Positions 1 to 64,000 of a DNA stretch of 64,000 bases are shown one piece after another. The stretch spans positions 4,476-68,475 of IMG/VR virus record IMGVR_UViG_3300032053_000058, one strand, 5' to 3'. The position numbers were made by a program, and so were the translations under genes. Below the pieces are notes generated by a model that was not told where the DNA came from, did not search any database, and saw only the letters and a program-made list of their open reading frames with translations. Position 1 is the stretch's first letter. Every line of letters begins with the position of its first letter. The stretch comes from a virus.

Positions 1-108
1 CGCCAGGCGACCCCGGCCCGCCAGGCGACCCCGGCCCGCCAGGCGACCCCGGCCCGCCAGGCGACCCCGGCCCGCCAGGCGATCCCGGCCCGCCAGGCGA
101 TCCCGGCC
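1..108 (+). repeat. 18-bp tandem repeat x6 encoding GDPGPP
   Basis: CGCCAGGCGA(C/T)CCCGGCC repeated six times. Confidence 0.95.
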
Positions 109-359
109 CAAGAGGAATGATGGGGCCGCGCGGTAATTTTGGACCCCGAGGCGAACCAGGTCCACAAGGTATCCCTGGGGAACCGTTAAAGATTGAACGT
201 TGGGAGAGTGGAGTAACCTTTTACCCTGACCAACTCGTCTCTTATCAAGGTGCCCTTTACCAAACGACACGCCCCACGACACTTCGACCACCTGCATCCC
301 CGTGGTATGTAGTCGTGCGCGCGGGCGAGAGAATTGTCAATTCGGGGGGGGGGGTTTGA
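3..359 (+). CDS. Collagen-like (G-X-Y) fibre protein, 5'-truncated by the window, with C-terminal carbohydrate-binding-module-like segment
   Basis: Open frame from window start reads (PGDPGP)n, then [10 protein letters not shown], then W[19 protein letters not shown]...PPASPW. It ends just after a G11 tract. Confidence 0.75.
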
Positions 360-1153
360 GTGATCCTATCCCTGACCCCAGCGACCCGGACGGCCCCAGC
401 GACCCGGACGGCCCCAGCGGCCCTGATGGACCCAGCGGCCCTGATGGACCCAGCGGCCCGGACGGCCCCAGCGGCCCCAGCGGCCCCAGCGGCCCTGATG
501 GACCCAGCGGCCCGGACGGCCCGGACGGCCCCAGCGGACCTGATGGACCCAGCGGCCCGAGCGGCCCGGACGGCCCCAGCGGCCCGAGCGGACCTGATGG
601 ACCCAGCGGCCCGGACGGCCCGGACGGCCCGAGCGGTCCTAGCGGCCCGAGCGGCCCGAGCGGCCCGGACGGCCCGGACGGCCCCAGCGGCCCGAGCGGA
701 CCTGATGGACCCAGCGGCCCGAGCGGCCCGAGCGGCCCAGCAGGTGGAAGTTCAAGTTCACGTTGTCGTGTATACTTCACGGTTGGTCAGTCACTCCCTA
801 AAGTAACGTTGACCAAACTCAATTTTGATACCGTGGATTACGACGGTAATAGTGAGTGGAGTGTTGCCAATAAACAATGGGTTGCGAAGGAGACTGGGTA
901 CTATCTGATTGTCGCCAACCTCAACATGATGAACTATGTTGGCTTTGCATCGTTACTGGTGGTCAAGAATGGTACAACCAACGTGAGTCAATTTGACGGC
1001 AAGAATGGACAAGCACTCTGGCTTAGTTTAGTGAACATTGTCTATTTGAACATTGGGGATACGCTTGATGTGCGAGTAATGAACGCCAGTTTGGTAAATA
1101 CAACAACAGGAAGTGGAACCAATAACACTTATTTCTGTGTCGCAAAGATGTAG
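356..1153 (+). CDS. Collagen-like (GPS/GPD)n protein with C-terminal C1q/TNF-like globular domain (fibre tip)
   Basis: About 120 aa of GPS/GPD triplets, then [20 protein letters not shown]...[13 protein letters not shown]...TYFCV, typical of gC1q. Start uncertain: TTG 356, ATG 308, or fusion to the upstream ORF. Confidence 0.75.
376..740 (+). repeat. 9-bp-unit coding repeat (GGCCCCAGC / GGCCCGGAC / GGACCTGAT variants)
   Basis: Directly visible tandem nonamers encoding GPS/GPD. Confidence 0.95.
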
Positions 1154-1169
1154 TTTGTGGAGGTTTCCG

Positions 1170-1958
1170 ATGCCAGTGTTCATAGCGAGTGATTTGCATA
1201 AAGGCGACGGTGGAGTCCGCGATAATTTCTCCCAACCCATTGACAAGACGCCAATCTTCAATGCCTTCTTGGATCGTGTTGAGATGGAGAAGGGCAAGTT
1301 GATTCTTGCGGGTGACTTGTTTGATTTCTGGCAGGTCAATGTGAGTAAGGCCCTCGTAGTGAATCGGCCGCTCTTGGATCGGTTGGCACAGTTGGGTGCC
1401 GTCTATATCGTAGGCAACCACGACTCTGATTTGCGATACTTCATTGGCACTGGTTTCTTGAAGCACCCATTTTTCCGCCGGATGTGTACGCATGTCGCAG
1501 GTCAGATTGGTGGACGGAAATTCTTGGTTGTTCATGGCCACGAAGCCGACTCGTACTGCAACAGTGATGTGCCCGGCATGGGACGTATGACGGCTATTGC
1601 TTCGGGCATGTTGGAAGATAAGGCGGGCGGCCCGGTTGAAGATGGTGTCTGTGTGGAAGATCGTTTCGTCGGGCGTTTGGAATGGTTGGCTGGTTGGTAT
1701 AGTCGCATTTTCAAGGGTGGTAAGGATCGTGTCGGCGAACTGCACGCCAACATGCGCACGTTGAAGGATGAGCGCGGGGCGGATGTGTTGATTACCGGTC
1801 ACACGCACATGCCGGGACGAATCGGTGATTGGTACTACAACAGTGGTAGTTGGGCACGCGAGATTGATAGTTTCGTGCGCGTTGAAGACAACGGCGTTGT
1901 TGGCGTATACAACTGGCCTGGCCCCGTGCCGAATACTACGGAGTTACCGTATGCCTGA
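1170..1958 (+). CDS. Calcineurin-like metallophosphoesterase (LpxH/UDP-2,3-diacylglucosamine hydrolase-like)
   Basis: SDLH, GDLFDFW, GNHD, HGH, GHTH and YNSGSW motifs. Confidence 0.85.
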   Translation: MPVFIASDLHKGDGGVRDNFSQPIDKTPIFNAFLDRVEMEKGKLILAGDLFDFWQVNVSKALVVNRPLLDRLAQLGAVYIVGNHDSDLRYFIGTGFLKHPFFRRMCTHVAGQIGGRKFLVVHGHEADSYCNSDVPGMGRMTAIASGMLEDKAGGPVEDGVCVEDRFVGRLEWLAGWYSRIFKGGKDRVGELHANMRTLKDERGADVLITGHTHMPGRIGDWYYNSGSWAREIDSFVRVEDNGVVGVYNWPGPVPNTTELPYA

Positions 1959-2742
1959 ATACGTGGCGGCACAGATTCCGATTGCGGACATCTTTGTGGA
2001 CCCTGAGTTCAATTGTCGGGGTGTGTTCACACCGCAGTCTGTTAAGGAATTGGCAGACACCATCGTTGAAGTCGGCCGGTTGATTTGTCCAGTTGTTGTG
2101 CAGCCGTGGAACAAGGATGGTTTCGAGTATCGCCTTATTGTTGGGTTTCGCCGGATGCGTGCGGTCACGTTCTTTCTTAAATGGACGGAGATTCTAGCGC
2201 ATGTTGCCGATGTGACCGAACATGAAGCCCGTGTACTGAATCTGGTCGAGAATCTTGAACGCAAGAATCTGAACATTTTGGAAGAGGCGATTGGCTTACG
2301 CAATATCTACCCTGAGAAGGTGACGATTGCACAAGCGAAAGCGGAGTTGAAGAAGCCGGGGGAGTGGCTTCGAGCACGGTTTGCTTTACTACGGTTGCCG
2401 CCTGCAATGCAACAACAGGCGGCGGCTGGATTGTTGAGTGCCCAGGACATCCTTAATCTCGTTCGGTTGACACCAGACGAACAACTTGCGTTTACACGCA
2501 GCGTTATTGAACGGCGGGCACTCCCAAAGTATCGTGTTCCTACTCACAAGGAGGGGAAATATGCCCGCCCCAATGCAGGTCGGGTTCGATACATCAATCG
2601 GATGTTGCTGAAATGGGGAATTGATGGGCTTCCGACACGGGCGTTGGCGTGGGCCGCCGGGGACATTGGCACCGAAGACTTAATGGCAGACGTGAAGATT
2701 GTGGTCCAAAGACTACGGAATGACGCTATAGAGGATGTGTAA
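1951..2742 (+). CDS. ParB/Spo0J-like protein
   Basis: FNCRG, PVVV, YRLIVGFRRMRA (GxRR box), LVENLERKNLNILEEA, followed by an HTH-like region. Confidence 0.8.
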   Translation: MPEYVAAQIPIADIFVDPEFNCRGVFTPQSVKELADTIVEVGRLICPVVVQPWNKDGFEYRLIVGFRRMRAVTFFLKWTEILAHVADVTEHEARVLNLVENLERKNLNILEEAIGLRNIYPEKVTIAQAKAELKKPGEWLRARFALLRLPPAMQQQAAAGLLSAQDILNLVRLTPDEQLAFTRSVIERRALPKYRVPTHKEGKYARPNAGRVRYINRMLLKWGIDGLPTRALAWAAGDIGTEDLMADVKIVVQRLRNDAIEDV

Positions 2743-2747
2743 CGACT

Positions 2748-3122
2748 ATGTCAGCACTCGAAACCATCACGGCACTTCGACACGAGCCAGGAATTGACTT
2801 GCGCCTGTTGAAGCCAGGAACCACCATATTTCTGGAAACCAATCTCTGCCTGTATGAGTTGAAGGTGTTGAACCCGGACAACTGCCTCATTGAGATCAGC
2901 GGCACTGATGAAGGCTTGAAGCAACCCACCATTGGGCAGTTTGTCGCCAGCATCTATCCGGTTGATCCTACCGTGCGTTTGGAGGGGTGGATCGGGCGGA
3001 ATCTCGTCATGGAGATACGGTTCCGAAAAGGCAACTACCTGTCTGGACCGATCATTTCGGCCAGCTTGAAGGGGTGTGGCTGGGGCTATGACGTATTTTC
3101 TGGGACTCCTGATGTATCCTAA
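2748..3122 (+). CDS. Hypothetical protein
   Basis: 124-aa ORF with AGAGGA upstream, in operon context. Confidence 0.6.
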   Translation: MSALETITALRHEPGIDLRLLKPGTTIFLETNLCLYELKVLNPDNCLIEISGTDEGLKQPTIGQFVASIYPVDPTVRLEGWIGRNLVMEIRFRKGNYLSGPIISASLKGCGWGYDVFSGTPDVS

Positions 3123-3250
3123 CACGGATTGAACCCATAATCGCACGGCTGGTGACTGGGATCGGTAAAGCCTGACCGGTAATGATATTCGCCGTCGTGG
3201 CTGGCGGGAAGTCGTGTGAAAATCAGGAGTCCCCCAAACAAAGTGGAAGC

Positions 3251-5776
3251 ATGAGTAAGGTATTCATAGACACAGAAACCTGCGGCCTTCATGGGATGCC
3301 GGTACTTTTGCAATGGGCCGAAGATGATGGTCCCATCCATCTCCATGAAATCTGGCGGCGACCGATCCATGAAACACTGACTTTGATTGAATGGATATGC
3401 CAACATACGGTCGTCGGTTTTAATCTGGCCTTTGATTGGTTTCATCTTGCCAAGACCTACACCATCTTTTGTCTTTGTGATCCAGATTGGATTCCCGAAG
3501 AGCATATCAATGAGATCGCCATGCTGGAGCCGCAGGGGCAGGACGGCCCCTGCGTCAAGCCAGTGGCCGCTCTGGACCTGATGCTTCACTCCCGCAAAGG
3601 CCCCTATCAGGCTCTCATGGCCCGCGAAGACATCCGCATCAAGCGGGTGCCCACGGCTCTCGCCTATGCGCTGGCTGACGAATTGGAACGACGTGTTCAA
3701 TTCGACAGCATCTACTTTGCCAAGTCGGCGGACCCAGAAGCCCCGCGATGGCAAGTCTTTGATCGCAAAACTCGTTGGGGCGAAATTGACTCTGACTTTA
3801 AGGACGTTGTTTTGCGTTTCAATCCGGCGGGCGGCCTCAAGTTTTTAGCCGAACATGCGATGGGTTACAAACCTAAGTTTCATTTTAAGGACGTAGAGCC
3901 ACCCACGACTTGGCGACCGTATGAGTTAGGTTACGCACCCACGGCTTCGGCTGTTTCAAGCCAGGCGAAAAATTGGGAAGTTTGGGGTCGCAAGAAGGGC
4001 AAGAAGGTTGCGATTGCAAAGGAAGAGGAAACACCCATCGCATTGGCAGACGCCTTGGCGGATGATAATGACGAGGATGAAATTGTCAAACGGCCCAAGA
4101 GTGAAGACCAATTGCTGGGGCGGGCCTGGCCAGGCGTTATCAAGAAACACATCGAACATTGGGCGGCCCGCGCTGACGCCCGCGAGTACGCGAATGATGA
4201 CATCGTTTATACGCGAGCCTTGGACAAGCATTTTGGATGCCCGGAGCCAGGTGACGATGATTCGATGCTGGCATGTATGGTGGCTGTGGTCCGCTGGCAC
4301 GGTTTCACGATCAACAAAGAGGGCATCCAAGAGTTGTTGTACAAGGCACAACAGGTGATTGCCACCAGTCCGGTCAACATCAACAAACCGACTGAGGTTC
4401 GTGCCTACGTGACGGCGGCGATGAACCAGATGGAATCTATTGTCCTTGAGGCATCCACGAAGAAAAGCAATCTGGAAGCCGTTGCTGACTGGGAGATTGC
4501 TGCAAAAGAAGACTGTGGTTGTCAGAATCCTGACCCGCAAGGATTCTTGACACAGAATCCAGATTGTGTACGCTGCAATGGCACCGGTTACATGCAGCCT
4601 GGCAAACATCCGGCTGCTTTGCGGGCGAAAACAATTCTGAATATCAAGATTGCAAACAAGGAAGTTGAGTTGTACACTAAGTTGTTACTGGCTGGAAAGT
4701 TTCACGCCAGTTTCGTAGTGATTGGCGCTCTTTCGTCGCGCATGGCCGGAGCGGATGGACTTAATCCCCAGGGAATCAAACACACCAAGGAAGTTCGCCG
4801 CATGTTTCCGCTCTTCTGGGCTGGCATGATCCTAAGTTTAGGTGACTTTACATCATTTGAAGTGACATTAGCGGATGCTGTCTATAGCGATCCTGGTTTA
4901 CGCGCCAAACTTGTTAGTGGCAAGAAACTCCACGCATTGTTCGGGATGGCCCTTTCAGGACTGACCTACGAGGAAGTCTTAGCCTCAGCAGGCACCGATG
5001 ATGACTGGTACGATAAGGGCAAGCGTGGCGTGTTTGCCTTGATCTATGGCGGTGACTGGAATACCCTTGTCCAGAAGTTAGGTGTACAGGCTGAACGTGC
5101 GAAAGCCGCCTACGATAAGTTTTGTTCAGACTTTCCTGGCGTCTTCAAGGCACGACAAAAGACCTTCAATTCATTTTGTTCCATGCGGCAACCAGCCGGT
5201 ATCGGGTCAGCAGTTGTGTGGGCGGACCCCGCCGACTACGCCATCACATTTCTAGGTTTCAAGCGGTACTTCACACTTGAAAATAGAATCTCGAAGGCCC
5301 TCTTTGATCTGGCTCGTAACCTGCCGAAGCACTGGAAAGCCTGCAAGGTTAAAGTATTGCGTCGTGACCGCGTACAGACGGCGGGTGGCGCAGTGTCGTC
5401 AGCGTTGTATGGTGCTGCCTTCCAGATGCAAGCTGCAAATATGCGAGCCGCTGCGAATCACGAGATTCAGTCGCCCGGCGCTCAAATCACGAAACGGGTG
5501 CAAAGAAAAATCTGGGATTTGCAACCAGTAGGAGTCCATGATTGGCTGGTAGCTTTAATGAATGTTCACGATGAAATTCTTTGTGTCAATCATCCAACCA
5601 TGCCGGACACAATTGCAGACGTTGTTCGTATGGCTGTTGAAAGTTTCCGTTCACAAGTTCCTCTTATTGGGATGGAATGGTACAAATGTGGGACTTCATG
5701 GGCAAGTAAGAGTGGTGCCGGTGCTGAGGGGGTAGTGATTATTTCCTATGAGAAGGATAAAATCCATGCCACCTAA
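3251..5776 (+). CDS. polA: Family A DNA polymerase with 3'-5' exonuclease
   Basis: ExoI IDTET, ExoII GFNLAFD, ExoIII YANDD; motif A GDFTSFEV, motif B KxxxFxxIYG, motif C NVHDE. Confidence 0.93.
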   Translation: MSKVFIDTETCGLHGMPVLLQWAEDDGPIHLHEIWRRPIHETLTLIEWICQHTVVGFNLAFDWFHLAKTYTIFCLCDPDWIPEEHINEIAMLEPQGQDGPCVKPVAALDLMLHSRKGPYQALMAREDIRIKRVPTALAYALADELERRVQFDSIYFAKSADPEAPRWQVFDRKTRWGEIDSDFKDVVLRFNPAGGLKFLAEHAMGYKPKFHFKDVEPPTTWRPYELGYAPTASAVSSQAKNWEVWGRKKGKKVAIAKEEETPIALADALADDNDEDEIVKRPKSEDQLLGRAWPGVIKKHIEHWAARADAREYANDDIVYTRALDKHFGCPEPGDDDSMLACMVAVVRWHGFTINKEGIQELLYKAQQVIATSPVNINKPTEVRAYVTAAMNQMESIVLEASTKKSNLEAVADWEIAAKEDCGCQNPDPQGFLTQNPDCVRCNGTGYMQPGKHPAALRAKTILNIKIANKEVELYTKLLLAGKFHASFVVIGALSSRMAGADGLNPQGIKHTKEVRRMFPLFWAGMILSLGDFTSFEVTLADAVYSDPGLRAKLVSGKKLHALFGMALSGLTYEEVLASAGTDDDWYDKGKRGVFALIYGGDWNTLVQKLGVQAERAKAAYDKFCSDFPGVFKARQKTFNSFCSMRQPAGIGSAVVWADPADYAITFLGFKRYFTLENRISKALFDLARNLPKHWKACKVKVLRRDRVQTAGGAVSSALYGAAFQMQAANMRAAANHEIQSPGAQITKRVQRKIWDLQPVGVHDWLVALMNVHDEILCVNHPTMPDTIADVVRMAVESFRSQVPLIGMEWYKCGTSWASKSGAGAEGVVIISYEKDKIHAT

Positions 5777-6353
5777 ATGCAATCTTATTGGGCAAACTTT
5801 CGGTCTTCTAACTGTAGTTGCTGAGATAACAGGTCAGGACCGTGTGAAATGGTTGTGTCGTTGTGTTTGTGGACAAACTACAATTACTCAAACAAGTAAT
5901 CTAACCAATAACCATACTCGCAGTTGTCGTCGTTGCATCCGAATAAAGTACAATGAACCCACAGCCACGAATCCTCTCTACAAGATTTGGGCGGTTCGCG
6001 TTTGCAGTAAACATGGATGTTGCTCTGCGTGGAGAAACTATGAGATATTTCGTGCGTGGGCTATTGACAATGGCTGGCGGCAAGGACTTTGGGTTCACCG
6101 TAAAGCCGATCAGGGTGAGTATGCACCTGAAAACTGCTTTATTGCGTCGCGCAGGTTACAGGGTGCATACGGACAGTCACAGTCCACTAAATTACTTCCT
6201 ACGGATATTCCCTTGATCTTTCAACTTGCTGATGGTGGTCTGACACCGGTTGAAATTGGTGCAAAGTTTAATGCGGATTCGAGAACTATCCGCGATGTCT
6301 TAAATGGTGTGACATGGAAGAATGTTGACGTGACTATGAAGATTGAGGTTTAG
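5748..6353 (+). CDS. HNH-like homing endonuclease family protein with C-terminal HTH
   Basis: LIGQTFGLLTV..WLCRCVCG..NLT..TRSC N-terminus, W..F..WA..NGW..L...R....G.Y.PENC core, terminal HTH. Confidence 0.75.
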   Translation: MRRIKSMPPKCNLIGQTFGLLTVVAEITGQDRVKWLCRCVCGQTTITQTSNLTNNHTRSCRRCIRIKYNEPTATNPLYKIWAVRVCSKHGCCSAWRNYEIFRAWAIDNGWRQGLWVHRKADQGEYAPENCFIASRRLQGAYGQSQSTKLLPTDIPLIFQLADGGLTPVEIGAKFNADSRTIRDVLNGVTWKNVDVTMKIEV

Positions 6354-6385
6354 GTGAGAAAGATTAGGGCGTTGGAGATGTCACA

Positions 6386-6934
6386 GTGACACCGTTGCCA
6401 CACAAGAAATTCAACATCATCTACGCCGATCCGCCGTGGGATTATGGGAATACTCATAACCACAGTGGGCATTTCTACGGGATCGCGGATCGGCACTATC
6501 CGGTTATGAAACTCAAAGACATAAAAGCCTTACCAGTAGGGGCTTTGGCAGATACAAACTGTTACCTATTCCTATGGGTTACATCCCCCTTCATGGAGCA
6601 GGCGTTTGATGTGATCCGCGCATGGGGTTTCAAGTTTGCAACGGTCGGCTTCGTCTGGGTGAAAACGACAAACGACGGTCGCAAGGTGAGAGGCGATGGG
6701 TTGGGAAAGTACACGATCTCCAACGCTGAATACTGTTTGATTGCACGAAAGGGACAGTATTGGCGTGAGATGCGAAATGTCAAACAGATCGTCATGGCTC
6801 CAAAGGCACAACACTCGAAGAAGCCGGACGAAGTGCGAGAACGTATCATAGAGTTGTGCGGTGCGTTACCTCGTATTGAACTTTTCGCGCGTCAAAAGAC
6901 GCCAGGGTGGGCGACGTGGGGTGACGAAGTATGA
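6386..6934 (+). CDS. MT-A70 family N6-adenine methyltransferase
   Basis: IIYADPPW, LFLWVT, WGF, FVWVK, HSKKP, RIELFAR, WGDE. Confidence 0.92.
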   Translation: MTPLPHKKFNIIYADPPWDYGNTHNHSGHFYGIADRHYPVMKLKDIKALPVGALADTNCYLFLWVTSPFMEQAFDVIRAWGFKFATVGFVWVKTTNDGRKVRGDGLGKYTISNAEYCLIARKGQYWREMRNVKQIVMAPKAQHSKKPDEVRERIIELCGALPRIELFARQKTPGWATWGDEV

Positions 6935-7326
6935 GAAAGATTCGCCAAGCCAAACACGGGCCGGAATACTATATCCAGAAAGACCTTGTTACCATGCTTC
7001 GTGCCCGAGGCTGGTACGTGGAACGGATGATCGGCAACGCGCTTCAGTACGGCATCCCGGACATATTCGTTGCGCATACGAAGTGGGGCCAACGCTGGAT
7101 CGACGTGAAACAACCGAAACGGTACAGTTTCACTAAACAACAGAAGCAAAAGTGGCCGGTGTGGGAATCCTTTGGAATCGGCATCTGGATTCTGACCGCC
7201 GCCACACAGGAAGAGTACGACAAACTGTTCAAGCCACCTAATTGGCGGGATTATTGGAAAGAGTCTTGGACCTTGCCGACACAGGCCAACATTGACCGAA
7301 TGTTGGAGGAATGGGATTTAGAATGA
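6931..7326 (+). CDS. VRR-NUC / PD-(D/E)XK endonuclease (resolvase-like)
   Basis: E..IQ..L...L..RGW, GIPDI, WIDVKQP, T.QQ. Confidence 0.75.
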   Translation: MRKIRQAKHGPEYYIQKDLVTMLRARGWYVERMIGNALQYGIPDIFVAHTKWGQRWIDVKQPKRYSFTKQQKQKWPVWESFGIGIWILTAATQEEYDKLFKPPNWRDYWKESWTLPTQANIDRMLEEWDLE

Positions 7327-8288
7327 TCCATCTTTCATGCGGGGATGCGCTGAGTTATTATGACCAATGGGATGCGCCAATGGTCATTATCTCAGACGGA
7401 CCTTATGGTCTCAGTGGATTTGACGGCGACCTTGCACGGCCCAACCAACTCAGTACGTGGTATGAACCGCACATCGCAGCGTGGACTCGTCGCGCCTCAC
7501 CACATACAACATTATGGTTCTGGAATACGGAAGTCGGTTGGGCTGAAACCCATCGCATCTTACAGGACGCAGGGTGGATTTATCGGGCATGTTGCGTTTG
7601 GGATAAAGGTTTGGCGCATGTAGCAGGCAATACCAACACTCAGACACTCCGAAAGTTCCCAGTTGTCACCGAGGTATGCGTCCACTACATCCGTCAACCC
7701 AAGTTCCGATTAGCGGTTGATGGGCCAATACTCTCGGCTCAAGATTGGCTCCGAGCGGAATGGCGACGAACTAAGTTGCCTTTTGCTAAGGCGAATGAAG
7801 CGTGCGGTGTGAAAAATGCCGCTACACGCAAGTATCTCACAGGCGATCATCTATGGTATTTTCCACCGCCCGAAGTGTTTCAGAAATTGGTGGACTATGC
7901 CAATACGTATGGTGATTCTTCCGGGTGTCCATACTTCTCGATTGACGGTGAGACAAGTCTACCAGCTTCGCAGTGGGAACAACTTCGCGGAAAGTTTCAT
8001 TGTGACGCCGGAGTGACAAATGTTTGGCAGGTTCCTGCCGTGCGTGGCAAGGAACGAATCAAAATCCACGGCAATGCCGTCCATCCCAATCAGAAACCAC
8101 TCATTCTTATGCGGCGACTCGTGAAAAGTTGTTCGGATCAAGGTGACGTGATTTGGGAACCATTTGGCGGACTCTGCACGGCTTCAATTGCAGCGACCGA
8201 ACTTGGGCGGGAAGCATTTGCCGCTGAGATCAATCCTATTGTCTATGAACATGCACTCCAACGGATCAAAGATGCTACTACAACGTAA
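7323..8288 (+). CDS. DNA N4/N6 methyltransferase (beta class)
   Basis: GDAL, IISDGPYG (DPPY variant), HPNQKP..L..RL, WEPFGG. Confidence 0.85.
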   Translation: MIHLSCGDALSYYDQWDAPMVIISDGPYGLSGFDGDLARPNQLSTWYEPHIAAWTRRASPHTTLWFWNTEVGWAETHRILQDAGWIYRACCVWDKGLAHVAGNTNTQTLRKFPVVTEVCVHYIRQPKFRLAVDGPILSAQDWLRAEWRRTKLPFAKANEACGVKNAATRKYLTGDHLWYFPPPEVFQKLVDYANTYGDSSGCPYFSIDGETSLPASQWEQLRGKFHCDAGVTNVWQVPAVRGKERIKIHGNAVHPNQKPLILMRRLVKSCSDQGDVIWEPFGGLCTASIAATELGREAFAAEINPIVYEHALQRIKDATTT

Positions 8289-8745
8289 ACCCAGTCGTTG
8301 GACCTGTCTGCCAGTTTCATTCGCAATGGCTCTGAACATTGCGGTTGAAGACATCTTTGCCGAGTTGGGGCATGACGGCAGCACCATCTTCTGGCCCGAT
8401 CTGCCCGAGCCAATGTGTCGGCGTGGTTTTCATATCCAAGAGTTAATAGAAGTGGCTCTGCGTCGAGGCTTCACTGTGACGCCCTTCGAGTTGTCCCCGG
8501 TCTTGGAGAGTGGCGGCAAACAGTATATCTTCGATGAACGTTGGACCAAGTTTGCAACAGTCATTGCAAACAGTGTTGGGGTTCTTGAAGGTAACGGCAT
8601 CCGCACGCGACACGCGGTTGCCTATGAGTTTGGGCAAATCTTTGACCCGGACAGTGGTGTCTATGACTATTCCCGCGCTGCGTGCGAGGGACGATTTTTC
8701 TATGCAAACTGCGCTTGGCGCATTGATCGGAGACAAGATGTATAA
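8272..8745 (+). CDS. Papain-fold / C39-like peptidase-like protein
   Basis: Q..P..W.C.P.S.AM, then HAVAY and IFDP (Cys-His-Asp order). Confidence 0.55.
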   Translation: MLLQRKPSRWTCLPVSFAMALNIAVEDIFAELGHDGSTIFWPDLPEPMCRRGFHIQELIEVALRRGFTVTPFELSPVLESGGKQYIFDERWTKFATVIANSVGVLEGNGIRTRHAVAYEFGQIFDPDSGVYDYSRAACEGRFFYANCAWRIDRRQDV

Positions 8746-9379
8746 TCAAGAATTGGCGGAACAAGTCAGGCGACAGGGAGAACCGTTGACAGACGAGGCG
8801 AACTTGACGCTTTATACCCTTGTATGCGCCGGTGATATGTCGGCCCGTGAACGTATGGTCACAGGCAACATGCCTCTTGTCGTTGAATGGGTCAACAATT
8901 TTATTCAAGATGGACGCCCCTGGCTTGAATACCTCCGTGACGATCTAACTGGTGCCGGTTTTCTTGGACTTGTTGGAGCCGTCAACAATCTTGCCAAAGG
9001 TGAGAGAAATGTCGTAAACCCAATTGGTTATTTGCGCGGTGCCGTTTTAGCAAAACTATTTGACGCCATCGGACAAGATCAAAATGTTGGACGATCCCGA
9101 AGTGGTGGTCGAGCACGGCGGGATGAAAATTGGACGTTGCCATCTACTATCCCTGTGGATATGGAAAAGTTGCCAGTCAGTTCGGAAATTCGCGCGGTGG
9201 ACTTGCGTGATTTCATAGAGGCATGTTGTCGAAATGATGTGGAGCGTCAATACGTGCGACTCAAGGAAGAAGGACATACCTACGCGGAGATCGCACAACT
9301 TACCGGCGTCCATGAAACAACAGTTGGACGCACTATTCACCGCATCGAAACAACAATCCAACAAGAGTGGTATAGATGA
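8738..9379 (+). CDS. Sigma-70 family RNA polymerase sigma factor
   Basis: GD..ARE.M..GN..LV, DDL...GFLGL..AV (region 2); G.TY.EIAQL.GV...TV (region 4). Confidence 0.85.
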   Translation: MYNQELAEQVRRQGEPLTDEANLTLYTLVCAGDMSARERMVTGNMPLVVEWVNNFIQDGRPWLEYLRDDLTGAGFLGLVGAVNNLAKGERNVVNPIGYLRGAVLAKLFDAIGQDQNVGRSRSGGRARRDENWTLPSTIPVDMEKLPVSSEIRAVDLRDFIEACCRNDVERQYVRLKEEGHTYAEIAQLTGVHETTVGRTIHRIETTIQQEWYR

Positions 9380-9954
9380 TCCGCCGTATTTTCTTAGACT
9401 TAGATGACGTGTGCAACACACTTGCGATGTACGTATTGCATATCCGGGGCATCAACATCAGCCCGACTGACTACGCCGAGTTCCCGGTTGAGTGCGGCTA
9501 TGATGTTGTAGCCGCCGCCAATCGGTTGGGCGCACAGCAATACACGATCCCGGATTTCTGGGGGACCGTCACGCGGAAGCAATGGGCGGCCGTGCCCGAG
9601 ACTGATTTCTTTCCTTGGTTGCTGACTGCTTGCGAGCGTCTTGTAGGTCGGGAGAACATCTGCATCGCTACGTCACCCACGAAGGCCCCGGACTCTCTGG
9701 CAGGCAAGTTAGAGTGGATTCATGCCCACTTTCCGCCGTGGATGCACCGGCAGTATGCTATCACGCCGCGCAAATACCTCTTCGCCCGACCAGATGCGCT
9801 ACTGATCGACGACAATTCCGATAACATCGACACCTTCATCCAAAATGGGGGACAAGGCTTGCTTGTGCCCCGTCCCTGGAACGTTTATGCCGATTGTGAC
9901 GCTAAGGCCCATCTTGAAAGATTCCTGGTCCAAAGACTCCGCGATGTCGCTTAG
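9376..9954 (+). CDS. HAD-family 5'(3')-deoxyribonucleotidase
   Basis: IFLDLDDV, ATSP, GK.EWI, K.LFA...ALLIDD, VPRPWN. Confidence 0.85.
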   Translation: MIRRIFLDLDDVCNTLAMYVLHIRGINISPTDYAEFPVECGYDVVAAANRLGAQQYTIPDFWGTVTRKQWAAVPETDFFPWLLTACERLVGRENICIATSPTKAPDSLAGKLEWIHAHFPPWMHRQYAITPRKYLFARPDALLIDDNSDNIDTFIQNGGQGLLVPRPWNVYADCDAKAHLERFLVQRLRDVA

Positions 9955-10129
9955 ATACGTATGGACGGCTATGAAGTTGAATACATTCCGGCAAGTTGGG
10001 TCGAGCGGGCGTGCGCCTGTCCGGGATTGGTTGTTTACAGTCGTCCTATCATCGTTAAACGACGTGTCAACATTCGCCGGTCCAGTGACCGCATTGAAAA
10101 ACTACTGCTGACTCTCTTGGAGACTCCTA

Positions 10130-11224
10130 ATGCGACGTGAGTTCTTGCAATTGGCCGAAACCTTTGAGCCAGCCAAACACGATGTCGGTGGCTGGGTTAT
10201 CAGCGAGAAATTGGATGGTACACGTTGCTTCTGGGACGGCGGCCTTAGTCGTGGGGTGCCCACTGAGCAAGTCCCGTGGGCGAGTATCACGGACCCCAAG
10301 ACCGGCGGCCGAAAAGCGAAGATCAAGCCGGTCGCCACGGGTCTATGGTCGCGTTACGGCAATCCCATCATCGCCCCGGAATGGTTCTTGAATCAACTCC
10401 CCGCTTGCCCTCTGGACGGCGAATTGTGGGCGGGTCGGGGTCAGTTTCAACTCTGCCGGTCGATTTGTGCGGGTGACATCGCCGACGAACGATTCGACAA
10501 GATTGTTTATGCCGTTTACAGCAGTCCTTCGTTGACTACAGTTTTCGGCACGGGAGAGATCAAGAACGCCAACATGGTGGCCGGAATCGACTACCTGCGC
10601 ATCGAAGATTGGATCAAGCAACGTCGCAAGCGATTTGGACGTGACTTCCAGTATCTTCCGCCGGGTGCCACCTTCCACGATGAAATGAACTTCCTTGCAG
10701 GTGCTCTGGATACCCAATTGTCACCGTGCTACATGCACCGGCAGACTCAATTGGTAGGCAACAATTTTGCCGCGAATGTCCAACTTCACGCCACTTTGGA
10801 TGCAATCTTGCTGGAAGGCGGTGAGGGCGTTGTACTTCGCAACCCGCAAGCCATCTGGACGCCAAAGCGGCACCGGGGCATCCTCAAGTACAAACCTTTC
10901 CACGATGCGGACGCGATTCTTACCGGCTTCACGGCCGGTCGAGAAACGGACAAAGGCAGTCGCTTGCTCGGTAAAATCGGTGCTTTGGTCGTAAACTACA
11001 AGGGCAAACGCCTGGAATTGGCGGGCCTAACGGACGCCGAGCGAGAGTTTGTCAACGCCGACATGGTAGCCAATGCCACGGCCCACCCCGGTCAAGAGTT
11101 GAAAGGTTGCCTTGCAGGCAAGTGTTTCAAGATCGGACAGACCGTGACGTTCAAGTATCGTGAACTGAGTGACGACGGCATCCCGAAAGAAGCCCGTTAT
11201 TGGCGGCGAAGGGGTGTGGAATGA
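10130..11224 (+). CDS. ATP-dependent DNA ligase
   Basis: SEKLDGTR.FWDG, LDGELW, EGVVLR, LKYKP, C-terminal OB fold TFKYRELSDDGIP. Confidence 0.92.
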   Translation: MRREFLQLAETFEPAKHDVGGWVISEKLDGTRCFWDGGLSRGVPTEQVPWASITDPKTGGRKAKIKPVATGLWSRYGNPIIAPEWFLNQLPACPLDGELWAGRGQFQLCRSICAGDIADERFDKIVYAVYSSPSLTTVFGTGEIKNANMVAGIDYLRIEDWIKQRRKRFGRDFQYLPPGATFHDEMNFLAGALDTQLSPCYMHRQTQLVGNNFAANVQLHATLDAILLEGGEGVVLRNPQAIWTPKRHRGILKYKPFHDADAILTGFTAGRETDKGSRLLGKIGALVVNYKGKRLELAGLTDAEREFVNADMVANATAHPGQELKGCLAGKCFKIGQTVTFKYRELSDDGIPKEARYWRRRGVE

Positions 11225-11506
11225 GTCTGTTGTTATTGGTCTGTTTCTGCCTCCTATTCGGGCGACCGTCCGATTTATGGTGGCTACTCCTTTGGTGGAT
11301 TATTTTCAAATGAGATGGTCTAGTATTCGTCTGGCAGATCGTGCTCTCGTCACTCGCCGCCGGTTTTTATGGTGGCCTTTGACCATTAAAAGCAAATCGG
11401 GCACAGAAATACGGTGGCTCGAAGTCGCTGAAATCGAGTACCGATACCACCATTCGTCAATTTTCCCACTTGAAGGTTGGTGGGATGTTGTGAGGTTCGT
11501 GAACCC

Positions 11507-11701
11507 ATGAGCACACTGATTCTCATTATTGTTGTCGTCTTCCTGGTTGGGGCACTTCTTCTCGCACTGATGGAAGCATCAGGCGGATACGTAGGCGACG
11601 GTAGCATGGTCCCCGGTTGTTTGGGAATCATGGTCCTGGTGGTGGGTGTTGTACTTGCCGCTGGATTTCTTTCAGGACATTGGGGAGTGTGGATGCGATG
11701 A
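11507..11701 (+). CDS. Small two-TM membrane protein
   Basis: Two hydrophobic stretches; ATGA coupling with neighbours. Confidence 0.55.
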   Translation: MSTLILIIVVVFLVGALLLALMEASGGYVGDGSMVPGCLGIMVLVVGVVLAAGFLSGHWGVWMR

Positions 11702-12217
11702 ATTTCGAGCCACGACAACTTGTTGAGGTTTTGTACGACCTATACCGAAACACGTACCTCATGTGGCAACCCCTTGTGGCCGCCCTTCTCGTGCGATTGA
11801 TTACCAGTGGGTTGGCATCGGGCACCGCGCCGTCACATTACCAATCCATTGTGCGTCCTGTGTCCTGGACTCACCGATTCTTTGCTGCCCTGAATTGGGT
11901 GGCAACCTGGCTCCTTGTGGGCATCATTCTAACCATCGTCTCCATTTCTGTGAGGTATTGATGACCACCTACCAACTGATTCAGATGATGGCGAATCGAC
12001 ACTTCTTCTTTGAGTGTGGTCCGCATGAAGGATGCAGCGGATTCTATGCCATTTTCTACAAGAAGCCGCCTATACGTCCAGCCGTCTTCATGTGGTCATC
12101 GTGCGGTCATGGTTTGACACTTCATCGGGCCATCATTATGGCCGTGAAGATTGCCACCGGCCGCACGATCCACGTTCCGCCAATCGAAACTTTTGCCACC
12201 TTTGGGTCCAAACGCCA

Positions 12218-12955
12218 ATGACCATTCGCAACCCGAAACAAGAAGGCACGCCATTCTACGACTGCATCCCGCAGATCGGGCCGTGCCCAATGAACTGTAA
12301 CCAATGTTTTTACAACCGTCCGGGTGCATACTACGTGCCCATCGACAAACCGCATATTCCAACACCCGAAGAAGTAGGTGACGGCATCGTGCGAATGAAT
12401 TGCGGCAATGACAGCAACAATCAACGCGACCTAGTGATTGAAACCACCAAACAATACAAGCATTTCTTCTTCAACACCAGCATCGCACGGTATGACTTTC
12501 CTGGTCCAGTGGTCCTGACGGCCAATCCCAAGGAAGAAGACGAACAGCATTATATCAGGCCAATTTGGCACCGCGATGGTTGGTATTCACCCGCTCGCAA
12601 TCTGATGTTTGTCCGTTTGCGGACCAGTGCTACGAATCTGTCCCTGGTGGATAAGGCGGTTGCCGCCTGGACAATTGCTCATGTGCCAGTGGTTATCACC
12701 TTCATGGCCTATTATGACCATCAACCACTGGTGCCTGCCGACCTGACCTTTGAGGGTGAATGTTACGAGTGGCGGGTCCGTCACATCAATTCGTATTGGT
12801 GCCCGACCAAAGAGTTCATGCGTTGGATCATGTCACGTTATGCGGACAACCGCTTGGTGAGTATGTGTAGTAGCATCAACTCGGCCTACTGCCGGGACTG
12901 CCGCAACTGCGAAACCCACTATCTCCAAACCATGAAACGGTTGAGGGGCGAATGA
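12218..12955 (+). CDS. Radical SAM-like protein
   Basis: CPMNCNQCFY (CxxxCxxC) near the N-terminus and a second CxxCxxC cluster at the C-terminus. Confidence 0.65.
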   Translation: MTIRNPKQEGTPFYDCIPQIGPCPMNCNQCFYNRPGAYYVPIDKPHIPTPEEVGDGIVRMNCGNDSNNQRDLVIETTKQYKHFFFNTSIARYDFPGPVVLTANPKEEDEQHYIRPIWHRDGWYSPARNLMFVRLRTSATNLSLVDKAVAAWTIAHVPVVITFMAYYDHQPLVPADLTFEGECYEWRVRHINSYWCPTKEFMRWIMSRYADNRLVSMCSSINSAYCRDCRNCETHYLQTMKRLRGE

Positions 12956-13790
12956 CCATACGTGAAGCAGTCAAAGAAATCGACGCTGTATTCGGGAACG
13001 GATTTGCCAAAGCAAATCCGAGTCTCGTCGGAAGTGTTTTACAGGCTGACGCCTTGAAGGAAATCGACAAGACGTTTGTGGAAGCCATTGAAAACATTGT
13101 CGCCGGGGCCGGAAAGGTCAATTTAGCGTCTTTGGTTTCGAGTCTTCTCAAATGAATCCCACGGTTGTTGACATAGTTCTGGAAACCTGGTGTCCACATG
13201 AAGATATTATCGGTTGTTTGGCTTCTTGCCTTGAACTTTCTGGCCTTTGCAGCCGTGAGTCGGCTTTTCGAGCAATATCACCGTCTGCTCCCTTACATCC
13301 TGTGTATTGCGTTGGGCCTGACAACGGGCCTTGCAGTGCGCTACGTCAGCGAGGATTGAACATGCTCAGTATCGAACAAGACGTTGCCGTTGGAACCCAG
13401 AACTTAGGCCCTGGCCTCAACCTGACTGATCTACCCGACCTGGCAGCGGGCCGCCTGCGGGTCTGGCAACTCATGCGTGACTTGCAATGGCACACGGTTC
13501 CCGAGATGCACACTGCCGCTGGCACAGATGGACCGGCCTTGCAGGGCGACCGTCGCTGGCGGGAAGTCCGGGCCGTTCTCAAGCATCATGGTTACGGCTG
13601 GGAAAAGCGCATCTGTGATGGTGCGAAACGTCTTTGGGAGTACCGATTGGTGCCGCCATGCACGGACTAACGATTCAGATTTCCAAGACTGCGAACGGGT
13701 TGCAAGATTACGTACAGATTACCGCGCCCGATCAGGTCTCTCTGAACATCGTCTTGATCGCTGACAAAATCAACATCCAGGACAGTCGAA

Positions 13791-14867
13791 ATGAGCAACA
13801 TCAATGTGAGCATCGAGCAGGTCGCCGAGGTCGTCGCGCATCCTAATGCCGACCGATTGGAGATCGTCAAGATTCTTGGCACGCAGACGATTGTGCCCAA
13901 GGGCGAATACAAGGTGGGCGACCGCGTGGTCTTCTTCCCGCCCGACATCTTACTCCCTCCGGCTGTCTCCGAGAAACTAGGCATCCAGAAGTACCTCAAA
14001 GGGTGCATGTTGGGTGGCTTGAAGTTGCCTTGCCGGGTAGCTGCCTGTCGTTTGCGCGGCACCCCGAGTTATGGATTCATTATCCGTGCCGAGGGTAATG
14101 AACCCCTTGGAACGGATGTATCAGCCGACTTCGGGGCCGAGAAATATGAGCCACCAGTCAGTTCAATGGATCGTCGCCGCTTCAATGGTGACTGCGCCAC
14201 CGATCATTCGACATTCCACAAGTACACGGACATCCAAAACTACTACCGGTATGCGTCGGCTTTGCCTGACGAGACCCCCGTGCGCATCACTGAGAAAATC
14301 CACGGGACCAATAGCCGTGTTGGCTACGTCCGCACAGAAGCAGGCGGCTATGTGTTCATGGGCGGTTCGCACAAGACGAACCGCAAAGAGTTCGATGTGG
14401 CGGGCAATCGGTCGCTTTACTGGCGACCCCTGGCGTCCAACATGCTTGGGATGCTGGTGGCCTTGAGTGGGGACAAACATGATGTCATCGTGTTTGGTGA
14501 GTTGTTCGGTCCTGGCATCCAGGATTTGGACTATGGCGTGGTGCCAGGTGAAGTCGGCTATCAGGTTTTCGACATCACCATTGACGGTCAATACATCGAC
14601 TGGGACGACCTGCAAGCCGCGTGCGAAACACACGGTATTGCTACCGTGCCTTTGTTGTATCACGGTCCTTTCAGTAGATGGGTCTTGGATGCCCATACGG
14701 ATGGTCCCACAACTCTTGGAACCGTGCGGTCCAAGTTCAAGGGACGTGAGGGTGTCGTCGTGACGCCTCTCCATGAGACATGGAGTGACATACTGGGCGG
14801 GCGACTGATCCTCAAGAACAAGTCGGCTGATTATCTCGACCGAAGGGGTGCAGTTGACAATGAGTAG
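13791..14867 (+). CDS. RNA ligase, DRB0094/Rnl2-related family
   Basis: N-terminal HPNADRLE..G.YKVGD.V.F.PPD; TEKIHGTN, FGELFG, FDI, REGVV, LK.KS.DYL. Confidence 0.92.
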   Translation: MSNINVSIEQVAEVVAHPNADRLEIVKILGTQTIVPKGEYKVGDRVVFFPPDILLPPAVSEKLGIQKYLKGCMLGGLKLPCRVAACRLRGTPSYGFIIRAEGNEPLGTDVSADFGAEKYEPPVSSMDRRRFNGDCATDHSTFHKYTDIQNYYRYASALPDETPVRITEKIHGTNSRVGYVRTEAGGYVFMGGSHKTNRKEFDVAGNRSLYWRPLASNMLGMLVALSGDKHDVIVFGELFGPGIQDLDYGVVPGEVGYQVFDITIDGQYIDWDDLQAACETHGIATVPLLYHGPFSRWVLDAHTDGPTTLGTVRSKFKGREGVVVTPLHETWSDILGGRLILKNKSADYLDRRGAVDNE

Positions 14868-15168
14868 TCTCACTCTACGTCAGATCAAGAATGTTGTCCA
14901 CAAGATGGACGACACAATAACACCTGATGATGAAGCCTATCAGGCTGCCGTCATCATGTTGGCCGCCTTGCAGGTTGGCGCGAACATCCGCCGGGTGGCA
15001 CGATTCACTGGCTACCCGATTCGGGAGGTTGCGAGAATCGGTTATTGTCTCCGTGCGAATGGTATCTGGTCCGGGTCCAAAACCAAGTGCGATTGGTTCG
15101 AGAAGGACGGCGGTCTTGCCTTTTGGTTAGATGTCAGTGTTGCCCTTGGTTACATGGAGCGGGTATGA
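14860..15168 (+). CDS. Hypothetical protein, possible HTH
   Basis: Coupled ORF; VARFTGYPIREV segment. Confidence 0.5.
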   Translation: MSSLTLRQIKNVVHKMDDTITPDDEAYQAAVIMLAALQVGANIRRVARFTGYPIREVARIGYCLRANGIWSGSKTKCDWFEKDGGLAFWLDVSVALGYMERV

Positions 15169-15653
15169 AAATCTTCAAGTACAGTCTGCGATTTGTACGT
15201 GGTGTCCTATTGGGCATGTTGATTGCTCTGATTCCTGGCTACCTCTTTGGCGTGATCGGTTACGGATCAACGTATGGTGGCATCGCGGAACAAATGTGGC
15301 TTGATGATTGTATCGCACACGTACACTATCTTCGCGCCAACTGTGATGATCCTGACCTACAAGACGTATTGGATTATACGATCCAACGTTACAATCGAAT
15401 CGGACCTTTCGATATTGCGGTGTGTCGCCTTTGGCAAATGCCCTTTAAGACTCCGGCTATTGCTTGCAACAATCCATTGATTCCTGGCATGTCGGTGGAC
15501 ATTGAAGTGCTCACGTTTCCAATCCACGACGGCGCAATGATCGTGATTCACGAAGCCTTGCATGACTATTTTCCATTCGCCGGGCACAGTCACATTACAC
15601 CCCGCGAAGAAAAATTGGAGGAGTTGTACTATGGTCTCCGACACCTTCGTTGA
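15165..15653 (+). CDS. Membrane-anchored zincin-like metallopeptidase
   Basis: N-terminal TM helix and IVIHEALH (HExxH). Confidence 0.55.
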   Translation: MKIFKYSLRFVRGVLLGMLIALIPGYLFGVIGYGSTYGGIAEQMWLDDCIAHVHYLRANCDDPDLQDVLDYTIQRYNRIGPFDIAVCRLWQMPFKTPAIACNNPLIPGMSVDIEVLTFPIHDGAMIVIHEALHDYFPFAGHSHITPREEKLEELYYGLRHLR

Positions 15654-15963
15654 AGTCACCTGTGACGGGTGCCACGCGATTGAAGTGGTCCAGTTGACCG
15701 CAATCGCCTGCCGAGGTTGGGATGAACGCAACGTTGCAGGTCATCTCAAAAGCATCGGTTGGACCGTCGATGGCGATTTGCACTACTGCGACGAGTGCCG
15801 CCCGAGGAAGAAATGATGGAAGGTTGGGTCTGGTTACTGAACGCAACCAAGAGCCATTACATGGTCGATGGCCGCTCCCTGTGCGGGAAGTGGGCCTATC
15901 TTGGCATTGATTACGAACAACGCCCCGCCAACAACGGGGATTGTGCAACTTGTAGGAAGAAGC

Positions 15964-16608
15964 ATGAACGACACACAGCGAATTGCAGCCGCTCTGGACC
16001 TGGCGGTTCTGAAACCTAATGCCCGCAGTGGAGATGTACTTGGTGCCGCTCGTACAGTGGAAGAGTACAACCTAGCTTCGATCTGTGTGGCACCTTGCAA
16101 TGTACAACTTGCCCGTCTCTACACGAGTCGCGTTTGTGCCGTCATTGGTTTCCCACATGGCAACACTTTGAGTGAAGTCAAACGCATGGAGGCGCATCGC
16201 GCCATCGACTACGGAGTTTGTGAGTTGGACGTGGTAGTAAATTTCGGTCGTTTCTTAGAAGGCAACATCGAAACTTTACGGCCGGAATTGGAAGGAATCG
16301 TTCGTGATGCCCATTCTTGCGGCGTAAAAGTCAAAGCCATCCTGGAAACTTACTACTATAACGGGCAGCAGATTTGGAACGCTTGCCGCGAATGTGTCGA
16401 TGCCGGTGTGGATTGGGTGAAGACTTCAACTGGCTTTGCACCTGGCGGCGCGACACCCGAAGCCGTCAAAATCATGCTTGAAGCCGTTGCTGGACAAGCG
16501 CAAGTCAAGGCCAGCGGCGGTATCAAGACACAGAACGACGCCCTGTTGTACCTGGATTTGGGTTGCACTCGCATCGGGGCAGGTCGTTACAAGGAGTTGA
16601 TCCTATGA
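15964..16608 (+). CDS. deoC: Deoxyribose-phosphate aldolase
   Basis: LD..LKP, VCAVIGFPHG, ELDVV.N, VKAILET, VKTSTGF (Schiff-base Lys), VKASGGIK, RIG. Confidence 0.95.
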   Translation: MNDTQRIAAALDLAVLKPNARSGDVLGAARTVEEYNLASICVAPCNVQLARLYTSRVCAVIGFPHGNTLSEVKRMEAHRAIDYGVCELDVVVNFGRFLEGNIETLRPELEGIVRDAHSCGVKVKAILETYYYNGQQIWNACRECVDAGVDWVKTSTGFAPGGATPEAVKIMLEAVAGQAQVKASGGIKTQNDALLYLDLGCTRIGAGRYKELIL

Positions 16609-17222
16609 GAAAGATGAACCGCTTGGCTCTGAATCGTGGCTACCTTTGTGGAGCGATGGATCGCGTATTGGATGGCGGCATTGGCTGGCGTCAAGACTTG
16701 AAGACCAGTCTGAAAGACTTGAAGGTTCTCTGGCTTGATCCGACGCGCAAACCCATCAATATCGGCGTCGAAGACTTGGAGAATCGTGCCTTGCGGCACA
16801 AGGCCAAACGGGTCGGTGACTTCGAGTTCGTCCGCACGCAAATGAAACAGATTCGTCCTGTCGATCTGCGTCTCGTTGACATCTGCGATTTTATGATTGT
16901 CAACATCGACTTGGATATTCATGCCTGCGGCACCTACGAAGAATTGTACTGGGCCAATCGGATGAAGAAACCTTGCATCCTGCGGGTTGAACAAGGAATC
17001 GAACACACGCCGGATTGGCTCTTCGGCGTACTTCCCTTTGAGATGATCTTCTCAACGTGGGCCGACGTGAAGACATACCTGCGGCATATCGCACATGACC
17101 CTGTAATTGACCGACTCAATCGTTGGTACTTCTTTGACTGGATGGGTGAACATTGTGACCCCAACACTGTCAATATCAAGCGCCAACCGAAGCAACGGTC
17201 AAAACCGAAGGGGAAGAAATGA
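16605..17222 (+). CDS. Nucleoside 2-deoxyribosyltransferase / deoxynucleotide N-hydrolase family protein
   Basis: YLCGAM, WR, DP, DL..V..CD..IV, GT.EEL..A...KKP. Confidence 0.8.
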   Translation: MRKMNRLALNRGYLCGAMDRVLDGGIGWRQDLKTSLKDLKVLWLDPTRKPINIGVEDLENRALRHKAKRVGDFEFVRTQMKQIRPVDLRLVDICDFMIVNIDLDIHACGTYEELYWANRMKKPCILRVEQGIEHTPDWLFGVLPFEMIFSTWADVKTYLRHIAHDPVIDRLNRWYFFDWMGEHCDPNTVNIKRQPKQRSKPKGKK

Positions 17223-17449
17223 GACCAGACACAAGCACTCCAAGACGAACTTTGGTCAAAGCAGTGAGTTGGGAATCGTTCTCAACGCTGGCGACCTTTG
17301 GCCTAGCGTGGTTCATGTTTGGTAGTCTGGAAACGTGTGTAGCATTTGCCGGAGCTAGTTACGTGATGAAGTTGATCCTTTTCTACTACCATGAGAGAGT
17401 GTGGCATCAGATTCCGTATGGCAAGATACATTCGACTGACGCAGGATAA
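17219..17449 (+). CDS. DUF2061-like membrane protein
   Basis: RTLVKAVSW...K.ILFY.HERVW. Confidence 0.75.
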   Translation: MRPDTSTPRRTLVKAVSWESFSTLATFGLAWFMFGSLETCVAFAGASYVMKLILFYYHERVWHQIPYGKIHSTDAG

Positions 17450-17870
17450 GTGCGCCATTGTCAGCGACCGTGATTATAGAACCGTCATGGAATATACCCC
17501 GTGGTATTTCGACGGTAACTATGCCGTTCGTATGACACCGCGACCAAATCGGCGAAAGTTGTATATGCACCGTTTGATCGCACGGTTGCGAGGCGACCCA
17601 TTGAAAATGGAAGTCGATCATCACAACCACAATGGATTAGACAATCAACGCCGAAATTTGAGGCCAGCGACACGCTCACAACAATCACAAAACAGCCGTA
17701 AACAACAACGATCATTGCCTAAAGGCGTCCGTTGGCATACCCGTGACGAGGTATTCACTGCGCAAATTAGTGGCAAACATATCGGGACATACCAAACGGC
17801 TGCGGCTGCACATCGCGCCTATTGCCGCGAAGCACGGCGTTTGTTTGGTGACTTTGCGTGTACTGAGTAG
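17418..17870 (+). CDS. HNH endonuclease with AP2 domain
   Basis: I.LTQ..AIV, YMHRLI, VDH.N.NGLDN.R.NLR.AT.SQ, KGV.W, G.Y...AA..AY...A..LFG.FA. Confidence 0.9.
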   Translation: MARYIRLTQDKCAIVSDRDYRTVMEYTPWYFDGNYAVRMTPRPNRRKLYMHRLIARLRGDPLKMEVDHHNHNGLDNQRRNLRPATRSQQSQNSRKQQRSLPKGVRWHTRDEVFTAQISGKHIGTYQTAAAAHRAYCREARRLFGDFACTE

Positions 17871-17884
17871 ATACAAATGTGAAT

Positions 17885-17998
17885 GGTGCCCGAGGGTGGC
17901 TGTTCGTGTTTCGGTGACGAGCGGCCTGGGTGGGATGTTATGGGCGTGTGGACTAGCGGAGATTATACCGACGCCAGCGAAACACGCAGTAGGGCACC
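17885..17998 (+). ncRNA. Candidate structured RNA (long interrupted hairpin)
   Basis: Intergenic. GGTGCCC/GGGCACC, CTG/CAG, CGTGTTTCG/CGAAACACG and further CG/CGG pairs are nested end to end. Confidence 0.45.
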
Positions 17999-18019
17999 TA
18001 GCTTACAATGGAGATGCGA

Positions 18020-18244
18020 ATGAGAATTACGCAACGTGTGACAAAAGGCCCACGAGTCAAGAGTAAACTCGTTCCTTATCGAAAGTCTCCGACGCTTCGC
18101 GTCAGTCGAAACAAACCGTGCCCTTGCAAGAGTGGCAAGAAATTCAAGCACTGTTGCTTGCCGAAGGTTCAGGTGTTAGAAACACTTTCACCTGGGCTTC
18201 GTCAACAGGCTCTTGTTGAACAGATTCTAGGAAAGCCTCTATGA
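18020..18244 (+). CDS. SEC-C (SWIM) motif protein
   Basis: SRNKPCPCKSGKKFKHCC. Confidence 0.8.
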   Translation: MRITQRVTKGPRVKSKLVPYRKSPTLRVSRNKPCPCKSGKKFKHCCLPKVQVLETLSPGLRQQALVEQILGKPL

Positions 18245-18582
18245 AACCGCTCTTCTACATTGCCCTCTTAGTTGCATTGATCGTGACTGCGGGTTGTCAA
18301 CCAACGCCTGCGCCCAAACCACGCCCACGCCCACGCCCATGCCCGTGCCCTGGTCCGTGTCCCAAGCCGATGGAAATTCAAGAGTCCCAACTGGTCTCGG
18401 ACTTGAGTGACATGCCATTGCCGCCTTTTGATACGACGCCAGTAGCCGTGAAGTCGGCCAAAATGCCGGTATCCGTCGAAGTGCCGGTTGAAGTCATTGT
18501 CTCACCCCTTCCCATAATCACCCCAACGACGGAATCCAATCGCCGTCCCTATGCTCCCTTTTTCCGCCGAGGTCGCAGATGA
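18241..18582 (+). CDS. Pro-rich lipoprotein
   Basis: Signal peptide with lipobox TAGC, then PRPRPRPCPCP. Confidence 0.6.
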   Translation: MKPLFYIALLVALIVTAGCQPTPAPKPRPRPRPCPCPGPCPKPMEIQESQLVSDLSDMPLPPFDTTPVAVKSAKMPVSVEVPVEVIVSPLPIITPTTESNRRPYAPFFRRGRR

Positions 18583-19574
18583 AGTTACCACGTTCCCTTT
18601 CGTATTCGTCGATGTCACTTCTCGAAAAGAATCCCGAGGAGTTTTACATTCGTTACCTTGCCGACAAGGCCGCTCCGCGCACGCCACAAGAACCACCGAT
18701 GGCGGTAGGGTCTTCATTTGATGCGCACGTAAAGGCCGCGCTGGTGGAAACTTTGTTCGGGCAGGTGCCCGAGTTCGAGTTGGCGACCATCTTCGAGTCG
18801 CAGGTCGAATCACAGTGCCGAGACTTTGCCCTGGGTGCAGGTCAATATGTCTTCGAGTGTTACAAACGCTGCGGAGCCTACGGCGACCTATTGACCCTCT
18901 TGCAAAAGTCAGTCGAGCCGCCCCGTTTCGAGTTCAAGGTTGATGGACTGGTTGGCGACGTGCCCTTCACCGGCAAACCTGATTGTCGTTTCGTACTCGA
19001 TTTCGGTGAAGGCCGTATTCAGACAATCCTTGACTGGAAGGTCAAGGGGTTCTGTTCCAAGTATGGAGCATCCCCGACGCCAGGTTACGCTCTTTGCCGG
19101 GATGCCTACCCCGAAGGTGTGAAGGCAAGTCGCAGCCACGGGACAGAACACAACAAGTACCTGGGCCATTCCTTCCGGGGTCTGGTCATCAATGCCGGGT
19201 ACATGGAAACCTGCTCGACGGAATATGCTGACCAACTTTGCCTCTATGGCTGGTTGCTCAAAGAGACGCCAGGCGACGAGAACGTGGTCTGTTGCATCGA
19301 AGAGATCGTCAGCAAGTATATGGGCGATCAGCGCCCATTGCTTCGAGTCGCCAATCACAAAGGACGTGTTAAGTCCGAATACCAGTTGGCTCTGGTCGCC
19401 CGCGTGAAAGCGTGTTGGCAGCGTATCACCAGCGGCTACCTCTTCCCGGAGATGCCACGCGAAGACAGTGACGCTCGATGCCAAATTCTCGACAAAACCG
19501 GCGAGGGTCTGTTATCAGACGGCACCGGTCGTGACGAGTTTTTCAGCCAAGTAACTCGTGCAACAAGGTGGTAA
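18579..19574 (+). CDS. PD-(D/E)XK exonuclease (RecB/Cas4-like)
   Basis: LSYSS.....P..FY..Y, GKPD, ILDWK, Y..QL.LY. Confidence 0.75.
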   Translation: MKLPRSLSYSSMSLLEKNPEEFYIRYLADKAAPRTPQEPPMAVGSSFDAHVKAALVETLFGQVPEFELATIFESQVESQCRDFALGAGQYVFECYKRCGAYGDLLTLLQKSVEPPRFEFKVDGLVGDVPFTGKPDCRFVLDFGEGRIQTILDWKVKGFCSKYGASPTPGYALCRDAYPEGVKASRSHGTEHNKYLGHSFRGLVINAGYMETCSTEYADQLCLYGWLLKETPGDENVVCCIEEIVSKYMGDQRPLLRVANHKGRVKSEYQLALVARVKACWQRITSGYLFPEMPREDSDARCQILDKTGEGLLSDGTGRDEFFSQVTRATRW

Positions 19575-20190
19575 CATGCAACTTTTACCTGTCGCACTTG
19601 AACGGATTGCGGCCAGTGAGTTCAAGCCTGAGCACATCGTCAGTGTCTTGAAGACATTGGAACTTGCTTTACGACACAATCCGGTTCCTGTGGCCGAAAT
19701 CACGTTGAACTACCAATCCGACGAGGATCAAGTCACCCAAGACGATTTGATTCCCGTCATCACCTTCTCGCTCCGACCTGCAAGGATTCCAAATGAAAAG
19801 ATGGTTCAAGAAAATGCTGCGCAGTCCGAAACGTATCTTCCAACAATCAAAGGTTGAATTGCCGGAAGTCGTTTTGTTGCACAGTCTGAAACGAGTCCGG
19901 CGGCAAGTTTCGTACTTCGATTGTCCATTAACTGTGTTGCACAAGTGGTCGTGCATCATCGTGACCGACAAGGGCAACTACGAAAACACAACGGTTGTTT
20001 GCGTAGACCGGGACCAACGAGACGATTCCGGTTGTGTCATTGTCACATTTACCCCAATGGAAGTCATTGGTTGTGGACATATCTTAGGCCAGATGGTCTA
20101 CGATGACACGGGTACTCTCGTTGCAAATCGGCCTCTGAGTATTTACGTGCGATCAGGAGATACACTCAACATAACTTACACGGTGAATGT

Positions 20191-20733
20191 ATGATTGAAT
20201 CGCACACTCTCACAGGCGGCAACCGAGTAAAACAGCGGGAGCGCGATGACTTTTATCGCACGCCTGCCTGCGCCACTTGCGCACTGTTGCAACGGGAGAC
20301 TTTCGAGGGAACAGTGTGGGAGTGTGCGTGCGGCGACGGCGCGATAAGCAAACTTCTACCGTTGAGTACGATTTCAACAGACTTGTTTGACCGTGGATTT
20401 GGCGAGATCGGAATTGACTTCCTCACCGAACGTCGGCAAGTCAACAACATTGTCACGAATCCGCCCTACAAGTTGGCACAACAATTTGTTGAACATGCGT
20501 TAGAGTGTGCCGACCGGAAAGTAGCGATGTTGCTCAAGTTGAATTTCCTTGAAAGCATCAAACGGTACAGATTCTTTCAGCAGACACCGTTGCGAGCAGT
20601 CTACGTCTTCTCAAAACGCCTGAGTTTTGATAAAGGTGTCAAGAAGAGTGGCGGAAGGGGACTTCTCGCCTATGCCTGGTACGTGTGGGAGCAAGGTTAC
20701 ACACAACGACCCCAAATTGAGTGGATTCGATGA
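20191..20733 (+). CDS. DNA adenine methyltransferase
   Basis: DFYRTP, WECACGDG, DFL, IVTNPPY, YAWYVW. Confidence 0.88.
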   Translation: MIESHTLTGGNRVKQRERDDFYRTPACATCALLQRETFEGTVWECACGDGAISKLLPLSTISTDLFDRGFGEIGIDFLTERRQVNNIVTNPPYKLAQQFVEHALECADRKVAMLLKLNFLESIKRYRFFQQTPLRAVYVFSKRLSFDKGVKKSGGRGLLAYAWYVWEQGYTQRPQIEWIR

Positions 20734-20999
20734 TTCTTTTCATCCTTAGTGTCATTGGTATGACACTCATTCTCACCGGCAGTGAGATCATGGAACCGAT
20801 CCATGTGTGGATCAAACCATGTACCTTCCTGTATAAACTGATGGAGTGCAACCAGTGCATGGGGTTCTGGTGCGGCTTGTTATTGGCTCCATTAGTCACA
20901 CTTAACCCACTCGGTATCTTTGCTTGCGGCTGCGCTGGAAGTTTTCTGGCTCAACTCGGCTGGTCGATCCTGGAATACTTGGAGAGTGACGATGTTTGA
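20730..20999 (+). CDS. DUF1360-like membrane protein
   Basis: L..C.QC.GFW.G motif flanked by TM helices. Confidence 0.55.
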   Translation: MILFILSVIGMTLILTGSEIMEPIHVWIKPCTFLYKLMECNQCMGFWCGLLLAPLVTLNPLGIFACGCAGSFLAQLGWSILEYLESDDV

Positions 21000-21827
21000 T
21001 GCCGAAGACACTGAGAAATTGGAAGGTTGGGTGACGGGGTTTGCGTGCTGCCGAGTATGTGCGCATACGTGGGTAGCAGTGGTTCCGGTTAATGGCGAAT
21101 TGTCCAATTTGGAATGTCCTGAGTGTCACAGTATGTCGGGAGAATTAACGGAATGACCATATTACTTGTTGCTCTCGCGTTTGTCTGTGGCTTTCTCATG
21201 GACCTAGTATGGACACTTTGCGTAGATGCCGTAACCCGCAAGAAACCATTGTTGGCCGCTAACATGAGTGCCCTCTTGTATCTCTGTACCATCGTCTCCA
21301 CCATCTTGATCGTCGAGAAATGCTTTGTCGCCGTGGCGGCATACATCATCGGCGGATGGATCGGCACCTATCTTGTCGTCAAACGGAGACGGAAATGAGT
21401 GAAACAATCTATTTGGTTGGTGCCGAGGATGTAAGAAGTGCTGGTCGCAGCATTGCCACTGCGGCCGATGGGATGAAACGCGCCGCTGACACCCTCGACG
21501 AATCTTTACGAAGTCACCAACGATTCTTGGACGATTGGTTGACTCGATTCCAAACTATACTGGCTGATTGGAGACCAGCATGAAAACTGTCAGTATCTTA
21601 GTTTACCGCGGCAAACACAACGATGAATACTACCTCGTTGATACACCCGAACAACTTGAAGCGGCTCAACGTCGGCTTTTCGAGCAATTGGACCAGTGGG
21701 GATGTTACGAGGATGAAGATACCGCCAAGGCTCGGGCAGGTGACATCCGCGCCATTCGTTGGTTGCTTGACCGACACAATGGCTATGAATACGAAGGTTG
21801 GGACATCATAGAGGCCGTTGATCCGCT

Positions 21828-22523
21828 ATGCGAATAAAATCCACCTTCCATGACTTCTACGATTGCGTGCAAGGTCAAGGACAAGACTTGTCCTTGCTCT
21901 ATCTCCGGCAACCGCGTGTAGTGCGACTACAAGAACCACTGTTTCCCTTCATCACGAAAATGCGTCATTGGCGACGAACCGACCTGATTCGCACTTGTTA
22001 CGTCATTGGCTTTTGCGGAAAGATTTATTCAGTTCTAGGTGTACAAAATCCTTCCGTCTATGCCACACCACGGCCGCTATGTTACACGCTTGACGAAGTA
22101 GATGCCTTTGTCCAAAGAACCTTTAAGGCAAAGTTGGCGGAACGATATTTCACTGACGCCCGGCGCAACTATTGGCGTGAAGCATGGCATTACACACGGC
22201 GCAGTACACTGGATGCCTTCTTCAACGAGAGTCTTGCGCACCGTGACAAGTACGAGTATATTTTCCGTGATAACCATTGTCCCATCTTTGTTTACCGTGA
22301 GACCCGCGACGAATACGTCCTTACTTACAATGGCTGTCTACGGGACGTGCAATTCTACCGTTGCATTGAACCTTTCACCGCCTTCCAGGAAGTCCAGATG
22401 TTCCTTGGCGGCATGGCGTTTCCCAATAAACCGATCCCCAAGGTTTCTGACAAGATCATGGCAGCGGCCAAAGGATTCGACAAGTGGAGTTTCCGCAAGG
22501 AACCAAAGAAATGCACACCCTAG
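21828..22523 (+). CDS. Hypothetical phage protein
   Basis: 231-aa ORF, MRIKS.F.DFYD...IGFCGK.Y...F......P.TAFQE...FL...GFDKWSFRK. Confidence 0.65.
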   Translation: MRIKSTFHDFYDCVQGQGQDLSLLYLRQPRVVRLQEPLFPFITKMRHWRRTDLIRTCYVIGFCGKIYSVLGVQNPSVYATPRPLCYTLDEVDAFVQRTFKAKLAERYFTDARRNYWREAWHYTRRSTLDAFFNESLAHRDKYEYIFRDNHCPIFVYRETRDEYVLTYNGCLRDVQFYRCIEPFTAFQEVQMFLGGMAFPNKPIPKVSDKIMAAAKGFDKWSFRKEPKKCTP

Positions 22524-23254
22524 TCAATGCTGACTGCCTCAAATATCTGTGTGGCAACTCTTGCGTTTGGACCACCCTGTTTGCGGACCCGCCTGACAAC
22601 CTCGGCTTGAATTACCACGGCTACAAAGATCGCCTCCCGGACGCTGACTATGTAACACTCCTACGACAGTGGCTTCACACCTTTGTTCTCTGCGCCAAGA
22701 CGGTCTGGTTCTCGTATAACGCCAAATGGACCTTTGAGGTCGGGAAGATCGTGACCGAGATGCTTGCCTGCAACCGTGGACTGGAAGCCAAGCCATGCGT
22801 CCAGACGTATACGTTTGGTCAACACAATCAGCACGACTTGGGAAACAACCACAGGCCGCTATTACGGCTCCGCTGGCCGGATGCTCCTTTGTTACCGGAT
22901 GCCATCCGCGTGCAATCCTGGCGGCAAGAACACGGGGACAAGCGGGCGGACCCGCGCGGACGGGTGCCCGGTGACTGGTTCGATTTCACGCGCGTCACTG
23001 GCAACAGCAAACAGCGCCGCCCTTGGCACCCGACTCAACTCAACGAGGGATTGATCGAGCGGTGCATCTTGCTCACGACCCCCGAAGGTGGGACAGTTTG
23101 TGACCCCTTTGCGGGCACCGGAACCACACTAAGAGTGTGTAAACGCATCAATCGACCATGTACCCTGATCGAACTTGATCCTCTTTATTGCGCCAAGATC
23201 GCCGAAGAGCACGGTCTACAAACCCTCAACCCTCATACCTGGACTCAACCATGA
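22511..23254 (+). CDS. DNA N4/N6 methyltransferase (beta class)
   Basis: ADCL, FADPPDN (DPPY variant), HPTQL...LIERCI, DPFAGTGTT, IELD..YC. Confidence 0.85.
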   Translation: MHTLVNADCLKYLCGNSCVWTTLFADPPDNLGLNYHGYKDRLPDADYVTLLRQWLHTFVLCAKTVWFSYNAKWTFEVGKIVTEMLACNRGLEAKPCVQTYTFGQHNQHDLGNNHRPLLRLRWPDAPLLPDAIRVQSWRQEHGDKRADPRGRVPGDWFDFTRVTGNSKQRRPWHPTQLNEGLIERCILLTTPEGGTVCDPFAGTGTTLRVCKRINRPCTLIELDPLYCAKIAEEHGLQTLNPHTWTQP

Positions 23255-23523
23255 TCTGTATGCGTTGTCAAGGCACTGGTTTCCTCAATCTGGACCAAGT
23301 TGATGAATTAACTCTGGTTGCTTTCGAGGCGTGGGGCGACCACAACATCATTCTATGCTGGGTCGCCGTCAATCCTGGCCACGATGTTCAAGTTTGTGAT
23401 TGTTGTGGCGACGGCGAGACTTGGCATGGGACGCCAGGTGAGCACCACCTGGAAGATGGGGAACCTTTCCCGGAGTGTTCTTGATTTTTGGTCCAATTGA
23501 TTCACTATGACGCTAAGGTAGGT

Positions 23524-23814
23524 ATGCTTCGCATTACAATCGAACTTGTCCCTCTCGGCGTTGAAGCCAACAAGAAGACTCTTGTTGTCGGCACCATCGT
23601 CAATGATGGAACGGGTACGCATACGACAGGTAACTATCGTGTGACGCTGCAAAATGCCGCTGGCCGAAAGTGGAAGGCGGGAACCATTGTTGATTTCCCG
23701 CGAACCCGCCTCTTGGCGTGGGACTTGCTCTATCGGTGTCTTGCGAAATTGGTTGGCAAACGAAACATCGACGTAAAGACGGTGCCATGTGAGAAAATTG
23801 ATTCTACTCTCTGA
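23524..23814 (+). CDS. Hypothetical phage protein
   Basis: MLRITIELVP.G...NDGTG....GNY...FPR....WDL. Confidence 0.6.
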   Translation: MLRITIELVPLGVEANKKTLVVGTIVNDGTGTHTTGNYRVTLQNAAGRKWKAGTIVDFPRTRLLAWDLLYRCLAKLVGKRNIDVKTVPCEKIDSTL

Positions 23815-24316
23815 TTGCATCATCGGTTGCACCGTACTGATCGCTTTACTAAGCATCAGTGGGTTGCTTTTCTACTTGGTCTTTCAACTGGTATCACTGC
23901 GGGGTATTCTGTGAACGCTGCCACTTTATCCAGTATCCTAGCGCGTCACGGTATCCACCGCAAATTCTGGCATGACTTCCGTTTGTTGGTGGTTCACGGA
24001 CGGCAACCGTCTGGTGAACTGCGAATACGGTTGAGACATATCGACAACTACAAGGCAGCCTTAGAAGAGGCACTTGCCGTCCCCAAGCAGTTTGAGTCCT
24101 TAGAACCCGGAGATGTCCAATGAATCCCGCTCTCGATTTCATGGGCCGCGAAATTACGGCCGGTAACGTCATCGCTTACCCCGTTCGTCGTGGCAGCAAG
24201 ATGTGGTTGAACAAGTTGAACGTTCAACACGTCGAAGACGACAAGATTGTAGGTTACAATAATTTGGGTCGCCGCATTACCATTACGAATTTGCGGAATG
24301 TTGTGGTGGTAGCCTG

Positions 24317-24508
24317 ATGCCACTATACGATCTACAATGTCGAGCCTGCGGACACGATTACGAAGACTTCCAACTGATGGATGCACTTCGACCGGTCAAA
24401 TGTCCCAAATGTGGCAAGAAGAAAGTCGTTCGTGTGCTGGTGAAACCTCCCGCCTTCCACGATAACTACAGTCCTATGCACCCACGAAAGAACCGGGGTC
24501 GAGGTTGA
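24317..24508 (+). CDS. FmdB-family zinc ribbon protein
   Basis: MPLYD.QC..CGH.YE...CPKCG. Confidence 0.85.
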   Translation: MPLYDLQCRACGHDYEDFQLMDALRPVKCPKCGKKKVVRVLVKPPAFHDNYSPMHPRKNRGRG

Positions 24509-25188
24509 TGCAAAGTCGAAGAAAACCACGTCGAAGTCTCTCACAACGATCAGAACTGATCTTCGACTTGCACAATTTCGGGATCAACCCTGACACACGA
24601 GAGATCGTGTTAATGAGCCGCCCTGAAAATGCGGAAGATGGCATTGATTGGACTTGTGCCAACACATTCATCAAGAATCTGCTCTTGTTGAACGCGATGA
24701 ACCATCAAGCGATACTCGTGCATCAATGCACTTGTGGCGGGGAGTGGAACTACGGCATGGCAATCTATGATGCCATTGCGGCCAGTCCCTCGCCTATAAC
24801 GGTGCTCGCCTATGCTCATGCAAGAAGCATGTCGAGTATCATTCCGCAAGCAGCAAAACGTCGGGTCATCATGCCGAACGCCGACTTCTTGATCCACTTT
24901 GGTACGGCGGGATACGAAGGTGACTCACGCAGTTTTGTTGCCGAGGGTCGGCAGATTGATAAGATGGATAGTGTGATGCTTGCCATCTACACTGCCAAAT
25001 GTATCCGAGGGTCGTTCTTTAAGCGCAACAAATACTCAAAGGATCGCGTAAAAGAATTTCTACGTCGGCGCATGAATGAAAACCGCGAGTGGTACATGCC
25101 CCCGACCGAGGCTGTTGACAAGGGATTCATGGACGGCGTATTCGGAACAACGGGATTCCGCACTCTTGAAGAGATCAAAGCAAGGTGA
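24508..25188 (+). CDS. clpP: ClpP-family protease subunit
   Basis: GG...GMAIYDAI, A.SMSSII.QA..R...PNA.FLIH, EA...G..D.V. Confidence 0.85.
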   Translation: MQSRRKPRRSLSQRSELIFDLHNFGINPDTREIVLMSRPENAEDGIDWTCANTFIKNLLLLNAMNHQAILVHQCTCGGEWNYGMAIYDAIAASPSPITVLAYAHARSMSSIIPQAAKRRVIMPNADFLIHFGTAGYEGDSRSFVAEGRQIDKMDSVMLAIYTAKCIRGSFFKRNKYSKDRVKEFLRRRMNENREWYMPPTEAVDKGFMDGVFGTTGFRTLEEIKAR

Positions 25189-25195
25189 AAGTGCG

Positions 25196-25921
25196 ATGAA
25201 CTTCAAGCGAGTCAAGGTCAAGGGACAAAGCCGGAAGTTACACCGGACATGGAAATCCGATGATCGGTGTTATCGCATTACTTGGCGACGAGAGTTCATG
25301 GGTGTATCATTGCCACCCCGTTTTCAAGCCTGCGTGCGAATCCATCTTCCCAATTGTGGTGAGATGTGGGACTTTGCGGGACGACGCAGCCCCTTCAAGA
25401 CTTTCAAGGCTGCAAGTGAAGCGTGCGAACACCATCGCCGACTCTGGTCGGCCATTGCCCAAGCCACGGGTGTTCGCCGTATCCAGGAACTTTGCGGCGG
25501 GAAAGTGCCTACAGGTTATCCGCTATGGATTCGCAAAGAAATGAACGCCAAAGTGCGGACCATCTTGGAAAACGCCAACAACCCGGAACAAAACAAATGC
25601 GAACACGACCAAGACGCCCCTACCGAAGTCTTATCGACTACGTTGAACACATTCAAGGATGGCGATATGCCTGTCTCCCTAAAAGACCCCAAGCGTGGCC
25701 GTGCCTTGCCTGCCACGGACGAGGATGGAACTACAAAGAGTCACCGCCGCCGCCAATCCTTGACTGTGAACGAATCCAATGCACCGTCTGCGGAGGCACC
25801 GGTGAAGGGACGAAGGCGGCAGTCATCGAAGCATACCGCACGGAAATCAGTCAGTACAGGAAAGAAAAGGAAGCCTACGAAATCCTCGTCAAAGCGCAGA
25901 AAACCGCAATCGCCAAATTAA
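25196..25921 (+). CDS. Hypothetical protein with basic low-complexity tail overlapping the next gene
   Basis: ATG 8 nt after the clpP stop; the last ~325 nt overlap another frame. Confidence 0.5.
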   Translation: MNFKRVKVKGQSRKLHRTWKSDDRCYRITWRREFMGVSLPPRFQACVRIHLPNCGEMWDFAGRRSPFKTFKAASEACEHHRRLWSAIAQATGVRRIQELCGGKVPTGYPLWIRKEMNAKVRTILENANNPEQNKCEHDQDAPTEVLSTTLNTFKDGDMPVSLKDPKRGRALPATDEDGTTKSHRRRQSLTVNESNAPSAEAPVKGRRRQSSKHTARKSVSTGKKRKPTKSSSKRRKPQSPN

Positions 25922-25962
25922 CCACGGGAGAATTGTTCGCAATCCGCGAACTGGGAATCTGA
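25597..25962 (+). CDS. DnaJ-type Zn-finger hypothetical protein
   Basis: CLACHGRG and CTVCGGTG motifs; TGATG coupling to the next ORF. Confidence 0.65.
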   Translation: MRTRPRRPYRSLIDYVEHIQGWRYACLPKRPQAWPCLACHGRGWNYKESPPPPILDCERIQCTVCGGTGEGTKAAVIEAYRTEISQYRKEKEAYEILVKAQKTAIAKLTTGELFAIRELGI

Positions 25963-26152
25963 TGGACGCCAAATTAGCACAGTTGCGTGACACCATTCGC
26001 CGCGAGGCGAAACACATTGGTCGGAAACCGTACTCACACAATATCGTGGGGTTGGCTTTGCAACAAATCGACCGTGAGTTCAGTACCACGGACGCCAATC
26101 AAGCCATACGTGACTTCAAGTTGGCGCGCAAAGGATTCAACGAGGTAGCAGA

Positions 26153-26788
26153 ATGAAGACTGTTCGCTGTGATCGTTGCAATGCAGAAATTCCGATTGTA
26201 CCTGGCCGCCGTGTAATTTGTTTGCACTGTGGAATAGACTTCGGCCATCCGCAACCAGCCCCACTCCATCAAAGCATGAGTGAATTTTGCCCTCGATGCG
26301 GGTGCCCACTCGAAACGGCGGCTGATCCTGGCCGCTTGTGTGAGGCATGTGGTTGGTTTGGAGATTGGCAAGAAGCGCTTCCCACGCCACCGCGACAACA
26401 AGACTTTAACTTGGTATTGGCCGTGTTGCAAAGTCTCGAATTGTTTCGAGAAGTGTGCCGCAAAGAACAACTTGCCGAAGTCTACTTTGACGCAGGACAA
26501 ATAAGTGAACATGATTTGCGACAAATCCGCAAAGGCGTCCAAGAGGCGCGTCAATCACTCGTTGCACTATTCACAGAACTTCGATGCCGCCTTCCTCGTG
26601 TCTTATTGGCCGAGAACGATATGGTGCCGTGGCCCGAAGATTGGACCGACCGGCATTTCAACGCGAGCAAAGACCCTTGTGACATGCTAATCGGTCACTG
26701 TTCCTGTGGCGCGTATCATTATGAGAAAGAAGGTTGGGTGCAAGCCGCCCTACAACGTCACGATGCAATCATCCTCAACCCCGAATGA
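26153..26788 (+). CDS. Multi-Zn-ribbon hypothetical protein
   Basis: Four CxxC motifs and C-terminal CSCG.YH. Confidence 0.6.
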   Translation: MKTVRCDRCNAEIPIVPGRRVICLHCGIDFGHPQPAPLHQSMSEFCPRCGCPLETAADPGRLCEACGWFGDWQEALPTPPRQQDFNLVLAVLQSLELFREVCRKEQLAEVYFDAGQISEHDLRQIRKGVQEARQSLVALFTELRCRLPRVLLAENDMVPWPEDWTDRHFNASKDPCDMLIGHCSCGAYHYEKEGWVQAALQRHDAIILNPE

Positions 26789-26947
26789 TGATTTGCTCCA
26801 TGTTTTGGAGCGAAACAACGCTGATCTGAGAGCCATACTTGCTCGAATGGAACGCGGTGAGTATAACCGTGCCATTCGAGAAGAGAGTCGCCGTGAACGG
26901 GCCTTTGGCCGCTATATCCTACAGGAAAACGACCGTGAGTAAATAAC

Positions 26948-27664
26948 ATGGCATCAAAGTTCTGTCCAATCTGTAACGCCGTCGTAACACCCGCACAGGA
27001 AGCCGACTACCGGCAGGGAATGATGTTATGTCGTTGTGGTTGGATCGGTCACGGGTCGCAAGCCCTCAAAGAACCAGCACTCCCGAATCCGCCGCCGAAG
27101 ATGTCCTATGTCTCGGTTGATATTGAGACAACGGGCCTGGACCCTGAAACATGCCAGGTACTTGAAGTCGGAGCCGTCTTCGAGGATTGGAAGTCACCTA
27201 TCAGCCAACTGCCAGCATTTCGGCAGATTCTCAAATATACCGAGTTGCGGGGTAATCCGTTTGCCCTCGCCTTGAACGCGGAGTTGCTGAAACAGATCGC
27301 CAACCCGCAACCGGAAGAAGCATTTTGTCAGCCCTGTGAGTTAGGTCAACGCTTAGCCAATTGGGTCCGCGCCTGCGGGCTTGACCCAATGAACCTGACT
27401 GCGGCTGGCAAAAACTTTGCTAGTTTCGACATGCAGTTTCTCAAGAGACTGCCACAGTTTGGCGAATCTGTGAAGTTTAAGCACCGTGTCATTGACCCCG
27501 CGATGTTGTACTGGCAATTCGACGATGAAAAGTTGCCGGACAGCAAAATGTGTTACCAACGTGCGGGACTTGATGACAGGGTTGCACACACTGCCGTCGA
27601 AGACTCACGGGCCGTCGTTCGTTTGATTCGCGCTCGCATCCACCTACTGAAAGGCGTATCGTGA
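26948..27664 (+). CDS. DEDDh 3'-5' exonuclease (oligoribonuclease/DnaQ-like) with N-terminal Zn ribbon
   Basis: VSVDIETTGLDP, AGKNFASFD..FL, HR.ID, H.A.ED. Confidence 0.88.
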   Translation: MASKFCPICNAVVTPAQEADYRQGMMLCRCGWIGHGSQALKEPALPNPPPKMSYVSVDIETTGLDPETCQVLEVGAVFEDWKSPISQLPAFRQILKYTELRGNPFALALNAELLKQIANPQPEEAFCQPCELGQRLANWVRACGLDPMNLTAAGKNFASFDMQFLKRLPQFGESVKFKHRVIDPAMLYWQFDDEKLPDSKMCYQRAGLDDRVAHTAVEDSRAVVRLIRARIHLLKGVS

Positions 27665-28335
27665 CCTTAATGGTCCCTACGAAAACTTGCATCCTTTTCA
27701 ACCGCCCGGTTGAACTTCACTCTCAACCTGCCACACAGCAGGATGAATGGGTGATTGAACAACTGCATGGCTACCGAAATGGATACTTCGTTGAAATCGG
27801 TGGGCACGATGGACAACACCATTCCAATACACTTGCCCTCGAAAAGCATTTCGGGTGGACAGGTCTGTTGGTGGAAGCCGACCCGACACTATGCGAATGG
27901 TCACGTTTCGCGCGACCAGATTGTATACATGACTGTGTAGCCGTGAGTGTGGTCGATAGTCACGCTTGGTTTTCATGCGGTGGCGCGTGGGGTGGCCTTC
28001 GTGCTTTCCTCCCCGAAGCATGGCAACGTGAGGCTAGGGATCGTAATACACCTGAGATTTGGGTGCCGACCACAACCTTACGGAACATTCTTGAACGGAA
28101 TCACGCACCCAAACTCATTGACTATCTCAGTCTGGACATTGAAGGTGCCGAAGTTTCTGTCTTGAATGAATACTTCAAGTCACCAACGCATCAATTTCGC
28201 TGTCTGACAGTTGAGTTTCGAGATAGCAATACCTTAATGCGGATTCGTCGCATCATGGAACCGCATGGCTACACACTTGAACTGATCCGAGCATGGGACG
28301 CTTTCTTCACCTTTAACCCACAGGCTAAACTATGA
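27661..28335 (+). CDS. FkbM-family methyltransferase
   Basis: SQ..QD, GYFVEIG.HDG..SNT..LE...GW.GLLVEA, IDYLSLDIEGAE. Confidence 0.9.
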   Translation: MTLMVPTKTCILFNRPVELHSQPATQQDEWVIEQLHGYRNGYFVEIGGHDGQHHSNTLALEKHFGWTGLLVEADPTLCEWSRFARPDCIHDCVAVSVVDSHAWFSCGGAWGGLRAFLPEAWQREARDRNTPEIWVPTTTLRNILERNHAPKLIDYLSLDIEGAEVSVLNEYFKSPTHQFRCLTVEFRDSNTLMRIRRIMEPHGYTLELIRAWDAFFTFNPQAKL

Positions 28336-28595
28336 TCGCTGCATTGGAAGCCCTTGTGCTTCTCTTTGTCCTGATCTTCGCCGTCCTGGTGTACCGATGG
28401 CTGATTCACAGTCCATCGTTTACGCGCTTGGTCGGCGGCGTGATCGCCCCTTCGCCGGAGACAGACCGCGAAGTGATTAACCGCCTTGATGACGCCGAAG
28501 CAATCGCTAAGCGCCGTGCCGAAGAGGCTGATCGTACAGCAATCAATCAGAAACGAACAGCCGAAACCATCCGTCGTCGAACCCGCAAATCCTAA
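28332..28595 (+). CDS. Single-TM hypothetical protein
   Basis: N-terminal hydrophobic helix and charged tail. Confidence 0.55.
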   Translation: MIAALEALVLLFVLIFAVLVYRWLIHSPSFTRLVGGVIAPSPETDREVINRLDDAEAIAKRRAEEADRTAINQKRTAETIRRRTRKS

Positions 28596-28608
28596 CATCG
28601 GAGAACCC

Positions 28609-29940
28609 ATGAACACAAGAGTCAAGGTTGTGGCAGCCGCTATCGCTGCCGTTCTCGTACTGATTGTTGCCTCCATTCTCTGGTTTGGCATGATCGGTTA
28701 CAACAGTACCCATGAATATCAAGTCTATCAGTCCGTCACCGGCAACGTCCAGATCATCGACAACTCGGGTTACTACTGGAAAGGCTTTGGCACCGTCTGG
28801 ACCTATCCTCGCGCCATCCAAGCCTACTACTCGCAACATCCCGACGAAGGCGGCGTGAAAGATTGGTCCGTGAAGGTCACTTTTAACGACGGCGGCACCG
28901 CCCAGATCAGCACCTTCGTCAAGGTTCAATTGCCTATCACCCATGATGAACGGTTGGCCTTGCATTGTGACTTCAATGCCAATCCGAAGAACATTCTGGA
29001 TGCCGTGCGAAGTCATCTGGTCAACTGCGTCAAGGCAAGTGGCCCTATGATGTCTGCGAGTGAAAACCAAGCAAGTCGCAAAGCAGAGTTCAACCAGATC
29101 GTTGAGGAACAACTGGTTGCCGGACTCTTCGAGATGCGGCGCACTGAGGTTGAACTATCCGACACGGCTCAAATGGAAACCACGGGTGTAACCCCGGACG
29201 GTAAACCAGTCATTCACGAGAAGAAAGCCCGCGTACAGGCAACTGAGATTGTCCGTGATGCGAAGACTGGCAAACCGATCATTGTTCAGGATTCACCCTT
29301 GGCTCGCTACAAGATTGCGATTCTGCAATTCTCCGTCACAGAGACTACCTACGACGATGTGACCTTGCAGCAATTCGCCGCCAAGAAGGAAAGTTACCTC
29401 GCCGCCGAACAGGCCAAAGCCAAGCGCCAAGAAGAATATCAGCAACGGCTCATGGTCACGGAAAAGGGTCTCCGGCAGGTCGCTGAAATCGAAGCCCAGA
29501 TGAACCAGGAAAAGAAGAAGGCCACCATCTCGGCCGAGCAAAAGCGTGAGGTTGCGACAATCGAAAAGGACCAAGCCGTCATCATTGCCGTGCAGAAGGT
29601 CGAAGTCGCAATCAAAACGAAGGTTGAAGCCGAGACGTTACGAGAGATCGCCAGTATCAAAGCGGCCACCGCCGAATTGGACAAGAAGGCCACGATCAGT
29701 GCGGCGGAAGCCAAGCAGAAGGAAATCGAACTAGGCGGCGGATTGGCCGAGAAAGATCGGATTCTTGCCACCATCAAGGCTGATCGAGACGCGAAGGTTG
29801 CGGTAGCCTTGGCCGGTGTCAAGACACCTGGCGTCGTGATTATTGGCGGCCAGGATGGCAAAGGTACGGGTCTCACCGAGACCCTGATGAATCTGTTGTT
29901 GCTCAAGGCAACCGGTGTGTTGCCCGAGCAACAGAAGTAG
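28609..29940 (+). CDS. SPFH/Band 7 (flotillin-like) membrane protein
   Basis: N-terminal TM, V.FNDGG.A, long Ala/Glu/Lys coiled coil; RBS GGAGAACCC-ATG. Confidence 0.8.
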   Translation: MNTRVKVVAAAIAAVLVLIVASILWFGMIGYNSTHEYQVYQSVTGNVQIIDNSGYYWKGFGTVWTYPRAIQAYYSQHPDEGGVKDWSVKVTFNDGGTAQISTFVKVQLPITHDERLALHCDFNANPKNILDAVRSHLVNCVKASGPMMSASENQASRKAEFNQIVEEQLVAGLFEMRRTEVELSDTAQMETTGVTPDGKPVIHEKKARVQATEIVRDAKTGKPIIVQDSPLARYKIAILQFSVTETTYDDVTLQQFAAKKESYLAAEQAKAKRQEEYQQRLMVTEKGLRQVAEIEAQMNQEKKKATISAEQKREVATIEKDQAVIIAVQKVEVAIKTKVEAETLREIASIKAATAELDKKATISAAEAKQKEIELGGGLAEKDRILATIKADRDAKVAVALAGVKTPGVVIIGGQDGKGTGLTETLMNLLLLKATGVLPEQQK

Positions 29941-29961
29941 CGTGAAGCACGTTTGTTCCCA

Positions 29962-29994
29962 GCCGCCCGGCATTTACGCCGGGCGGCACCTTTC
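29962..29994 (+). terminator. GC-rich hairpin, probable terminator or processing site
   Basis: GCCGCCCGGC-ATTTAC-GCCGGGCGGC followed by ACCTTTC (weak U tract). Confidence 0.55.
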
Positions 29995-30011
29995 ACAACT
30001 TTGGAGAACCC

Positions 30012-30329
30012 ATGAACGACACCATCCGCAAGATCGTTGAAAGCCTAGACATGCTGCGTAACACGCGCATCGAGGAAGTCAACATCCAACTGAAAGACCT
30101 GATCGACGCCTACCGCGAACGCCTCGACGAACAGAGTGCTCTGTTGTCCAGCGCAGCGCCCAATGCCGAGAGGTACACCACCTTACTCGACGACGTGACA
30201 GCAACCGTGGACCTGGTTCGCGTGCTCGTCAAGGCCGCCGACGATATGGACAAGTTGCAAGGCAGCGCCATTCGTGTGATGGACCGCGTTTACAAGAAGT
30301 TGCCCGCACGCAGCGAGCCGACCACCTAA
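30012..30329 (+). CDS. Helical/coiled-coil hypothetical protein
   Basis: RBS GGAGAACCC-ATG identical to that of the SPFH gene. Confidence 0.6.
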   Translation: MNDTIRKIVESLDMLRNTRIEEVNIQLKDLIDAYRERLDEQSALLSSAAPNAERYTTLLDDVTATVDLVRVLVKAADDMDKLQGSAIRVMDRVYKKLPARSEPTT

Positions 30330-30392
30330 GTCACTCGGCAAGAGTGCCTACAGCACTCCGCGTACTCCATGACTGCCAACATGGGTGCGTGT

Positions 30393-30464
30393 GACTCCAT
30401 AGGATAGCGGTCAGTCCGCCGGGCCTTCAACCCGGACACACCAGTTCGACTCTGGTTGGGGTCA
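30393..30464 (+). tRNA. tRNA-Glu (TTC), CCA not encoded
   Basis: Acceptor GACTCCA/TGGGGTC, anticodon stem CCGGG/CCCGG with loop CCTTCAA, T arm ACCAG-TTCGACT-CTGGT. Confidence 0.85.
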
Positions 30465-31194
30465 TTAAAGGAACAAATCATGCCAAGTACCGACATTGAT
30501 GGACGTGTTATCGTGATCCTTTCCGCCGAAGAGGCAGAAATGGTTTATCGTGATCTCAGATACGTCTGGGATAGTGTACACCGACTGAATGACACTGAGC
30601 GACGTATTGCCCGCAAGATTGCTCGTGATCTCGCTCTAAAACCCGAGGAACGTTTCGATGATTCGACTCAGCCAACGTAATCTGTTGACCTTGCTTCACG
30701 GTTTGGAAACCCGTGGTGTGCGACATCTTCACAAGCCCGATGTAGGGTTGGTCGTGGCCGAAATGGACGCCCGACACTATCAGGGGCGTGAATATGGCCG
30801 GATGTCATTGCCGACCGAAGCCTTCATCACCGGAATGATACCGGCAATCCGGCGGGTCGAGCAACAGGTCTATTGTGACCAGAACCCACCGGAATGGGCC
30901 TTGACGGCCGCCCGCGTCATCGTAGGCGATTTCGCCAACACAACCGAAGTCGTGGGCACCGCTCACGTCATCGCCCGGTACGCCCGTGAAGCCGGAGCCT
31001 GGTAATGGGTTGGTGCCGTGGGTCCGAAATTGCTGAGAATGTGTGGACCACTGTGCGACGGTTCGTACCAACTTGTTCCCGGCAACAGGTTGCTCGCAAA
31101 ATTATAGACATCTTCGAGAATCACGACGCCGACACGATGGAAGAAGCTGAACAATTATGGCAGGATGCAATCACCCCGATCCCAAGAGAATCCC

Positions 31195-31989
31195 ATGAAA
31201 ATCGCCTTTGAGAACGGTCACGTTCGCCTCAAGAATTGCCGTTATGGTCCCATGATCTATTTACCCGCCGATCAATACATCGGACAGGCACTCGACAAAT
31301 ATGGTGAGTTTTCGGAGGGAGAAGCCTTCTTCTTCCGTTTCCTCGTCAAACCGAGTTGGACCGTACTCGACATTGGAGCCAACCACGGTGCCCACACGAT
31401 TGCGCTTGCCAAGAATGTCAAGGCAGTCCATGCCTTCGAGCCGCAGCGAATCCTCTTCCAACTTCTCTGCGCCAACGTCGCCTTGAACGCCTTAACCAAC
31501 GTTTACACGCATCAAGTGGCAGTCGGCCGAGAGCCAGGTACTATCAACGTTCCGGCTCTCGACTACACCAAGAGTGCCAACTTCGGTGCGCTTGAGATGG
31601 GCGGTACAGGCGGCGAGCAGGTGCCCCTTGTAACCATCGACTCCCTAGTCCTTCCTGAGTGTCACTTCATCAAGTTGGACGTGGAAGGCATGGAAGGGGA
31701 GGCCATCGCCGGTGCTGAGAAAACTCTGCGTCAGCATCAACCGATTCTCTATCTCGAAAATGACCGTCCTGAGAAGTCAGCGGCAGTCATCGCTCAACTT
31801 TTCGCATTGGGCTACCGTCTGTACTGGCACCTACCGCCTTACTACAACCCCAAGAACTACTTTGAGGATACCACCAACATCTATGGCCGAACCATTTCGG
31901 TCAATATGCTCGGTGTCCACAAATCGCAACCCCAAGACATCAAACTTCGGGAAGTTCGGTGCGCAACCGATACCTGGAACGCGCCCTGA
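31195..31989 (+). CDS. FkbM-family methyltransferase
   Basis: D.YIG.AL..YGEFS..E, VLDIGANHG.H, AFEPQ, FIKLDVEGME. Confidence 0.9.
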   Translation: MKIAFENGHVRLKNCRYGPMIYLPADQYIGQALDKYGEFSEGEAFFFRFLVKPSWTVLDIGANHGAHTIALAKNVKAVHAFEPQRILFQLLCANVALNALTNVYTHQVAVGREPGTINVPALDYTKSANFGALEMGGTGGEQVPLVTIDSLVLPECHFIKLDVEGMEGEAIAGAEKTLRQHQPILYLENDRPEKSAAVIAQLFALGYRLYWHLPPYYNPKNYFEDTTNIYGRTISVNMLGVHKSQPQDIKLREVRCATDTWNAP

Positions 31990-32012
31990 CTGTCTGATGT
32001 CTTGAGGCAAAG

Positions 32013-32414
32013 ATGCCAATAACAAAACGAAAACAATGTCCTGTATGTGGTAAACCAGCAGTGAAATACTGTTCACAGATTTGCTTTCACGAAGGGGTTT
32101 ATCAATGTTGGAAACAAGACGTTCTCCGAAAAGGCCGCATCTCGCGGCATTGCAATGCGACACCGCGAATCAAAAGATTCATGGCCGAACAATTCGGAAA
32201 GCACTGTGCCATTTGTGGGAGAAAAACTTGGTGCGGTCAAACGATTGCACTAATCTTTGACCATATCAACGGCAACCACCAAGATTGGTGCCTATCCAAT
32301 TGTCGTTTGATTTGTAGTAATTGCGATGCGCAGTTGCCAACATACAAAGGACACAATCGAGGCAAGGGGCGTTATTCACGCCGTCTGCGTTATCAACAAG
32401 GCAAAAGTTACTAA
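32013..32414 (+). CDS. HNH endonuclease with N-terminal Zn finger
   Basis: CPVCGK..KYCS..C; C..CG...DHINGN......N.RLIC.NC....TY. Confidence 0.88.
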   Translation: MPITKRKQCPVCGKPAVKYCSQICFHEGVYQCWKQDVLRKGRISRHCNATPRIKRFMAEQFGKHCAICGRKTWCGQTIALIFDHINGNHQDWCLSNCRLICSNCDAQLPTYKGHNRGKGRYSRRLRYQQGKSY

Positions 32415-32424
32415 CCCAAGATTT

Positions 32425-32512
32425 AGTCGTGCGATTATTACGGTTATGCCATGTGTAGGGGAACTAACGGCACCTGGTACGCCTGTGGCATATTCGCCCT
32501 CAATCGGTGACT
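32425..32512 (+). ncRNA. Candidate structured RNA (long interrupted hairpin)
   Basis: Intergenic. Nested pairs AGTC/GACT, CGATT/AATCG, TATGCCAT/GTGGCATA, GTGTA/TACGC. Confidence 0.4.
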
Positions 32513-32539
32513 TGACTTCTGCAAAATCTGTGATATACT
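32512..32539 (+). promoter_or_regulatory. Repeated early-type promoter, leaderless (ATG 32545)
   Basis: TTGACT-16-TATACT-TGAAT-ATG. Confidence 0.8.
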
Positions 32540-32544
32540 TGAAT

Positions 32545-32697
32545 ATGCAACGAAAAGAAATCATGGCCGCAGCCCGAACCCAAAAGTCCAATGCTTCGTG
32601 CATTACGAACAAACGGGGCAAGGCTCGCCATGCCAAACGGCAGGGTGCTAAACGAGTCCGCCAACAACTTCAGCAACGGTTGAAGAAAGAACTATGA
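32545..32697 (+). CDS. Small basic hypothetical protein
   Basis: Starts at promoter +1; ATGA-coupled to the next gene. Confidence 0.55.
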   Translation: MQRKEIMAAARTQKSNASCITNKRGKARHAKRQGAKRVRQQLQQRLKKEL

Positions 32698-33071
32698 AAC
32701 CACTACAGTTTCCTCGCGTTGTCCGAATACGCGGCTATGAATACGTGATTGATTACGTGAATAAGCCGCGTGAAGTGGACCGCGATTTGGCAATCGTTGA
32801 TCTTGTGGGACAATGTGCCCCTGGGAATCCTGGTTGTATACGTGTTCTAACGACACAACAAAGCATCGGAATTCTGGATACAGTCATCCATGAAATTCTC
32901 CACGCCATTTTCAACCGAAACACAGTCTTACCGGCTGCCATTCGACCAGAGATTGGTGCTGAAGCCTTCATCGGAGCACTTGGAATCGAACTTGCCAACC
33001 TGTTAGTTGATAACGGTTGGATCAAGTTGCCCGAGACTGTGAAACCAACGGACGTGCGCATCAACGCATAA
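32694..33071 (+). CDS. HExxH metallopeptidase-like protein
   Basis: V.I.G.EY.I, G.C, DT.IHEILHAI. Confidence 0.65.
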   Translation: MKPLQFPRVVRIRGYEYVIDYVNKPREVDRDLAIVDLVGQCAPGNPGCIRVLTTQQSIGILDTVIHEILHAIFNRNTVLPAAIRPEIGAEAFIGALGIELANLLVDNGWIKLPETVKPTDVRINA

Positions 33072-33085
33072 ACCTGGAGTAAACC

Positions 33086-33400
33086 ATGAAATATCTGTTG
33101 ACTCTCGTCGTGCTGCTTGCTGGTTGCCAGGCGACACCCACCACATTCGCGTTACATGGTAAGGTGGTCGGTGTTGCCTCGATAGCTTCGCCCAACTATT
33201 GGGCCTTTGCCGTCCAAACCGACACCGGTGTAATACCGATCATTGTCGTTGAGCGCGACAATTGCCTGGACAAGAAGACTCTTGTGCGATTTCGCACGCT
33301 GCACTCCAATCAAGAACTACTCAACAAGCGGGTCACGGTATTCGGACTTCGCCGTGACGGTCACTACATTGCCACTTCCGTCTACGAGGATCGACCGTGA
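33086..33400 (+). CDS. Lipoprotein, possible OB fold
   Basis: MKYLLTLVVLLAGC lipobox; RBS GGAG. Confidence 0.6.
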   Translation: MKYLLTLVVLLAGCQATPTTFALHGKVVGVASIASPNYWAFAVQTDTGVIPIIVVERDNCLDKKTLVRFRTLHSNQELLNKRVTVFGLRRDGHYIATSVYEDRP

Positions 33401-33884
33401 TCGAGGCTGATTTTACTGCGCAACTACAGGCCATTTTTGCGCTTACGGCTCAAGAAGGACTGACGAAAGCGAAACTCGAATCTAGTGTTGCAGTGTTGCA
33501 ATACACCAACATGGAAGCATGTTATCAAGAGTGCCGCCGTCCGTGGCGCATGGTAGGCGCAATCGTCACTCGTGATGACACCACGAACCGATGGAAGTGT
33601 GAGTTTCAGGGCGTCACAGCCTGGGGTGATACACCGGACATCGCGTGCGACAACTTTGACCACTGTTGGATGTTTGGAAACCGCGCGGAGTGAACCATGA
33701 AATTGTACGGTGTCTATTCAGCCAAAAGCGCAGCGATGTTTCACGACTCAATTTACATTTGGACGCGCCCCGATGGCACTGAAGTTGAAGTCACAGGCGT
33801 TTATGACCAACCAAACGACCCTGCTTATCTGTGGCCAGATGCCGTATGGCTTGGGGAAGTTTTAACATTCATTCGGAAGAAACC

Positions 33885-34802
33885 ATGCCCAGCGTAGTCT
33901 CGCAACTCTCCGCTCGCCATCTTATCACGCCGCCGTCCTGGCTCCCGGATAACATCATGTTCGAGGGAATTCAAGGAAGTACCGCCTACGGTGCCGCTGT
34001 CGATGATTCTGACTTCGACATGATTGGTTGGTGCATCCCGCCCAAGGACATTGTATTCCCGCATCTTGCAGGACAGATCGACGGCTTCGGGCGTCAGAAA
34101 CAGAAGTTCGTCGGCTACCAGAAACACCACGTTCACGATGCTTCGGCTCTTGGCGGCCGGGGACGCCAGTATGATCTGAACATCTACAATGTCGTCCACT
34201 ACTTCAACCTGTGCATGGAGAACAACCCAAACATGCTCGATTCTTTGTTCCTCCCGGCTGAGTGCATCGTGCATACCAGCATCGTGGGCAACATGGTTCG
34301 AGAGAGACGGCATCTCTTCTTGCACAAAGGGGCGTGGCATCGGTTCAAGGGCTATGCTTTCAGCCAACTTGCCAAGATGGAAACGAAGTCACCCGAACCT
34401 GGCAGTAAACGGGCGGTCACTGTTGAGCAATACGGCTTTGACACAAAGTTTGCTTGCCATCTCGTGCGCCTCATGTATGAGGTCGAACAAATCCTGACGA
34501 CTGGCGACCTGGACCTGCGCCGCAACTCCGAAGAATTGAAGTCAATCCGCCGGGGCGAATGGACTGCCCAACAGATTCGAGAGTTCTTTGCCGCCAAAGA
34601 AAAGGGCTTAGAAGCCATCTACGAGGCTTGTGAGATTCTTCCGTGGGGACCGCGCGAAGACGAGATCAAGCAACTGTTGCTGGATTGCCTCGAAGAGCAT
34701 TATGGGCATCTGGAAGGTTGCATCGTCACTGATATGACACCGGTACTTGCTCTCCGTGAGATCGCCAACGTTCTCGACCGGCATCGGAGTCTGTTGAAAT
34801 GA
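33885..34802 (+). CDS. Pol-beta superfamily nucleotidyltransferase (YcgL/RlaP-like)
   Basis: GS.AYG....SD.D..G, NPN.LD.LF, F.GYA.SQL, YG.DTKFA.HL.RL, L.SIRRGEW. Confidence 0.88.
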   Translation: MPSVVSQLSARHLITPPSWLPDNIMFEGIQGSTAYGAAVDDSDFDMIGWCIPPKDIVFPHLAGQIDGFGRQKQKFVGYQKHHVHDASALGGRGRQYDLNIYNVVHYFNLCMENNPNMLDSLFLPAECIVHTSIVGNMVRERRHLFLHKGAWHRFKGYAFSQLAKMETKSPEPGSKRAVTVEQYGFDTKFACHLVRLMYEVEQILTTGDLDLRRNSEELKSIRRGEWTAQQIREFFAAKEKGLEAIYEACEILPWGPREDEIKQLLLDCLEEHYGHLEGCIVTDMTPVLALREIANVLDRHRSLLK

Positions 34803-35218
34803 TCTTCTATCAAGTGCGCGACAAACGAACTGGTCTCTGGTACAAACGCGGCCCCGATCAAGTTAAATGGGTCGCCCAAGAAATGGCGTCAGTTTGGACC
34901 ACACCATCCGGGCCGCAAGGTTGTTTGCAGATCATTGCCCGTTACAACCGCCGCCGTGCGCATCCCGACTATCGGCGTGTTCCCGAAGTCATCCCGTTGC
35001 AAGTCAAAGACCCTCCCACAGTGACATTCGTAGACGGCGATGATTGGCAAGGTCTCTACCTTAACGGCAAACTGGTTGAAGAGGGGCACTGTGTTCGTGT
35101 TGATGATATACTCCGTCGCCTGGGAATTGCCTGTGAACAAATCTATGCCGACGATCAATGGTTGGCTAAGCGAGGCAGTCTGCCTGAGAACCGCAACGAC
35201 ATCAAAGAGGGATAAAAC

Positions 35219-35749
35219 ATGCTACGAATCAACTTCTATGGAGGTCCGGGTGTCGGCAAGAGTACGCTTGCGGCAAAAGTCTATGCGGCCTTGAATCAAG
35301 GTGGAACTGCCGAGTTGGTCCGTGAGTTCGTCAAGTCTTGGGCGTATGAAGGACGGCAACCTGACGCCTTCGATCAAGTCTACACTTTCGCCAATCAGTT
35401 GTGGAGCGAACACCGTCTCCACAAGGCCGGAGTAAAAGTCATCGTGACCGATTCCCCGGTCCTATTGCAATGTGTCTACGCCGAGCGTTTAGACTGCGGT
35501 ATTGCGGCCAACTTGATTGACATAGCGAAACGCTATGAACAGTATCACCAGTCGCTTAATTTTCTGGTCTATCGAAACATACCATATAACCCGGCGGGGC
35601 GTTTCCAATCTGCCAATGACAATGAATTGATCGTCTTGGACACGCGCATCAAATACAGTCTTGACAAATGGGGTCTAACTTACCACTCTGTCTGCCCCGA
35701 TGACTGGCAATTCATCCTCCAAACTGTCAAGGAATTTGCTCATGCGTGA
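35219..35749 (+). CDS. P-loop NTPase/kinase (NadR/AAA_28-like)
   Basis: INFYGGPGVGKST, E.VK..A.E, VTDSP.L, Y...GR.Q. Confidence 0.82.
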   Translation: MLRINFYGGPGVGKSTLAAKVYAALNQGGTAELVREFVKSWAYEGRQPDAFDQVYTFANQLWSEHRLHKAGVKVIVTDSPVLLQCVYAERLDCGIAANLIDIAKRYEQYHQSLNFLVYRNIPYNPAGRFQSANDNELIVLDTRIKYSLDKWGLTYHSVCPDDWQFILQTVKEFAHA

Positions 35750-36222
35750 TCCCGAAGTACCCAAGCATCAAAAGAAGGCTTTACCAGCGCGACAAAAGAA
35801 ATATGGCATTGAACAATGGAGTCGTTGGTTTGGGCGCTGGTGTCTCCCAACGTGGTACAGAACCGAAAAGGCCCGAGATCAAGCCTTCGAGAATCAGATT
35901 ACCAAAACCACAATCCTTCGGCAATCAAACTACGATAACCCACTGCGAAAGGTGGACCGATGACAGACACACCCGCCACCATTGAAGACATCGAAGTCGC
36001 TATCAAACGTGCCTATCAAATGGGTCAACTCGAAGTTGTCGGGCGAGTCAATGTTCAACGGGTCCGTGTACTGAAAGAACGATTTGACCGTCTTGAGACA
36101 CAGTTGCAAGTCACCCCAGATGACGAGTTATTGCGTAAGACTCTTCGAGTTCGCAAGCAACTTTTACGTGCCTGCGAAACGGGAGTCCGCAATGAGTTGA
36201 AATTGAAGGAATTGATGGAACA

Positions 36223-36651
36223 ATGAAACGCTGGCTTCGTCAACGTGATAAGTTCAGTTGTGGGCCAATAGCGCTCATAAATCTTGATAAATGGCGTGGT
36301 AAGTCAGTGACAAATCGTGACTTGCCGCGATACCAGCGGCGTTGTAGTTGCCGCCATCCGCGCGGCACCGTCATTGCGAATTTTTCACGGATTGTTGGCC
36401 GACCGCACTATCGACTTAACTATCGTCGTTTCAAGCAACATTTATTGTCGGGTGGAACTGCCATCATCAACATCGTGTGGGCATACGGCGTCGGACATTT
36501 CTTCTTTGTACGCGGTGTTGCAGAACGCAATGATGGTCGCCGAGGATTTCTAGCCGTCAATTTCATTGAAGGGGAGACACTAACCTTGCTATCGTGGCAA
36601 TTGATGGTTGCGATGTTGCGAGAAGGACGTACCTGGACCTTCCGGCCGTGA
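36223..36651 (+). CDS. C39/papain-like peptidase-like protein
   Basis: Q.D..SCGP.AL.N, GT, GHFFF. Confidence 0.55.
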   Translation: MKRWLRQRDKFSCGPIALINLDKWRGKSVTNRDLPRYQRRCSCRHPRGTVIANFSRIVGRPHYRLNYRRFKQHLLSGGTAIINIVWAYGVGHFFFVRGVAERNDGRRGFLAVNFIEGETLTLLSWQLMVAMLREGRTWTFRP

Positions 36652-37031
36652 AATATGAACCAGTATTTGTATGGTTGCTCACCAATAGCGCAGGTCAGCG
36701 GGCAGTGGTCCTGGCCTGTGATAGTGATGAAGCGCAACAACTTGCCGCCGTGTATGCGCCCCAATGGCGCGGTGCAACTTGCGAGAAGATCGCTGATACG
36801 CGCCGACCCAGCCGGACGCATCGCGTCCTAGTCTTGGAGAAACCCGATGCCAAGTGAAGATGAAATTCGCCGACAACAAGTTCCCGTGAGTCAAGCCATG
36901 CAAGATTTGCTTGCAAACATCCCAATGGTTAATCCCAATGCCTTACGACGCCGATTAACCGGTCGTTGTGAAATTTGCGGTTTGGACCTGACGCCTGGAA
37001 TGAACTGTCCCCGTTGTCTGAATCTGATCCA

Positions 37032-37400
37032 ATGAAACCTGAATACGCCAACTGGATTGCCAACATCGTTGATGGATACGGCCGTTGCGCTGATGTCACG
37101 GCGGCCATGCAACTGACGTTTCCAGAATTGGTCCGCGTGCGTGGACACTACTACGATTATCTTTGGGGCGAGCGTCAACATTGGTGGCTCACGGACCCAG
37201 AGGGGTCGGTGGTTGACCCCACGGCCGCCCAATTTCCGTCGAAAGGTTGCGGCGTTTACACGCCCTGGATTGAAAGCACCCCAGAGCCAACAGGTATTTG
37301 TCCGAATTGCGGCGAACCTGTTTACAATGGCACTTGTTGCTCTGACGATTGCTCCCGAACCTATGCCGCCTTTTGCAATTTTGGTCCAAACGTCACATGA
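37032..37400 (+). CDS. Hypothetical protein with C-terminal Zn finger
   Basis: G.C......M...FPEL..VRGH...HWWL....G.VVDPTA.QF; CPNCG...CS..C. Confidence 0.6.
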   Translation: MKPEYANWIANIVDGYGRCADVTAAMQLTFPELVRVRGHYYDYLWGERQHWWLTDPEGSVVDPTAAQFPSKGCGVYTPWIESTPEPTGICPNCGEPVYNGTCCSDDCSRTYAAFCNFGPNVT

Positions 37401-38425
37401 TGTCGCTTAGACGATAGCCCGTCAACATCTTCGGGAGGCTCTGAATGGTTAAAACAGTACGCACGTCGGTTGAACTGACAAAGAACGATGATGGCACCTG
37501 GCTCAATATAGAGATTGCAGGACGCAAAGCCTCCCTTTCCCTTGACAACAGCGGTCACGGGCCATTGGTCGGTAGCGTTCTGGCCGACTGGGGTGCGAGT
37601 CATTTTAAGCCGACTGGTCTTGTTAAGAAGACCATCGCCGTTCTCAGTGAGTGCCTATTAGCCGGACTCGTCACTCTCGTTTTGATCGCTGTCCTTGGTG
37701 GGGCAATCTGGTTAATCTACAATCACGCGGGAGCAATGGCTGAGGGTTTCGGAGCCGCATTGGCCGCCGGACTCTTGGGTGGAATCGTGCGATACTTCAA
37801 GACCACCCGACGACTACTCCACAAACTCAGTGGTGGTAAGTTGTTTCAATGATAAAGTATGGCCCAAACGATAACGGCTACATCAATGGCCTAGTCCGGG
37901 CCGCTGCTGTCTCATTACAAGCCGCCGTGGAGATTTACTGCGAAGGGCACTACCCTCACAGCAATGCCCGACCGTTGCCGCACACGCATCCGCTTGCAAC
38001 CGCTCTCCGGGCCTTGGCAAAGGTAGACAAAGAGACGGCACGATACGCCAACGAGACACACGATCCGGCTCTATTCGTACCTTACAATCCACCCGAAGAA
38101 AACCTTCACCGATGGGACAAAGTATGAGATGCGACCAACCTCAAGGATTGCCTCCGACTGCCACGACCTTTCTTGCCAAGCATGAAATTGACGAAGATTG
38201 TTGCCGAGCCTGCAAGCGACCCTTTCCTCGCCATTGGGAGGTAGTCGGCCACTATGAAGGCTTCGATACTCACGATCTATACCGGCATCAATTAAAGGAC
38301 GGCCGGACAGCCGACGAGTTTCTTCAAGCCACCCCCTGGTCATCCGGGCCGATGTTCTTTCTCGGTCTTCGGGTATCAGACGGCACAGAATTTGCATGGA
38401 GTGAAGAAGAAATCGACCGAGCCAT

Positions 38426-38453
38426 TTGACTTCTGCCAAATCCGTGGTATGAT
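38426..38453 (+). promoter_or_regulatory. Repeated early-type promoter, leaderless, driving a sigma factor (ATG 38460)
   Basis: TTGACT-TCTGCCAAATCCGTGG-TATGAT-TGTAGT-ATG; the -35 contains the upstream TGA stop. Confidence 0.85.
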
Positions 38454-38459
38454 TGTAGT

Positions 38460-39017
38460 ATGAACGAACGCATTGAACTTGACGCAACGTTGGTTGCCCG
38501 TTACGTGGCGGGGGACGAGAGTGCTTTTGTCGCTCTCTATGAGCACTATACTCCTTTGCTGCGAACCTGGGCCACGTCCTGGTTGGGTGGATGCCATCGA
38601 GACGATATTGATGACATTGTGCAACATGTGTTTATTGACTTCCACGAAGGTCGGGATGCAGTCTACAGTGTGCGGGGGCATCTCCGCAACGCATTGCGTC
38701 GGCATCTTATCGACTATAAACGCTACATACTGCGCCAACGACGGAATCCAACCCGCGAGACGCATGGTTACGAAGTCACTGACAATGTTGACCCGGCGAC
38801 TCAAGTCGAACAGGATGAAGCAAACAAACTCCTACGGAGTTTGGTCGCCAGGTTGCCTGAACGCGAGCGTAATTGCATCGAGCAGGTGCATCTGGCAGGT
38901 CGCAGTTGCCATGATTATGCGAAGGAACTTAACACCCACGTCAACAATGTGAAGCGATGGACCAACGAAGGTCTGGAACGACTCCGTGAATACTATCATT
39001 GTCAACCTCAAGACTGA
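38460..39017 (+). CDS. ECF-type sigma-70 factor
   Basis: D..LV.RY..GDE.AF..LY..Y...L, DD.VQ.VF, V.RLPERER......L.G.S....A..L......VK.....GL.RLR. Confidence 0.88.
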   Translation: MNERIELDATLVARYVAGDESAFVALYEHYTPLLRTWATSWLGGCHRDDIDDIVQHVFIDFHEGRDAVYSVRGHLRNALRRHLIDYKRYILRQRRNPTRETHGYEVTDNVDPATQVEQDEANKLLRSLVARLPERERNCIEQVHLAGRSCHDYAKELNTHVNNVKRWTNEGLERLREYYHCQPQD

Positions 39018-39023
39018 ATCACG

Positions 39024-39620
39024 TTGCCATACGCCGATCCAATTAAAAGACGCGAAGCAGTCCGAGCCTGTAAACAACGTCATCGAAAACGTTATTTATT
39101 GGCTCGACGAAAAGCATACGCGCTCAAACATCCGCCCACTGACTATACTCACACACGAAACGACGAAACACCATGCGAACGCCGAAAGCGGCTTAAAATC
39201 CAGCAACAACGAGGACAAAACTACCGCCAAAGTGACCACTACCGAAAACTAAAGGCGCAATCCTCACGCACGCAACGCTTAGCTAACAAAGGAACATTCA
39301 AGGCAAGGCGCAATCATTATTGGCACAAGTTTGGTTTGACACTCAAAGAATTAGACCAACTGTGGCGAAAACAACATAAACAGTGTGCTATTTGCAAGCG
39401 TGAGATTCATCTGCGGCACACGCGCATAACAAGGGGAAAAGTCGATGCCGCGCACCTTGACCACAACCACAAAACCAAAAGAATTCGTGCCTTACTATGT
39501 CCGGCATGTAATCGGGGACTTGGCAACTTTGTAGACAGTGTTAGGCGACTTAAAAATGCTATCAACTACCTCAAACAACACCGTCGTCGTCAACAAAAGG
39601 CTCGAAAAATACGACGTTGA
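39024..39620 (+). CDS. Endonuclease VII-like (HNH) homing nuclease with basic N-terminus
   Basis: FGLT..E...L...Q...CAIC, HLDHNH.T..IR.LLC..CN.GLG.F.DS...L..AI.YL. Confidence 0.88.
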   Translation: MPYADPIKRREAVRACKQRHRKRYLLARRKAYALKHPPTDYTHTRNDETPCERRKRLKIQQQRGQNYRQSDHYRKLKAQSSRTQRLANKGTFKARRNHYWHKFGLTLKELDQLWRKQHKQCAICKREIHLRHTRITRGKVDAAHLDHNHKTKRIRALLCPACNRGLGNFVDSVRRLKNAINYLKQHRRRQQKARKIRR

Positions 39621-39837
39621 TATTTCTCGTGCCGGAGAAAAATGGGGCAACCCGTTCGAGATCGGTCGTGATGGCACCCGTGAACGAGTAATCAAGATGT
39701 ACGAAGTACATATCCGCAGGTCGCCCAAGTTACTTGCGGCCCTCCCTGAGTTGGTCGGCAAACGGCTGGGTTGTTATTGCAAACCGCTGGCGTGCCACGG
39801 AGACGTGTTGATTCAACTGTTGAAGGAACTAGCATGA
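39556..39837 (+). CDS. DUF4326 family protein
   Basis: VVN.R...YDV.I.R...KWGNPF.IG.DG.R..VI..Y, L.GK.LGCYCKPL.CHGDVL. Confidence 0.88.
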   Translation: MLSTTSNNTVVVNKRLEKYDVDISRAGEKWGNPFEIGRDGTRERVIKMYEVHIRRSPKLLAALPELVGKRLGCYCKPLACHGDVLIQLLKELA

Positions 39838-40241
39838 ACTTTCCAAGACATGAACGCGGCCCGTACCGAGGTCGGTATCTCGACCCGCAAGGTCAACTGA
39901 CTGGTTCGTTTACACAACTCATGGAAGCTGGGTGCATCCAAGCCGAGAACCGGGAGTTGGAACCACTCTTCTATGCGTTAATGCTCGCAACGATGAAGAA
40001 TCCTTGCGACGGTTGCCCGGTCTGGGGCAACAAGGGGCCAGAGTGCCAAGCGTTCCAACAGTACCACACGGCTTATACCCAAGCCATCGAAACACAACAA
40101 CAAGTCATCAAGGAAGCCACGACGCCAAGTAATGTCCCCGCCGAGCATCCGCTGGCCGGACTCAGCGTGAAACAGATCGCTGCCAAACTCAACGTGAGTA
40201 TCAGCGAAGTCCGTCGTAGAAAGGCCGCTGGAACACTATGA
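39834..40241 (+). CDS. Hypothetical protein with C-terminal HTH
   Basis: GLSVKQIAAKLNVSISEVRRR. Confidence 0.6.
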   Translation: MNFPRHERGPYRGRYLDPQGQLTGSFTQLMEAGCIQAENRELEPLFYALMLATMKNPCDGCPVWGNKGPECQAFQQYHTAYTQAIETQQQVIKEATTPSNVPAEHPLAGLSVKQIAAKLNVSISEVRRRKAAGTL

Positions 40242-40610
40242 ACGAATTGCAACGTGAAGCCAATCGCATCGTAGATGCCTTGAAAGCCAATGCACTCTTC
40301 CACAAGAAGGTGCAACCCACACTCCGCGAATATGTCACGGATAAGTCAATTCCTCTTGATGAGCGCTTTCCGATTTGGACGGCCTACTGCAATAAGGAAG
40401 AGCGTAGTTTCATAGTTGCCCGTGGTGACTTCGGCATCATCGGAGACTTGGTGCGTGACTGCGAACCCTATGACTATGAACGTGGATGCACGTATACCTG
40501 GGAAGATTTCCTGGAATATGCCATCGACGAAGAGATTGATATTCCCGTGGAGCAATTCAAGGAAATGTTGATCGAAACCAACTTCGGTTCCTTTGAGATG
40601 GACTGGTAAC

Positions 40611-41189
40611 ATGAACGAACAAACTGTCCCGTGTGAAACCTGCGGCAAATCAACACCTTACCTGGGCACGAAGCGTTGCAACAACTGTTGGGAAGTCGAA
40701 GGTCGATTTGCTACCTACATGAAGTCACCCAAGGCATGGGAGTTCGTGCGTCAATTCATCCCACACTTGGACGACTGGGTGAATGGGCACTGTGATGCTT
40801 GGGACTACGAAGCCGTTCTCTCTAAGAACGAAATTAGCGTTGCATGGTGCCACGAACTGACCAGCGACGGTGTGACCTTCACCGAGGCCCCGCCCGATCT
40901 GTGCGGTTGGGGCTTCTACTGGAAGTACGGGGCCATTCATATCGGCCAGTGTAATGAAACAATCGCCCGCAAAGGGGCGGCCCTGTTCGTGAGCCTGTGG
41001 CTGCGGGGCGTATCTGCCTCGTTCTGCGATAAGCTGATGGACGGGTACATTTGCTTCCTTGAACGGCAAGAAAATACGTCAATAACATTCTCGGATGACG
41101 AATATCGAACCGAGCAACAAATCATCAATTTCTTGGCCCCGAAACCGGACGAAGAAATCATCGTCACCTTCACGAAAAGGAAACGCTAA
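40611..41189 (+). CDS. Hypothetical protein; N-terminal Zn finger plus domain shared with 44150..44596
   Basis: CETCG...RCNNCWEVE; C-terminal similarity to its paralog by eye. Confidence 0.6.
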   Translation: MNEQTVPCETCGKSTPYLGTKRCNNCWEVEGRFATYMKSPKAWEFVRQFIPHLDDWVNGHCDAWDYEAVLSKNEISVAWCHELTSDGVTFTEAPPDLCGWGFYWKYGAIHIGQCNETIARKGAALFVSLWLRGVSASFCDKLMDGYICFLERQENTSITFSDDEYRTEQQIINFLAPKPDEEIIVTFTKRKR

Positions 41190-41715
41190 TGGGTGAGTAT
41201 TACCACTCCCATATCCTTCGTCTGCAACAAGAAGCCCGACAACGGTTTGATCGACTCATGGCTACTCTGACGCCGCACGCCGCTGTTCACCACCCTCACA
41301 ATGACAAGGAAATTGTCAACATCAACGGTTGCGGTGTGCGATTCGCCGTGGATGATTTCAAGACCGTCTTGCTTGAGATTCGGAGACTCAAATGATCTTC
41401 AAGCGGTGGCAACGCCGAAAGTTGCATGGTGCCTTAGTAGTCGTGCGTCAATTAAAAGCCCTCGGTCTACCGCTTCTTGCCAATATAATGCGTGAAACCC
41501 TCCGAGGAAACCTTAGCCCTATGAGACAACTCCATGACACTCTTCGCCTGTGAATACTGCGGCGGAACCCTTGAACCGGCCATCATAGCCGGAGTCGCTA
41601 TCGTTTGGGGTTGGGGTGCTTACATGCTGGCCCGCATGTTTGGTTGGTTACGACCCGTAAAGCCCGAGTGTCAATCGCGTCCGAAACAGAAACCCTGGTA
41701 TCGACGGTGGTGGTA

Positions 41716-42165
41716 ATGTTCTGGTGCTATCTTCGCTATTTACTTCGACACAAATGGTACGTGTTCATTGAGTGCTGCAAACTCGGTATCCCGTGGCGAG
41801 GGATTATTCACGACCTGAGCAAATTCCTCCCGAGTGAGTGGCGGCCATACATGCTGACTTATTATGGACCGTGGAAGTATGAACAACGCCCGGATTGGTT
41901 GGTTGCCATCTACAAGATGGCGTGGCTCAAACATCAACATCGGAATCCGCACCACTGGCAGTATTTCGTCTTGATTAACGATACTGACAAACACCACGAC
42001 GGCCCATTGCCGATGCCAGACAAATACCGTCGTGAGATGTTGGCTGATTGGCGTGGGGCCGGTAAGACACTAGGCAAACCAAATACAAAAGCCTGGTACA
42101 AGCAACACGCTGAAAACATCGAATTGCACCCGGAAACCCGAATCTGGCTTGAGGCCAACTTATGA
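41716..42165 (+). CDS. HD-like domain protein (DUF5662-like)
   Basis: HKW.V, G..HDLSKF, AW..H..RN.HHWQY, MP..Y..EM.ADW.GAG. Confidence 0.78.
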   Translation: MFWCYLRYLLRHKWYVFIECCKLGIPWRGIIHDLSKFLPSEWRPYMLTYYGPWKYEQRPDWLVAIYKMAWLKHQHRNPHHWQYFVLINDTDKHHDGPLPMPDKYRREMLADWRGAGKTLGKPNTKAWYKQHAENIELHPETRIWLEANL

Positions 42166-42314
42166 GTCGCACTGTCAAGGGAAAGAAGGGTCCAGAGTAC
42201 GAATACTGGTCGCGCCGACCCTCGAAGATGAAGTTCCCGCCACCCGGCAAAGAAACGAAAACCATCACTCACCGCCAAGAGCGGCGCATTGCCAAACGAG
42301 ACCTAAATGCCTGA
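42162..42314 (+). CDS. Small basic phage protein (50 aa, below ORF-track cutoff)
   Basis: MSRTVKGKKGPEYEYWSRRP...; ATGA-coupled upstream, overlaps the next start. Confidence 0.6.
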   Translation: MSRTVKGKKGPEYEYWSRRPSKMKFPPPGKETKTITHRQERRIAKRDLNA

Positions 42315-42525
42315 CATCTATCGACAACTTGCCGCCGATGCTTTTGAGAAACCGACTGCGGATGTAACATCCGCTGAACGCGAGTTTGGTAAAGCCCTTG
42401 CATACCGCCGTCTATACGGAGCAACCCAAGAAAACATGGTACAACGTCTTGGCATATCCACTGCGGATGCTGCCCGTTGCACCGAAGCCTTTACAAAGAG
42501 ATTTCCGAATCTATGCAAATCCTAA
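42307..42525 (+). CDS. Stand-alone DNA polymerase A fingers (motif B/O-helix) mini-protein
   Basis: DIYRQLAADAFEKP..DVTSAER..GK...Y...YG.....V..LGIS..DA......F...FP.L parallels E. coli Pol I DIHRATAAEVFGLP..VTSEQRRSAKAINFGLIYG...LNIP..EA......YF..YPGV. Confidence 0.8.
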   Translation: MPDIYRQLAADAFEKPTADVTSAEREFGKALAYRRLYGATQENMVQRLGISTADAARCTEAFTKRFPNLCKS

Positions 42526-42896
42526 CCTACCCCCATCCGTTTCTTTCCCGCGTCTGTCACCACAGTTTCACCGTCAGTTTGGACGACATCAATCAAATGT
42601 TTTTCCTAATCCGGGAACGGAACGCTCTCGGATTGGCGGCTCCACAAGTCGGCATTGACGCACGATTCTTTGTGACGGCTTGGGGCGATGTTTTCGTCGA
42701 TCCAAGAATCGTGAATGGTGCTCACCCTGTCAGAATCATGGAGCAGTGTTTGAGTCTGCCGGGTGAAACCTACGAAGTAAGACGCTTAGGTAAGATCAAG
42801 TTGGCGACCGGACAAATCTTTAAGGGCATCCATGCCATCGTCATCCAGCATGAAATCAATCATCTGAATGGCATCCTGATTTCTGACCCACAATGA
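42513..42896 (+). CDS. def: Peptide deformylase (short phage type)
   Basis: YP.P.L, GLAAPQVG, EQCLSLPG, QHEINHLNGIL. Confidence 0.92.
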   Translation: MQILTYPHPFLSRVCHHSFTVSLDDINQMFFLIRERNALGLAAPQVGIDARFFVTAWGDVFVDPRIVNGAHPVRIMEQCLSLPGETYEVRRLGKIKLATGQIFKGIHAIVIQHEINHLNGILISDPQ

Positions 42897-43459
42897 AACG
42901 CATCCCCTTGACTCAAAATCAGTTTGCACTCGTTGACGATGATCTTTTCAAGATGTTGTCACAGTATTCATGGTACGCCTTAAAGCGGGAACAAACCTAC
43001 TATGCCGTACATGCTTACGGAACAAATCAAACGCGCCGCAGTGTAATTTATATGCACCAAATGGTTTATCAGTTACGCGGTAAACCCGTGTCAATTACCA
43101 TCGACCACTGGGATGGAAATGGATTGAATAATCAAACCTCTAATTTGCGCCCCGCAACACGCCGCCAGCAGCAATTCAATAAACGCAAACGACGGCGACC
43201 AGCAAGCAGTCGTTACATTGGCGTCAATTGGGACAAACAAACAGAACAGTGGCTTGTGCGCGTTTCAATCCAGGAACGAGCACGGAATCTTGGACGATAC
43301 GATGACGAATTTAGTGCAGCATGGGTGCGAGATTACTACGCTCGAAAATACTATGGCGTCTTCGTGCGAACTAATAACCTCATAGATCGCCGCAATCAAT
43401 CTCAATCCACGTCTGATGAACGACGAGGAACTTGGAAAGAAAGAATATTTCATGCCTAG
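42893..43459 (+). CDS. HNH endonuclease with AP2 domain
   Basis: MKRIPLTQ..FALVDD, YMHQ, IDH.DGNGLNNQ..NLR.AT, SSRY.GV.W.K, LG.Y.DE..AA. Confidence 0.9.
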   Translation: MKRIPLTQNQFALVDDDLFKMLSQYSWYALKREQTYYAVHAYGTNQTRRSVIYMHQMVYQLRGKPVSITIDHWDGNGLNNQTSNLRPATRRQQQFNKRKRRRPASSRYIGVNWDKQTEQWLVRVSIQERARNLGRYDDEFSAAWVRDYYARKYYGVFVRTNNLIDRRNQSQSTSDERRGTWKERIFHA

Positions 43460-43916
43460 CGTACTACAATCATGGACTGAACAACTTGGTTTACGCCACC
43501 AGGGCGTGTTGATGGCCTGCGTGCGCGGGTGCGATTGCGTGCCCAAGGAAGACGCCACAAAGGCTCTGGCTCGTTGCTTGCGCGGCGCGATCCTCCGTTC
43601 CTTCGATCCTAAACCCACGTCATTCATTGAAACCGTGGATGACGTAACGTTGCGCGAACGGATGGTGGCCGTTCTCAAGAATCACGACCACTATCCGATT
43701 CACTATATCATGCACTTGATGCACGGAAGCGAGATCATCGGGTACAAGTGTCCGGCACCGGAGGCCGTCTTCTGGCGCTGGTTCTATGAGAAGCTGGCGC
43801 AGTGCTTTCACCTGAACGTCGAAACCGAAGAGCAACTGGATGCCCGGCTGGGCGCTTGCGAAGCAAGATTCGCCGCCCATGCTGCCGCAACCTATGAGAC
43901 TCATAATGAAACATGA
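43452..43916 (+). CDS. Hypothetical phage protein
   Basis: SVLQ.W...L..R.Q.VL...VRG.D...D.YP.HY..HLMH..EI.GYK. Confidence 0.65.
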   Translation: MPSVLQSWTEQLGLRHQGVLMACVRGCDCVPKEDATKALARCLRGAILRSFDPKPTSFIETVDDVTLRERMVAVLKNHDHYPIHYIMHLMHGSEIIGYKCPAPEAVFWRWFYEKLAQCFHLNVETEEQLDARLGACEARFAAHAAATYETHNET

Positions 43917-44116
43917 CTTCAAGCCGGGTAGTTTCGGTTTTCACGAAATGGTGGACCGATCCTGCATGATCGCTGAATTATTCAGCCGCGAGATCGCTGA
44001 ACATCCTGCCGCAAAACATCCGAAGTTGCGAAAGCGCATCAAGCGCTTGGAAAAGGGATTATTCGCATTGTACCAACAGGCTGCCACCCTGCATCTGTGA
44101 TTTCTGTCCGATTACC

Positions 44117-44144
44117 TTGACTTTAGCCCATTGTGTTGTAGGAT
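44117..44144 (+). promoter_or_regulatory. Repeated early-type promoter (divergent spacer), leaderless (ATG 44150)
   Basis: TTGACT-16-TAGGAT-TGAAT-ATG. Confidence 0.72.
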
Positions 44145-44149
44145 TGAAT

Positions 44150-44596
44150 ATGGACACAGCACTTGAAGTTCTCCGTCAACTATCCCAAGTCCATAACTTG
44201 GGTGACTGCGTTTACGACATCCGTGAACGTGAATGTCTGGGATGGGAAGGCCCGAAGGTCGTGGCATGGGGCAAGGCTTGCGAACGCGCCCAACAATTGC
44301 TCGACCACACAGATGAAGATTACTTCGACTGCGAACGTGTCCTACGAGAAAGTGGCGCAAGTATTACTTACTCAATGACATTCCAGGATGGGATGGGGCG
44401 TATCTTCAACGATCCGTTCCCCGGCTACGTCCTTACCTGGAATAACGAAACTGTTTCATTTGGCGGCCTGGATGAACACCGCGCACGCCATGCCGGAGGC
44501 GTCTATGTCTACTTGCGGCGGTCGGGCATCTCTTCTACGCTTGCCAACAAGTTGGCTATGTCCTACGCTTTCCTTTTACCCGAGGATGATCTGTGA
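44150..44596 (+). CDS. Hypothetical protein, paralogous domain with 40611..41189
   Basis: Leaderless start; shared C-terminal pattern. Confidence 0.6.
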   Translation: MDTALEVLRQLSQVHNLGDCVYDIRERECLGWEGPKVVAWGKACERAQQLLDHTDEDYFDCERVLRESGASITYSMTFQDGMGRIFNDPFPGYVLTWNNETVSFGGLDEHRARHAGGVYVYLRRSGISSTLANKLAMSYAFLLPEDDL

Positions 44597-44744
44597 AAGA
44601 CCTGCTTCTGTTTGTCGTCGCCTTGGGCGGCCTTGTTCTTACCTTGGCAATCGGTGCCCAACTGCCGACCGTTTGTGAAATCCCAACTGGGATCGTCGGC
44701 GGTTTAGGAACCCTTGCCGCTCTCAACCTCAGCGGAGCACTCTA

Positions 44745-45236
44745 ATGACCCGTGTTCACTTCGTCAAGAAAGCGCAGAAAGACAACTCCGTCGTCAAGAA
44801 GGGTGAGTCCTACTGGTGGTGGAAATTTCGTTGGGGCGGCAAACACTTCTCCAAAACGTGTCCCCGCTCGTCGCAGTTGACACAAAGCGACTACCTCTCT
44901 TCGGCCTACGCCCTGCAAGAACAGATCGAAGACATGAACATCAACCCTGATGACTTGCAGGCCGCCGCCGACGAGTTGCGGAGCGTGGCCGACGAAGTAC
45001 GCAACCTGGGTCAAGAGCAAGAAGACAAGATCGGGAATATGCCCGACTCACTCCAAGACAGCGACACCGCTCAAATGCTCCAAGGTCGGGCCGAGGCGTG
45101 TGAGGAAGTCGCCGGAGAGTTGGAGAGTGCTGCCGACGACATCGAAAACCTGGACCCGGCCGATGAAGACGAGCCGGAACCAGAAGTCAGCCAAGTGGAA
45201 GACATCATCAGTGGCATCGGATGGAACTACGAATGA
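44745..45236 (+). CDS. Hypothetical protein with basic N-terminus and highly acidic helical C-terminus
   Basis: KKGESYWWWKFR; D/E-rich second half; RBS GGAG. Confidence 0.7.
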   Translation: MTRVHFVKKAQKDNSVVKKGESYWWWKFRWGGKHFSKTCPRSSQLTQSDYLSSAYALQEQIEDMNINPDDLQAAADELRSVADEVRNLGQEQEDKIGNMPDSLQDSDTAQMLQGRAEACEEVAGELESAADDIENLDPADEDEPEPEVSQVEDIISGIGWNYE

Positions 45237-45748
45237 AGTACCGCTTCCACCGCTGCCAACCTCACGCCAAGTGCCCTGATCTAACCGGTTGGTACTTGGA
45301 AATCAAGCCCGACGACCATGAGACTTTGTTCAAGGTTCACAAAGGCGTGACGGGAATCTACTACAACAAGTTCTCTCTTGACCCGCATATCCAGGACGAT
45401 GAACTAAACAGTTACCTCTATAACCCGATCCGATTGGCCGCCCTCTGGTTGCAAGGTATCCACAAGTTTCTATTGAACGGTGAGACGGTTCTGGTCAACT
45501 GCAATGGCGGCATCGTACCGCTGGTTGGTACAACCGTCTTAGAGACAGTTGAATCCGACGATCTGGATTGGGACGTGCGATACGATGACGAGACGATAAC
45601 AATTAGTAGGTGGCCCGAGGGCAAATACTACTATCTGTGCAGCAACAAGTTCCGTATCTTCATTCCCGACAAGTACACCACGTACACGGCCGCCTACAGA
45701 GTAGCCCAGCGCTACGTACCTGCTAAAAGAATCAAAAGCACATGCTAG
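45233..45748 (+). CDS. Hypothetical protein
   Basis: ATGA-coupled 171-aa ORF. Confidence 0.55.
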   Translation: MKYRFHRCQPHAKCPDLTGWYLEIKPDDHETLFKVHKGVTGIYYNKFSLDPHIQDDELNSYLYNPIRLAALWLQGIHKFLLNGETVLVNCNGGIVPLVGTTVLETVESDDLDWDVRYDDETITISRWPEGKYYYLCSNKFRIFIPDKYTTYTAAYRVAQRYVPAKRIKSTC

Positions 45749-46455
45749 ACAAGTTCGAGCAAGCCGCACGCGACGGTGACTTCACCAACACTGTTGCTGA
45801 GGCCCGTGACATGCTGCGGCCGATCCTCACCGGCCAGATCGAACGTGAGCACGGCGTTGGTTTGGAGCGAGAGTGTTACGGCAAGTCGCCCGGCTTCCGC
45901 AAGACGAAGCTGGCCGACGCCGTGAAGATCGCCAAGACAATCGAAATCGTCTTGAACAAAGCAATCAACAAATTTCTGGACGAATCAAATGATTGAAGTC
46001 TTCCTGCGCGTAGTGCATTATGACCGTATGTTCACAGCCGGTGGTGGGCACTACTATGGATTCCTGCAACAGGGCCGGGATGAAATCCAGATCACTCACA
46101 AGTTGACGCAGGCCGAGGCCGATCAACTGAACGAAGAAGAGTTCGGTCGTTATGATGGGCCGAAGGAAGACTTGGAAGCCTGGCAGTGCCTCTACAAAGA
46201 AGGCGGCAACTGCGGGCGCTTTGACGATGAAGTCCAACTGATCCATGCTGCAATCAAATGTTGTCTACCCAACATTCTCTTGATTCTGGGCGACCGTATT
46301 GTATTAAATCCGCAACTGATTTTGAGTGGGCCACCTAAAATCGTTGACAAACTGAATGACATCGTAAGCCGGTATGAAATAGCCGATGCGGCCGACGACA
46401 AACAAGCAATACGATCACTATGCCGCGAGTGGCGACAAATCAAAGGAACACTCTG

Positions 46456-47043
46456 ATGCTTGAAACCATCCTCTTTCTCAAACCGTGGCGTTGCTTCAAG
46501 GAAGAAGTAATCGAGTTTCATCCAGGCGTCAACCTGATCGTTGGCGACCAAGGGACAGGCAAAAGTAGTTTGTTCCAAGCCATCCAAGTTCACGGAATGA
46601 AGAAACCACGCAGTTGGAATTTGTCACCAAAAGATTCGATCCCAGCAGCCATCGTTGCGAAAAGCATCCCAATCTTTGCCTTCGACTTCGAGGGCGACAA
46701 CTACCGAACCAAGTCCTGGTTTGACGCCGACATTGCCTTTCACATCGGGTCCATGCACAGAAGCCACGGGCAGATGGTCATGGCAATGATCGACGCCTGG
46801 CTGCGGATCGACAAACCTTTCCTCGTACTGGTTGACGAACCCGACATGGCCCTAAGCATCCGATCCTGCCACAAGTTGGTGCGTGCCTTCCAGCATGTCG
46901 CCGATGTCGGCGGGCAGGTGGTGGCAACAGCCCACAGTCCCATCGTTATCGCCGGATTTCCCGAGGTCTATTCCTTGGAACATCGCCGATGGATGCCAAG
47001 CCACGAGTTCATTGAAAGCCAGGGGTCAAACGGAGGGGTCTAA
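46456..47043 (+). CDS. ABC/AAA-type ATPase
   Basis: Walker A GDQGTGKS, signature-like SHGQ, Walker B LVLVDEPD.ALS, HSP. Confidence 0.88.
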   Translation: MLETILFLKPWRCFKEEVIEFHPGVNLIVGDQGTGKSSLFQAIQVHGMKKPRSWNLSPKDSIPAAIVAKSIPIFAFDFEGDNYRTKSWFDADIAFHIGSMHRSHGQMVMAMIDAWLRIDKPFLVLVDEPDMALSIRSCHKLVRAFQHVADVGGQVVATAHSPIVIAGFPEVYSLEHRRWMPSHEFIESQGSNGGV

Positions 47044-47449
47044 TCAATGGGGGATCAAATGAAGTCAAATCCAGAAAGCGCTCAAGCCGGAGCGCTTGAA
47101 CCTGGCGCGCTTCAGACCTATGACGAAGCATGGAATGACATCTTTTGCGCGTTTATACGCCTCCTTGGCGACATGGCCTTCACACTCAAAGAACCGCGAA
47201 CCATGACCCTCGACCTGCCCCGCCTCCGGTCTCTGCCGGGTTGGAACCGCTAACTATCGATCTAAGCCAAAAGCAAAGTGAAAATATACTCAAAATCTGT
47301 ACAATCATATTCAAATATGATACAGGAAAGGGCGGGTGAACCACGGCCACAATGTACCAACAAACCGCACAATACCAAACCGTTTGGTACTGTGCATCTC
47401 GCAGGCCGCAGGTTGACAATCCAATCATCTACCTTTGAGCCGCCTTTAT

Positions 47450-47608
47450 CCTGGCCGCCCTGGCCGCCCCTGCCGCCCCCAGTGCCGCCCCTGGCCGCCC
47501 CTGCCGCCCTGGCCGCCCCTGCCGCCTTTTCACCGTTGCCCCTGCCTCCACCGCCGCCCTGCCGCCCCTGCCGCCCTGGCCGTTGCCCTGGCCGTTGCCG
47601 CTGCCACC
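47450..47608 (+). repeat. C-rich degenerate tandem repeat (GCCGCCCCTG-like)
   Basis: Visible tandem 9-11 nt units. Confidence 0.9.
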
Positions 47609-47822
47609 GATGCCTCTACTGCCTGCCACTGACGCCTGACGGTTTGCCGTCTGCCAGCAAATGCGAATTGGCACACCAGAAACCAACTGGCGCGCCGATT
47701 GGGTTTTTCAATCCAAATTCCTGTAGCCAGTTTTCCTAACGGTTAAGCACATGGTTAAGGAAAGCGCCCATCAGCCGTCACGACCGACAAAAGTCAGAAA
47801 GTTATTGCAACCGATTATGCTA

Positions 47823-47879
47823 GTTGTCGGGGTCGGCGACCGGCCCGACAATCGGAGTCGGCGGCCCGACCCCGACAAC
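47823..47879. repeat. 14-bp perfect inverted repeat GTTGTCGGGGTCGG
   Basis: Arms 47823-47836 and 47866-47879. Confidence 0.9.
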
Positions 47880-47882
47880 CGG

Positions 47883-48167
47883 TTATCGTGTGTACTCTGG
47901 TCCATGTGCGCAACCCGTCCAATCAATCACTCCGCTGGCATCCGCATAGATGCACATGGCGTCGAGCGGGGCCGGAGCCGGGGCCGGGGCCGGGGCCGGA
48001 GCCGGGGCCGGGGCCGGGGCCGGGGCCGGGGCCGGGGCCGGGGCCGGGGCCGGGATGGGCGTGTAAACTGCCCAACAATAGGCGACCACGGCCGCCACAC
48101 CGACCATAGCCGGAGTCGGGCCACAAAGAATCAACAGGACCGCGAACAGAAACAAGAGATTCAACAT
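47883..48167 (-). CDS. Small membrane protein with (PA)n linker
   Basis: GGAGG RBS, start overlapping the upstream stop, hydrophobic N-terminus; linker encoded by the hexamer repeat. Confidence 0.5.
47967..48054 (+). repeat. (CGGGGC/GGGGCC)n hexamer array, about 14 units
   Basis: Directly visible; two units are CGGAGC. Confidence 0.95.
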
Positions 48168-48412
48168 ACCGCCTCCGAGGTAGAAGGTACTTCGTATGGG
48201 TGGTAGCGACCGTCACCGCCACATCGCGGGCATCGGGTCATAGCCGCATAATCCCACATCGGGACTGTAATCAATTCGTTGCCTCCACATAACCGGCAAA
48301 CATTGTTCTCACGGAAGAAGTCGTCAAGCCCGCAAGGTTGACCCAAGCAGTTAGCCGTGGCCCGCCAGACTCGTATAGCGTCACGTCCCTGCGTAAGCGG
48401 AATCAGTTTCAT
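48161..48412 (-). CDS. Chimeric small protein: HNH-AP2-type N-terminus fused to a Zn-finger segment
   Basis: [13 protein letters not shown] vs MKRIPLTQNQFAL (42893), then CRLCGG...CPRCGGDG. Confidence 0.5.
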
Positions 48413-48415
48413 AAC

Positions 48416-49048
48416 TCACCTAGTAGTGGTCGTACAGAGATCATCGACTGTGGTGGCCTTGACGACTTTATCGACATCCACGAACATATCGTTGCCGTCA
48501 GCACACCAATCCTCACCGATTCGAGCCGCAACCTTGTTGAAAATCTCATAGGCGTCATCATCGGAGACTTCGATGTCTCCAAACTTCTTGGACAAGCCGA
48601 CAAGATAGTCATGCTTCGCCCAACACTCCCAACCCTCCGAAGTCAACTCCAATTCATATTCGGACAGTTCCTCTTCGTCAATGACCGGATACTCGTTGAG
48701 GGCTTCCAGTGTATCCAGGATGGATTCCGCTGGTTCCCGGTTGTCAAGGAGCCAGCGTATCGACAGCGCCACGGCAAACGTGCCGTAGCCACCTGTAACA
48801 GCGTGTACGCCGGGGTGTTGCCCGTAGAGTTTCAAGAAGGCCCGATGATTGGCCCGTTCTACGGTCGTACCGGCATAGTCGCCGCCCGACAACAATTCGG
48901 GCACGATGTAATCGTCAGGCGTGGCGTCACCGGCCAAGTTGTGAAAATCGCCATAACTGGCAGATTCGCCAAGAGGCAAAGTTTCCTTCCGCCACGTCGA
49001 ATAGTTGACGAAGCAGCACACGGGAAGTCCCAAGATGCGGGTTAGCAT
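48416..49048 (-). CDS. Acidic hypothetical phage protein
   Basis: AGGAG RBS; DY.G..VERAN, L..YPVIDEE..SE.E. Confidence 0.65.
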   Translation of the reverse strand: MLTRILGLPVCCFVNYSTWRKETLPLGESASYGDFHNLAGDATPDDYIVPELLSGGDYAGTTVERANHRAFLKLYGQHPGVHAVTGGYGTFAVALSIRWLLDNREPAESILDTLEALNEYPVIDEEELSEYELELTSEGWECWAKHDYLVGLSKKFGDIEVSDDDAYEIFNKVAARIGEDWCADGNDMFVDVDKVVKATTVDDLCTTTTR

Positions 49049-49064
49049 GATTTCTCCTGTTGTA

Positions 49065-49619
49065 CTAGATTTCATTCGGGCCGCTCGTTTCCAGATTGTT
49101 CCACCCTACGCCGTGGTGACACCGATACCAAAGCGCCAAGTCGGCAGGGTCCGATAAATCGAAGTCAACCACGGCGCGCGGTTCCCCGTAACGGGTTTCG
49201 TCACGCGGAACCTTGCCGCCCCGGATTGCTTCTGCCAAGTGGTAGGCCGCGCTCTTGTCTCCCCGGTCGAATCGAATCCGGCCGGTTAGATGTAGGCCCC
49301 ACATGGCTGCGCCCGCAAGAGTGTCGGACTTTGCCAGCGCCTTGCGGTAGGCGCGGATGTAGCTTTCCGGTTTCGTCACGCGGCCGCGCAGTTTCGTCAT
49401 GCCGCCAGAACACCCGGCAGCGAAGCGGCAACACGAACCAATCACTTCCCATTCCGGGCCGATGCACGTTGCGCCCCAACTGCGCGCACGCCGCCCGCGC
49501 ATATCGCGGACGTTGTTATCCCCGCCTAATTCCAGGACGATGTACACATCTTCATAGTGGTCAATCACTTCTTTCGGGAAGTGAATCACCTCTATTCGGT
49601 CAACAATGTGAGTGCTCAT
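49065..49619 (-). CDS. Hypothetical protein
   Basis: 184-aa ORF coupled (TAATG) to the upstream gene. Confidence 0.6.
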   Translation of the reverse strand: MSTHIVDRIEVIHFPKEVIDHYEDVYIVLELGGDNNVRDMRGRRARSWGATCIGPEWEVIGSCCRFAAGCSGGMTKLRGRVTKPESYIRAYRKALAKSDTLAGAAMWGLHLTGRIRFDRGDKSAAYHLAEAIRGGKVPRDETRYGEPRAVVDFDLSDPADLALWYRCHHGVGWNNLETSGPNEI

Positions 49620-50068
49620 TAGGCCCTCACCACGCGGACAGATTGGAAGGGCGCGCCAGTCACGGCACCACCACCACTAGAATCACGCCGGGCGATTTCC
49701 AAGTGAATCGGAATCGTGCCCGTGCTTTTGCCGACCTGGAAACGTCGCCGCTGGCCGTAACAGTCAACGACTTCCACGCGCTTGCCCTCCAAGCCCGTAA
49801 GCTGGGGCGTCAATTCGACGGGGCAACGCCGATTGTGATGCAAACAGTAACTTACCACGCGCTGCAAGCGTGTCTTGTAGGCTTTGTAACCTCGAATGGT
49901 TCCCCGCGCTTCCGGTGGCAGATCGTCTTCTTGCAGACCTTGCCCACGAAGCCACTTCGCGTAGGCGTTAGCCAGCGCCAAAGTCACATCAAAGCCGAGA
50001 CAACTATGAAAGTTGCCGTCAGGAATAACGTAAAGCTGTTGCTTCACGTTCAAGATAACTTCACTCAT
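49619..50068 (-). CDS. Hypothetical phage protein
   Basis: AAGGA RBS; LTPQL.GLEGKRVEV.D..G..RRF.VGKSTG..P.HLE...R.S.GG. Confidence 0.7.
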   Translation of the reverse strand: MSEVILNVKQQLYVIPDGNFHSCLGFDVTLALANAYAKWLRGQGLQEDDLPPEARGTIRGYKAYKTRLQRVVSYCLHHNRRCPVELTPQLTGLEGKRVEVVDCYGQRRRFQVGKSTGTIPIHLEIARRDSSGGGAVTGAPFQSVRVVRA

Positions 50069-50082
50069 GGTATTCCTTTCAG

Positions 50083-50140
50083 TAAAAGGCTAGTGGGAAG
50101 AAACTGGACCACTATGCCAGTTTCTTCCCACGAGCCTTTA
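50083..50140 (-). terminator. Long hairpin with U tail, terminator/attenuator
   Basis: 15-bp perfect stem GTGGGAAGAAACTGG/CCAGTTTCTTCCCAC (50093-50131), extended by AAAGGCT/AGCCTTT. Confidence 0.65.
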
Positions 50141-50232
50141 TGACCCGTTTCGGCCGGGTTTAATCCGGCAGCGTCATGGCAGTCTCCTCATACTGATGGT
50201 TGCATTTGCTTGATGCAGTCCTCAATACTACA

Positions 50233-50260
50233 ATCCTAGCACGAATTTGGCAGAAGTCAA
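50233..50260 (-). promoter_or_regulatory. Repeated early-type promoter
   Basis: TTGACT-TCTGCCAAATTCGTGC-TAGGAT on the minus strand. Confidence 0.85.
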
Positions 50261-50268
50261 ATCCATTT

Positions 50269-50979
50269 CTAGTATATTTCCCAGTGACGCCGCCGCTTCC
50301 GGTGCTTCTTTGATGAAACCGGCAACCACGCCGATGATACAAAGGTTGGTTGACGCTCGTACTCATGGACGTTTGGCGAAAAGCGGATTGTGACACCATC
50401 GCTAATTCTAGCGATATTGCAGAGGGAACCCGTACAAGCCTCAAGATGCTTCCAATCACTGGAATAGTACCAGTTGCCGTACTTGTCACGACCGATGCAA
50501 ATCTCGTTATCAAACGCTTGCAGATAAAGAAAATCTCCGTCAAACCATGTAAGTCCCCACCAACCGTCAATATCCACAAATGCCTTCTGGTAGTCGCCAT
50601 TTGCCTTGTTTAACGAATCCAACAGATATTCTGAGGTCACTTCGTAGTTGGATCGTAGCGGAGGCGTTACACATCCGTTGTGACTTCCGATGATGCGGCC
50701 GAATCGAAACGGGTGGGCGTTGCGGAAAGTAATACCGCCGCTTGTCGCACGGCGCGTATGCCCGGCGATAAACCAACCCTTGCGACAAGACACAGTAATA
50801 AACTCCGCGAAGTCCTTATCACTCAGGCAGGTCAGAGGATCATTTGCGCGTTTGACACAATGCCCGGAGCCGTTGAAAAATCCAAGCGAATCCGTCCCGC
50901 GTGCCCTATTGGCAAGGGCGAGCGCGCGGATGGTTCCAGGATTTAGATTCTGGCCGATTGCTCCGAAAAGTCCACACAA
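50269..50979 (-). CDS. Class II (Ntn) glutamine amidotransferase
   Basis: N-terminal (M)CGLFG, RG.DS.G, GHTR.AT.G....NAHPF, HNG. Confidence 0.9.
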   Translation of the reverse strand: MCGLFGAIGQNLNPGTIRALALANRARGTDSLGFFNGSGHCVKRANDPLTCLSDKDFAEFITVSCRKGWFIAGHTRRATSGGITFRNAHPFRFGRIIGSHNGCVTPPLRSNYEVTSEYLLDSLNKANGDYQKAFVDIDGWWGLTWFDGDFLYLQAFDNEICIGRDKYGNWYYSSDWKHLEACTGSLCNIARISDGVTIRFSPNVHEYERQPTFVSSAWLPVSSKKHRKRRRHWEIY

Positions 50980-51012
50980 GGTAATATCCTCTATGGTTTC
51001 AAGGTATAGTTT

Positions 51013-51525
51013 CTAGGTATTCCAGTAAGCCAACACCACGCACCATAAAACGTGTTTGACTGTCCTCATGCTGCAACCAACAATTTTGGCTATTTTTGGC
51101 ACACGCCCGTATCGGACACCGTTCTTCAAGAAACGTTTATTCAGTCGCATAACTTGCAAAACTTGTTTCTTTGTTACTTTTGCCCAATGGTGCTTTTCTC
51201 CAACAACGGTTCGACCGTCTGCATCCCGATCAATTGCGTTGCGTTTATCGTCACCGGGGTAAAGGTGTTTCGGATTGACACAACCAGGATTCTTGCACGT
51301 ATGACAAGTAAGCATCCCGGTTGTTCCGTGTCCAAGAAAACAGGCAATCCGATGCGCCCTATACCAACTGGCATTGCCGAAGTGTGGGTGAAAAATACCG
51401 TAACCATCTTTATCGTGAGCGCCGCGCCACTCCCAACAATCATTGCGGCCCTGCTTTTTGACACGAACCCAAAAATTGTCAACATCCGTTTGCGCCAATC
51501 GAATAACTTTTGTCACACGCCCCAT
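51013..51525 (-). CDS. HNH endonuclease with C-terminal HTH
   Basis: FW..V.K....CWEW.GA....GYG.F, AHR, CH.C.NP.CVNP.HL..G...N..D. Confidence 0.9.
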   Translation of the reverse strand: MGRVTKVIRLAQTDVDNFWVRVKKQGRNDCWEWRGAHDKDGYGIFHPHFGNASWYRAHRIACFLGHGTTGMLTCHTCKNPGCVNPKHLYPGDDKRNAIDRDADGRTVVGEKHHWAKVTKKQVLQVMRLNKRFLKNGVRYGRVPKIAKIVGCSMRTVKHVLWCVVLAYWNT

Positions 51526-51527
51526 GC

Positions 51528-51950
51528 TTATAACACCTTCTGGTAAACAGCGACTTGATTGCCACTTTCCGAGTTGAAAAACCTTGCCGTCAATGTGTAA
51601 CCCTGCCCACGGAAAAGTTCCTCACTCGCCTCATTGCCGCCACGAATCGTACACTGTGCAATCTTTGCGCCGTGTTGCAGGGCTTTCGCTTCGGCATCCC
51701 GAAGAAGCCCCTTGGCAATCCCGTGGCGACGAACATTCGAGCCAACAGACAAATGGCTGATTTCGCACTGATACCATTGTACTTTCGTCACGGCAACAAC
51801 GCCTAAGACGAGCGAATTGTCCATGCGAACGTCCATGCGGACAAGGTAACGATCCTGATGTTCAAGGATCATTTCCGGCGTGTAGGAAATTGCAAGTTGA
51901 TTCTGCTTATTGAGCAGTGCGGCAATTTGTTCGGCAGTTCGATGCAACAT
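51528..51950 (-). CDS. GNAT acetyltransferase
   Basis: EI.HL.V....RRHGIAK.LL, N.AS..LF...GY; GGAGG RBS. Confidence 0.85.
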   Translation of the reverse strand: MLHRTAEQIAALLNKQNQLAISYTPEMILEHQDRYLVRMDVRMDNSLVLGVVAVTKVQWYQCEISHLSVGSNVRRHGIAKGLLRDAEAKALQHGAKIAQCTIRGGNEASEELFRGQGYTLTARFFNSESGNQVAVYQKVL

Positions 51951-51970
51951 TAGTCTGTCCCTCCAACTCA

Positions 51971-51998
51971 ATCATACCACGAGATTCGCAGAAGTCAA
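51971..51998 (-). promoter_or_regulatory. Repeated early-type promoter (leftward of the divergent pair)
   Basis: TTGACT-TCTGCGAATCTCGTGG-TATGAT. Confidence 0.85.
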
Positions 51999-52006
51999 AC
52001 AAGAGG

Positions 52007-52075
52007 CAAAGATTCCGGTTGTCGGGGTCCGGCCATCCACACCGCCTGACCGGACCCCGACAACTGGAATCTTTG
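52007..52075. repeat. 26-bp inverted repeat (1 mismatch) between divergent promoters
   Basis: CAAAGATTCCGGTTGTCGGGGTCCGG (52007-52032) / CCGGACCCCGACAACTGGAATCTTTG (52050-52075). Confidence 0.92.
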
Positions 52076-52083
52076 GACCCCAC

Positions 52084-52111
52084 TTGACTTCTGCAAACCA
52101 CATGGTAGTAT
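52084..52111 (+). promoter_or_regulatory. Repeated early-type promoter, leaderless (ATG 52117)
   Basis: TTGACT-16-TAGTAT-TGAAT-ATG. Confidence 0.85.
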
Positions 52112-52116
52112 TGAAT

Positions 52117-52485
52117 ATGAGCATTACAGTACCACGACTCGCTAAGGGTAAAGGTTACAAGGGGCCAGAGTTTTACGGGTGTTTCAATACCGGTATGGCC
52201 CCGTCAATCTTTCATTCACGCACAGGCAAATACGTGGTGGGGCCACAATTGCGTTGCCATGACGCTATGCGAGAAGGCTTGACCTTCTCCAAGAAGCGCG
52301 TACACGGAACGGGCAACCAACGGGTGTGGATTTTCAAGGGCCGCAAGGCCGCCGTCGCCAAGTTTATAGGATTGTGTGAAATGGCGGAAGCGGTCAACCG
52401 TGACATTGCCTCACAGCATACCGAAACCCGCCGCAAGGCCGCTACGGGTGACTTCGCCGCTATGTTAGCTTTAGGTGACTTCTAA
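52117..52485 (+). CDS. Hypothetical early protein
   Basis: Leaderless start at promoter. Confidence 0.65.
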   Translation: MSITVPRLAKGKGYKGPEFYGCFNTGMAPSIFHSRTGKYVVGPQLRCHDAMREGLTFSKKRVHGTGNQRVWIFKGRKAAVAKFIGLCEMAEAVNRDIASQHTETRRKAATGDFAAMLALGDF

Positions 52486-52498
52486 CTGAAAGGGACCA

Positions 52499-52798
52499 AT
52501 GAAAGAATTGACCGAACGATGGGCCTTTACCGACCGTGAACTGAGCAACCCGGCCGCCTGTTGCGGTTTCGATGAACTGATCGCCGACGTGCCCTTCGAG
52601 GATTTGGGCGTCCTTGTCCAGCGCAATGGCAACGTGACGAACCGATGGGTAGACGGGACGGTCGGGATTCCCGCCGATATTGCCGAATTGGCTGTTGCGT
52701 GCGAATCCCTCTATAACTCCCGAACCAATGAATTGGCCGAAGAGTGGCGCGATGTCGTCACGAATCCCGCCGGTGAGTTCCTGCGCTTCAAGGAGTGA
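52499..52798 (+). CDS. Acidic hypothetical early protein
   Basis: AAGGGA RBS. Confidence 0.6.
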   Translation: MKELTERWAFTDRELSNPAACCGFDELIADVPFEDLGVLVQRNGNVTNRWVDGTVGIPADIAELAVACESLYNSRTNELAEEWRDVVTNPAGEFLRFKE

Positions 52799-52800
52799 GC

Positions 52801-52920
52801 ATGTGCAACAAGTGCCCGATTTGTGGCAGTGAAGAGTGGTACGAAAACCGTAGTGACGGTTTCGTATGGCGGGAGTGTGATACTTGCGGACACAAGATTG
52901 TTGTCAAGAATCCAACTTGA
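52801..52920 (+). CDS. 39-aa zinc-ribbon peptide
   Basis: MCNKCPICGS...ECDTCGH; AGGAG RBS; stop lies inside the next -35. Confidence 0.6.
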   Translation: MCNKCPICGSEEWYENRSDGFVWRECDTCGHKIVVKNPT

Positions 52921-52944
52921 CTTCTCCGAAACACATAGTAGAGT
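52917..52944 (+). promoter_or_regulatory. Repeated early-type promoter, leaderless (ATG 52950)
   Basis: TTGACT-TCTCCGAAACACATAG-TAGAGT-TGAGT-ATG. Confidence 0.82.
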
Positions 52945-52949
52945 TGAGT

Positions 52950-53207
52950 ATGACACACAACGAAGAACTAGCCGCCGCCGTGGGAGCAAGTCGCTTGCGG
53001 CTACGCAAGCGTTTCATGGAAGCAAAGTCGGTTATGTCCCGTGGACTGAGCCGACTTTTCAAGGGCGCAAGACTCGACTTCGAGAACAAGCGTTTCATCG
53101 GGCAAGGGTACGCCCTGCAATGGGCACTTCGTCGCTGGCCTGACCGCCCGGAAAGTTACGAAAACCAACAAACCAACCGGGGCGACGTATCATTGGTGCA
53201 ACTATGA
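52950..53207 (+). CDS. Hypothetical early protein
   Basis: Leaderless start; ATGA-coupled downstream. Confidence 0.6.
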   Translation: MTHNEELAAAVGASRLRLRKRFMEAKSVMSRGLSRLFKGARLDFENKRFIGQGYALQWALRRWPDRPESYENQQTNRGDVSLVQL

Positions 53208-53587
53208 ACAAGTACACTGCCAAACCAGCAAATTACAAAGACGAGTTGACCGCTTACTACAACGATGTAGAAGAGGCAATCATCGTCATATTTGGCACTT
53301 TCGAGAAGGCCGCCGAGTGGTTTGACACACACGCAACCGCGCTCAATTCCTTATTCGCCTACTGCGAAGAGAAGTACAAGACCGGATGGAGCGCCAGCCG
53401 GGCCGCCAACGAGTGGTATCGCTTGAACATTGCCACCACGCCCATCGTACCCATCGTGAAAAGTCCGATTGGACCGGTAAAGACTTACACCACCTACTAC
53501 AAAGCCAAACCGGAAATCGAACCGGAAGTAATGGCCGCCCGCGCTGCACGCGCGGCCATTTGGGAAAATGCCTATCTACCAACATGA
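53204..53587 (+). CDS. Early protein, local paralog family member 1
   Basis: Similar to 53584..53832 and 58721..59056. Confidence 0.65.
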   Translation: MNKYTAKPANYKDELTAYYNDVEEAIIVIFGTFEKAAEWFDTHATALNSLFAYCEEKYKTGWSASRAANEWYRLNIATTPIVPIVKSPIGPVKTYTTYYKAKPEIEPEVMAARAARAAIWENAYLPT

Positions 53588-53832
53588 ATCGCACAATCTT
53601 CAAGACCACTTTAATCGGCATGTTCGGCTCTCTCAGTCGAATGACGCAATTCTTTGCACAACACCCCAGTTATGCGGGGCAAGCATGGAGTATTGCCGAC
53701 AATGCGGAAGATGCCCGTGCCGCCGCTTCTGAGTGGTTTCGCTACCGAGTAATGCCACAACTTGCCGATGATTCCCGGACCCGCCGGGCGCGCCGACCGC
53801 CGACCCGGCAGAAATCCTTCTTCGACGCTTGA
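53584..53832 (+). CDS. Early protein, local paralog family member 2
   Basis: LIGMFGS...FFAQH...AASEWFR resembles IIVIFGT...WFDTH...AANEWYR. Confidence 0.6.
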   Translation: MNRTIFKTTLIGMFGSLSRMTQFFAQHPSYAGQAWSIADNAEDARAAASEWFRYRVMPQLADDSRTRRARRPPTRQKSFFDA

Positions 53833-53839
53833 CTTTCAT

Positions 53840-53867
53840 TTGACTTCTCTGAATTGCAAACTATGAT
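53840..53867 (+). promoter_or_regulatory. Repeated early-type promoter, leadered (AGGAG, ATG 53884)
   Basis: TTGACT-16-TATGAT. Confidence 0.8.
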
Positions 53868-53883
53868 TAAGTAGGAGAACACA

Positions 53884-54192
53884 ATGAAGATCAACGGTAC
53901 GAAGTACGATACAATGTTCCACGGTATGCAAGCCGTGGTGAAACACCTGGGCGGTCCTGTTGCCGTCAAAGCCACATTTGAAGCGCTCACAGAGCGCCGG
54001 ATGTTATGGGATTTATGGCACACCGTTGACAAAGACTTGCGTTATGATGACGCGCATCCGAATTTCCAATCCGGCGGGTGGATTCGGGTAATCCCACAGA
54101 ATCCGACCTTTGACGTATTTTCGGACGGCGTGAATGACGCACACATCGAAACCACCTTACGGCGCATCGGCCAAGAACTGGGCATTATATGA
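53884..54192 (+). CDS. Hypothetical early protein
   Basis: R..WDL...ND.HI.T.LR.I pattern; strong RBS. Confidence 0.65.
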   Translation: MKINGTKYDTMFHGMQAVVKHLGGPVAVKATFEALTERRMLWDLWHTVDKDLRYDDAHPNFQSGGWIRVIPQNPTFDVFSDGVNDAHIETTLRRIGQELGII

Positions 54193-54455
54193 CACACATA
54201 CTCGCACTACTTCGCAAACCGTCCGGCCGTGGTTATCTCCGCTGTTGGACTGGATTCTTGTTTGACACGATTGTCCAGTCAGAAGTCGAGCAATTCATGC
54301 TTGAAGTACATCAGCGCGATTACTTCTTGACGGACCCGGACGAGTTGAAAAGGAACGACGTGGGAAACCTTCTGTACAATGGACTTTGGGTAATGGAAAC
54401 GCCCGTGCGCGTGCGGACCCGAGGGGTGCATACCACTTTCACAATCAAAATTTGA
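54189..54455 (+). CDS. Hypothetical early protein
   Basis: ATGA-coupled; stop lies inside the next -35. Confidence 0.55.
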   Translation: MTHILALLRKPSGRGYLRCWTGFLFDTIVQSEVEQFMLEVHQRDYFLTDPDELKRNDVGNLLYNGLWVMETPVRVRTRGVHTTFTIKI

Positions 54456-54479
54456 CTTCTGCCAAATCTGTGCTAGGAT
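54452..54479 (+). promoter_or_regulatory. Repeated early-type promoter, leaderless (ATG 54486)
   Basis: TTGACT-TCTGCCAAATCTGTGC-TAGGAT-TGTAGT-ATG. Confidence 0.85.
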
Positions 54480-54485
54480 TGTAGT

Positions 54486-54851
54486 ATGAGAACCATGAAA
54501 CAAATCATCCGCGCTTGCACTGATACCGGCAACGGTCCCCGTTACAAGGAAATCACGGGCTACGTTCACCCGGCCCTTCCAGGATTGGCCGTGGCCCGCG
54601 CCTGTTTCACAAGTGATTCGGGTTGGATTCTGTCACATACAGGTACGGGCCTGCGTTGTGGCACAATGAAGGATAAGCGGGAAGCTATCCTCGTCTTGGA
54701 GCAGTTAATCCCCGCTGGTATCGACTGGACCCTTGACCGTGACAACCTCTTGCGGGCTTATCCCCGCTTGCACCTACGGCAAACGGTTGAGAAGGCAATC
54801 GAAGCCGCGCGGCTTGGACGACCCCGGCAGAAATTCCTTTTCCCCGCTTGA
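54486..54851 (+). CDS. Hypothetical early protein
   Basis: Single-gene cassette between two promoter copies; W.LSH..TGL. Confidence 0.65.
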   Translation: MRTMKQIIRACTDTGNGPRYKEITGYVHPALPGLAVARACFTSDSGWILSHTGTGLRCGTMKDKREAILVLEQLIPAGIDWTLDRDNLLRAYPRLHLRQTVEKAIEAARLGRPRQKFLFPA

Positions 54852-54875
54852 CTTCTCCGAAACACATGGTATGCT
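54848..54875 (+). promoter_or_regulatory. Repeated early-type promoter with CA-rich leader (ATG 54909)
   Basis: TTGACT-TCTCCGAAACACATGG-TATGCT. Confidence 0.85.
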
Positions 54876-54908
54876 TGAATAGGTTCAACAACACAACAAG
54901 AGCAACAA

Positions 54909-55259
54909 ATGACCAACATCCGAATCAGTAACCGCGAAGATTGCATCAAGTTTCTCGCCGGTGCCCGTAGCAAGGCCAATGGCCGCCCGATTGCAAAGAA
55001 CCTCCGCGTTTTCCAGCGGGGCGACGATTACGCCGTCCAGTATCACTGGACCGACATTGTGACGTTCCACGCGAACGGCGACGTGACCCTCCGCAACGGC
55101 AGCTACCGAACGTCAAGTACGAAGGGCAACATCAATTCCTTCGCGCCGGTTTCGGTTTGGCAGAAGCGGCACAACTGGTACATCGTCCTTGACGGGCGGG
55201 AAATCCCCTTCCGTGAAGGTATGCGAATCGACCCTACAACGTCGCGTATCGTCAATTAG
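54909..55259 (+). CDS. Hypothetical phage early protein
   Basis: YH.TDIV.....V.L..G.Y.T..TK..IN....V.Q....WY......F..GM. Confidence 0.7.
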   Translation: MTNIRISNREDCIKFLAGARSKANGRPIAKNLRVFQRGDDYAVQYHWTDIVTFHANGDVTLRNGSYRTSSTKGNINSFAPVSVWQKRHNWYIVLDGREIPFREGMRIDPTTSRIVN

Positions 55260-55272
55260 CCGCCCGGCCCCT

Positions 55273-55315
55273 GGCCGCGCCCGCTACCCTCCTGGCGGGC
55301 GCGGCCCCTCTTCTT
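55273..55315 (+). terminator. GC-rich hairpin with pyrimidine tail
   Basis: GGCCGCGCCCGCTA / TGGCGGGCGCGGCC followed by CCTCTTCTT. Confidence 0.55.
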
Positions 55316-55701
55316 GGAGCGAACAAGAGCAAACATGAGAATGAACACGCATAGCAAAGCCGTCAGTCTGGGCTTTCCCTACATCGCCGCTGACAGGCAC
55401 GAAAGCCCCGACCGTCTAGTCTGGTTTAGTCACTTCTGCAAGACGGCTGACCGTTCGGACCCTGGCATTTTCATCGGGTGGAATCAAGCGTTCCATTGCT
55501 GGGTGGTAGAACAACCGAAATGAGTGAAGAGGCCCCGGCCGGGTTTGCTCCCCGGCCGGGGCTGATGGACAACGATTGAAGGCGCAGGTTCAACGTCCTG
55601 CCGGATGCAACCCTGACAGCGGCCTACCCTGCCGTCAGTGGGCTTGGAAAGGCGGAAGCCCCAACAAAGACATTCGTGGTGTAAGGTGCATATCAATCTT
55701 T

Positions 55702-55775
55702 ACGTGCCAATGTTCCAAGGCTAGGCGAACGAGACTCCAAATCCCGTTGGCAGGGTTCGATTCCCTGGGTGCGTG
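55702..55775 (+). tRNA. tRNA-Trp (CCA), atypical D arm, CCA end not encoded
   Basis: Acceptor ACGTGCC/GGTGCGT, anticodon loop CTCCAAA, T arm CAGGG-TTCGATT-CCCTG. Confidence 0.72.
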
Positions 55776-55776
55776 C

Positions 55777-55804
55777 TTGACTTCTCGAAATCACATGGTA
55801 GAGT
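55777..55804 (+). promoter_or_regulatory. Repeated early-type promoter, leaderless (ATG 55810)
   Basis: TTGACT-16-TAGAGT-TGAAT-ATG. Confidence 0.82.
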
Positions 55805-55809
55805 TGAAT

Positions 55810-56241
55810 ATGAAAACAGAAAAGGGAAAGATCGTCAAAAGTGGCATGGGCGGATTCTTGAATCCACCTACCCACCCGGAACACGATTGGAGCGTCCAGA
55901 CTGGCCTACGCCGCCGCCCTGAGAATCGCGGTAGCATGTACCTAAGTAGCGCAGTCGAGTGCGAATGGCTTGACCCCGCCACGCGGGCGGCTGCTAAGCA
56001 ACGGCTTAGCAGTTGGCAGCGCCCACCCCTCGAATCCGTGCGTGAATGGGTCTTGCAGGTACTCGGCTACTTCCGCAATTGCTACAACCTGACCGGGACC
56101 GACGATTGGAGTGTGGGTAGGTTGACCATCGCCGACGCCGACCCGATGCTTAACGCCGACAACCACGCCGGGGTGCATTTGATCCGCAAATACTACCCGG
56201 AATACACGCCCACGGCCGATGATTTCGGCGGGGCCTACTGA
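55810..56241 (+). CDS. Hypothetical early protein
   Basis: Leaderless start MKTEKGK. Confidence 0.65.
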   Translation: MKTEKGKIVKSGMGGFLNPPTHPEHDWSVQTGLRRRPENRGSMYLSSAVECEWLDPATRAAAKQRLSSWQRPPLESVREWVLQVLGYFRNCYNLTGTDDWSVGRLTIADADPMLNADNHAGVHLIRKYYPEYTPTADDFGGAY

Positions 56242-56252
56242 GGGAGCAAACC

Positions 56253-56663
56253 ATGACTTGTATTCGTTGTGCCCGCTGCAATCTGCCCGTCAAGGTTGAC
56301 GGGGAAATCGGCAAGTTACGCCTTGCCAATCCTGGCAACCACGATTCGACGGGACCAACTGAAACCGCCGTATGCCCCGGTTCGGAGCAACTAGGTATTG
56401 TGGAACACTCCATTTGGGTGCGCGTGGGGGACGCCGGGGCGTATGAATCTTTTGACTCCCTAACCGACGCCCTCGACTACCTGAATGAGTTGAATGTCGG
56501 CAAGGTAACAGGGTGGCGCGCTCTTGGATTCGACACTCCCAACTTCTGGGGACAAGACTACATCAGCATTTACCACGGCACCGCCGACGCCGACGCGCTA
56601 GGCGAGTTGACCGCCGACGAAAAGGCCACCCTCGAATCAGGGCTTATCGAGATTTTCGCTTGA
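56253..56663 (+). CDS. Hypothetical early protein with Zn-binding-like N-terminus
   Basis: GGGAG RBS; CARC...H...CPGS. Confidence 0.6.
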   Translation: MTCIRCARCNLPVKVDGEIGKLRLANPGNHDSTGPTETAVCPGSEQLGIVEHSIWVRVGDAGAYESFDSLTDALDYLNELNVGKVTGWRALGFDTPNFWGQDYISIYHGTADADALGELTADEKATLESGLIEIFA

Positions 56664-56687
56664 CTTCTCCGAAACACATGGTAGGGT
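56660..56687 (+). promoter_or_regulatory. Repeated early-type promoter, leaderless (ATG 56693)
   Basis: TTGACT-TCTCCGAAACACATGG-TAGGGT-TGAGT-ATG. Confidence 0.82.
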
Positions 56688-56692
56688 TGAGT

Positions 56693-56878
56693 ATGAACAA
56701 GCCAAGCAAACAAGAAGTCGTCGATGCCCTGGAAATCCTCTTGAAGTGGGCCACGGGTGGCGACAAGCACAGTAACCCCTATTGCTATCCAGCCGTCAAG
56801 CACGCCTTGAAAGTGCTGGCCCGCGAACGGGGTATAACCGATTGGCTTGACGTGGAACTGCGAAACCTACCAATCTAA
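56693..56878 (+). CDS. Small hypothetical early protein
   Basis: Leaderless start MNKPSK. Confidence 0.6.
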   Translation: MNKPSKQEVVDALEILLKWATGGDKHSNPYCYPAVKHALKVLARERGITDWLDVELRNLPI

Positions 56879-56889
56879 GGGAGCAAACA

Positions 56890-57231
56890 ATGGCGTACAT
56901 CTATCAGGCCGATGTGTGGTGTGATGATTGCGGTAAGGCAATCTGTGAGCAATTACAGAAGGCTGGCCTTGCCCCCGCGAATCCCGCCGACGAACACACT
57001 TTTGACAGCGACGAATATCCCAAGCGCGCGGGCGACGATGATGAATCTGATTCGCCGCAACACTGCGCCGCCGGGGAGGATTGCCTTAACGCAATCGTGT
57101 TGCCCGGTGGCAATGTAGGTTTCCTGTTTGGCGAGTTGACCGCCGTGGGCGTCGAATACGTCAAGGAGGCCATTGCCGAGGGCGGTGAGGTTGCCGACTT
57201 GTGGAAGGAACACTATGCCGACTACCTATAA
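56890..57231 (+). CDS. Acidic Cys-containing early protein
   Basis: GGGAG RBS; Y.AD.WC..C, DS..YP, ESD.PQHC, LT..GV.YV.E. Confidence 0.7.
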   Translation: MAYIYQADVWCDDCGKAICEQLQKAGLAPANPADEHTFDSDEYPKRAGDDDESDSPQHCAAGEDCLNAIVLPGGNVGFLFGELTAVGVEYVKEAIAEGGEVADLWKEHYADYL

Positions 57232-58030
57232 TCGGACAACGGACCCGGCGGCCCGCAAAGCGCTGGCCGCCGACTTGCGTGAAATCCGTCACTACTACGC
57301 CAGAAGGGCTATTGGTTTTGCAAGGCCGTCCTGGGGAACTTCTACACGGGGCTTGCGTGCAAGCCGTGGGATGGGAACATGACGACAAAATGGCTTCTAT
57401 CCAAGACTCTTTTCGGAAACGATCCGATGCCCCAACACTTTGTTGCCAGCGACGGGGCACACTACTTTGGAATCCTCCAATCAATTGAACGTGAGGATGG
57501 AAGCGGGCAATCTTTCAATGTCCGCATTGCCAACCAAAGTGGTAACACCACCTTTCACGTCAAGACTGAGGATTGAACAATGAACCATCGTTTCAAGTCG
57601 AGTTTACTCGAAGCATCGAAGAGGATTTGCCACCCACGCAAATTAACTTCCCGGACCTAGCCGAGTGGTTGGAACGCTGCCACCGGACTGTCAAGAGGGC
57701 AAGGAAGGGGGCACGTATGATACAGGCAAGCCGACAAGCAGCAACTATCGGCACAACCTTGTGCGGGCCGTCAAAGCTTGCTTCCGGTGGGCAGAAGATG
57801 AAATGAGAAACCACTTACAATGATTATCGGGGTCACTTCCACCATGCCTAAAATCAACCAAGATACTGCCCTTCAAGCCATTTATGCCCTTCTGGACATA
57901 CTTGACGGACAACAGGATCACGACCTAGAATACAATACCGGCTTGCCGTCCGCCCGATGTGCGGAAATCGCGGACCTCCGATCCCGCCTCGTGGTCGAAT
58001 ACGGAAGCGGGTGGTTGAATCGAATTTGAT

Positions 58031-58058
58031 TTGACTTCTGCCAATCTTGTGCTATGCT
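58031..58058 (+). promoter_or_regulatory. Repeated early-type promoter, leadered (ATG 58078)
   Basis: TTGACT-16-TATGCT. Confidence 0.82.
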
Positions 58059-58077
58059 TGAATAGAAAGGGAACAAC

Positions 58078-58344
58078 ATGAACAAGTTGCACAACAACCA
58101 CGAAATCGCTAAACGGCATACCAAGCCGCTGAACCAGAAGTGCGTGGAACTGGTCTACGTTCGGATCTGCCGACCCGTCGCCCGCCCCACCACCTTGCAC
58201 GCCGGAAGAGCGTCACTGTTAGTTGTCGGTAACGGGCGTATCGTTGACGACTCACGGTTCCCGGTCGATGTGTGCGAAAACCGCGACGTATGGATTCATC
58301 CGCGTAGTAAACCCCCTTATCGTCTTGCAGGGTACGCAACGTGA
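58078..58344 (+). CDS. Hypothetical early protein
   Basis: AAGGGA RBS after promoter. Confidence 0.55.
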   Translation: MNKLHNNHEIAKRHTKPLNQKCVELVYVRICRPVARPTTLHAGRASLLVVGNGRIVDDSRFPVDVCENRDVWIHPRSKPPYRLAGYAT

Positions 58345-58489
58345 CCACAAGCAAGCGAATCGTCCGAAACCTAGCAACCGCCATGACCTGGCTTGACCGT
58401 GAGGTTAAGCCGTGGGATGATTTGCCCGCCGCCGATGTTCGGAAGTTGCGGGAAGCCCTCACCGTGGTCAACAAACTCTTGGAGAAGAA

Positions 58490-58690
58490 ATGAGCGATCC
58501 GATTGTCCGCCCCGTGACCGACCAGCGTTGTGTTTTCCAAACGGGCCTTGATCTCGTTGGCCGCCCGGTGCGTTGCATACGCAAGGCTACCTTGTCGCTT
58601 GACGGCAAGCCGCTCTGTGACTACCACGCCGAACTCGCAATGGCCGCCGCTTGCGGCCGGAATGTCAAAATCGAGCGCAACCTGACTTGA
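58490..58690 (+). CDS. Small Cys/His early protein
   Basis: GGAG RBS; RC...RC..KAT....G..LC.YH; stop lies inside the next -35. Confidence 0.6.
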   Translation: MSDPIVRPVTDQRCVFQTGLDLVGRPVRCIRKATLSLDGKPLCDYHAELAMAAACGRNVKIERNLT

Positions 58691-58714
58691 CTTCTGCCGA
58701 TTCTGTGCTAAGAT
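58687..58714 (+). promoter_or_regulatory. Repeated early-type promoter, leaderless (ATG 58721)
   Basis: TTGACT-16-TAAGAT-TGTAGT-ATG. Confidence 0.85.
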
Positions 58715-58720
58715 TGTAGT

Positions 58721-59056
58721 ATGGACAGAACGGCAGAATACAATGATTACGTCCGCGATGTGTGCGGGTTTCTTCGCAAACTCGCTCCCGCCGATGCCGA
58801 CTGGATTCTTAATGATACCGTTCTTGTCGCCTCTCTTTGGCGCAAGACGGTAGCCGGTTGGAATCAAACGGCGCGCCCCGCACAAATTGCCGCCGACTGG
58901 TATGGCGACTACATCGACAAGACGCCGGTTGTCGGGGTCGGACCAATCACTCGGGTTGCCCCAGTTGTTCGCTGGAAATCGGACATTCCCGCCGACATAC
59001 TCGCAAATCGAGAAAAACGCCGCCTACTTTGGAAAGCGGCATACTTGACTTCTTGA
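58721..59056 (+). CDS. Early protein, local paralog family member 3
   Basis: AADWY..YI.KTPVV...I...ILA.R..R..LW..AYL matches 53204..53587. Confidence 0.65.
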   Translation: MDRTAEYNDYVRDVCGFLRKLAPADADWILNDTVLVASLWRKTVAGWNQTARPAQIAADWYGDYIDKTPVVGVGPITRVAPVVRWKSDIPADILANREKRRLLWKAAYLTS

Positions 59057-59072
59057 AAACACATGCTAGATT
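59045..59072 (+). promoter_or_regulatory. Repeated early-type promoter (ATG 59088)
   Basis: TTGACT-16-TAGATT. Confidence 0.75.
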
Positions 59073-59087
59073 TGAGTAGGTTCAACA

Positions 59088-59294
59088 ATGACACACGTAT
59101 TCACACTGAAAGCAACGGGGAAGGATGGAATCGTGGGTGAGTGCCCGCGAACCGTTGAATCCACCAACTGCTTTGCAACCCGCGAACTAGCGGAACGTCG
59201 AATCGAAAACTTCCGCACGGCCTTGTTGGACCATAGCATGATGGTCGAACCAATCACGATTGAAGTCATTCCACATGAGGTAGTCTACCAATGA
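59088..59294 (+). CDS. Small hypothetical early protein
   Basis: Follows promoter; ATGA-coupled downstream. Confidence 0.55.
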   Translation: MTHVFTLKATGKDGIVGECPRTVESTNCFATRELAERRIENFRTALLDHSMMVEPITIEVIPHEVVYQ

Positions 59295-59683
59295 AACAAA
59301 TCGAACTCGACAAATTCACCCTGGCCTACATCGAAGCCGCCCTATGGTCAAGCAACGATGAATCGGACGACAACGGCGGGAAACCGCTTGACGCCAATTA
59401 CAGCGCCAGCGACATTGACCCTGAAACTCTGGAAGCAATGGCCGCCGACTGCAAGCGTTTCCAAGCGGAAAACGGCACGGACATTGCCGCCGGGCCGGAC
59501 GGTCCTGACTACACCCGTTATGAACGGGCGGGTCACGACTTCTGGTTGACCCGCAATAATCACGGTTGCGGATTTTGGGATGGGGATTGGAGCGTTGACG
59601 CCGGAAAGCGTCTAACGACTGCCAGCCACGCCTACGGGGAAGTCAACCTGTATGTCCAGGATGGGCGCATCCATGCTGGATAA
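59291..59683 (+). CDS. Acidic phage protein
   Basis: F..AYIEAALWS, DC..F, AGHDFWLTRN.HG.GFWD. Confidence 0.75.
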   Translation: MKQIELDKFTLAYIEAALWSSNDESDDNGGKPLDANYSASDIDPETLEAMAADCKRFQAENGTDIAAGPDGPDYTRYERAGHDFWLTRNNHGCGFWDGDWSVDAGKRLTTASHAYGEVNLYVQDGRIHAG

Positions 59684-59908
59684 CTGCGCCCACCATGTTT
59701 GCTTCTGTTGCCGTAAATCATGGGCACCGGACGCCCCACGTTGCCGCCGGTATCGCCGACTCGCCACGCCGGATACAAGAGTTTGCCCTGATTGCGGGCA
59801 ACCATTGATCGGTCTTGGTTTAGCGTTCAAGCCGCCGAAACAAAACAACCGCCGCGCTTGGCATAAATTGGAAGTCGCCGCCCGCGCGGGCAACCGTTTC
59901 CTGAAACC

Positions 59909-60148
59909 ATGAAAACACCGCACATCATCGCCGGGCCGACCTACTTCCCCCTTCCAAGAGTTTGGGAAATCTCTGTTGCCATTCCGGGTTACAGTCCGAA
60001 ACTGGCCGCCCGCCGATACCACGCCCTGCCCGAAACCATCAACCTTGACGGGCGCACCTACATCAAAGCCGGAATGAAAGCCGACACTTTGACGGCATGG
60101 TATCGGACTCAGAAAACCGATTTGACTTCTGCCAAATCCAGGGTATGA
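59909..60148 (+). CDS. Hypothetical early protein
   Basis: ATGA-coupled; C-terminus (DLTSAKSRV) is encoded by the promoter repeat. Confidence 0.55.
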   Translation: MKTPHIIAGPTYFPLPRVWEISVAIPGYSPKLAARRYHALPETINLDGRTYIKAGMKADTLTAWYRTQKTDLTSAKSRV

Positions 60149-60149
60149 T
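60122..60149 (+). promoter_or_regulatory. Repeated early-type promoter, leaderless (ATG 60155)
   Basis: TTGACT-TCTGCCAAATCCAGGG-TATGAT-TGAGT-ATG. Confidence 0.85.
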
Positions 60150-60154
60150 TGAGT

Positions 60155-60598
60155 ATGGAAACAAACGAATATAAACGCCTTGCCGGACTCGGCTATAGTG
60201 ACGCCGAAATCCAATCCATTGCCCGCTACCACGCCTTGACGGCCGCCAAGACTGACCCGGCTGCCGGTATTGCAATCTGCAATCACGTCAATACCCTCCT
60301 GAACGACACAATCCTCACGTTCAGTCAATGGGATGGTAGTGACTTGTATGCCGCCGATCAATACGGGCGTATGTGCGTCATTCCTGGTAGTTGGTGGAAT
60401 GATGCCTACATCATCCGGGGAGTTGTGCAACAAAAGAGGCGCGGACGCCGTTACACGTTTCTATGCAACGGTCAAGCCGGGGTCAATGCCGCACAAGTGG
60501 CCTACTTCGGGGAAGATGTGCGCCTGCCCTTCTTGGCTTTTGCGGGTGTATCAGCCGCTTTCAACGCTGTCTTTGGAAAATCCCGTCAGTTGGTTTGA
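60155..60598 (+). CDS. Hypothetical early protein
   Basis: Single-gene cassette between two promoter copies. Confidence 0.62.
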   Translation: METNEYKRLAGLGYSDAEIQSIARYHALTAAKTDPAAGIAICNHVNTLLNDTILTFSQWDGSDLYAADQYGRMCVIPGSWWNDAYIIRGVVQQKRRGRRYTFLCNGQAGVNAAQVAYFGEDVRLPFLAFAGVSAAFNAVFGKSRQLV

Positions 60599-60622
60599 CT
60601 TCTGCCAAATCCGAGGTATGAT
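60595..60622 (+). promoter_or_regulatory. Repeated early-type promoter, leadered (AAGGAG, ATG 60641)
   Basis: TTGACT-TCTGCCAAATCCGAGG-TATGAT. Confidence 0.85.
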
Positions 60623-60640
60623 TAAGTAAAGGAGCAAAGC

Positions 60641-60937
60641 ATGTATTACTACAAGTTGACTGCCACCGAACTTGAGGCCCTTGTGCCCGCCGACGCTGCC
60701 TGTATCCTACGGGTTGCCGCTGAGCGGAAGCCGGGCAAGTTTGCCCGCGAAGTGGTGCGCGTACCCTTGAACAAAGCTGGCACCATTTGGGTCCAGAACA
60801 CGCATTACTACGGCGGCGAAAACTTTGGGGAACCGTACCATTTCCCCGCTGAAATCTGCCACGTCACGACCAACTCAGCTTTCATCCGATTCGTGAACAA
60901 GCGAAACCTGCACCTGCGAATCCCGATCAGTTACTAG
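60641..60937 (+). CDS. Hypothetical early protein
   Basis: Strong RBS. Confidence 0.62.
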   Translation: MYYYKLTATELEALVPADAACILRVAAERKPGKFAREVVRVPLNKAGTIWVQNTHYYGGENFGEPYHFPAEICHVTTNSAFIRFVNKRNLHLRIPISY

Positions 60938-60947
60938 GAACAAACAC

Positions 60948-61361
60948 ATGGATATTCACGTTGTCGCCCTCGTCGAAACCAGTCACTACCATATCGACTC
61001 TGCCGACGTGCCTTACATCGCGCAGATTCGTGGCGTGTACCTTTTTGACAAAGAGCAGCGCACGCATTGCTGCGAACTCACCCCCAGTTACTATCTGATT
61101 CACTTGTACGATCAGGTGATTCTTTCGGAAGCCGGGGACGCGCTTGACGACGACCAGAAGGACCGACTCTATCAGGCTTATGAGTACAATGGCGGTGAGA
61201 ACAACTACGTACATTGCCACGAGATTGACGCCATTGTCGAACGGGCCGATCAGGGTGAACACTACGTCTATGGCGATTCGGAAGTCAAGGAGGATGATGT
61301 CGAATATGACGATCAGATCGAAGCCGTCCGCGAACATCTTTGCGGAAACTGCCCGCTGTAG
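60948..61361 (+). CDS. Very acidic early protein
   Basis: AGGA RBS; VYLFD....THCCELTPSY.L; D/E-rich. Confidence 0.68.
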   Translation: MDIHVVALVETSHYHIDSADVPYIAQIRGVYLFDKEQRTHCCELTPSYYLIHLYDQVILSEAGDALDDDQKDRLYQAYEYNGGENNYVHCHEIDAIVERADQGEHYVYGDSEVKEDDVEYDDQIEAVREHLCGNCPL

Positions 61362-61369
61362 ACCGGGCC

Positions 61370-61411
61370 GCCACCCCGCCCGAATCCACCACGGGCGGGG
61401 TGGTCACTTTT
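61370..61411 (+). terminator. Rho-independent terminator
   Basis: GCCACCCCGCCCG / CGGGCGGGGTGGT followed by CACTTTT. Confidence 0.65.
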
Positions 61412-61888
61412 GGAGATACCAGTGAGTAATTTCCTGAAATTCTGTAGTTGCCAACAGTGCCGCGCCTACAAGCATTGCCCGCGAAGCAAGTTTCACACTC
61501 GACTCGCTATCCGGGCCGCCCGCCACGCCGCCAAGTTGGCTCTTAAACAAGGCCGCGAGACTACGCCTGCCAAGTCTGCCGGTTACACTGACTAACGGGG
61601 TCAAACCCTGGGGTCTACCACCGGTCAAATCCGACCGGGGTCAATTCGGAAGCGCTTGGCGGTCGGCGCTCAGAGGCGCTTGGCGCTTGGCGCGCTCTGC
61701 ACACCGGGACACTTCCCATCCCTTTCCGCCGAATGGACTATCTCACCCCTCGCAAGTCGGTGCTGTTGTGCCTGCATCCCTCACTCGAAGTATCTCACCC
61801 GCCCGTGGCAGGGTAAACTATGTGAAGTGACCACATAATTATGTGTCGCCGGGGTGAAACTATACGAAGTCAAGGGCGTCGGCAGGGC

Positions 61889-61951
61889 GTCGGCACCAAG
61901 TTGAGAGTAGTCGGCACCAAGTTGAGAGTAATCGGCACCAAGTTGAGAGTG
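61889..61951 (+). repeat. 21-bp tandem repeat x3 (iteron-like)
   Basis: (G/A)TCGGCACCAAGTTGAGAGT(A/G) at 61889, 61910 and 61931. Confidence 0.92.
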
Positions 61952-61954
61952 GTC

Positions 61955-62084
61955 GCCGCCCTGGCCGCCGCCAGCCGCCTCTGGCCGCCTCTGGCCGCCG
62001 CCAGCCGCCTCTGGCCGCCGCCAGCCGCCTCTGGCCGCTCGGCCACTGTTGGCCCTAGCCCTGGCCCTGGCCCTGGCCCTGGCC
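61955..62084 (+). repeat. C-rich repeats (GCCGCCTCTG / GCCGCCA, then GGCCCT x5-6)
   Basis: Directly visible. Confidence 0.9.
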
Positions 62085-62380
62085 ATGTTCACTACTTTGG
62101 CCTGATTCACTACGTAGTGAACAGTGAACAACGCAACCGCGTGTAAACAGTGTAAACGCAGCAATGCGAACTCGCCTCAATGCGAACTTGCATCGGGCAG
62201 GTTGGCGACAAAGCCGCCGAGGAAACCACCAGCCAAACCACTGGACTCGGCGCGCCGGAAACGGCGCGCCGGTTGGCGCGCCAATCCAAATTCCTGTAGC
62301 CAATTTTCCTACGGTTATTATGTGACGGTTAGAGTACACGGTTAGAAATGATGCGCCCCGCCCGGTGCCACAGGAAAAAT

Positions 62381-62425
62381 CGTTACAACCGTTACAATCG
62401 TTACAACCGTTACAATCGTTACAAC
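62381..62425 (+). repeat. 9-bp tandem repeat x5 CGTTACAA(C/T)
   Basis: The last base alternates C/T, giving an 18-bp superperiod. Confidence 0.92.
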
Positions 62426-62553
62426 CGTCATAGATGTTCCAAACCGGTCGTGCCGATTATCGGGGTCGGACCAGGCCCAACCGCAAAACCGTCATAGACG
62501 TTCGGAATCCTACAACTGGAATCCCCTCTTTGGGAGGGGAAGATACTTCTAAT

Positions 62554-62975
62554 GGGGCCGGGCATCGGGCAGGGCCGGGCATCGGGCGGGGCCGCCGGGC
62601 GGGGCGGGGCGGGGCCGCCGGGCAGGGCAGGGCCGGGCAGGGCCGCCGGGCGGGGCGGGGCGGGGCGGGGCCGCCGGGCAGGGCAGGGCCGGGCAGGGCC
62701 GGGCAGGGCCGCCGGGCAGGGCAGGGCCGGGCAGGGCCGCCGGGCAGGGCAGGGCCGGGCAGGGCCGCCGGGCAGGGCAGGGCCGGGCAGGGCCGCCGGG
62801 CAGGGCCGCCGGGCAGGGCCGCCGGGCAGGGCCGCCGGGCAGGGCCGCCGGGCAGGGCCGCCGGGCATCGGGCCGCCGGGCGGGGCCGCCGGGCGGGGCG
62901 GGCAGGGCCGGGCATCGGGCCGCCGGGCGGGGCCGCCGGGCGGGGCCGCCGGGCAGGGCCGCCGGGCAGGGCCGC
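62554..62975 (+). repeat. G-rich array of GGGCA/GGGCC/GGGCG/GCC units, about 420 bp
   Basis: Nearly T-free run of GGG tracts separated by 1-5 nt. Confidence 0.95.
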
Positions 62976-63209
62976 GCAGAATGTGGCACACGACGGGCAA
63001 GCCGTCATAACCGTCAAAATTGTCAGCGCAAGAACAACCGTCCCCGCACACAAAAGCGGAAGAATCACTAGAACCTACTTCACCGTTGCGTTCGATTCTT
63101 TCAGCAAAGCCGATATAATCGAACTAGAAAATCGGGCGCGCTACGCGCAGCCAGCAAACTCACTACAATCCTCCCAAGTATCAATAGTCGGAATTTGTGT
63201 CTATACTCT

Positions 63210-63237
63210 AGTATAGCACATAATCCGAAGAAGTCAA
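63210..63237 (-). promoter_or_regulatory. Repeated early-type promoter pointing into the G-rich array
   Basis: TTGACT-TCTTCGGATTATGTGC-TATACT. Confidence 0.85.
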
Positions 63238-63256
63238 ATTTGACGCCGCCGGGCCG

Positions 63257-63433
63257 TCACATTCCGCAAGCGCGGAGAAACTTGGCGCGGTCAAAACAAT
63301 CGTTAGACGCAGCACAAACGTCCGCGATGCGCGCAATCGTTTCACGCAACACATCCCATCCCCGCCGATTTTTCGTCTTATCCGTCAGAATCCGCAGAGC
63401 CGCTGCAATCGCTACAAAGTCTTTCTTCGACAC
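63257..63433 (-). CDS. 58-aa phage protein (below ORF-track cutoff)
   Basis: GGGAG RBS; MSKKDFVAIA..L...IA.V....N..FDR.KFL.ACG. Confidence 0.7.
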   Translation of the reverse strand: MSKKDFVAIAAALRILTDKTKNRRGWDVLRETIARIADVCAASNDCFDRAKFLRACGM

Positions 63434-63444
63434 AATCGGTCTCC

Positions 63445-63792
63445 CTATGCTTGAACCGAAATGTTAGGAAAATCGAGACAACTGCTACCACCGTCAAATT
63501 CCGTTGCCACGCCGAATAATCGGCACTCCCGGTACAATCGTTGCAACCATGCCACGACGATAAATCTGATGCGACCGAATCGGTCGGCAAATCCGGTTTG
63601 ATTGACATGCGCCATGCAACCGAACCAGCCACCCTCAAATTCGGCATGAACTCCCCAGATGTTAGCACCAGCAACAACCGAAAAATCGAGCAAGTCGATA
63701 TAATCAGCAGAAGCCACGCGAACCTCCGGCATCCCTACAGTCAGAAAATACCGGATAGGTTGCACAATCGTTTTTGTATGCAGATTCATCAT
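63445..63792 (-). CDS. Hypothetical early protein
   Basis: AGGAG RBS directly after a promoter copy. Confidence 0.6.
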   Translation of the reverse strand: MMNLHTKTIVQPIRYFLTVGMPEVRVASADYIDLLDFSVVAGANIWGVHAEFEGGWFGCMAHVNQTGFADRFGRIRFIVVAWLQRLYRECRLFGVATEFDGGSSCLDFPNISVQA

Positions 63793-63813
63793 AAACCTTC
63801 TCCTATACAATCA

Positions 63814-63841
63814 AGTATAACACATAATCCGAAGAAGTCAA
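63814..63841 (-). promoter_or_regulatory. Repeated early-type promoter
   Basis: TTGACT-TCTTCGGATTATGTGT-TATACT. Confidence 0.85.
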
Positions 63842-64000
63842 GAAAATCGAATTTTCTATCACTCCAGAGGGGTAAGATACCACGGGTGGGGGACGAGTAC
63901 CGCGCCAGATATTCGGGTTGTCGGGGTCGGGCCGGATATGCGGGCGTCTATTTAGTCAAAATACCCTCTTTAGAAGGGTAGGATACCACAAATGGGGCCG

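Follow-up and report, generated by a model that had tools for sequence, protein, structure and literature searches.

The locus studied here raises the question of why a virus should encode, as a separate small protein, a piece of a family A DNA polymerase (Pol A) that has no catalytic center. It lies in a 64,000-nucleotide stretch of DNA (the window) that comprises bases 4476–68475 of a single virus record of 68,475 bp (IMG/VR IMGVR_UViG_3300032053_000058). The record has a G+C content of 53%, carries nearly all of its coding sequence on one strand and was estimated by CheckV to be 64% complete. A reading made from the letters alone, without database searches (the sequence-only reading), had singled out a complete 72-amino acid open reading frame (ORF) overlapping the start of a peptide deformylase gene (def), and took it for a retained mini-protein consisting only of the Pol A fingers. 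This ORF is called the fragment in what follows.

The fragment gene and its immediate surroundings

The features needed to describe the locus are listed below, by position in the window.

3251..5776, + strand: divergent family A main polymerase (PF00476, phrog_17), with its own motif B region and an HDE motif C
42162..42314, + strand: upstream basic protein of 50 amino acids (phrog_7399); its stop overlaps the start of the fragment
42307..42525, + strand: free-standing Pol A fingers-tip gene, ATG to TAA, 72 amino acids; PF00476 at 48.1 bits; fold match to Klenow and Bst
42307..42420, + strand: conserved core of the fragment, residues 1–38 (helix N, loop, O helix), with D3, R25, K29, Y/F33, Y37 and G38
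42513..42896, + strand: short peptide deformylase (def), 127 amino acids (PF01327, E 1.5e-21)
42893-43459, + strand: HNH endonuclease, 188 amino acids, with a weak AP2-like part (phrog_99, E 2.7e-25); it starts at the def stop

The ATG of the fragment lies 8 nt inside the 3′ end of the upstream ORF and its stop lies 13 nt inside def, the ATG of which is at 42513. The ORF was found as had been described; the protein sequence given at that time was also correct, except that its last three residues (CKS) had been omitted. A six-frame search of the full 68,475-bp record with PF00476 matched this ORF and two stretches within the 866-amino acid frame of the main polymerase, and no other match was present near the fragment in any frame, in agreement with the earlier statement that flanking polymerase remnants are lacking. 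Note, however, that because the record is incomplete a Pol A piece could still lie beyond the contig.

The four sequencing runs that were examined contained low-depth pieces identical to the window across the fragment ORF, with no variants. In all, 16 sequencing runs are listed as carrying the ORF, and RNA is on record for none of the 16. A nucleotide search of the phage collection with 6 kb around the ORF gave zero matches.

The fragment corresponds to the fingers tip of Pol I

The assignment to Pol A motif B was borne out by a significant profile match. The Pfam family DNA_pol_A (PF00476) was matched with E 1.1e-12, the score of 48.1 bits being above the curated cut-off of 34.3, and fragment residues 3–69 were aligned with profile positions 185–251 of 381. 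In addition, the fragment matched Klenow in a phmmer search of the PDB (E 8.7e-5) and two PHROG polymerase families (E 1.7e-6 and 6.8e-6), and the NCBIfam Pol I equivalogs aligned with the same stretch at 34–38 bits, to be read against cut-offs of 600–720 that apply to whole proteins.

An AF2 model of the fragment, built from a five-sequence alignment (pLDDT 77.2), contained helices at residues 4–13, 22–37, 41–48, 52–65 and 67–70. It was superposed on Klenow residues 730–801 with Z 10.8 and an rmsd of 1.6 Å over 72 residues, and on Bst Pol I with a TM score of 0.89 and an rmsd of 1.2 Å. We take the fragment helices to be N, O, O1 and O2 in the Pol I nomenclature; in Pol I these four move as one body upon nucleotide binding. 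In this register R25, K29, Y33, Y37 and G38 are equivalent to R754, K758, F762, Y766 and G767, so that the alignment to Klenow agrees with the earlier claim that the Arg, the Lys and the Tyr-Gly pair are kept and that a Tyr occupies position 762. In a wide fold search, helix-turn-helix-type DNA-binding domains came up no higher than Z ~5, which is below the meaningful level for helical models. In the ESM Atlas, PF00476 was present in 27 of the 30 nearest clusters, with representatives of 67–82 amino acids, a lead at cluster level only.

Motif B as found in active enzymes, R-x3-K-x3-[FY]-x3-YG, is therefore intact in the fragment. The palm with the carboxylates of motif A and motif C is missing, the fragment covering only 67 of the 381 profile positions, and in the absence of a palm it cannot polymerize.

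Homologues and purifying selection

A near-length search of 5.8 billion proteins identified three stand-alone homologues of 71–73 amino acids with 78–88% identity to the fragment. The 90% cluster of the window protein has six members of 72–73 amino acids, and the exact protein is present on 13 contigs. Two more forms, of 68 and 75 amino acids, came from an exhaustive profile search among 1.84 billion representatives. Metagenome contigs with DNA were available for a partial copy with 86% identity (L001) and for the 68-amino acid form, with 55–59% identity (L002). In total, the fragment clade comprises ten full-length variants of 68–75 amino acids and one partial copy, all of them open frames. 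Two further stand-alone proteins with the same limits as the fragment, P0103 (81 amino acids, on a 44-kb contig) and P0060 (79 amino acids, on a 947-bp contig), were both singletons.

No additional homologues came from a near-length profile search. IMG/VR scans gave no close relative of the fragment and no relatives of P0103 and P0060; a scan with def gave one distant locus, which was without the fragment. In 27 loci bearing DUF5662 there was no fragment match below E 3.4, and a word-index search for longer relatives returned zero, which is weak evidence. The single match in a scan of genome contigs, in a MAG, was antisense to a 332-amino acid ORF and was rejected as chance. At the end of contig L002 (2555-2917) a tandem array of a 10-residue unit (~30 bp) was observed, which is open in several frames on both strands.

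Selection was assessed on one pair of 42 codons, the window and L001, and on a second pair, the window and L002, that is saturated at synonymous sites. The window and L001 differ at 14.5 of 30.0 synonymous sites and 7.5 of 96.0 non-synonymous sites (pN 0.078, pS 0.483, dN/dS 0.11, Fisher p 1e-5), and pN reached or exceeded pS in 0 of 5000 bootstraps. Five comparisons of neighboring genes with finite dS gave dN/dS values of 0.08–0.25, similar to that of the fragment. For L002, pN was 0.17 over residues 1–38 and 0.32 over residues 39–72.

The C-terminal half is the more variable part. The L002 variant has an 8-amino acid deletion after the YG pair and an altered C terminus. The 75-amino acid variant P0005, from a 20.7-kb contig, keeps residues 1–26 and the last eight, and beyond YG it is similar to a +1-frame translation of the window DNA, which could be the result of two compensating frameshifts or of assembly errors. 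With the C-terminal half altered in two of the ten variants, firm constraint is limited to residues 1–38. Variably decaying copies with neutral dN/dS, the picture proposed beforehand for mere debris, were not seen. On these comparisons of sequence, the fragment is not a decaying remnant, and the view of it as a retained mini-protein with the limits of a structural unit was strengthened by the same-length homologues and the purifying selection.

Conserved and altered positions of the fragment

The ten fragment variants were aligned with the corresponding part of 85 full-length Pol A proteins, which were the search matches of at least 400 amino acids after exclusion of two very long multi-hit proteins and two without a long enough match. 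The informative positions are given below.

D3, R25, K29, Y37, G38: 96–100% conserved in the 85 Pol A; kept in 10/10 variants
Position 33: F 75% and Y 16% in Pol A; F in six variants, Y in four
Position 34: G, S or A 97% in Pol A; R in seven variants, then G, C and Q
Position 35: I, L or V 88% in Pol A; R in four variants, H in four, then Q and C
Position 42: F or Y most common in Pol A; E in seven variants
Position 63: F 59% in Pol A; T in seven variants
Position 72: W, F or Y 93% in Pol A; S in nine variants

Even the two variants that diverge most, L002/P0004 and P0005, have retained the core residues. We infer from this pattern that the face of the fragment that formerly packed against the enzyme is now exposed to solvent and that the nucleotide-contacting face is still selected, which would argue for binding rather than for catalysis or for docking back into a polymerase. 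The invariant nucleotide face of the O helix fits a putative binding role; it does not by itself name the ligand.

Gene neighborhood and origin

The fragment is situated in an accessory region that also has DUF7020 and DUF5662 genes. Further members of this region, on the 5′ side of the fragment, are as follows.

38460-39017, + strand: ECF-type sigma factor
39024-39620, + strand: endonuclease VII
39538-39837, + strand: DUF4326 ORF, which overlaps endonuclease VII

The 50-amino acid basic protein is encoded immediately 5′ of the fragment in all three loci for which DNA was available (the window, L001 and L002), and in L002 the order of small protein, fragment and def is the same as in the window. 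A phrog_7399 homologue is also present in a related high-GC phage record (G004; L065 1486-1641, − strand), in this case without the fragment or def. The basic protein has a conserved EYWSRRP motif. The phage deformylase, at 127 amino acids, matches its Pfam family up to position 148 of 156 and keeps the motifs GLAAPQVG, CLSLPG and QHEINH.

The HNH gene was considered as a carrier of the fragment and dropped, because L002 has the fragment and def and is without HNH; the fragment thus occurs independently of the HNH gene, which has the look of a free-standing gene of the homing endonuclease type, gained or lost recently. L002 is also without DUF5662 and the ORF at 43416-43916.

The fragment was only 29% identical to the phage's own main polymerase, over 45 amino acids. 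Among 86 full-length matches aligned over at least 60 residues, the best identity to the fragment was 43% and the median was 35%, and with values of this order no donor can be named. By these identities the fragment is foreign to the polymerase of its own phage. In 18 IMG/VR records the polymerase was 57–83% identical to that of the window, and the whole records were searched with the fragment profile. Matches were present in 13 of the 18, all inside polymerase frames of 814–989 amino acids, and the other five had no match, so that a separate fragment was found in none (0/18). The fragment-free records include two that are rated 96% and 100% complete, and def was absent from the five most complete (0/5). 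The fragment seems to have been captured within this one clade, in an accessory region of variable content.

The main polymerase

The main polymerase is encoded ~36.5 kb from the fragment. The sequence-only reading had stated that its O helix lacks the Arg, and alignment placed a Tyr opposite R754. Two of the 18 related loci stop short of this position; in the other 16 the polymerase has the same Tyr (16/16). A residue in contact with the triphosphate thus seems to have changed throughout the subfamily. In the window this O-helix region lies at ~5010-5060, where the Tyr stands within Y-x-[KQ]-G-K. The main polymerase also has a Cys-rich insert before the palm (~4511-4590, + strand), with the pattern C-x-C ... 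C-x-x-C-x-G-x-G; at this place the consensus of the relatives has a longer C-x-x-C-x-G run that is like a DnaJ-type zinc finger.

Complementary pieces, with the segment missing from the partner as in a split gene, were not found: the main polymerase is complete, in a record that is 64% complete. When the main polymerase and the fragment were co-folded (alignments of 13 and five rows, respectively), the score was 0.00 in both runs, which is no evidence either way.

A counterpart in Pectobacterium phages

A fold search of predicted viral structures was inspected for small phage proteins among the polymerases, and a second fragment of this kind was found in Pectobacterium phage CX5.

MN270887.1 34080-34262: 60-amino acid Pol A fragment of phage CX5 (PF00476, 41.1 bits, profile positions 183–221)

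The CX5 fragment corresponds to helices N and O only. It has a 17-residue N-terminal extension and an intact R-x3-K-x3-F-x3-YG, and it ends six residues after YG. Its residues 19–55 are ~60% identical to enterobacterial-type Pol I; compared with the 803-amino acid polymerase frame of CX5 itself, the best E value was 1.2, which is not significant. A copy in phage CX5-1 is 100% identical, and a copy in phage PPWS2, which belongs to a different genus, is 91.7% identical (LC375533.1 ORF5). The PPWS2 ORF5 is annotated as 'DNA polymerase' and lies 2 kb into the genome from the left; its first base is also the final base of ORF4. In both PPWS2 and CX5 the fragment belongs to the left-end early region, among small ORFs. 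The left-end early region of phage genomes is the usual site of host-takeover genes. The CX5 and PPWS2 fragments show four synonymous and five non-synonymous differences, a distribution that is not significant, and they are too alike for a test of selection.

The window fragment and the CX5 fragment are 42% identical over 36 amino acids, a level at which common descent is not established. Taken together, the fragments of the window, CX5/PPWS2, P0060 and P0103 show 28–42% mutual identity, which is no higher than their identity to full-length enzymes.

What the fragment might do

The reading that we favor, tentatively and with somewhat less than even confidence, is that the fragment is a small binding module that works through its O-helix face, the first choice of ligand being a nucleotide, a phosphate-bearing ligand or nucleic acid. 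Its source would be a canonical Pol I-type polymerase gene of foreign origin, from which only the four helices of the fingers tip (N, O, O1 and O2) were captured and domesticated. Sediment phages of a narrow clade would now make these as a small protein in its own right, from a row of tightly packed genes that runs from the 50-amino acid basic protein through the fragment to the deformylase. The binding side would be the nucleotide-facing O helix with R25, K29, Y/F33 and Y37, together with D3, and the likeliest ligand would be a (d)NTP, a pyrophosphate-like group or nucleic acid, which may be sequestered or sensed with no catalysis taking place. An isolated O helix is without the other triphosphate-contacting residues of the whole enzyme, so its affinity may be low. 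It also counts against a binding module that the fragment family is small and narrow and that none of the 18 related records has it as a separate gene.

The binding module is ranked first and a decoy of the Pol I surface second, with a leader for def and a part of the phage's own polymerase considered less likely than either. In the decoy interpretation, the fragment would be a protein mimic of the fingers tip of a host-type Pol I that titrates a host factor or a defense sensor or effector, the ligand being a protein instead of a nucleotide. We hold this to be unlikely. It would account for the fact that both fragments are nearer to canonical Pol I than to the polymerase of their own phage, with up to 43% identity to full-length Pol A against 29% for the window and ~60% against no significant match for CX5, and it suits the early-region position of the PPWS2/CX5 ORF. 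Pol A-like defense components do exist, one being the RTasPolA of DRT in PADLOC, for which the match was weak (E 0.0037). However, the conservation of R, K, Y/F and Y is equally compatible with binding of a small ligand, and a literature search on decoys yielded nothing relevant in the portions of the sources covered, where no defense system is shown to sense the fingers-tip surface. Less likely still, and in our view improbable, is that the product has no function of its own and that a remnant is kept open to deliver ribosomes to def, or simply travels with it. The ORF does overlap both neighbors, its invariant C-terminal residues coincide with the start region of def, a deletion and what seem to be two frameshifts have been tolerated in its C-terminal half (2/10 variants), and its distribution is narrow. 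An open frame of any sequence would suffice for such a role, yet the 42 N-terminal codons, far from def, have accumulated ~six times less non-synonymous than synonymous change per site. Moreover, in L002 there is no overlap, the fragment having its end at 584 and the listed def ORF its start at 628, and the core is still conserved.

Besides candidate roles as a dNTP/PPi-binding module, as a decoy and as an inhibitor of host Pol I partners, the sequence-only reading had raised the possibility of an accessory acting in trans on the Arg-less phage polymerase, for instance as a donor of the O-helix Arg. The Tyr at the R754 position of the main polymerase is what speaks for this idea, but that Tyr is common to all of the 16 related polymerases, and none of the 18 related records has the separate fragment. 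In addition, the main polymerase already has a complete motif B region, polar or bulky residues of the fragment stand where the enzyme has small or hydrophobic ones, and CX5 carries a fragment even though its polymerase has the Arg. We regard a role as an in-trans part of the phage's own polymerase as barely credible.

A more general proposal, distinctly unlikely in our estimation, would be that phages have repeatedly excised the helix N–helix O hairpin of host-type Pol I, in two or more independent events (one in the sediment phages, another in CX5/PPWS2), and that the product serves to soak up nucleotides or as a decoy of the Pol I surface, countering defenses that deplete dNTPs, signal through nucleotides or watch polymerases. 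Nucleotide-sequestering anti-defense proteins of phages, such as Tad and Acb2, are already known. If repeated excision were true, the active-site helix of a polymerase would have given rise to a new class of counter-defense or host-takeover proteins. If the fragment is a nucleotide binder or a Pol I mimic, it would point to a new route from enzyme parts to small phage effectors and would provide a natural minimal nucleotide-binding helix hairpin. Gene fragments in phages are usually dismissed as debris; here a fragment of 72 residues is under purifying selection and has kept the residues of a catalytic face, and its counterpart in culturable Pectobacterium phages makes the question accessible to experiment. 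A caution for annotation also follows, since IMG labels a 73-amino acid homologue 'DNA polymerase I-like protein with 3'-5' exonuclease and polymerase domains' and GenBank labels PPWS2 ORF5 'DNA polymerase'.

Comparison with known systems

The fragment resembles the fingers tip of E. coli Pol I (Klenow 730–801) in profile and predicted fold over all of its 72 residues. It differs in being encoded on its own, from start to stop codon, without palm, thumb or exonuclease, and in having polar residues at several columns that are small or hydrophobic and conserved in the enzyme. Mullen, Shenbagamurthi and Mildvan (J Biol Chem 1989) reportedly found that a synthetic 50-residue peptide of Pol I, residues 728–777, bound dNTPs and DNA; this peptide would lie inside the span of the fragment, but it was a laboratory peptide and not a natural gene.

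The ORF of CX5, CX5-1 and PPWS2 is likewise a free-standing fragment with intact motif B that is foreign to the polymerase of its own phage and has a small ORF directly upstream, and it shares with the window fragment an Arg at the G763 position. The window fragment has the same combination of a separate small fingers-tip ORF, an intact motif B and unlikeness to its own polymerase. The CX5/PPWS2 ORF differs in that it lies in an early-gene region, does not adjoin def and consists of helices N and O only. No free-standing fingers-tip protein is described in the portions of the literature that the search covered, which included PMC10201439 and PMC11348598.

Family A polymerase sequence divided over more than one ORF is known from S-SBP1-like T7-like phages, in which exonuclease and polymerase are reported to be split (PMC10201439). 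In Staphylococcus phage qdsa001 (L071 1532-5878) the polymerase gene is likewise annotated as separate 'hypothetical protein' ORFs. The first polymerase ORF of qdsa001 extends just 3 nt past the motif B YG, near the place where a CX5-type fragment ends, and is followed by a 214-amino acid ORF and then by a 218-amino acid ORF that was taken for the putative C-terminal part of the polymerase. We suspect that the break is the insertion site of a mobile element; if so, the end of motif B would be a place at which polymerase genes break, and this would offer a possible route to such fragments. In split polymerases, however, neighboring pieces together make one enzyme, whereas the window fragment is an extra, unrelated copy.

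Follow-up and report, generated by a model that had tools for sequence, protein, structure and literature searches.

Two homologous composite DNA elements, A (47022-48054) and B (61597-62975), bracket the early region of a phage from an uncultured lineage, and we favour, with less than even confidence, their interpretation as paired, protein-bound boundary or terminator elements that would confine early transcription. The window, i.e., the whole stretch of DNA that was analysed, comprises the final 64 kb of a 68.5-kb viral contig (genome G0). Gene orientation calls agreed with the earlier note in placing each element at a meeting point of + strand and − strand genes. The gene blocks, and a promoter that bears on the interpretation of B, are as follows.

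up to 47043 or 47253, + strand, genes
47883-51971, − strand, genes
52499-61595, + strand, genes
~62457 to 63810, − strand, genes
63210..63237, − strand, early-type promoter TTGACT-16-TATACT, which fires towards array B

We infer that the bracketed region is early from a σ70-like promoter family: promoter-like sites number 23, compared to 9.4 expected, and a repeat family has 12 copies.

A and B have a collinear motif series in common, and reading combined with a motif scan found every motif claimed for it in place. GGGGTCAAAC-N3-GGGGTCTA is at 47022 and 61597 (GGGGTCAAAC has these two copies only in the whole 68.5-kb genome), GTCAAATCC at 47064 and 61624 (one more copy is at 50256), AAGCGCT at 47076 and 61650, TGGCGCGCT at 47103 and 61688, AATGCGAA at 47660 in A and at 62163 and 62179 in B, GGCGCGCC at 47689 in A and at 62249, 62263, and 62275 in B (four of its seven genome copies), and TCGGGGTCGG at 47827 and 62460. 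The elements align collinearly with 60.7% identity over 448 columns (E 2e-11). Their C arrays align at E 1e-15, and with the arrays excluded the E values are 1e-13 and 1e-10. The 21-mer reported to be identical in both elements indeed occurs exactly twice, even with three mismatches allowed, in direct orientation and 14,573 bp apart; 0 of 100 shuffles matched it.

Independent assemblies (Logan unitigs from four sediment metagenome runs) were used as a check. Segment 46500-47961 of A was recovered with no differences in two of the four runs (X1 and X7), 62009-62407 of B was reproduced in two (X7 and X8), and 62399-62582 of B in three (X1, X7, and X8). Since core segments of both elements were recovered in independent unitigs, the core duplication does not stem from faulty assembly, a possibility raised earlier. 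No unitig from the four runs bridged either G array; short-read unitigs break at arrays, and all array lengths and copy numbers are given as assembled.

Element A consists of the following parts.

47022..47115, + strand, left boundary: four GGGGTCAAA-like iterons ~13 nt apart (47022, 47035, 47050, 47063), then GCGCTY repeats (47076-47115)
47149..47160, unstranded, near-palindrome GCGTTTATACGC, read by eye
47250..47329, unstranded, AT-rich segment, GC 0.29, the lowest-GC 80 nt of the whole window
47366..47396, unstranded, hairpin, −14.2 kcal/mol, z −4.9, terminator-like on the − strand in a terminator scan
47450..47608, + strand, C-rich array, C 0.57, G 0.25, TRF periods 9, 49, 12
47681..47760, + strand, core, nhmmer E 1.3e-20
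47821..47882, unstranded, long palindrome GTTGTCGGGGTCGG...CCGACCCCGACAAC, −43.3 kcal/mol, z −5.4 (− strand)
47883..48167, − strand, 94-aa ORF with a pair of hydrophobic segments, followed by (PA)16 and a tail of 28 aa
47967-48054, + strand, G-rich array, TRF period 6, 14.7 copies as assembled

The left block of A aligned with B and with copy D1 of relative L001 and had an nhmmer E value of 1.8e-25; its first motif shares bases with the stop codon that ends the last + gene (207-aa). Variants of GCGTTTATACGC were seen by eye in B (GTGTAAAC, twice, at 62141-62159) and in copies C1, C2, D1, E1, and F1 of relatives, and regex matches were obtained in records G4 and G5. The AT-rich segment carries the block GTGAAAATATAC (47278; B counterpart at 61854) and the palindrome ATCATATTCAAATATGAT, while the C-rich array has a G4 motif on the bottom strand. 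The core begins with a palindrome around GGCGCGCC, followed by the 21-mer (47709-47729), TTTTCCTA-ACGGTTA (47731-47745), and a second copy, ATGGTTAAGG. The long palindrome adjoins the stop codon of the 94-aa ORF, and its motif is also present as an inverted pair between divergent early promoters (52015 and 52053). G array A is probably protein-coding: it encodes the (PA)16 of the 94-aa ORF, which has a good predicted ribosome-binding site, GGAGG, 5 nt ahead of an ATG that overlaps the upstream gene's stop codon. Homologue searches with this ORF gave none.

Element B has the corresponding layout.

61597..61698, + strand, left boundary: four iterons (61597, 61610, 61624, 61637), then GCGCTT repeats, nhmmer E 1.4e-22
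61818..61955, + strand, segment with CTATGTGAAGTG, palindrome CACATAATTATGTG, block GTGAAACTATAC, and two copies of GGGCGTCGGCA
61955..62084, + strand, C-rich arrays, TRF periods 10/20/30, then period 6 (TGGCCC, 5.8 copies)
62248..62345, + strand, core, nhmmer E 4.5e-19
62378..62490, + strand, 9-nt repeat CGTTACAAC in 5.3 copies, then a degenerate GTCGGGGTCGG palindrome
62457-63068, − strand, 203-aa ORF with a hydrophobic N-terminus, gene status uncertain
62554..62975 (TRF: 62583-62975), + strand, G-rich array, G 0.58, periods 13 and 28

The left block of B begins 2 nt past the stop codon of a 61-aa gene. The 61818..61955 segment also holds a 21-nt repeat in 3.2 copies and has counterparts (TGTGAAGTCGGCAGC...) in D1 and F1, by reading. 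In the core, the first two of the three GGCGCGCC copies pair perfectly around a GAAA loop to give a hairpin (−27.9 kcal/mol, z −2.8, + strand); the 21-mer (62282-62302), TTTTCCTACGGTTA, and three ACGGTTA repeats (62311, 62325, and 62338) follow. G4 motifs are found on the bottom strand of the C-rich array and on the top strand of the G-rich array, across which all three − strand frames are open.

When the left arrays of A and B are read along incoming transcription, C/G is 2.25 and 1.68, and on the top strand of the right arrays G/C is ~2. By composition, the claim that converging transcripts would be C-rich thus holds for this phage. The strong C-then-G polarity behind it, present in both A and B, is peculiar to this phage; in the relatives described below it is weak (left C/G 0.95-1.17, right C/G 0.83-0.90). 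The terminator scan revealed no overall excess of sites (28 found, 23.1 expected). It placed − strand sites inside the elements at 47396-47366, 47791-47767, and 63148-63136, and detected none at the ends of the operons entering A or B, which supports the boundary interpretation.

It is rather improbable, in our estimate, that the arrays have no function at the DNA level and are slippage-prone low-complexity sequence around a small conserved regulatory core, coding in part for the tails of small − strand membrane proteins and otherwise serving as 3′ untranslated filler. The translation signals of the 94-aa ORF, the period of 6 in G array A, which preserves the reading frame, and the small hydrophobic − strand ORFs that adjoin the core in copies C2 and F0 too are in line with such an origin, as are the different array units of A and B, the lack of arrays in D1, and the variable copy number of a 77-nt array (4.3 in L002, 3.3 in L010). 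However, the periods of array B, 13 and 28, are not divisible by 3, the E1 and C1 arrays lie outside ORFs, A and B show the same mirrored polarity, the two G arrays hold every canonical G4 motif that the 64-kb window has on its top strand, and none of the ORFs has a detectable homologue.

By reading, alignments, and nhmmer, composite elements that are homologous to A and B and keep their motif order were found in four related lineages (records G1, G2, G4, and G5), whose proteins are only 30-85% identical. This supports the proposal that the elements form a functional DNA family and are not drifted satellite. Each of the seven full elements in the five genomes (A, B, C1, C2, D1, E1, and F1) occupies a junction of + and − genes, between the points where a + operon and a − operon end; an eighth copy, F0, is incomplete, the contig start cutting through it. 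Bracketing of the early operon recurs as well: a pair of same-orientation copies flanks the + early operon in G0 (A and B), G2 (C2 and C1, ~9 kb apart), and G5 (F0 and F1, ~8 kb apart), three genomes out of five, while in G1 and G4 the contig ends are too near the early region for bracketing to be decided. The left block had matches in G0 (twice), G1, G4, and G5, and ACGGTTA is invariant in five of five aligned core sequences. Iterons start ~20 nt past a stop codon in D1, a gap of ~30 nt separates the end of the E1 array from the last − gene's stop codon, and a stable hairpin precedes the start of F1. A related "type III" copy is located upstream of a promoter and not at a convergent junction (G1, ~69.2-70.2 kb; G5, ~11.0-11.9 kb). 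Judged from the sequences compared, conservation falls on short iterons and palindromes and not on the GC-rich arrays, which are hypervariable: their unit, length, and even presence vary between relatives.

Element copies resemble their same-genome partner (A-B, E 1e-13; C1-C2, E 2.5e-19) more than copies of other lineages (A or B against D1, E1, or F1, E 3e-4 or weaker). Such co-variation of paralogues would follow if a single lineage-specific protein recognised both copies in a genome. A regulator of this kind could also bind A and B as paired operator clusters and, by looping or spreading, switch the whole early module off or on, which we consider improbable. Operator pairs such as lambda OL/OR are a precedent, and the bracketing by same-orientation copies and the within-genome co-variation, reminiscent of operators with immunity specificity, would fit. 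In addition, the GTTGTCGGGGTC palindrome of A forms the inverted pair between the divergent early promoters and is present in single copies near promoters at 58925 and 63915, the type III copy is upstream of a promoter, and a serine recombinase encoded by G1 suggests that the lineage may be temperate. On the other hand, A and B are found where operons end, and 4-10 kb separates them from the promoters supposedly controlled; none of the copies overlaps a promoter, and no repressor was identified. Long-range silencing by KorB-OB is described for plasmid RK2 (PMC11790492). A and B resemble KorB-OB and OL/OR in being paralogous site clusters with phage-specific sequence that flank a regulatory module, and resemble KorB-OB also in that a ParB-family protein is encoded in this genome; they differ from both in overlapping no promoters and in lacking a recurring palindrome of at least 14 nt.

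That ParB-like protein, which has an HTH domain, also bears on another unlikely function, that of a replication origin of the iteron type, a copy-control locus, or a partition site. In this scheme an initiator or a ParB-like protein would sit on the repeat clusters, the arrays would be amplified binding sites, and the exclusion of convergent transcription would protect the complex. Plasmids and phages have iteron origins and copy-control arrays, e.g., lambda ori and P1 oriR/incA, which have in common with A and B clusters of short direct repeats, amplified repeat arrays, and, in A, an AT-rich segment; a repeat spacing of ~13 nt sets A and B apart from them. Several kinds of short direct repeats with ~13-nt spacing (GGGGTCAA x4, ACGGTTA x2-3), the location of the lowest-GC 80 nt of the window beside the iterons of A, and amplification in the E1 right array of GTCGGCAACCGGCCGG, of which D1 has one copy at the corresponding position, are all compatible with an origin, and C-then-G polarity is the change of skew sign expected at a bidirectional one. 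But cumulative GC skew merely follows gene orientation, B (lowest GC 0.41) lacks the AT-rich segment, as by reading do the relatives, none of the copies has an initiator gene detected beside it, and two or three copies per genome would be unusual for a primary origin. The genome contains no recurring palindromes of at least 14 nt and hence no parS-like site, which counts against partition.

Two further roles appear very improbable. Direct-orientation site-specific recombination sites that excise, amplify, or exchange the 14.6-kb module might be suspected from the identical 21-mer with flanks otherwise ~60-70% identical, the gene order around the elements, which is shuffled between lineages, and the serine recombinase of G1; yet the G2 pair has no long identical core, cores differ beyond ACGGTTA, and no recombinase is present among the scanned G0 proteins (49 distinct proteins of 124 called ORFs). 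A genome-end function, either packaging/cleavage or an injection stop bounding the first-entering segment, has an equally slight chance. The T5 injection-stop region is repeat-rich, as are our elements; GC-rich reiterations around a unique core recall the herpesvirus a sequence, and a repeat-rich non-coding zone bounding an early segment recalls T5. In five of five contigs, a contig end comes to within ~1-17 kb of the early region, but repeat-rich DNA occurs at these ends, which may be breaks in the assembly, and G1 and G4 are labelled trimmed proviruses. A and B are diverged paralogues and not terminal repeats, nothing observed places either of them at a genome terminus or inside a terminal repeat, and searches of G0 and G4 for terminal repeats gave none. 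Direct support was obtained for none of the packaging, injection-stop, excision, and origin/terminus roles listed in the earlier note; the transcription barrier, also listed, has the best positional fit, though it too rests on inference.

The boundary interpretation is supported by junction position, bracketing, and motifs that start at stop codons, and also by short-motif conservation, paralogue co-variation, hairpins at inner ends, and composition. Zones of bidirectional intrinsic or Rho-dependent (C-rich rut RNA) terminators likewise lie between converging operons and have stable GC hairpins, and incoming transcripts would be C-rich in this phage. Unlike such zones, A and B extend over 1-1.4 kb, contain many conserved DNA motifs, lack U-tracts after their hairpins, would specify C-rich RNA with 25-34% G, and are paired, same-orientation, and co-evolving within a genome. 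The stoperators of cluster A mycobacteriophages are short, asymmetric binding sites for protein where genes end; they block elongation, co-vary with the repressor that the phage itself encodes, and are single ~13 bp sites dispersed 20-30 times over the genome. A and B likewise lie at gene ends and co-vary within a phage, and an elongation block is proposed for them too, but their iterons are clustered in two or three composite elements, with GGGGTCAAAC present only twice.

Several observations argue against the boundary interpretation. A length of 1-1.4 kb with at least eight motif types far exceeds the needs of a terminator, the type III copy is off the convergent junction, and no binding protein was identified. 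The weak C/G asymmetry in relatives and the hairpin preceding F1 suggest that transcription from the left may not normally enter the element interior. For Rho loading, a G content of 25-34% in the candidate RNA is high, and Rho could not load at G array A, located as it is inside a probably translated ORF. For a pure terminator, it is odd that the strong early-type promoter 63237-63210 is aimed at array B from ~240 nt away.

As boundary elements, A and B would be paralogous, conserved, and mostly non-coding, and would jointly delimit an early module driven by host RNA polymerase, each copy being the meeting place of a rightward and a leftward operon. The left boundary, directly past the last + gene, would consist of GGGGTCAA iterons and GCGCTT repeats, the central core of the GGCGCGCC palindrome and two or three direct ACGGTTA repeats, and the right boundary, directly past the last − gene, of the GTCGGGGTCGG / GTCGGCRRC palindrome or arrays thereof. 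Phage-encoded DNA-binding proteins would occupy the iterons and palindromes, creating a nucleoprotein block with which the stable GC hairpins cooperate. In this phage, strand-asymmetric, G4-prone minisatellites may add to the block, since incoming transcripts would be made C-rich; the arrays would be fast-evolving amplifications of boundary sequence, with selection, if any, acting on composition and not on sequence. Together, block, hairpins, and minisatellites would halt converging transcription from both sides, and early transcripts would thus be kept from running antisense into the neighbouring modules.

Elements A (window positions 47022-48054) and B (61597-62975) of the phage studied here (G0) each carry a C-rich array followed by a G-rich array. 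The earlier note had claimed that they share an ordered motif series, and all the motifs it listed were found at their positions in both. The 21-mer core (47709-47729 in A and 62282-62302 in B) occurs exactly twice, with copies 14,573 bp apart, even when three mismatches are allowed, and none of 100 shuffles matched. Across the core, A and B are identical at 36 of 38 positions, with flanks about 60-75% identical, and the elements are collinear homologues (E 1e-13 with arrays excluded). The tandem arrays are as first described, and both elements do lie at junctions of + and - strand genes. Unitigs from four metagenome runs matched the unique part of A (46500-47961) with no differences in two runs, and unique parts of B in two (62009-62407) and three (62399-62582). 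Since the unique parts of both elements are reproduced by independent unitigs, the duplication is real. All unitigs end at the G arrays, and array copy numbers are those of the contig assembly alone. Apparent A-to-B joints in the runs (for example, 47476 to 61952) were discounted, as their sides were 20-25 nt long, and lay within C-rich arrays at 90% likeness; joints of this kind are often repeats or other organisms. Parts without cover, inflated depth at the arrays, and small indels in array B were likewise not taken as signal. The observation of paired elements is solid and conserved.

The source is a single viral contig of 68,475 bp (the window being its bases 4476-68475), in which no terminal repeat was found. 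The cultured-phage collection holds no DNA similar to the window, and the best matches of the window's DNA polymerase are partial and at most 29% identical; thus, there is no studied relative to compare with. A rough gene call combined with family searches gave the following blocks.

Gene blocks around the elements (window coordinates)
Long block, + strand: DNA polymerase, DNA ligase, RNA ligase, two DNA methylases, ParB-like protein, and ClpP
Sigma genes in the long block, + strand: an ECF-type sigma factor and a second sigma-like protein
47883-51971, - strand: block of 4 kb
52499-61595, + strand: small-gene block of 9 kb
about 62457-63810, - strand: a few genes after the small-gene block, with small-gene-type promoters at 63237 and 63841

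Promoters of the small-gene block belong to a sigma-70-like family (TTGACTTCTGCC...TATGAT) that forms a repeat family of 12 copies, and 23 promoter-like sites were found versus 9.4 expected. On these grounds the label "early region" is a reasonable one, drawn from the promoter family and not from measurement. At least 16 sigma-70-like promoters with the extended consensus TTGACTTCTGCCAAA-N-TATGATTGAGTA were seen at 50233-63841 and at 32512 and 38426; most are 7-35 nt 5' of a small gene, and one is upstream of the gene for the ECF sigma factor (38460-39017). Flanking and early proteins (61, 68, 83, 94, 121, 130, 136, 137, 149, 184, 203, 219, and 221 aa) matched no informative family. The 130-aa early protein (59291-59683), with conserved motifs YIEAALW and GHDFWLTRNGHGCGFWD, is very widespread, relatives being encoded in 304 viral contigs. 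A tRNA-Trp lies within the early module (55702-55776) and a tRNA-Glu in the long + block (30392-30465); a further tRNA-like sequence was seen by eye outside the window, at 3860-3935 of the genome. Long arrays of 18/54-nt repeats on the + strand at 1-109 and 376-738 (genome 4380-5215) read as collagen-like Gly-X-Y coding sequence (GPPGDP..., PSGPDG...) and probably belong to tail-fibre-like genes; in one run the unitigs also seem to break here, near 706-738. At 32014-32414, in a 700-nt gap, a + strand ORF that the gene call missed has many Cys/His motifs and looks, by eye, like an HNH-type homing endonuclease.

Protein-guided and motif-guided (profile) searches recovered four related lineages, which share about 30-85% protein identity with the window and have a shuffled gene order. 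Their elements are as follows.

Relatives and their elements
G1 (contains L001): element D1, L001 7364-8340; weaker "type III" copy upstream of a promoter, about 69.2-70.2 kb
G2 (contains L002; near-identical to G3 and to metagenome contig L010): element C1, L002 15121 to about 16660; element C2, G2 66560-65300, reverse strand
G4 (contains L033, 103 kb, rated 100% complete): element E1, L033 5612-7237; weaker type III copy upstream of a promoter, about 93.2-93.4 kb
G5 (contains L032): element F0, L032 about 190-290, truncated at the start of the contig; element F1, L032 7732-8954; weaker type III copy upstream of a promoter, about 11.0-11.9 kb

Matches to profiles built from the left block of A, B, and D1 and from five cores were confined to these lineages, accounting for 4 of 80 loci fetched by a conserved early protein and 1 of 80 fetched by a looser DNA pattern. 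The pattern CACGGTTA-N5-30-CACGGTTA occurs in at least 118 stretches, and among 80 loci fetched the sole relative was G4 itself, as locus L167. No exact copy of the 21-mer occurs in viral_contigs. The core pattern gave five stretches there (two from the L002 lineage, three without shared context), one in metagenome_contigs (L002 lineage), and 11 in genome_contigs, none of them with element context. Occurrences preceded by ATTC in Zixiibacteriota MAG contigs L013, L020, and L021 fall inside coding sequence that looks, by eye, tyrosine-recombinase-like (...PNRRTFTGYRNY...) and were treated as chance. A BLAST search with the A core found no match in G1 or G2. What is conserved across the elements is a set of short motifs in fixed order.

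Conserved motifs
GGGGTCAA-type iterons, 3-4 copies about 13 nt apart, directly 3' of the last + gene (left boundary)
GCGCTTGG repeats, then a C-rich stretch
AACTTGACGA and GTCGGCA repeats, then ATGCGAA
Near-palindrome GCGTTTAYACGC, then GGCGCGCC
(TTTTC-N3-4-)ACGGTTA in two or three direct copies, the heptamer invariant in five of five aligned cores

Copies within a genome are the closest to each other. A and B match at E 1e-13, and C1 and C2, which share a lineage-specific left-boundary motif, at E 2.5e-19; A or B match D1, E1, and F1 at E 3e-4 or weaker. Such likeness would reflect concerted evolution or co-evolution with a lineage-specific binding protein, which argues for function. Each of the seven full elements is situated where two converging operons meet at their 3' ends. 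In G0 (A and B), G2 (C2 and C1), and G5 (F0 and F1), the + strand early operon is bracketed by two copies in the same orientation, the G1 and G4 contigs ending too close to the early region to be judged. By synteny, C2 and F0 are the counterparts of A, and C1, D1, E1, and F1 those of B. The end of the G0 contig (63850-64000) is non-coding, rich in repeats, and located upstream of the - strand promoter at 63841. To judge by synteny with G5 and G1, a type III copy would be expected there, and the contig probably represents a fragment that broke at this repeat. The G1 type III element is adjoined by many CGGTAAC repeats, and about 3 kb from it a serine recombinase is encoded (L025:5735-6529, - strand, corresponding to G1 65.7-66.5 kb; Resolvase N-terminal domain, E 2e-21); the phage lineage may be temperate.

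The arrays are the variable part of the elements. Their units differ between A and B, and D1 has no array. A 77-nt unit of the C1 array is present in 4.3 copies in L002 (16327-16656) and in 3.3 copies in the near-identical L010 (4144-4396), so copy number varies in nature. The E1 array consists of about 680 nt of 106/142/248-nt units, whose amplified motif is single-copy at the same position in D1. The C-then-G polarity emphasized in the earlier note is strong in G0 (C/G of 2.25 and 1.68 in the left arrays, 0.51 and 0.58 in the right) but weak in the relatives (0.95-1.17 on the left, 0.83-0.90 on the right); strong strand asymmetry is therefore specific to G0. Canonical G4 motifs on the top strand of the window occur solely in the two G arrays, and both C arrays carry G4 motifs on the bottom strand.

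G array A (period 6) lies within a 94-aa - strand ORF that encodes two hydrophobic segments, (PA)16, and a 28-aa tail. This ORF is probably a real gene, to judge from a GGAGG 5 nt ahead of its ATG and from that ATG overlapping the stop codon of the gene upstream. Its own stop codon is followed by a palindromic hairpin of very high stability (-43.3 kcal/mol, z -5.4). Small hydrophobic - strand ORFs occupy the equivalent position in C2 and F0. A BLASTP comparison with the positionally equivalent 96-aa ORF of L032 was not significant (E 4), and the relatives yielded no homologues of the 94-, 203-, or 68-aa ORFs. G array B, whose periods are 13 and 28, is open in all three frames, with a 203-aa ORF that has a hydrophobic start and weak gene signals. 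By eye, the C arrays show no convincing ORF or gene signals, and the E1 and C1 arrays lie outside ORFs. The arrays are thus primarily DNA-level repeats, at least one of which is tolerated inside a gene.

The elements were compared with known kinds of element. Hairpins are present at the operon ends, in A on the - strand (47815-47890, -43.3 kcal/mol, z -5.4) and in B on the + strand (62240-62285, -27.9 kcal/mol, z -2.8). Unlike in intrinsic terminators, no U run follows the stems (tails UAGCAUAA in A and GUUGGCGC in B), and neither hairpin was flagged by a terminator consensus scan. A hairpin seen by eye after the last + gene of E1 was not significant (z -0.6). A Rho-dependent terminator would call for at least 70-80 nt of untranslated RNA rich in C and poor in G. 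The G0 arrays read in the incoming direction give RNA with clearly more C (0.52-0.65) than G, but G still amounts to 0.25-0.34; the C arrays are without a convincing ORF, and G array A is inside an ORF with a ribosome-binding site. Mycobacteriophage stoperators are many dispersed single sites oriented with transcription, whereas GGGGTCAAAC and CTGTAGCC occur twice each in 68.5 kb and are confined to the elements. With Rfam covariance models at the gathering score, the window matched a tRNA elsewhere and nothing in A or B; a permissive scan of A and B gave one chance hairpin match (23 bits against a gathering score of 90). By eye, the core did not fit a sigma-54 promoter, an ECF-sigma promoter, or a tRNA-like site.

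Direct tandem repeats of the kind found in iteron origins, putative initiator-binding sites, are present in A and B, and an iteron-type origin or a partition site is the main rival to a boundary role, though an unlikely one. Within A lie the 80 nt with the highest AT content in the whole window (47250-47329, GC 0.29), and a ParB-like protein is encoded (1825-2742; matches to ParB_N, HTH_ParB, and a PHROG family of ParB-like partition proteins). However, the AT-rich part is not conserved, the minimum in B being GC 0.41 and no such segment being evident on reading the relatives. Nor, in contrast to iteron origins, does an initiator gene adjoin the elements, the flanking proteins matching no replication-initiator family. 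The recurring palindrome of parS/OB systems is also missing: no perfect palindrome with 7-nt arms shares a half-site with another in the genome (parS/OB-like site of 13-16 bp), and the 8-mer GGCGCGCC alone recurs, in seven copies. Cumulative GC skew, which the earlier note had proposed as a check, tracks gene orientation and is uninformative on replication.

A recombination site would call for an identical core, and the 21-mer is one for the G0 pair, but the G2 pair has no such core. No recombinase was found among 49 distinct proteins scanned of the 124 called ORFs of G0, whose contig is probably partial. Recombination, packaging, and injection-stop roles, all raised previously, are without direct support. 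That the elements are paired long-range operators is less probable still than an origin or partition role; such a reading draws on the A palindrome, two inverted copies of which (52015 and 52053) separate the divergent early promoters. The sequence GGTTGTCGGGGTCGG, which looks operator-like, has seven copies, only in the 47.8-64 kb part of the window (47823, 47866, 52015, 52053, 58925, 62455, and 63915). Copies are paired in inverted orientation within A, and again precisely between the divergent early promoters; two further promoters have one copy each upstream.

Lacking the U tract of intrinsic terminators, the dispersal of stoperators, the recurring palindrome of parS/OB systems, and the adjoining initiator gene of iteron origins, the elements are best placed among intergenic boundary/regulatory regions, as a new form that is long, multi-motif, paired, and co-evolving and has hypervariable minisatellite arms. 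Nothing similar appeared among the top-ranked papers of literature topic searches, which is weak evidence that nothing is in print. The reading that fits most of the facts, which we put forward tentatively and from sequence only, is that of a paired boundary element stopping converging transcription. Proteins would bind the iterons and palindromes and act together with the GC hairpins to stop converging transcription; in G0, arrays that give C-rich transcripts from G4-bearing templates would add to the stop, and early transcription would thereby be kept inside its own module. Several features fit a boundary poorly, namely, how large and motif-rich the elements are, the weak strand asymmetry in the relatives, the stable hairpin ahead of F1, the early-type promoter firing straight into array B, and the type III copies upstream of promoters.

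A bolder and improbable possibility is that A and B are partner sites of one nucleoprotein machine, physically paired so that the early/host-takeover module becomes a separate domain (an insulated loop, or a segment excised or over-replicated alone), with the mirrored G4-prone arrays as polar barriers to RNA polymerases and replication forks. If true, phages would have an equivalent of paired chromatin insulators or amplification-control elements.

The motif set (ACGGTTA repeats with GGCGCGCC, GGGGTCAA iterons, GCGCTTGG repeats, GCGTTTAYACGC, and the GTCGGGGTCGG palindrome) provides probes for finding the binding proteins, for which the co-evolving paired copies are a natural specificity test. 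Whether strand-asymmetric repeats stop polymerases in bacteria could be studied with the mirrored G4-prone minisatellites, a natural system for that question. Phage genomes are compact, yet about 2.4 kb per genome is spent here on conserved, mostly non-coding elements at the edges of the early module, which points to a cis-regulatory layer that has gone unrecognised, whether it serves to insulate the module, to control timing, or in replication or partition.
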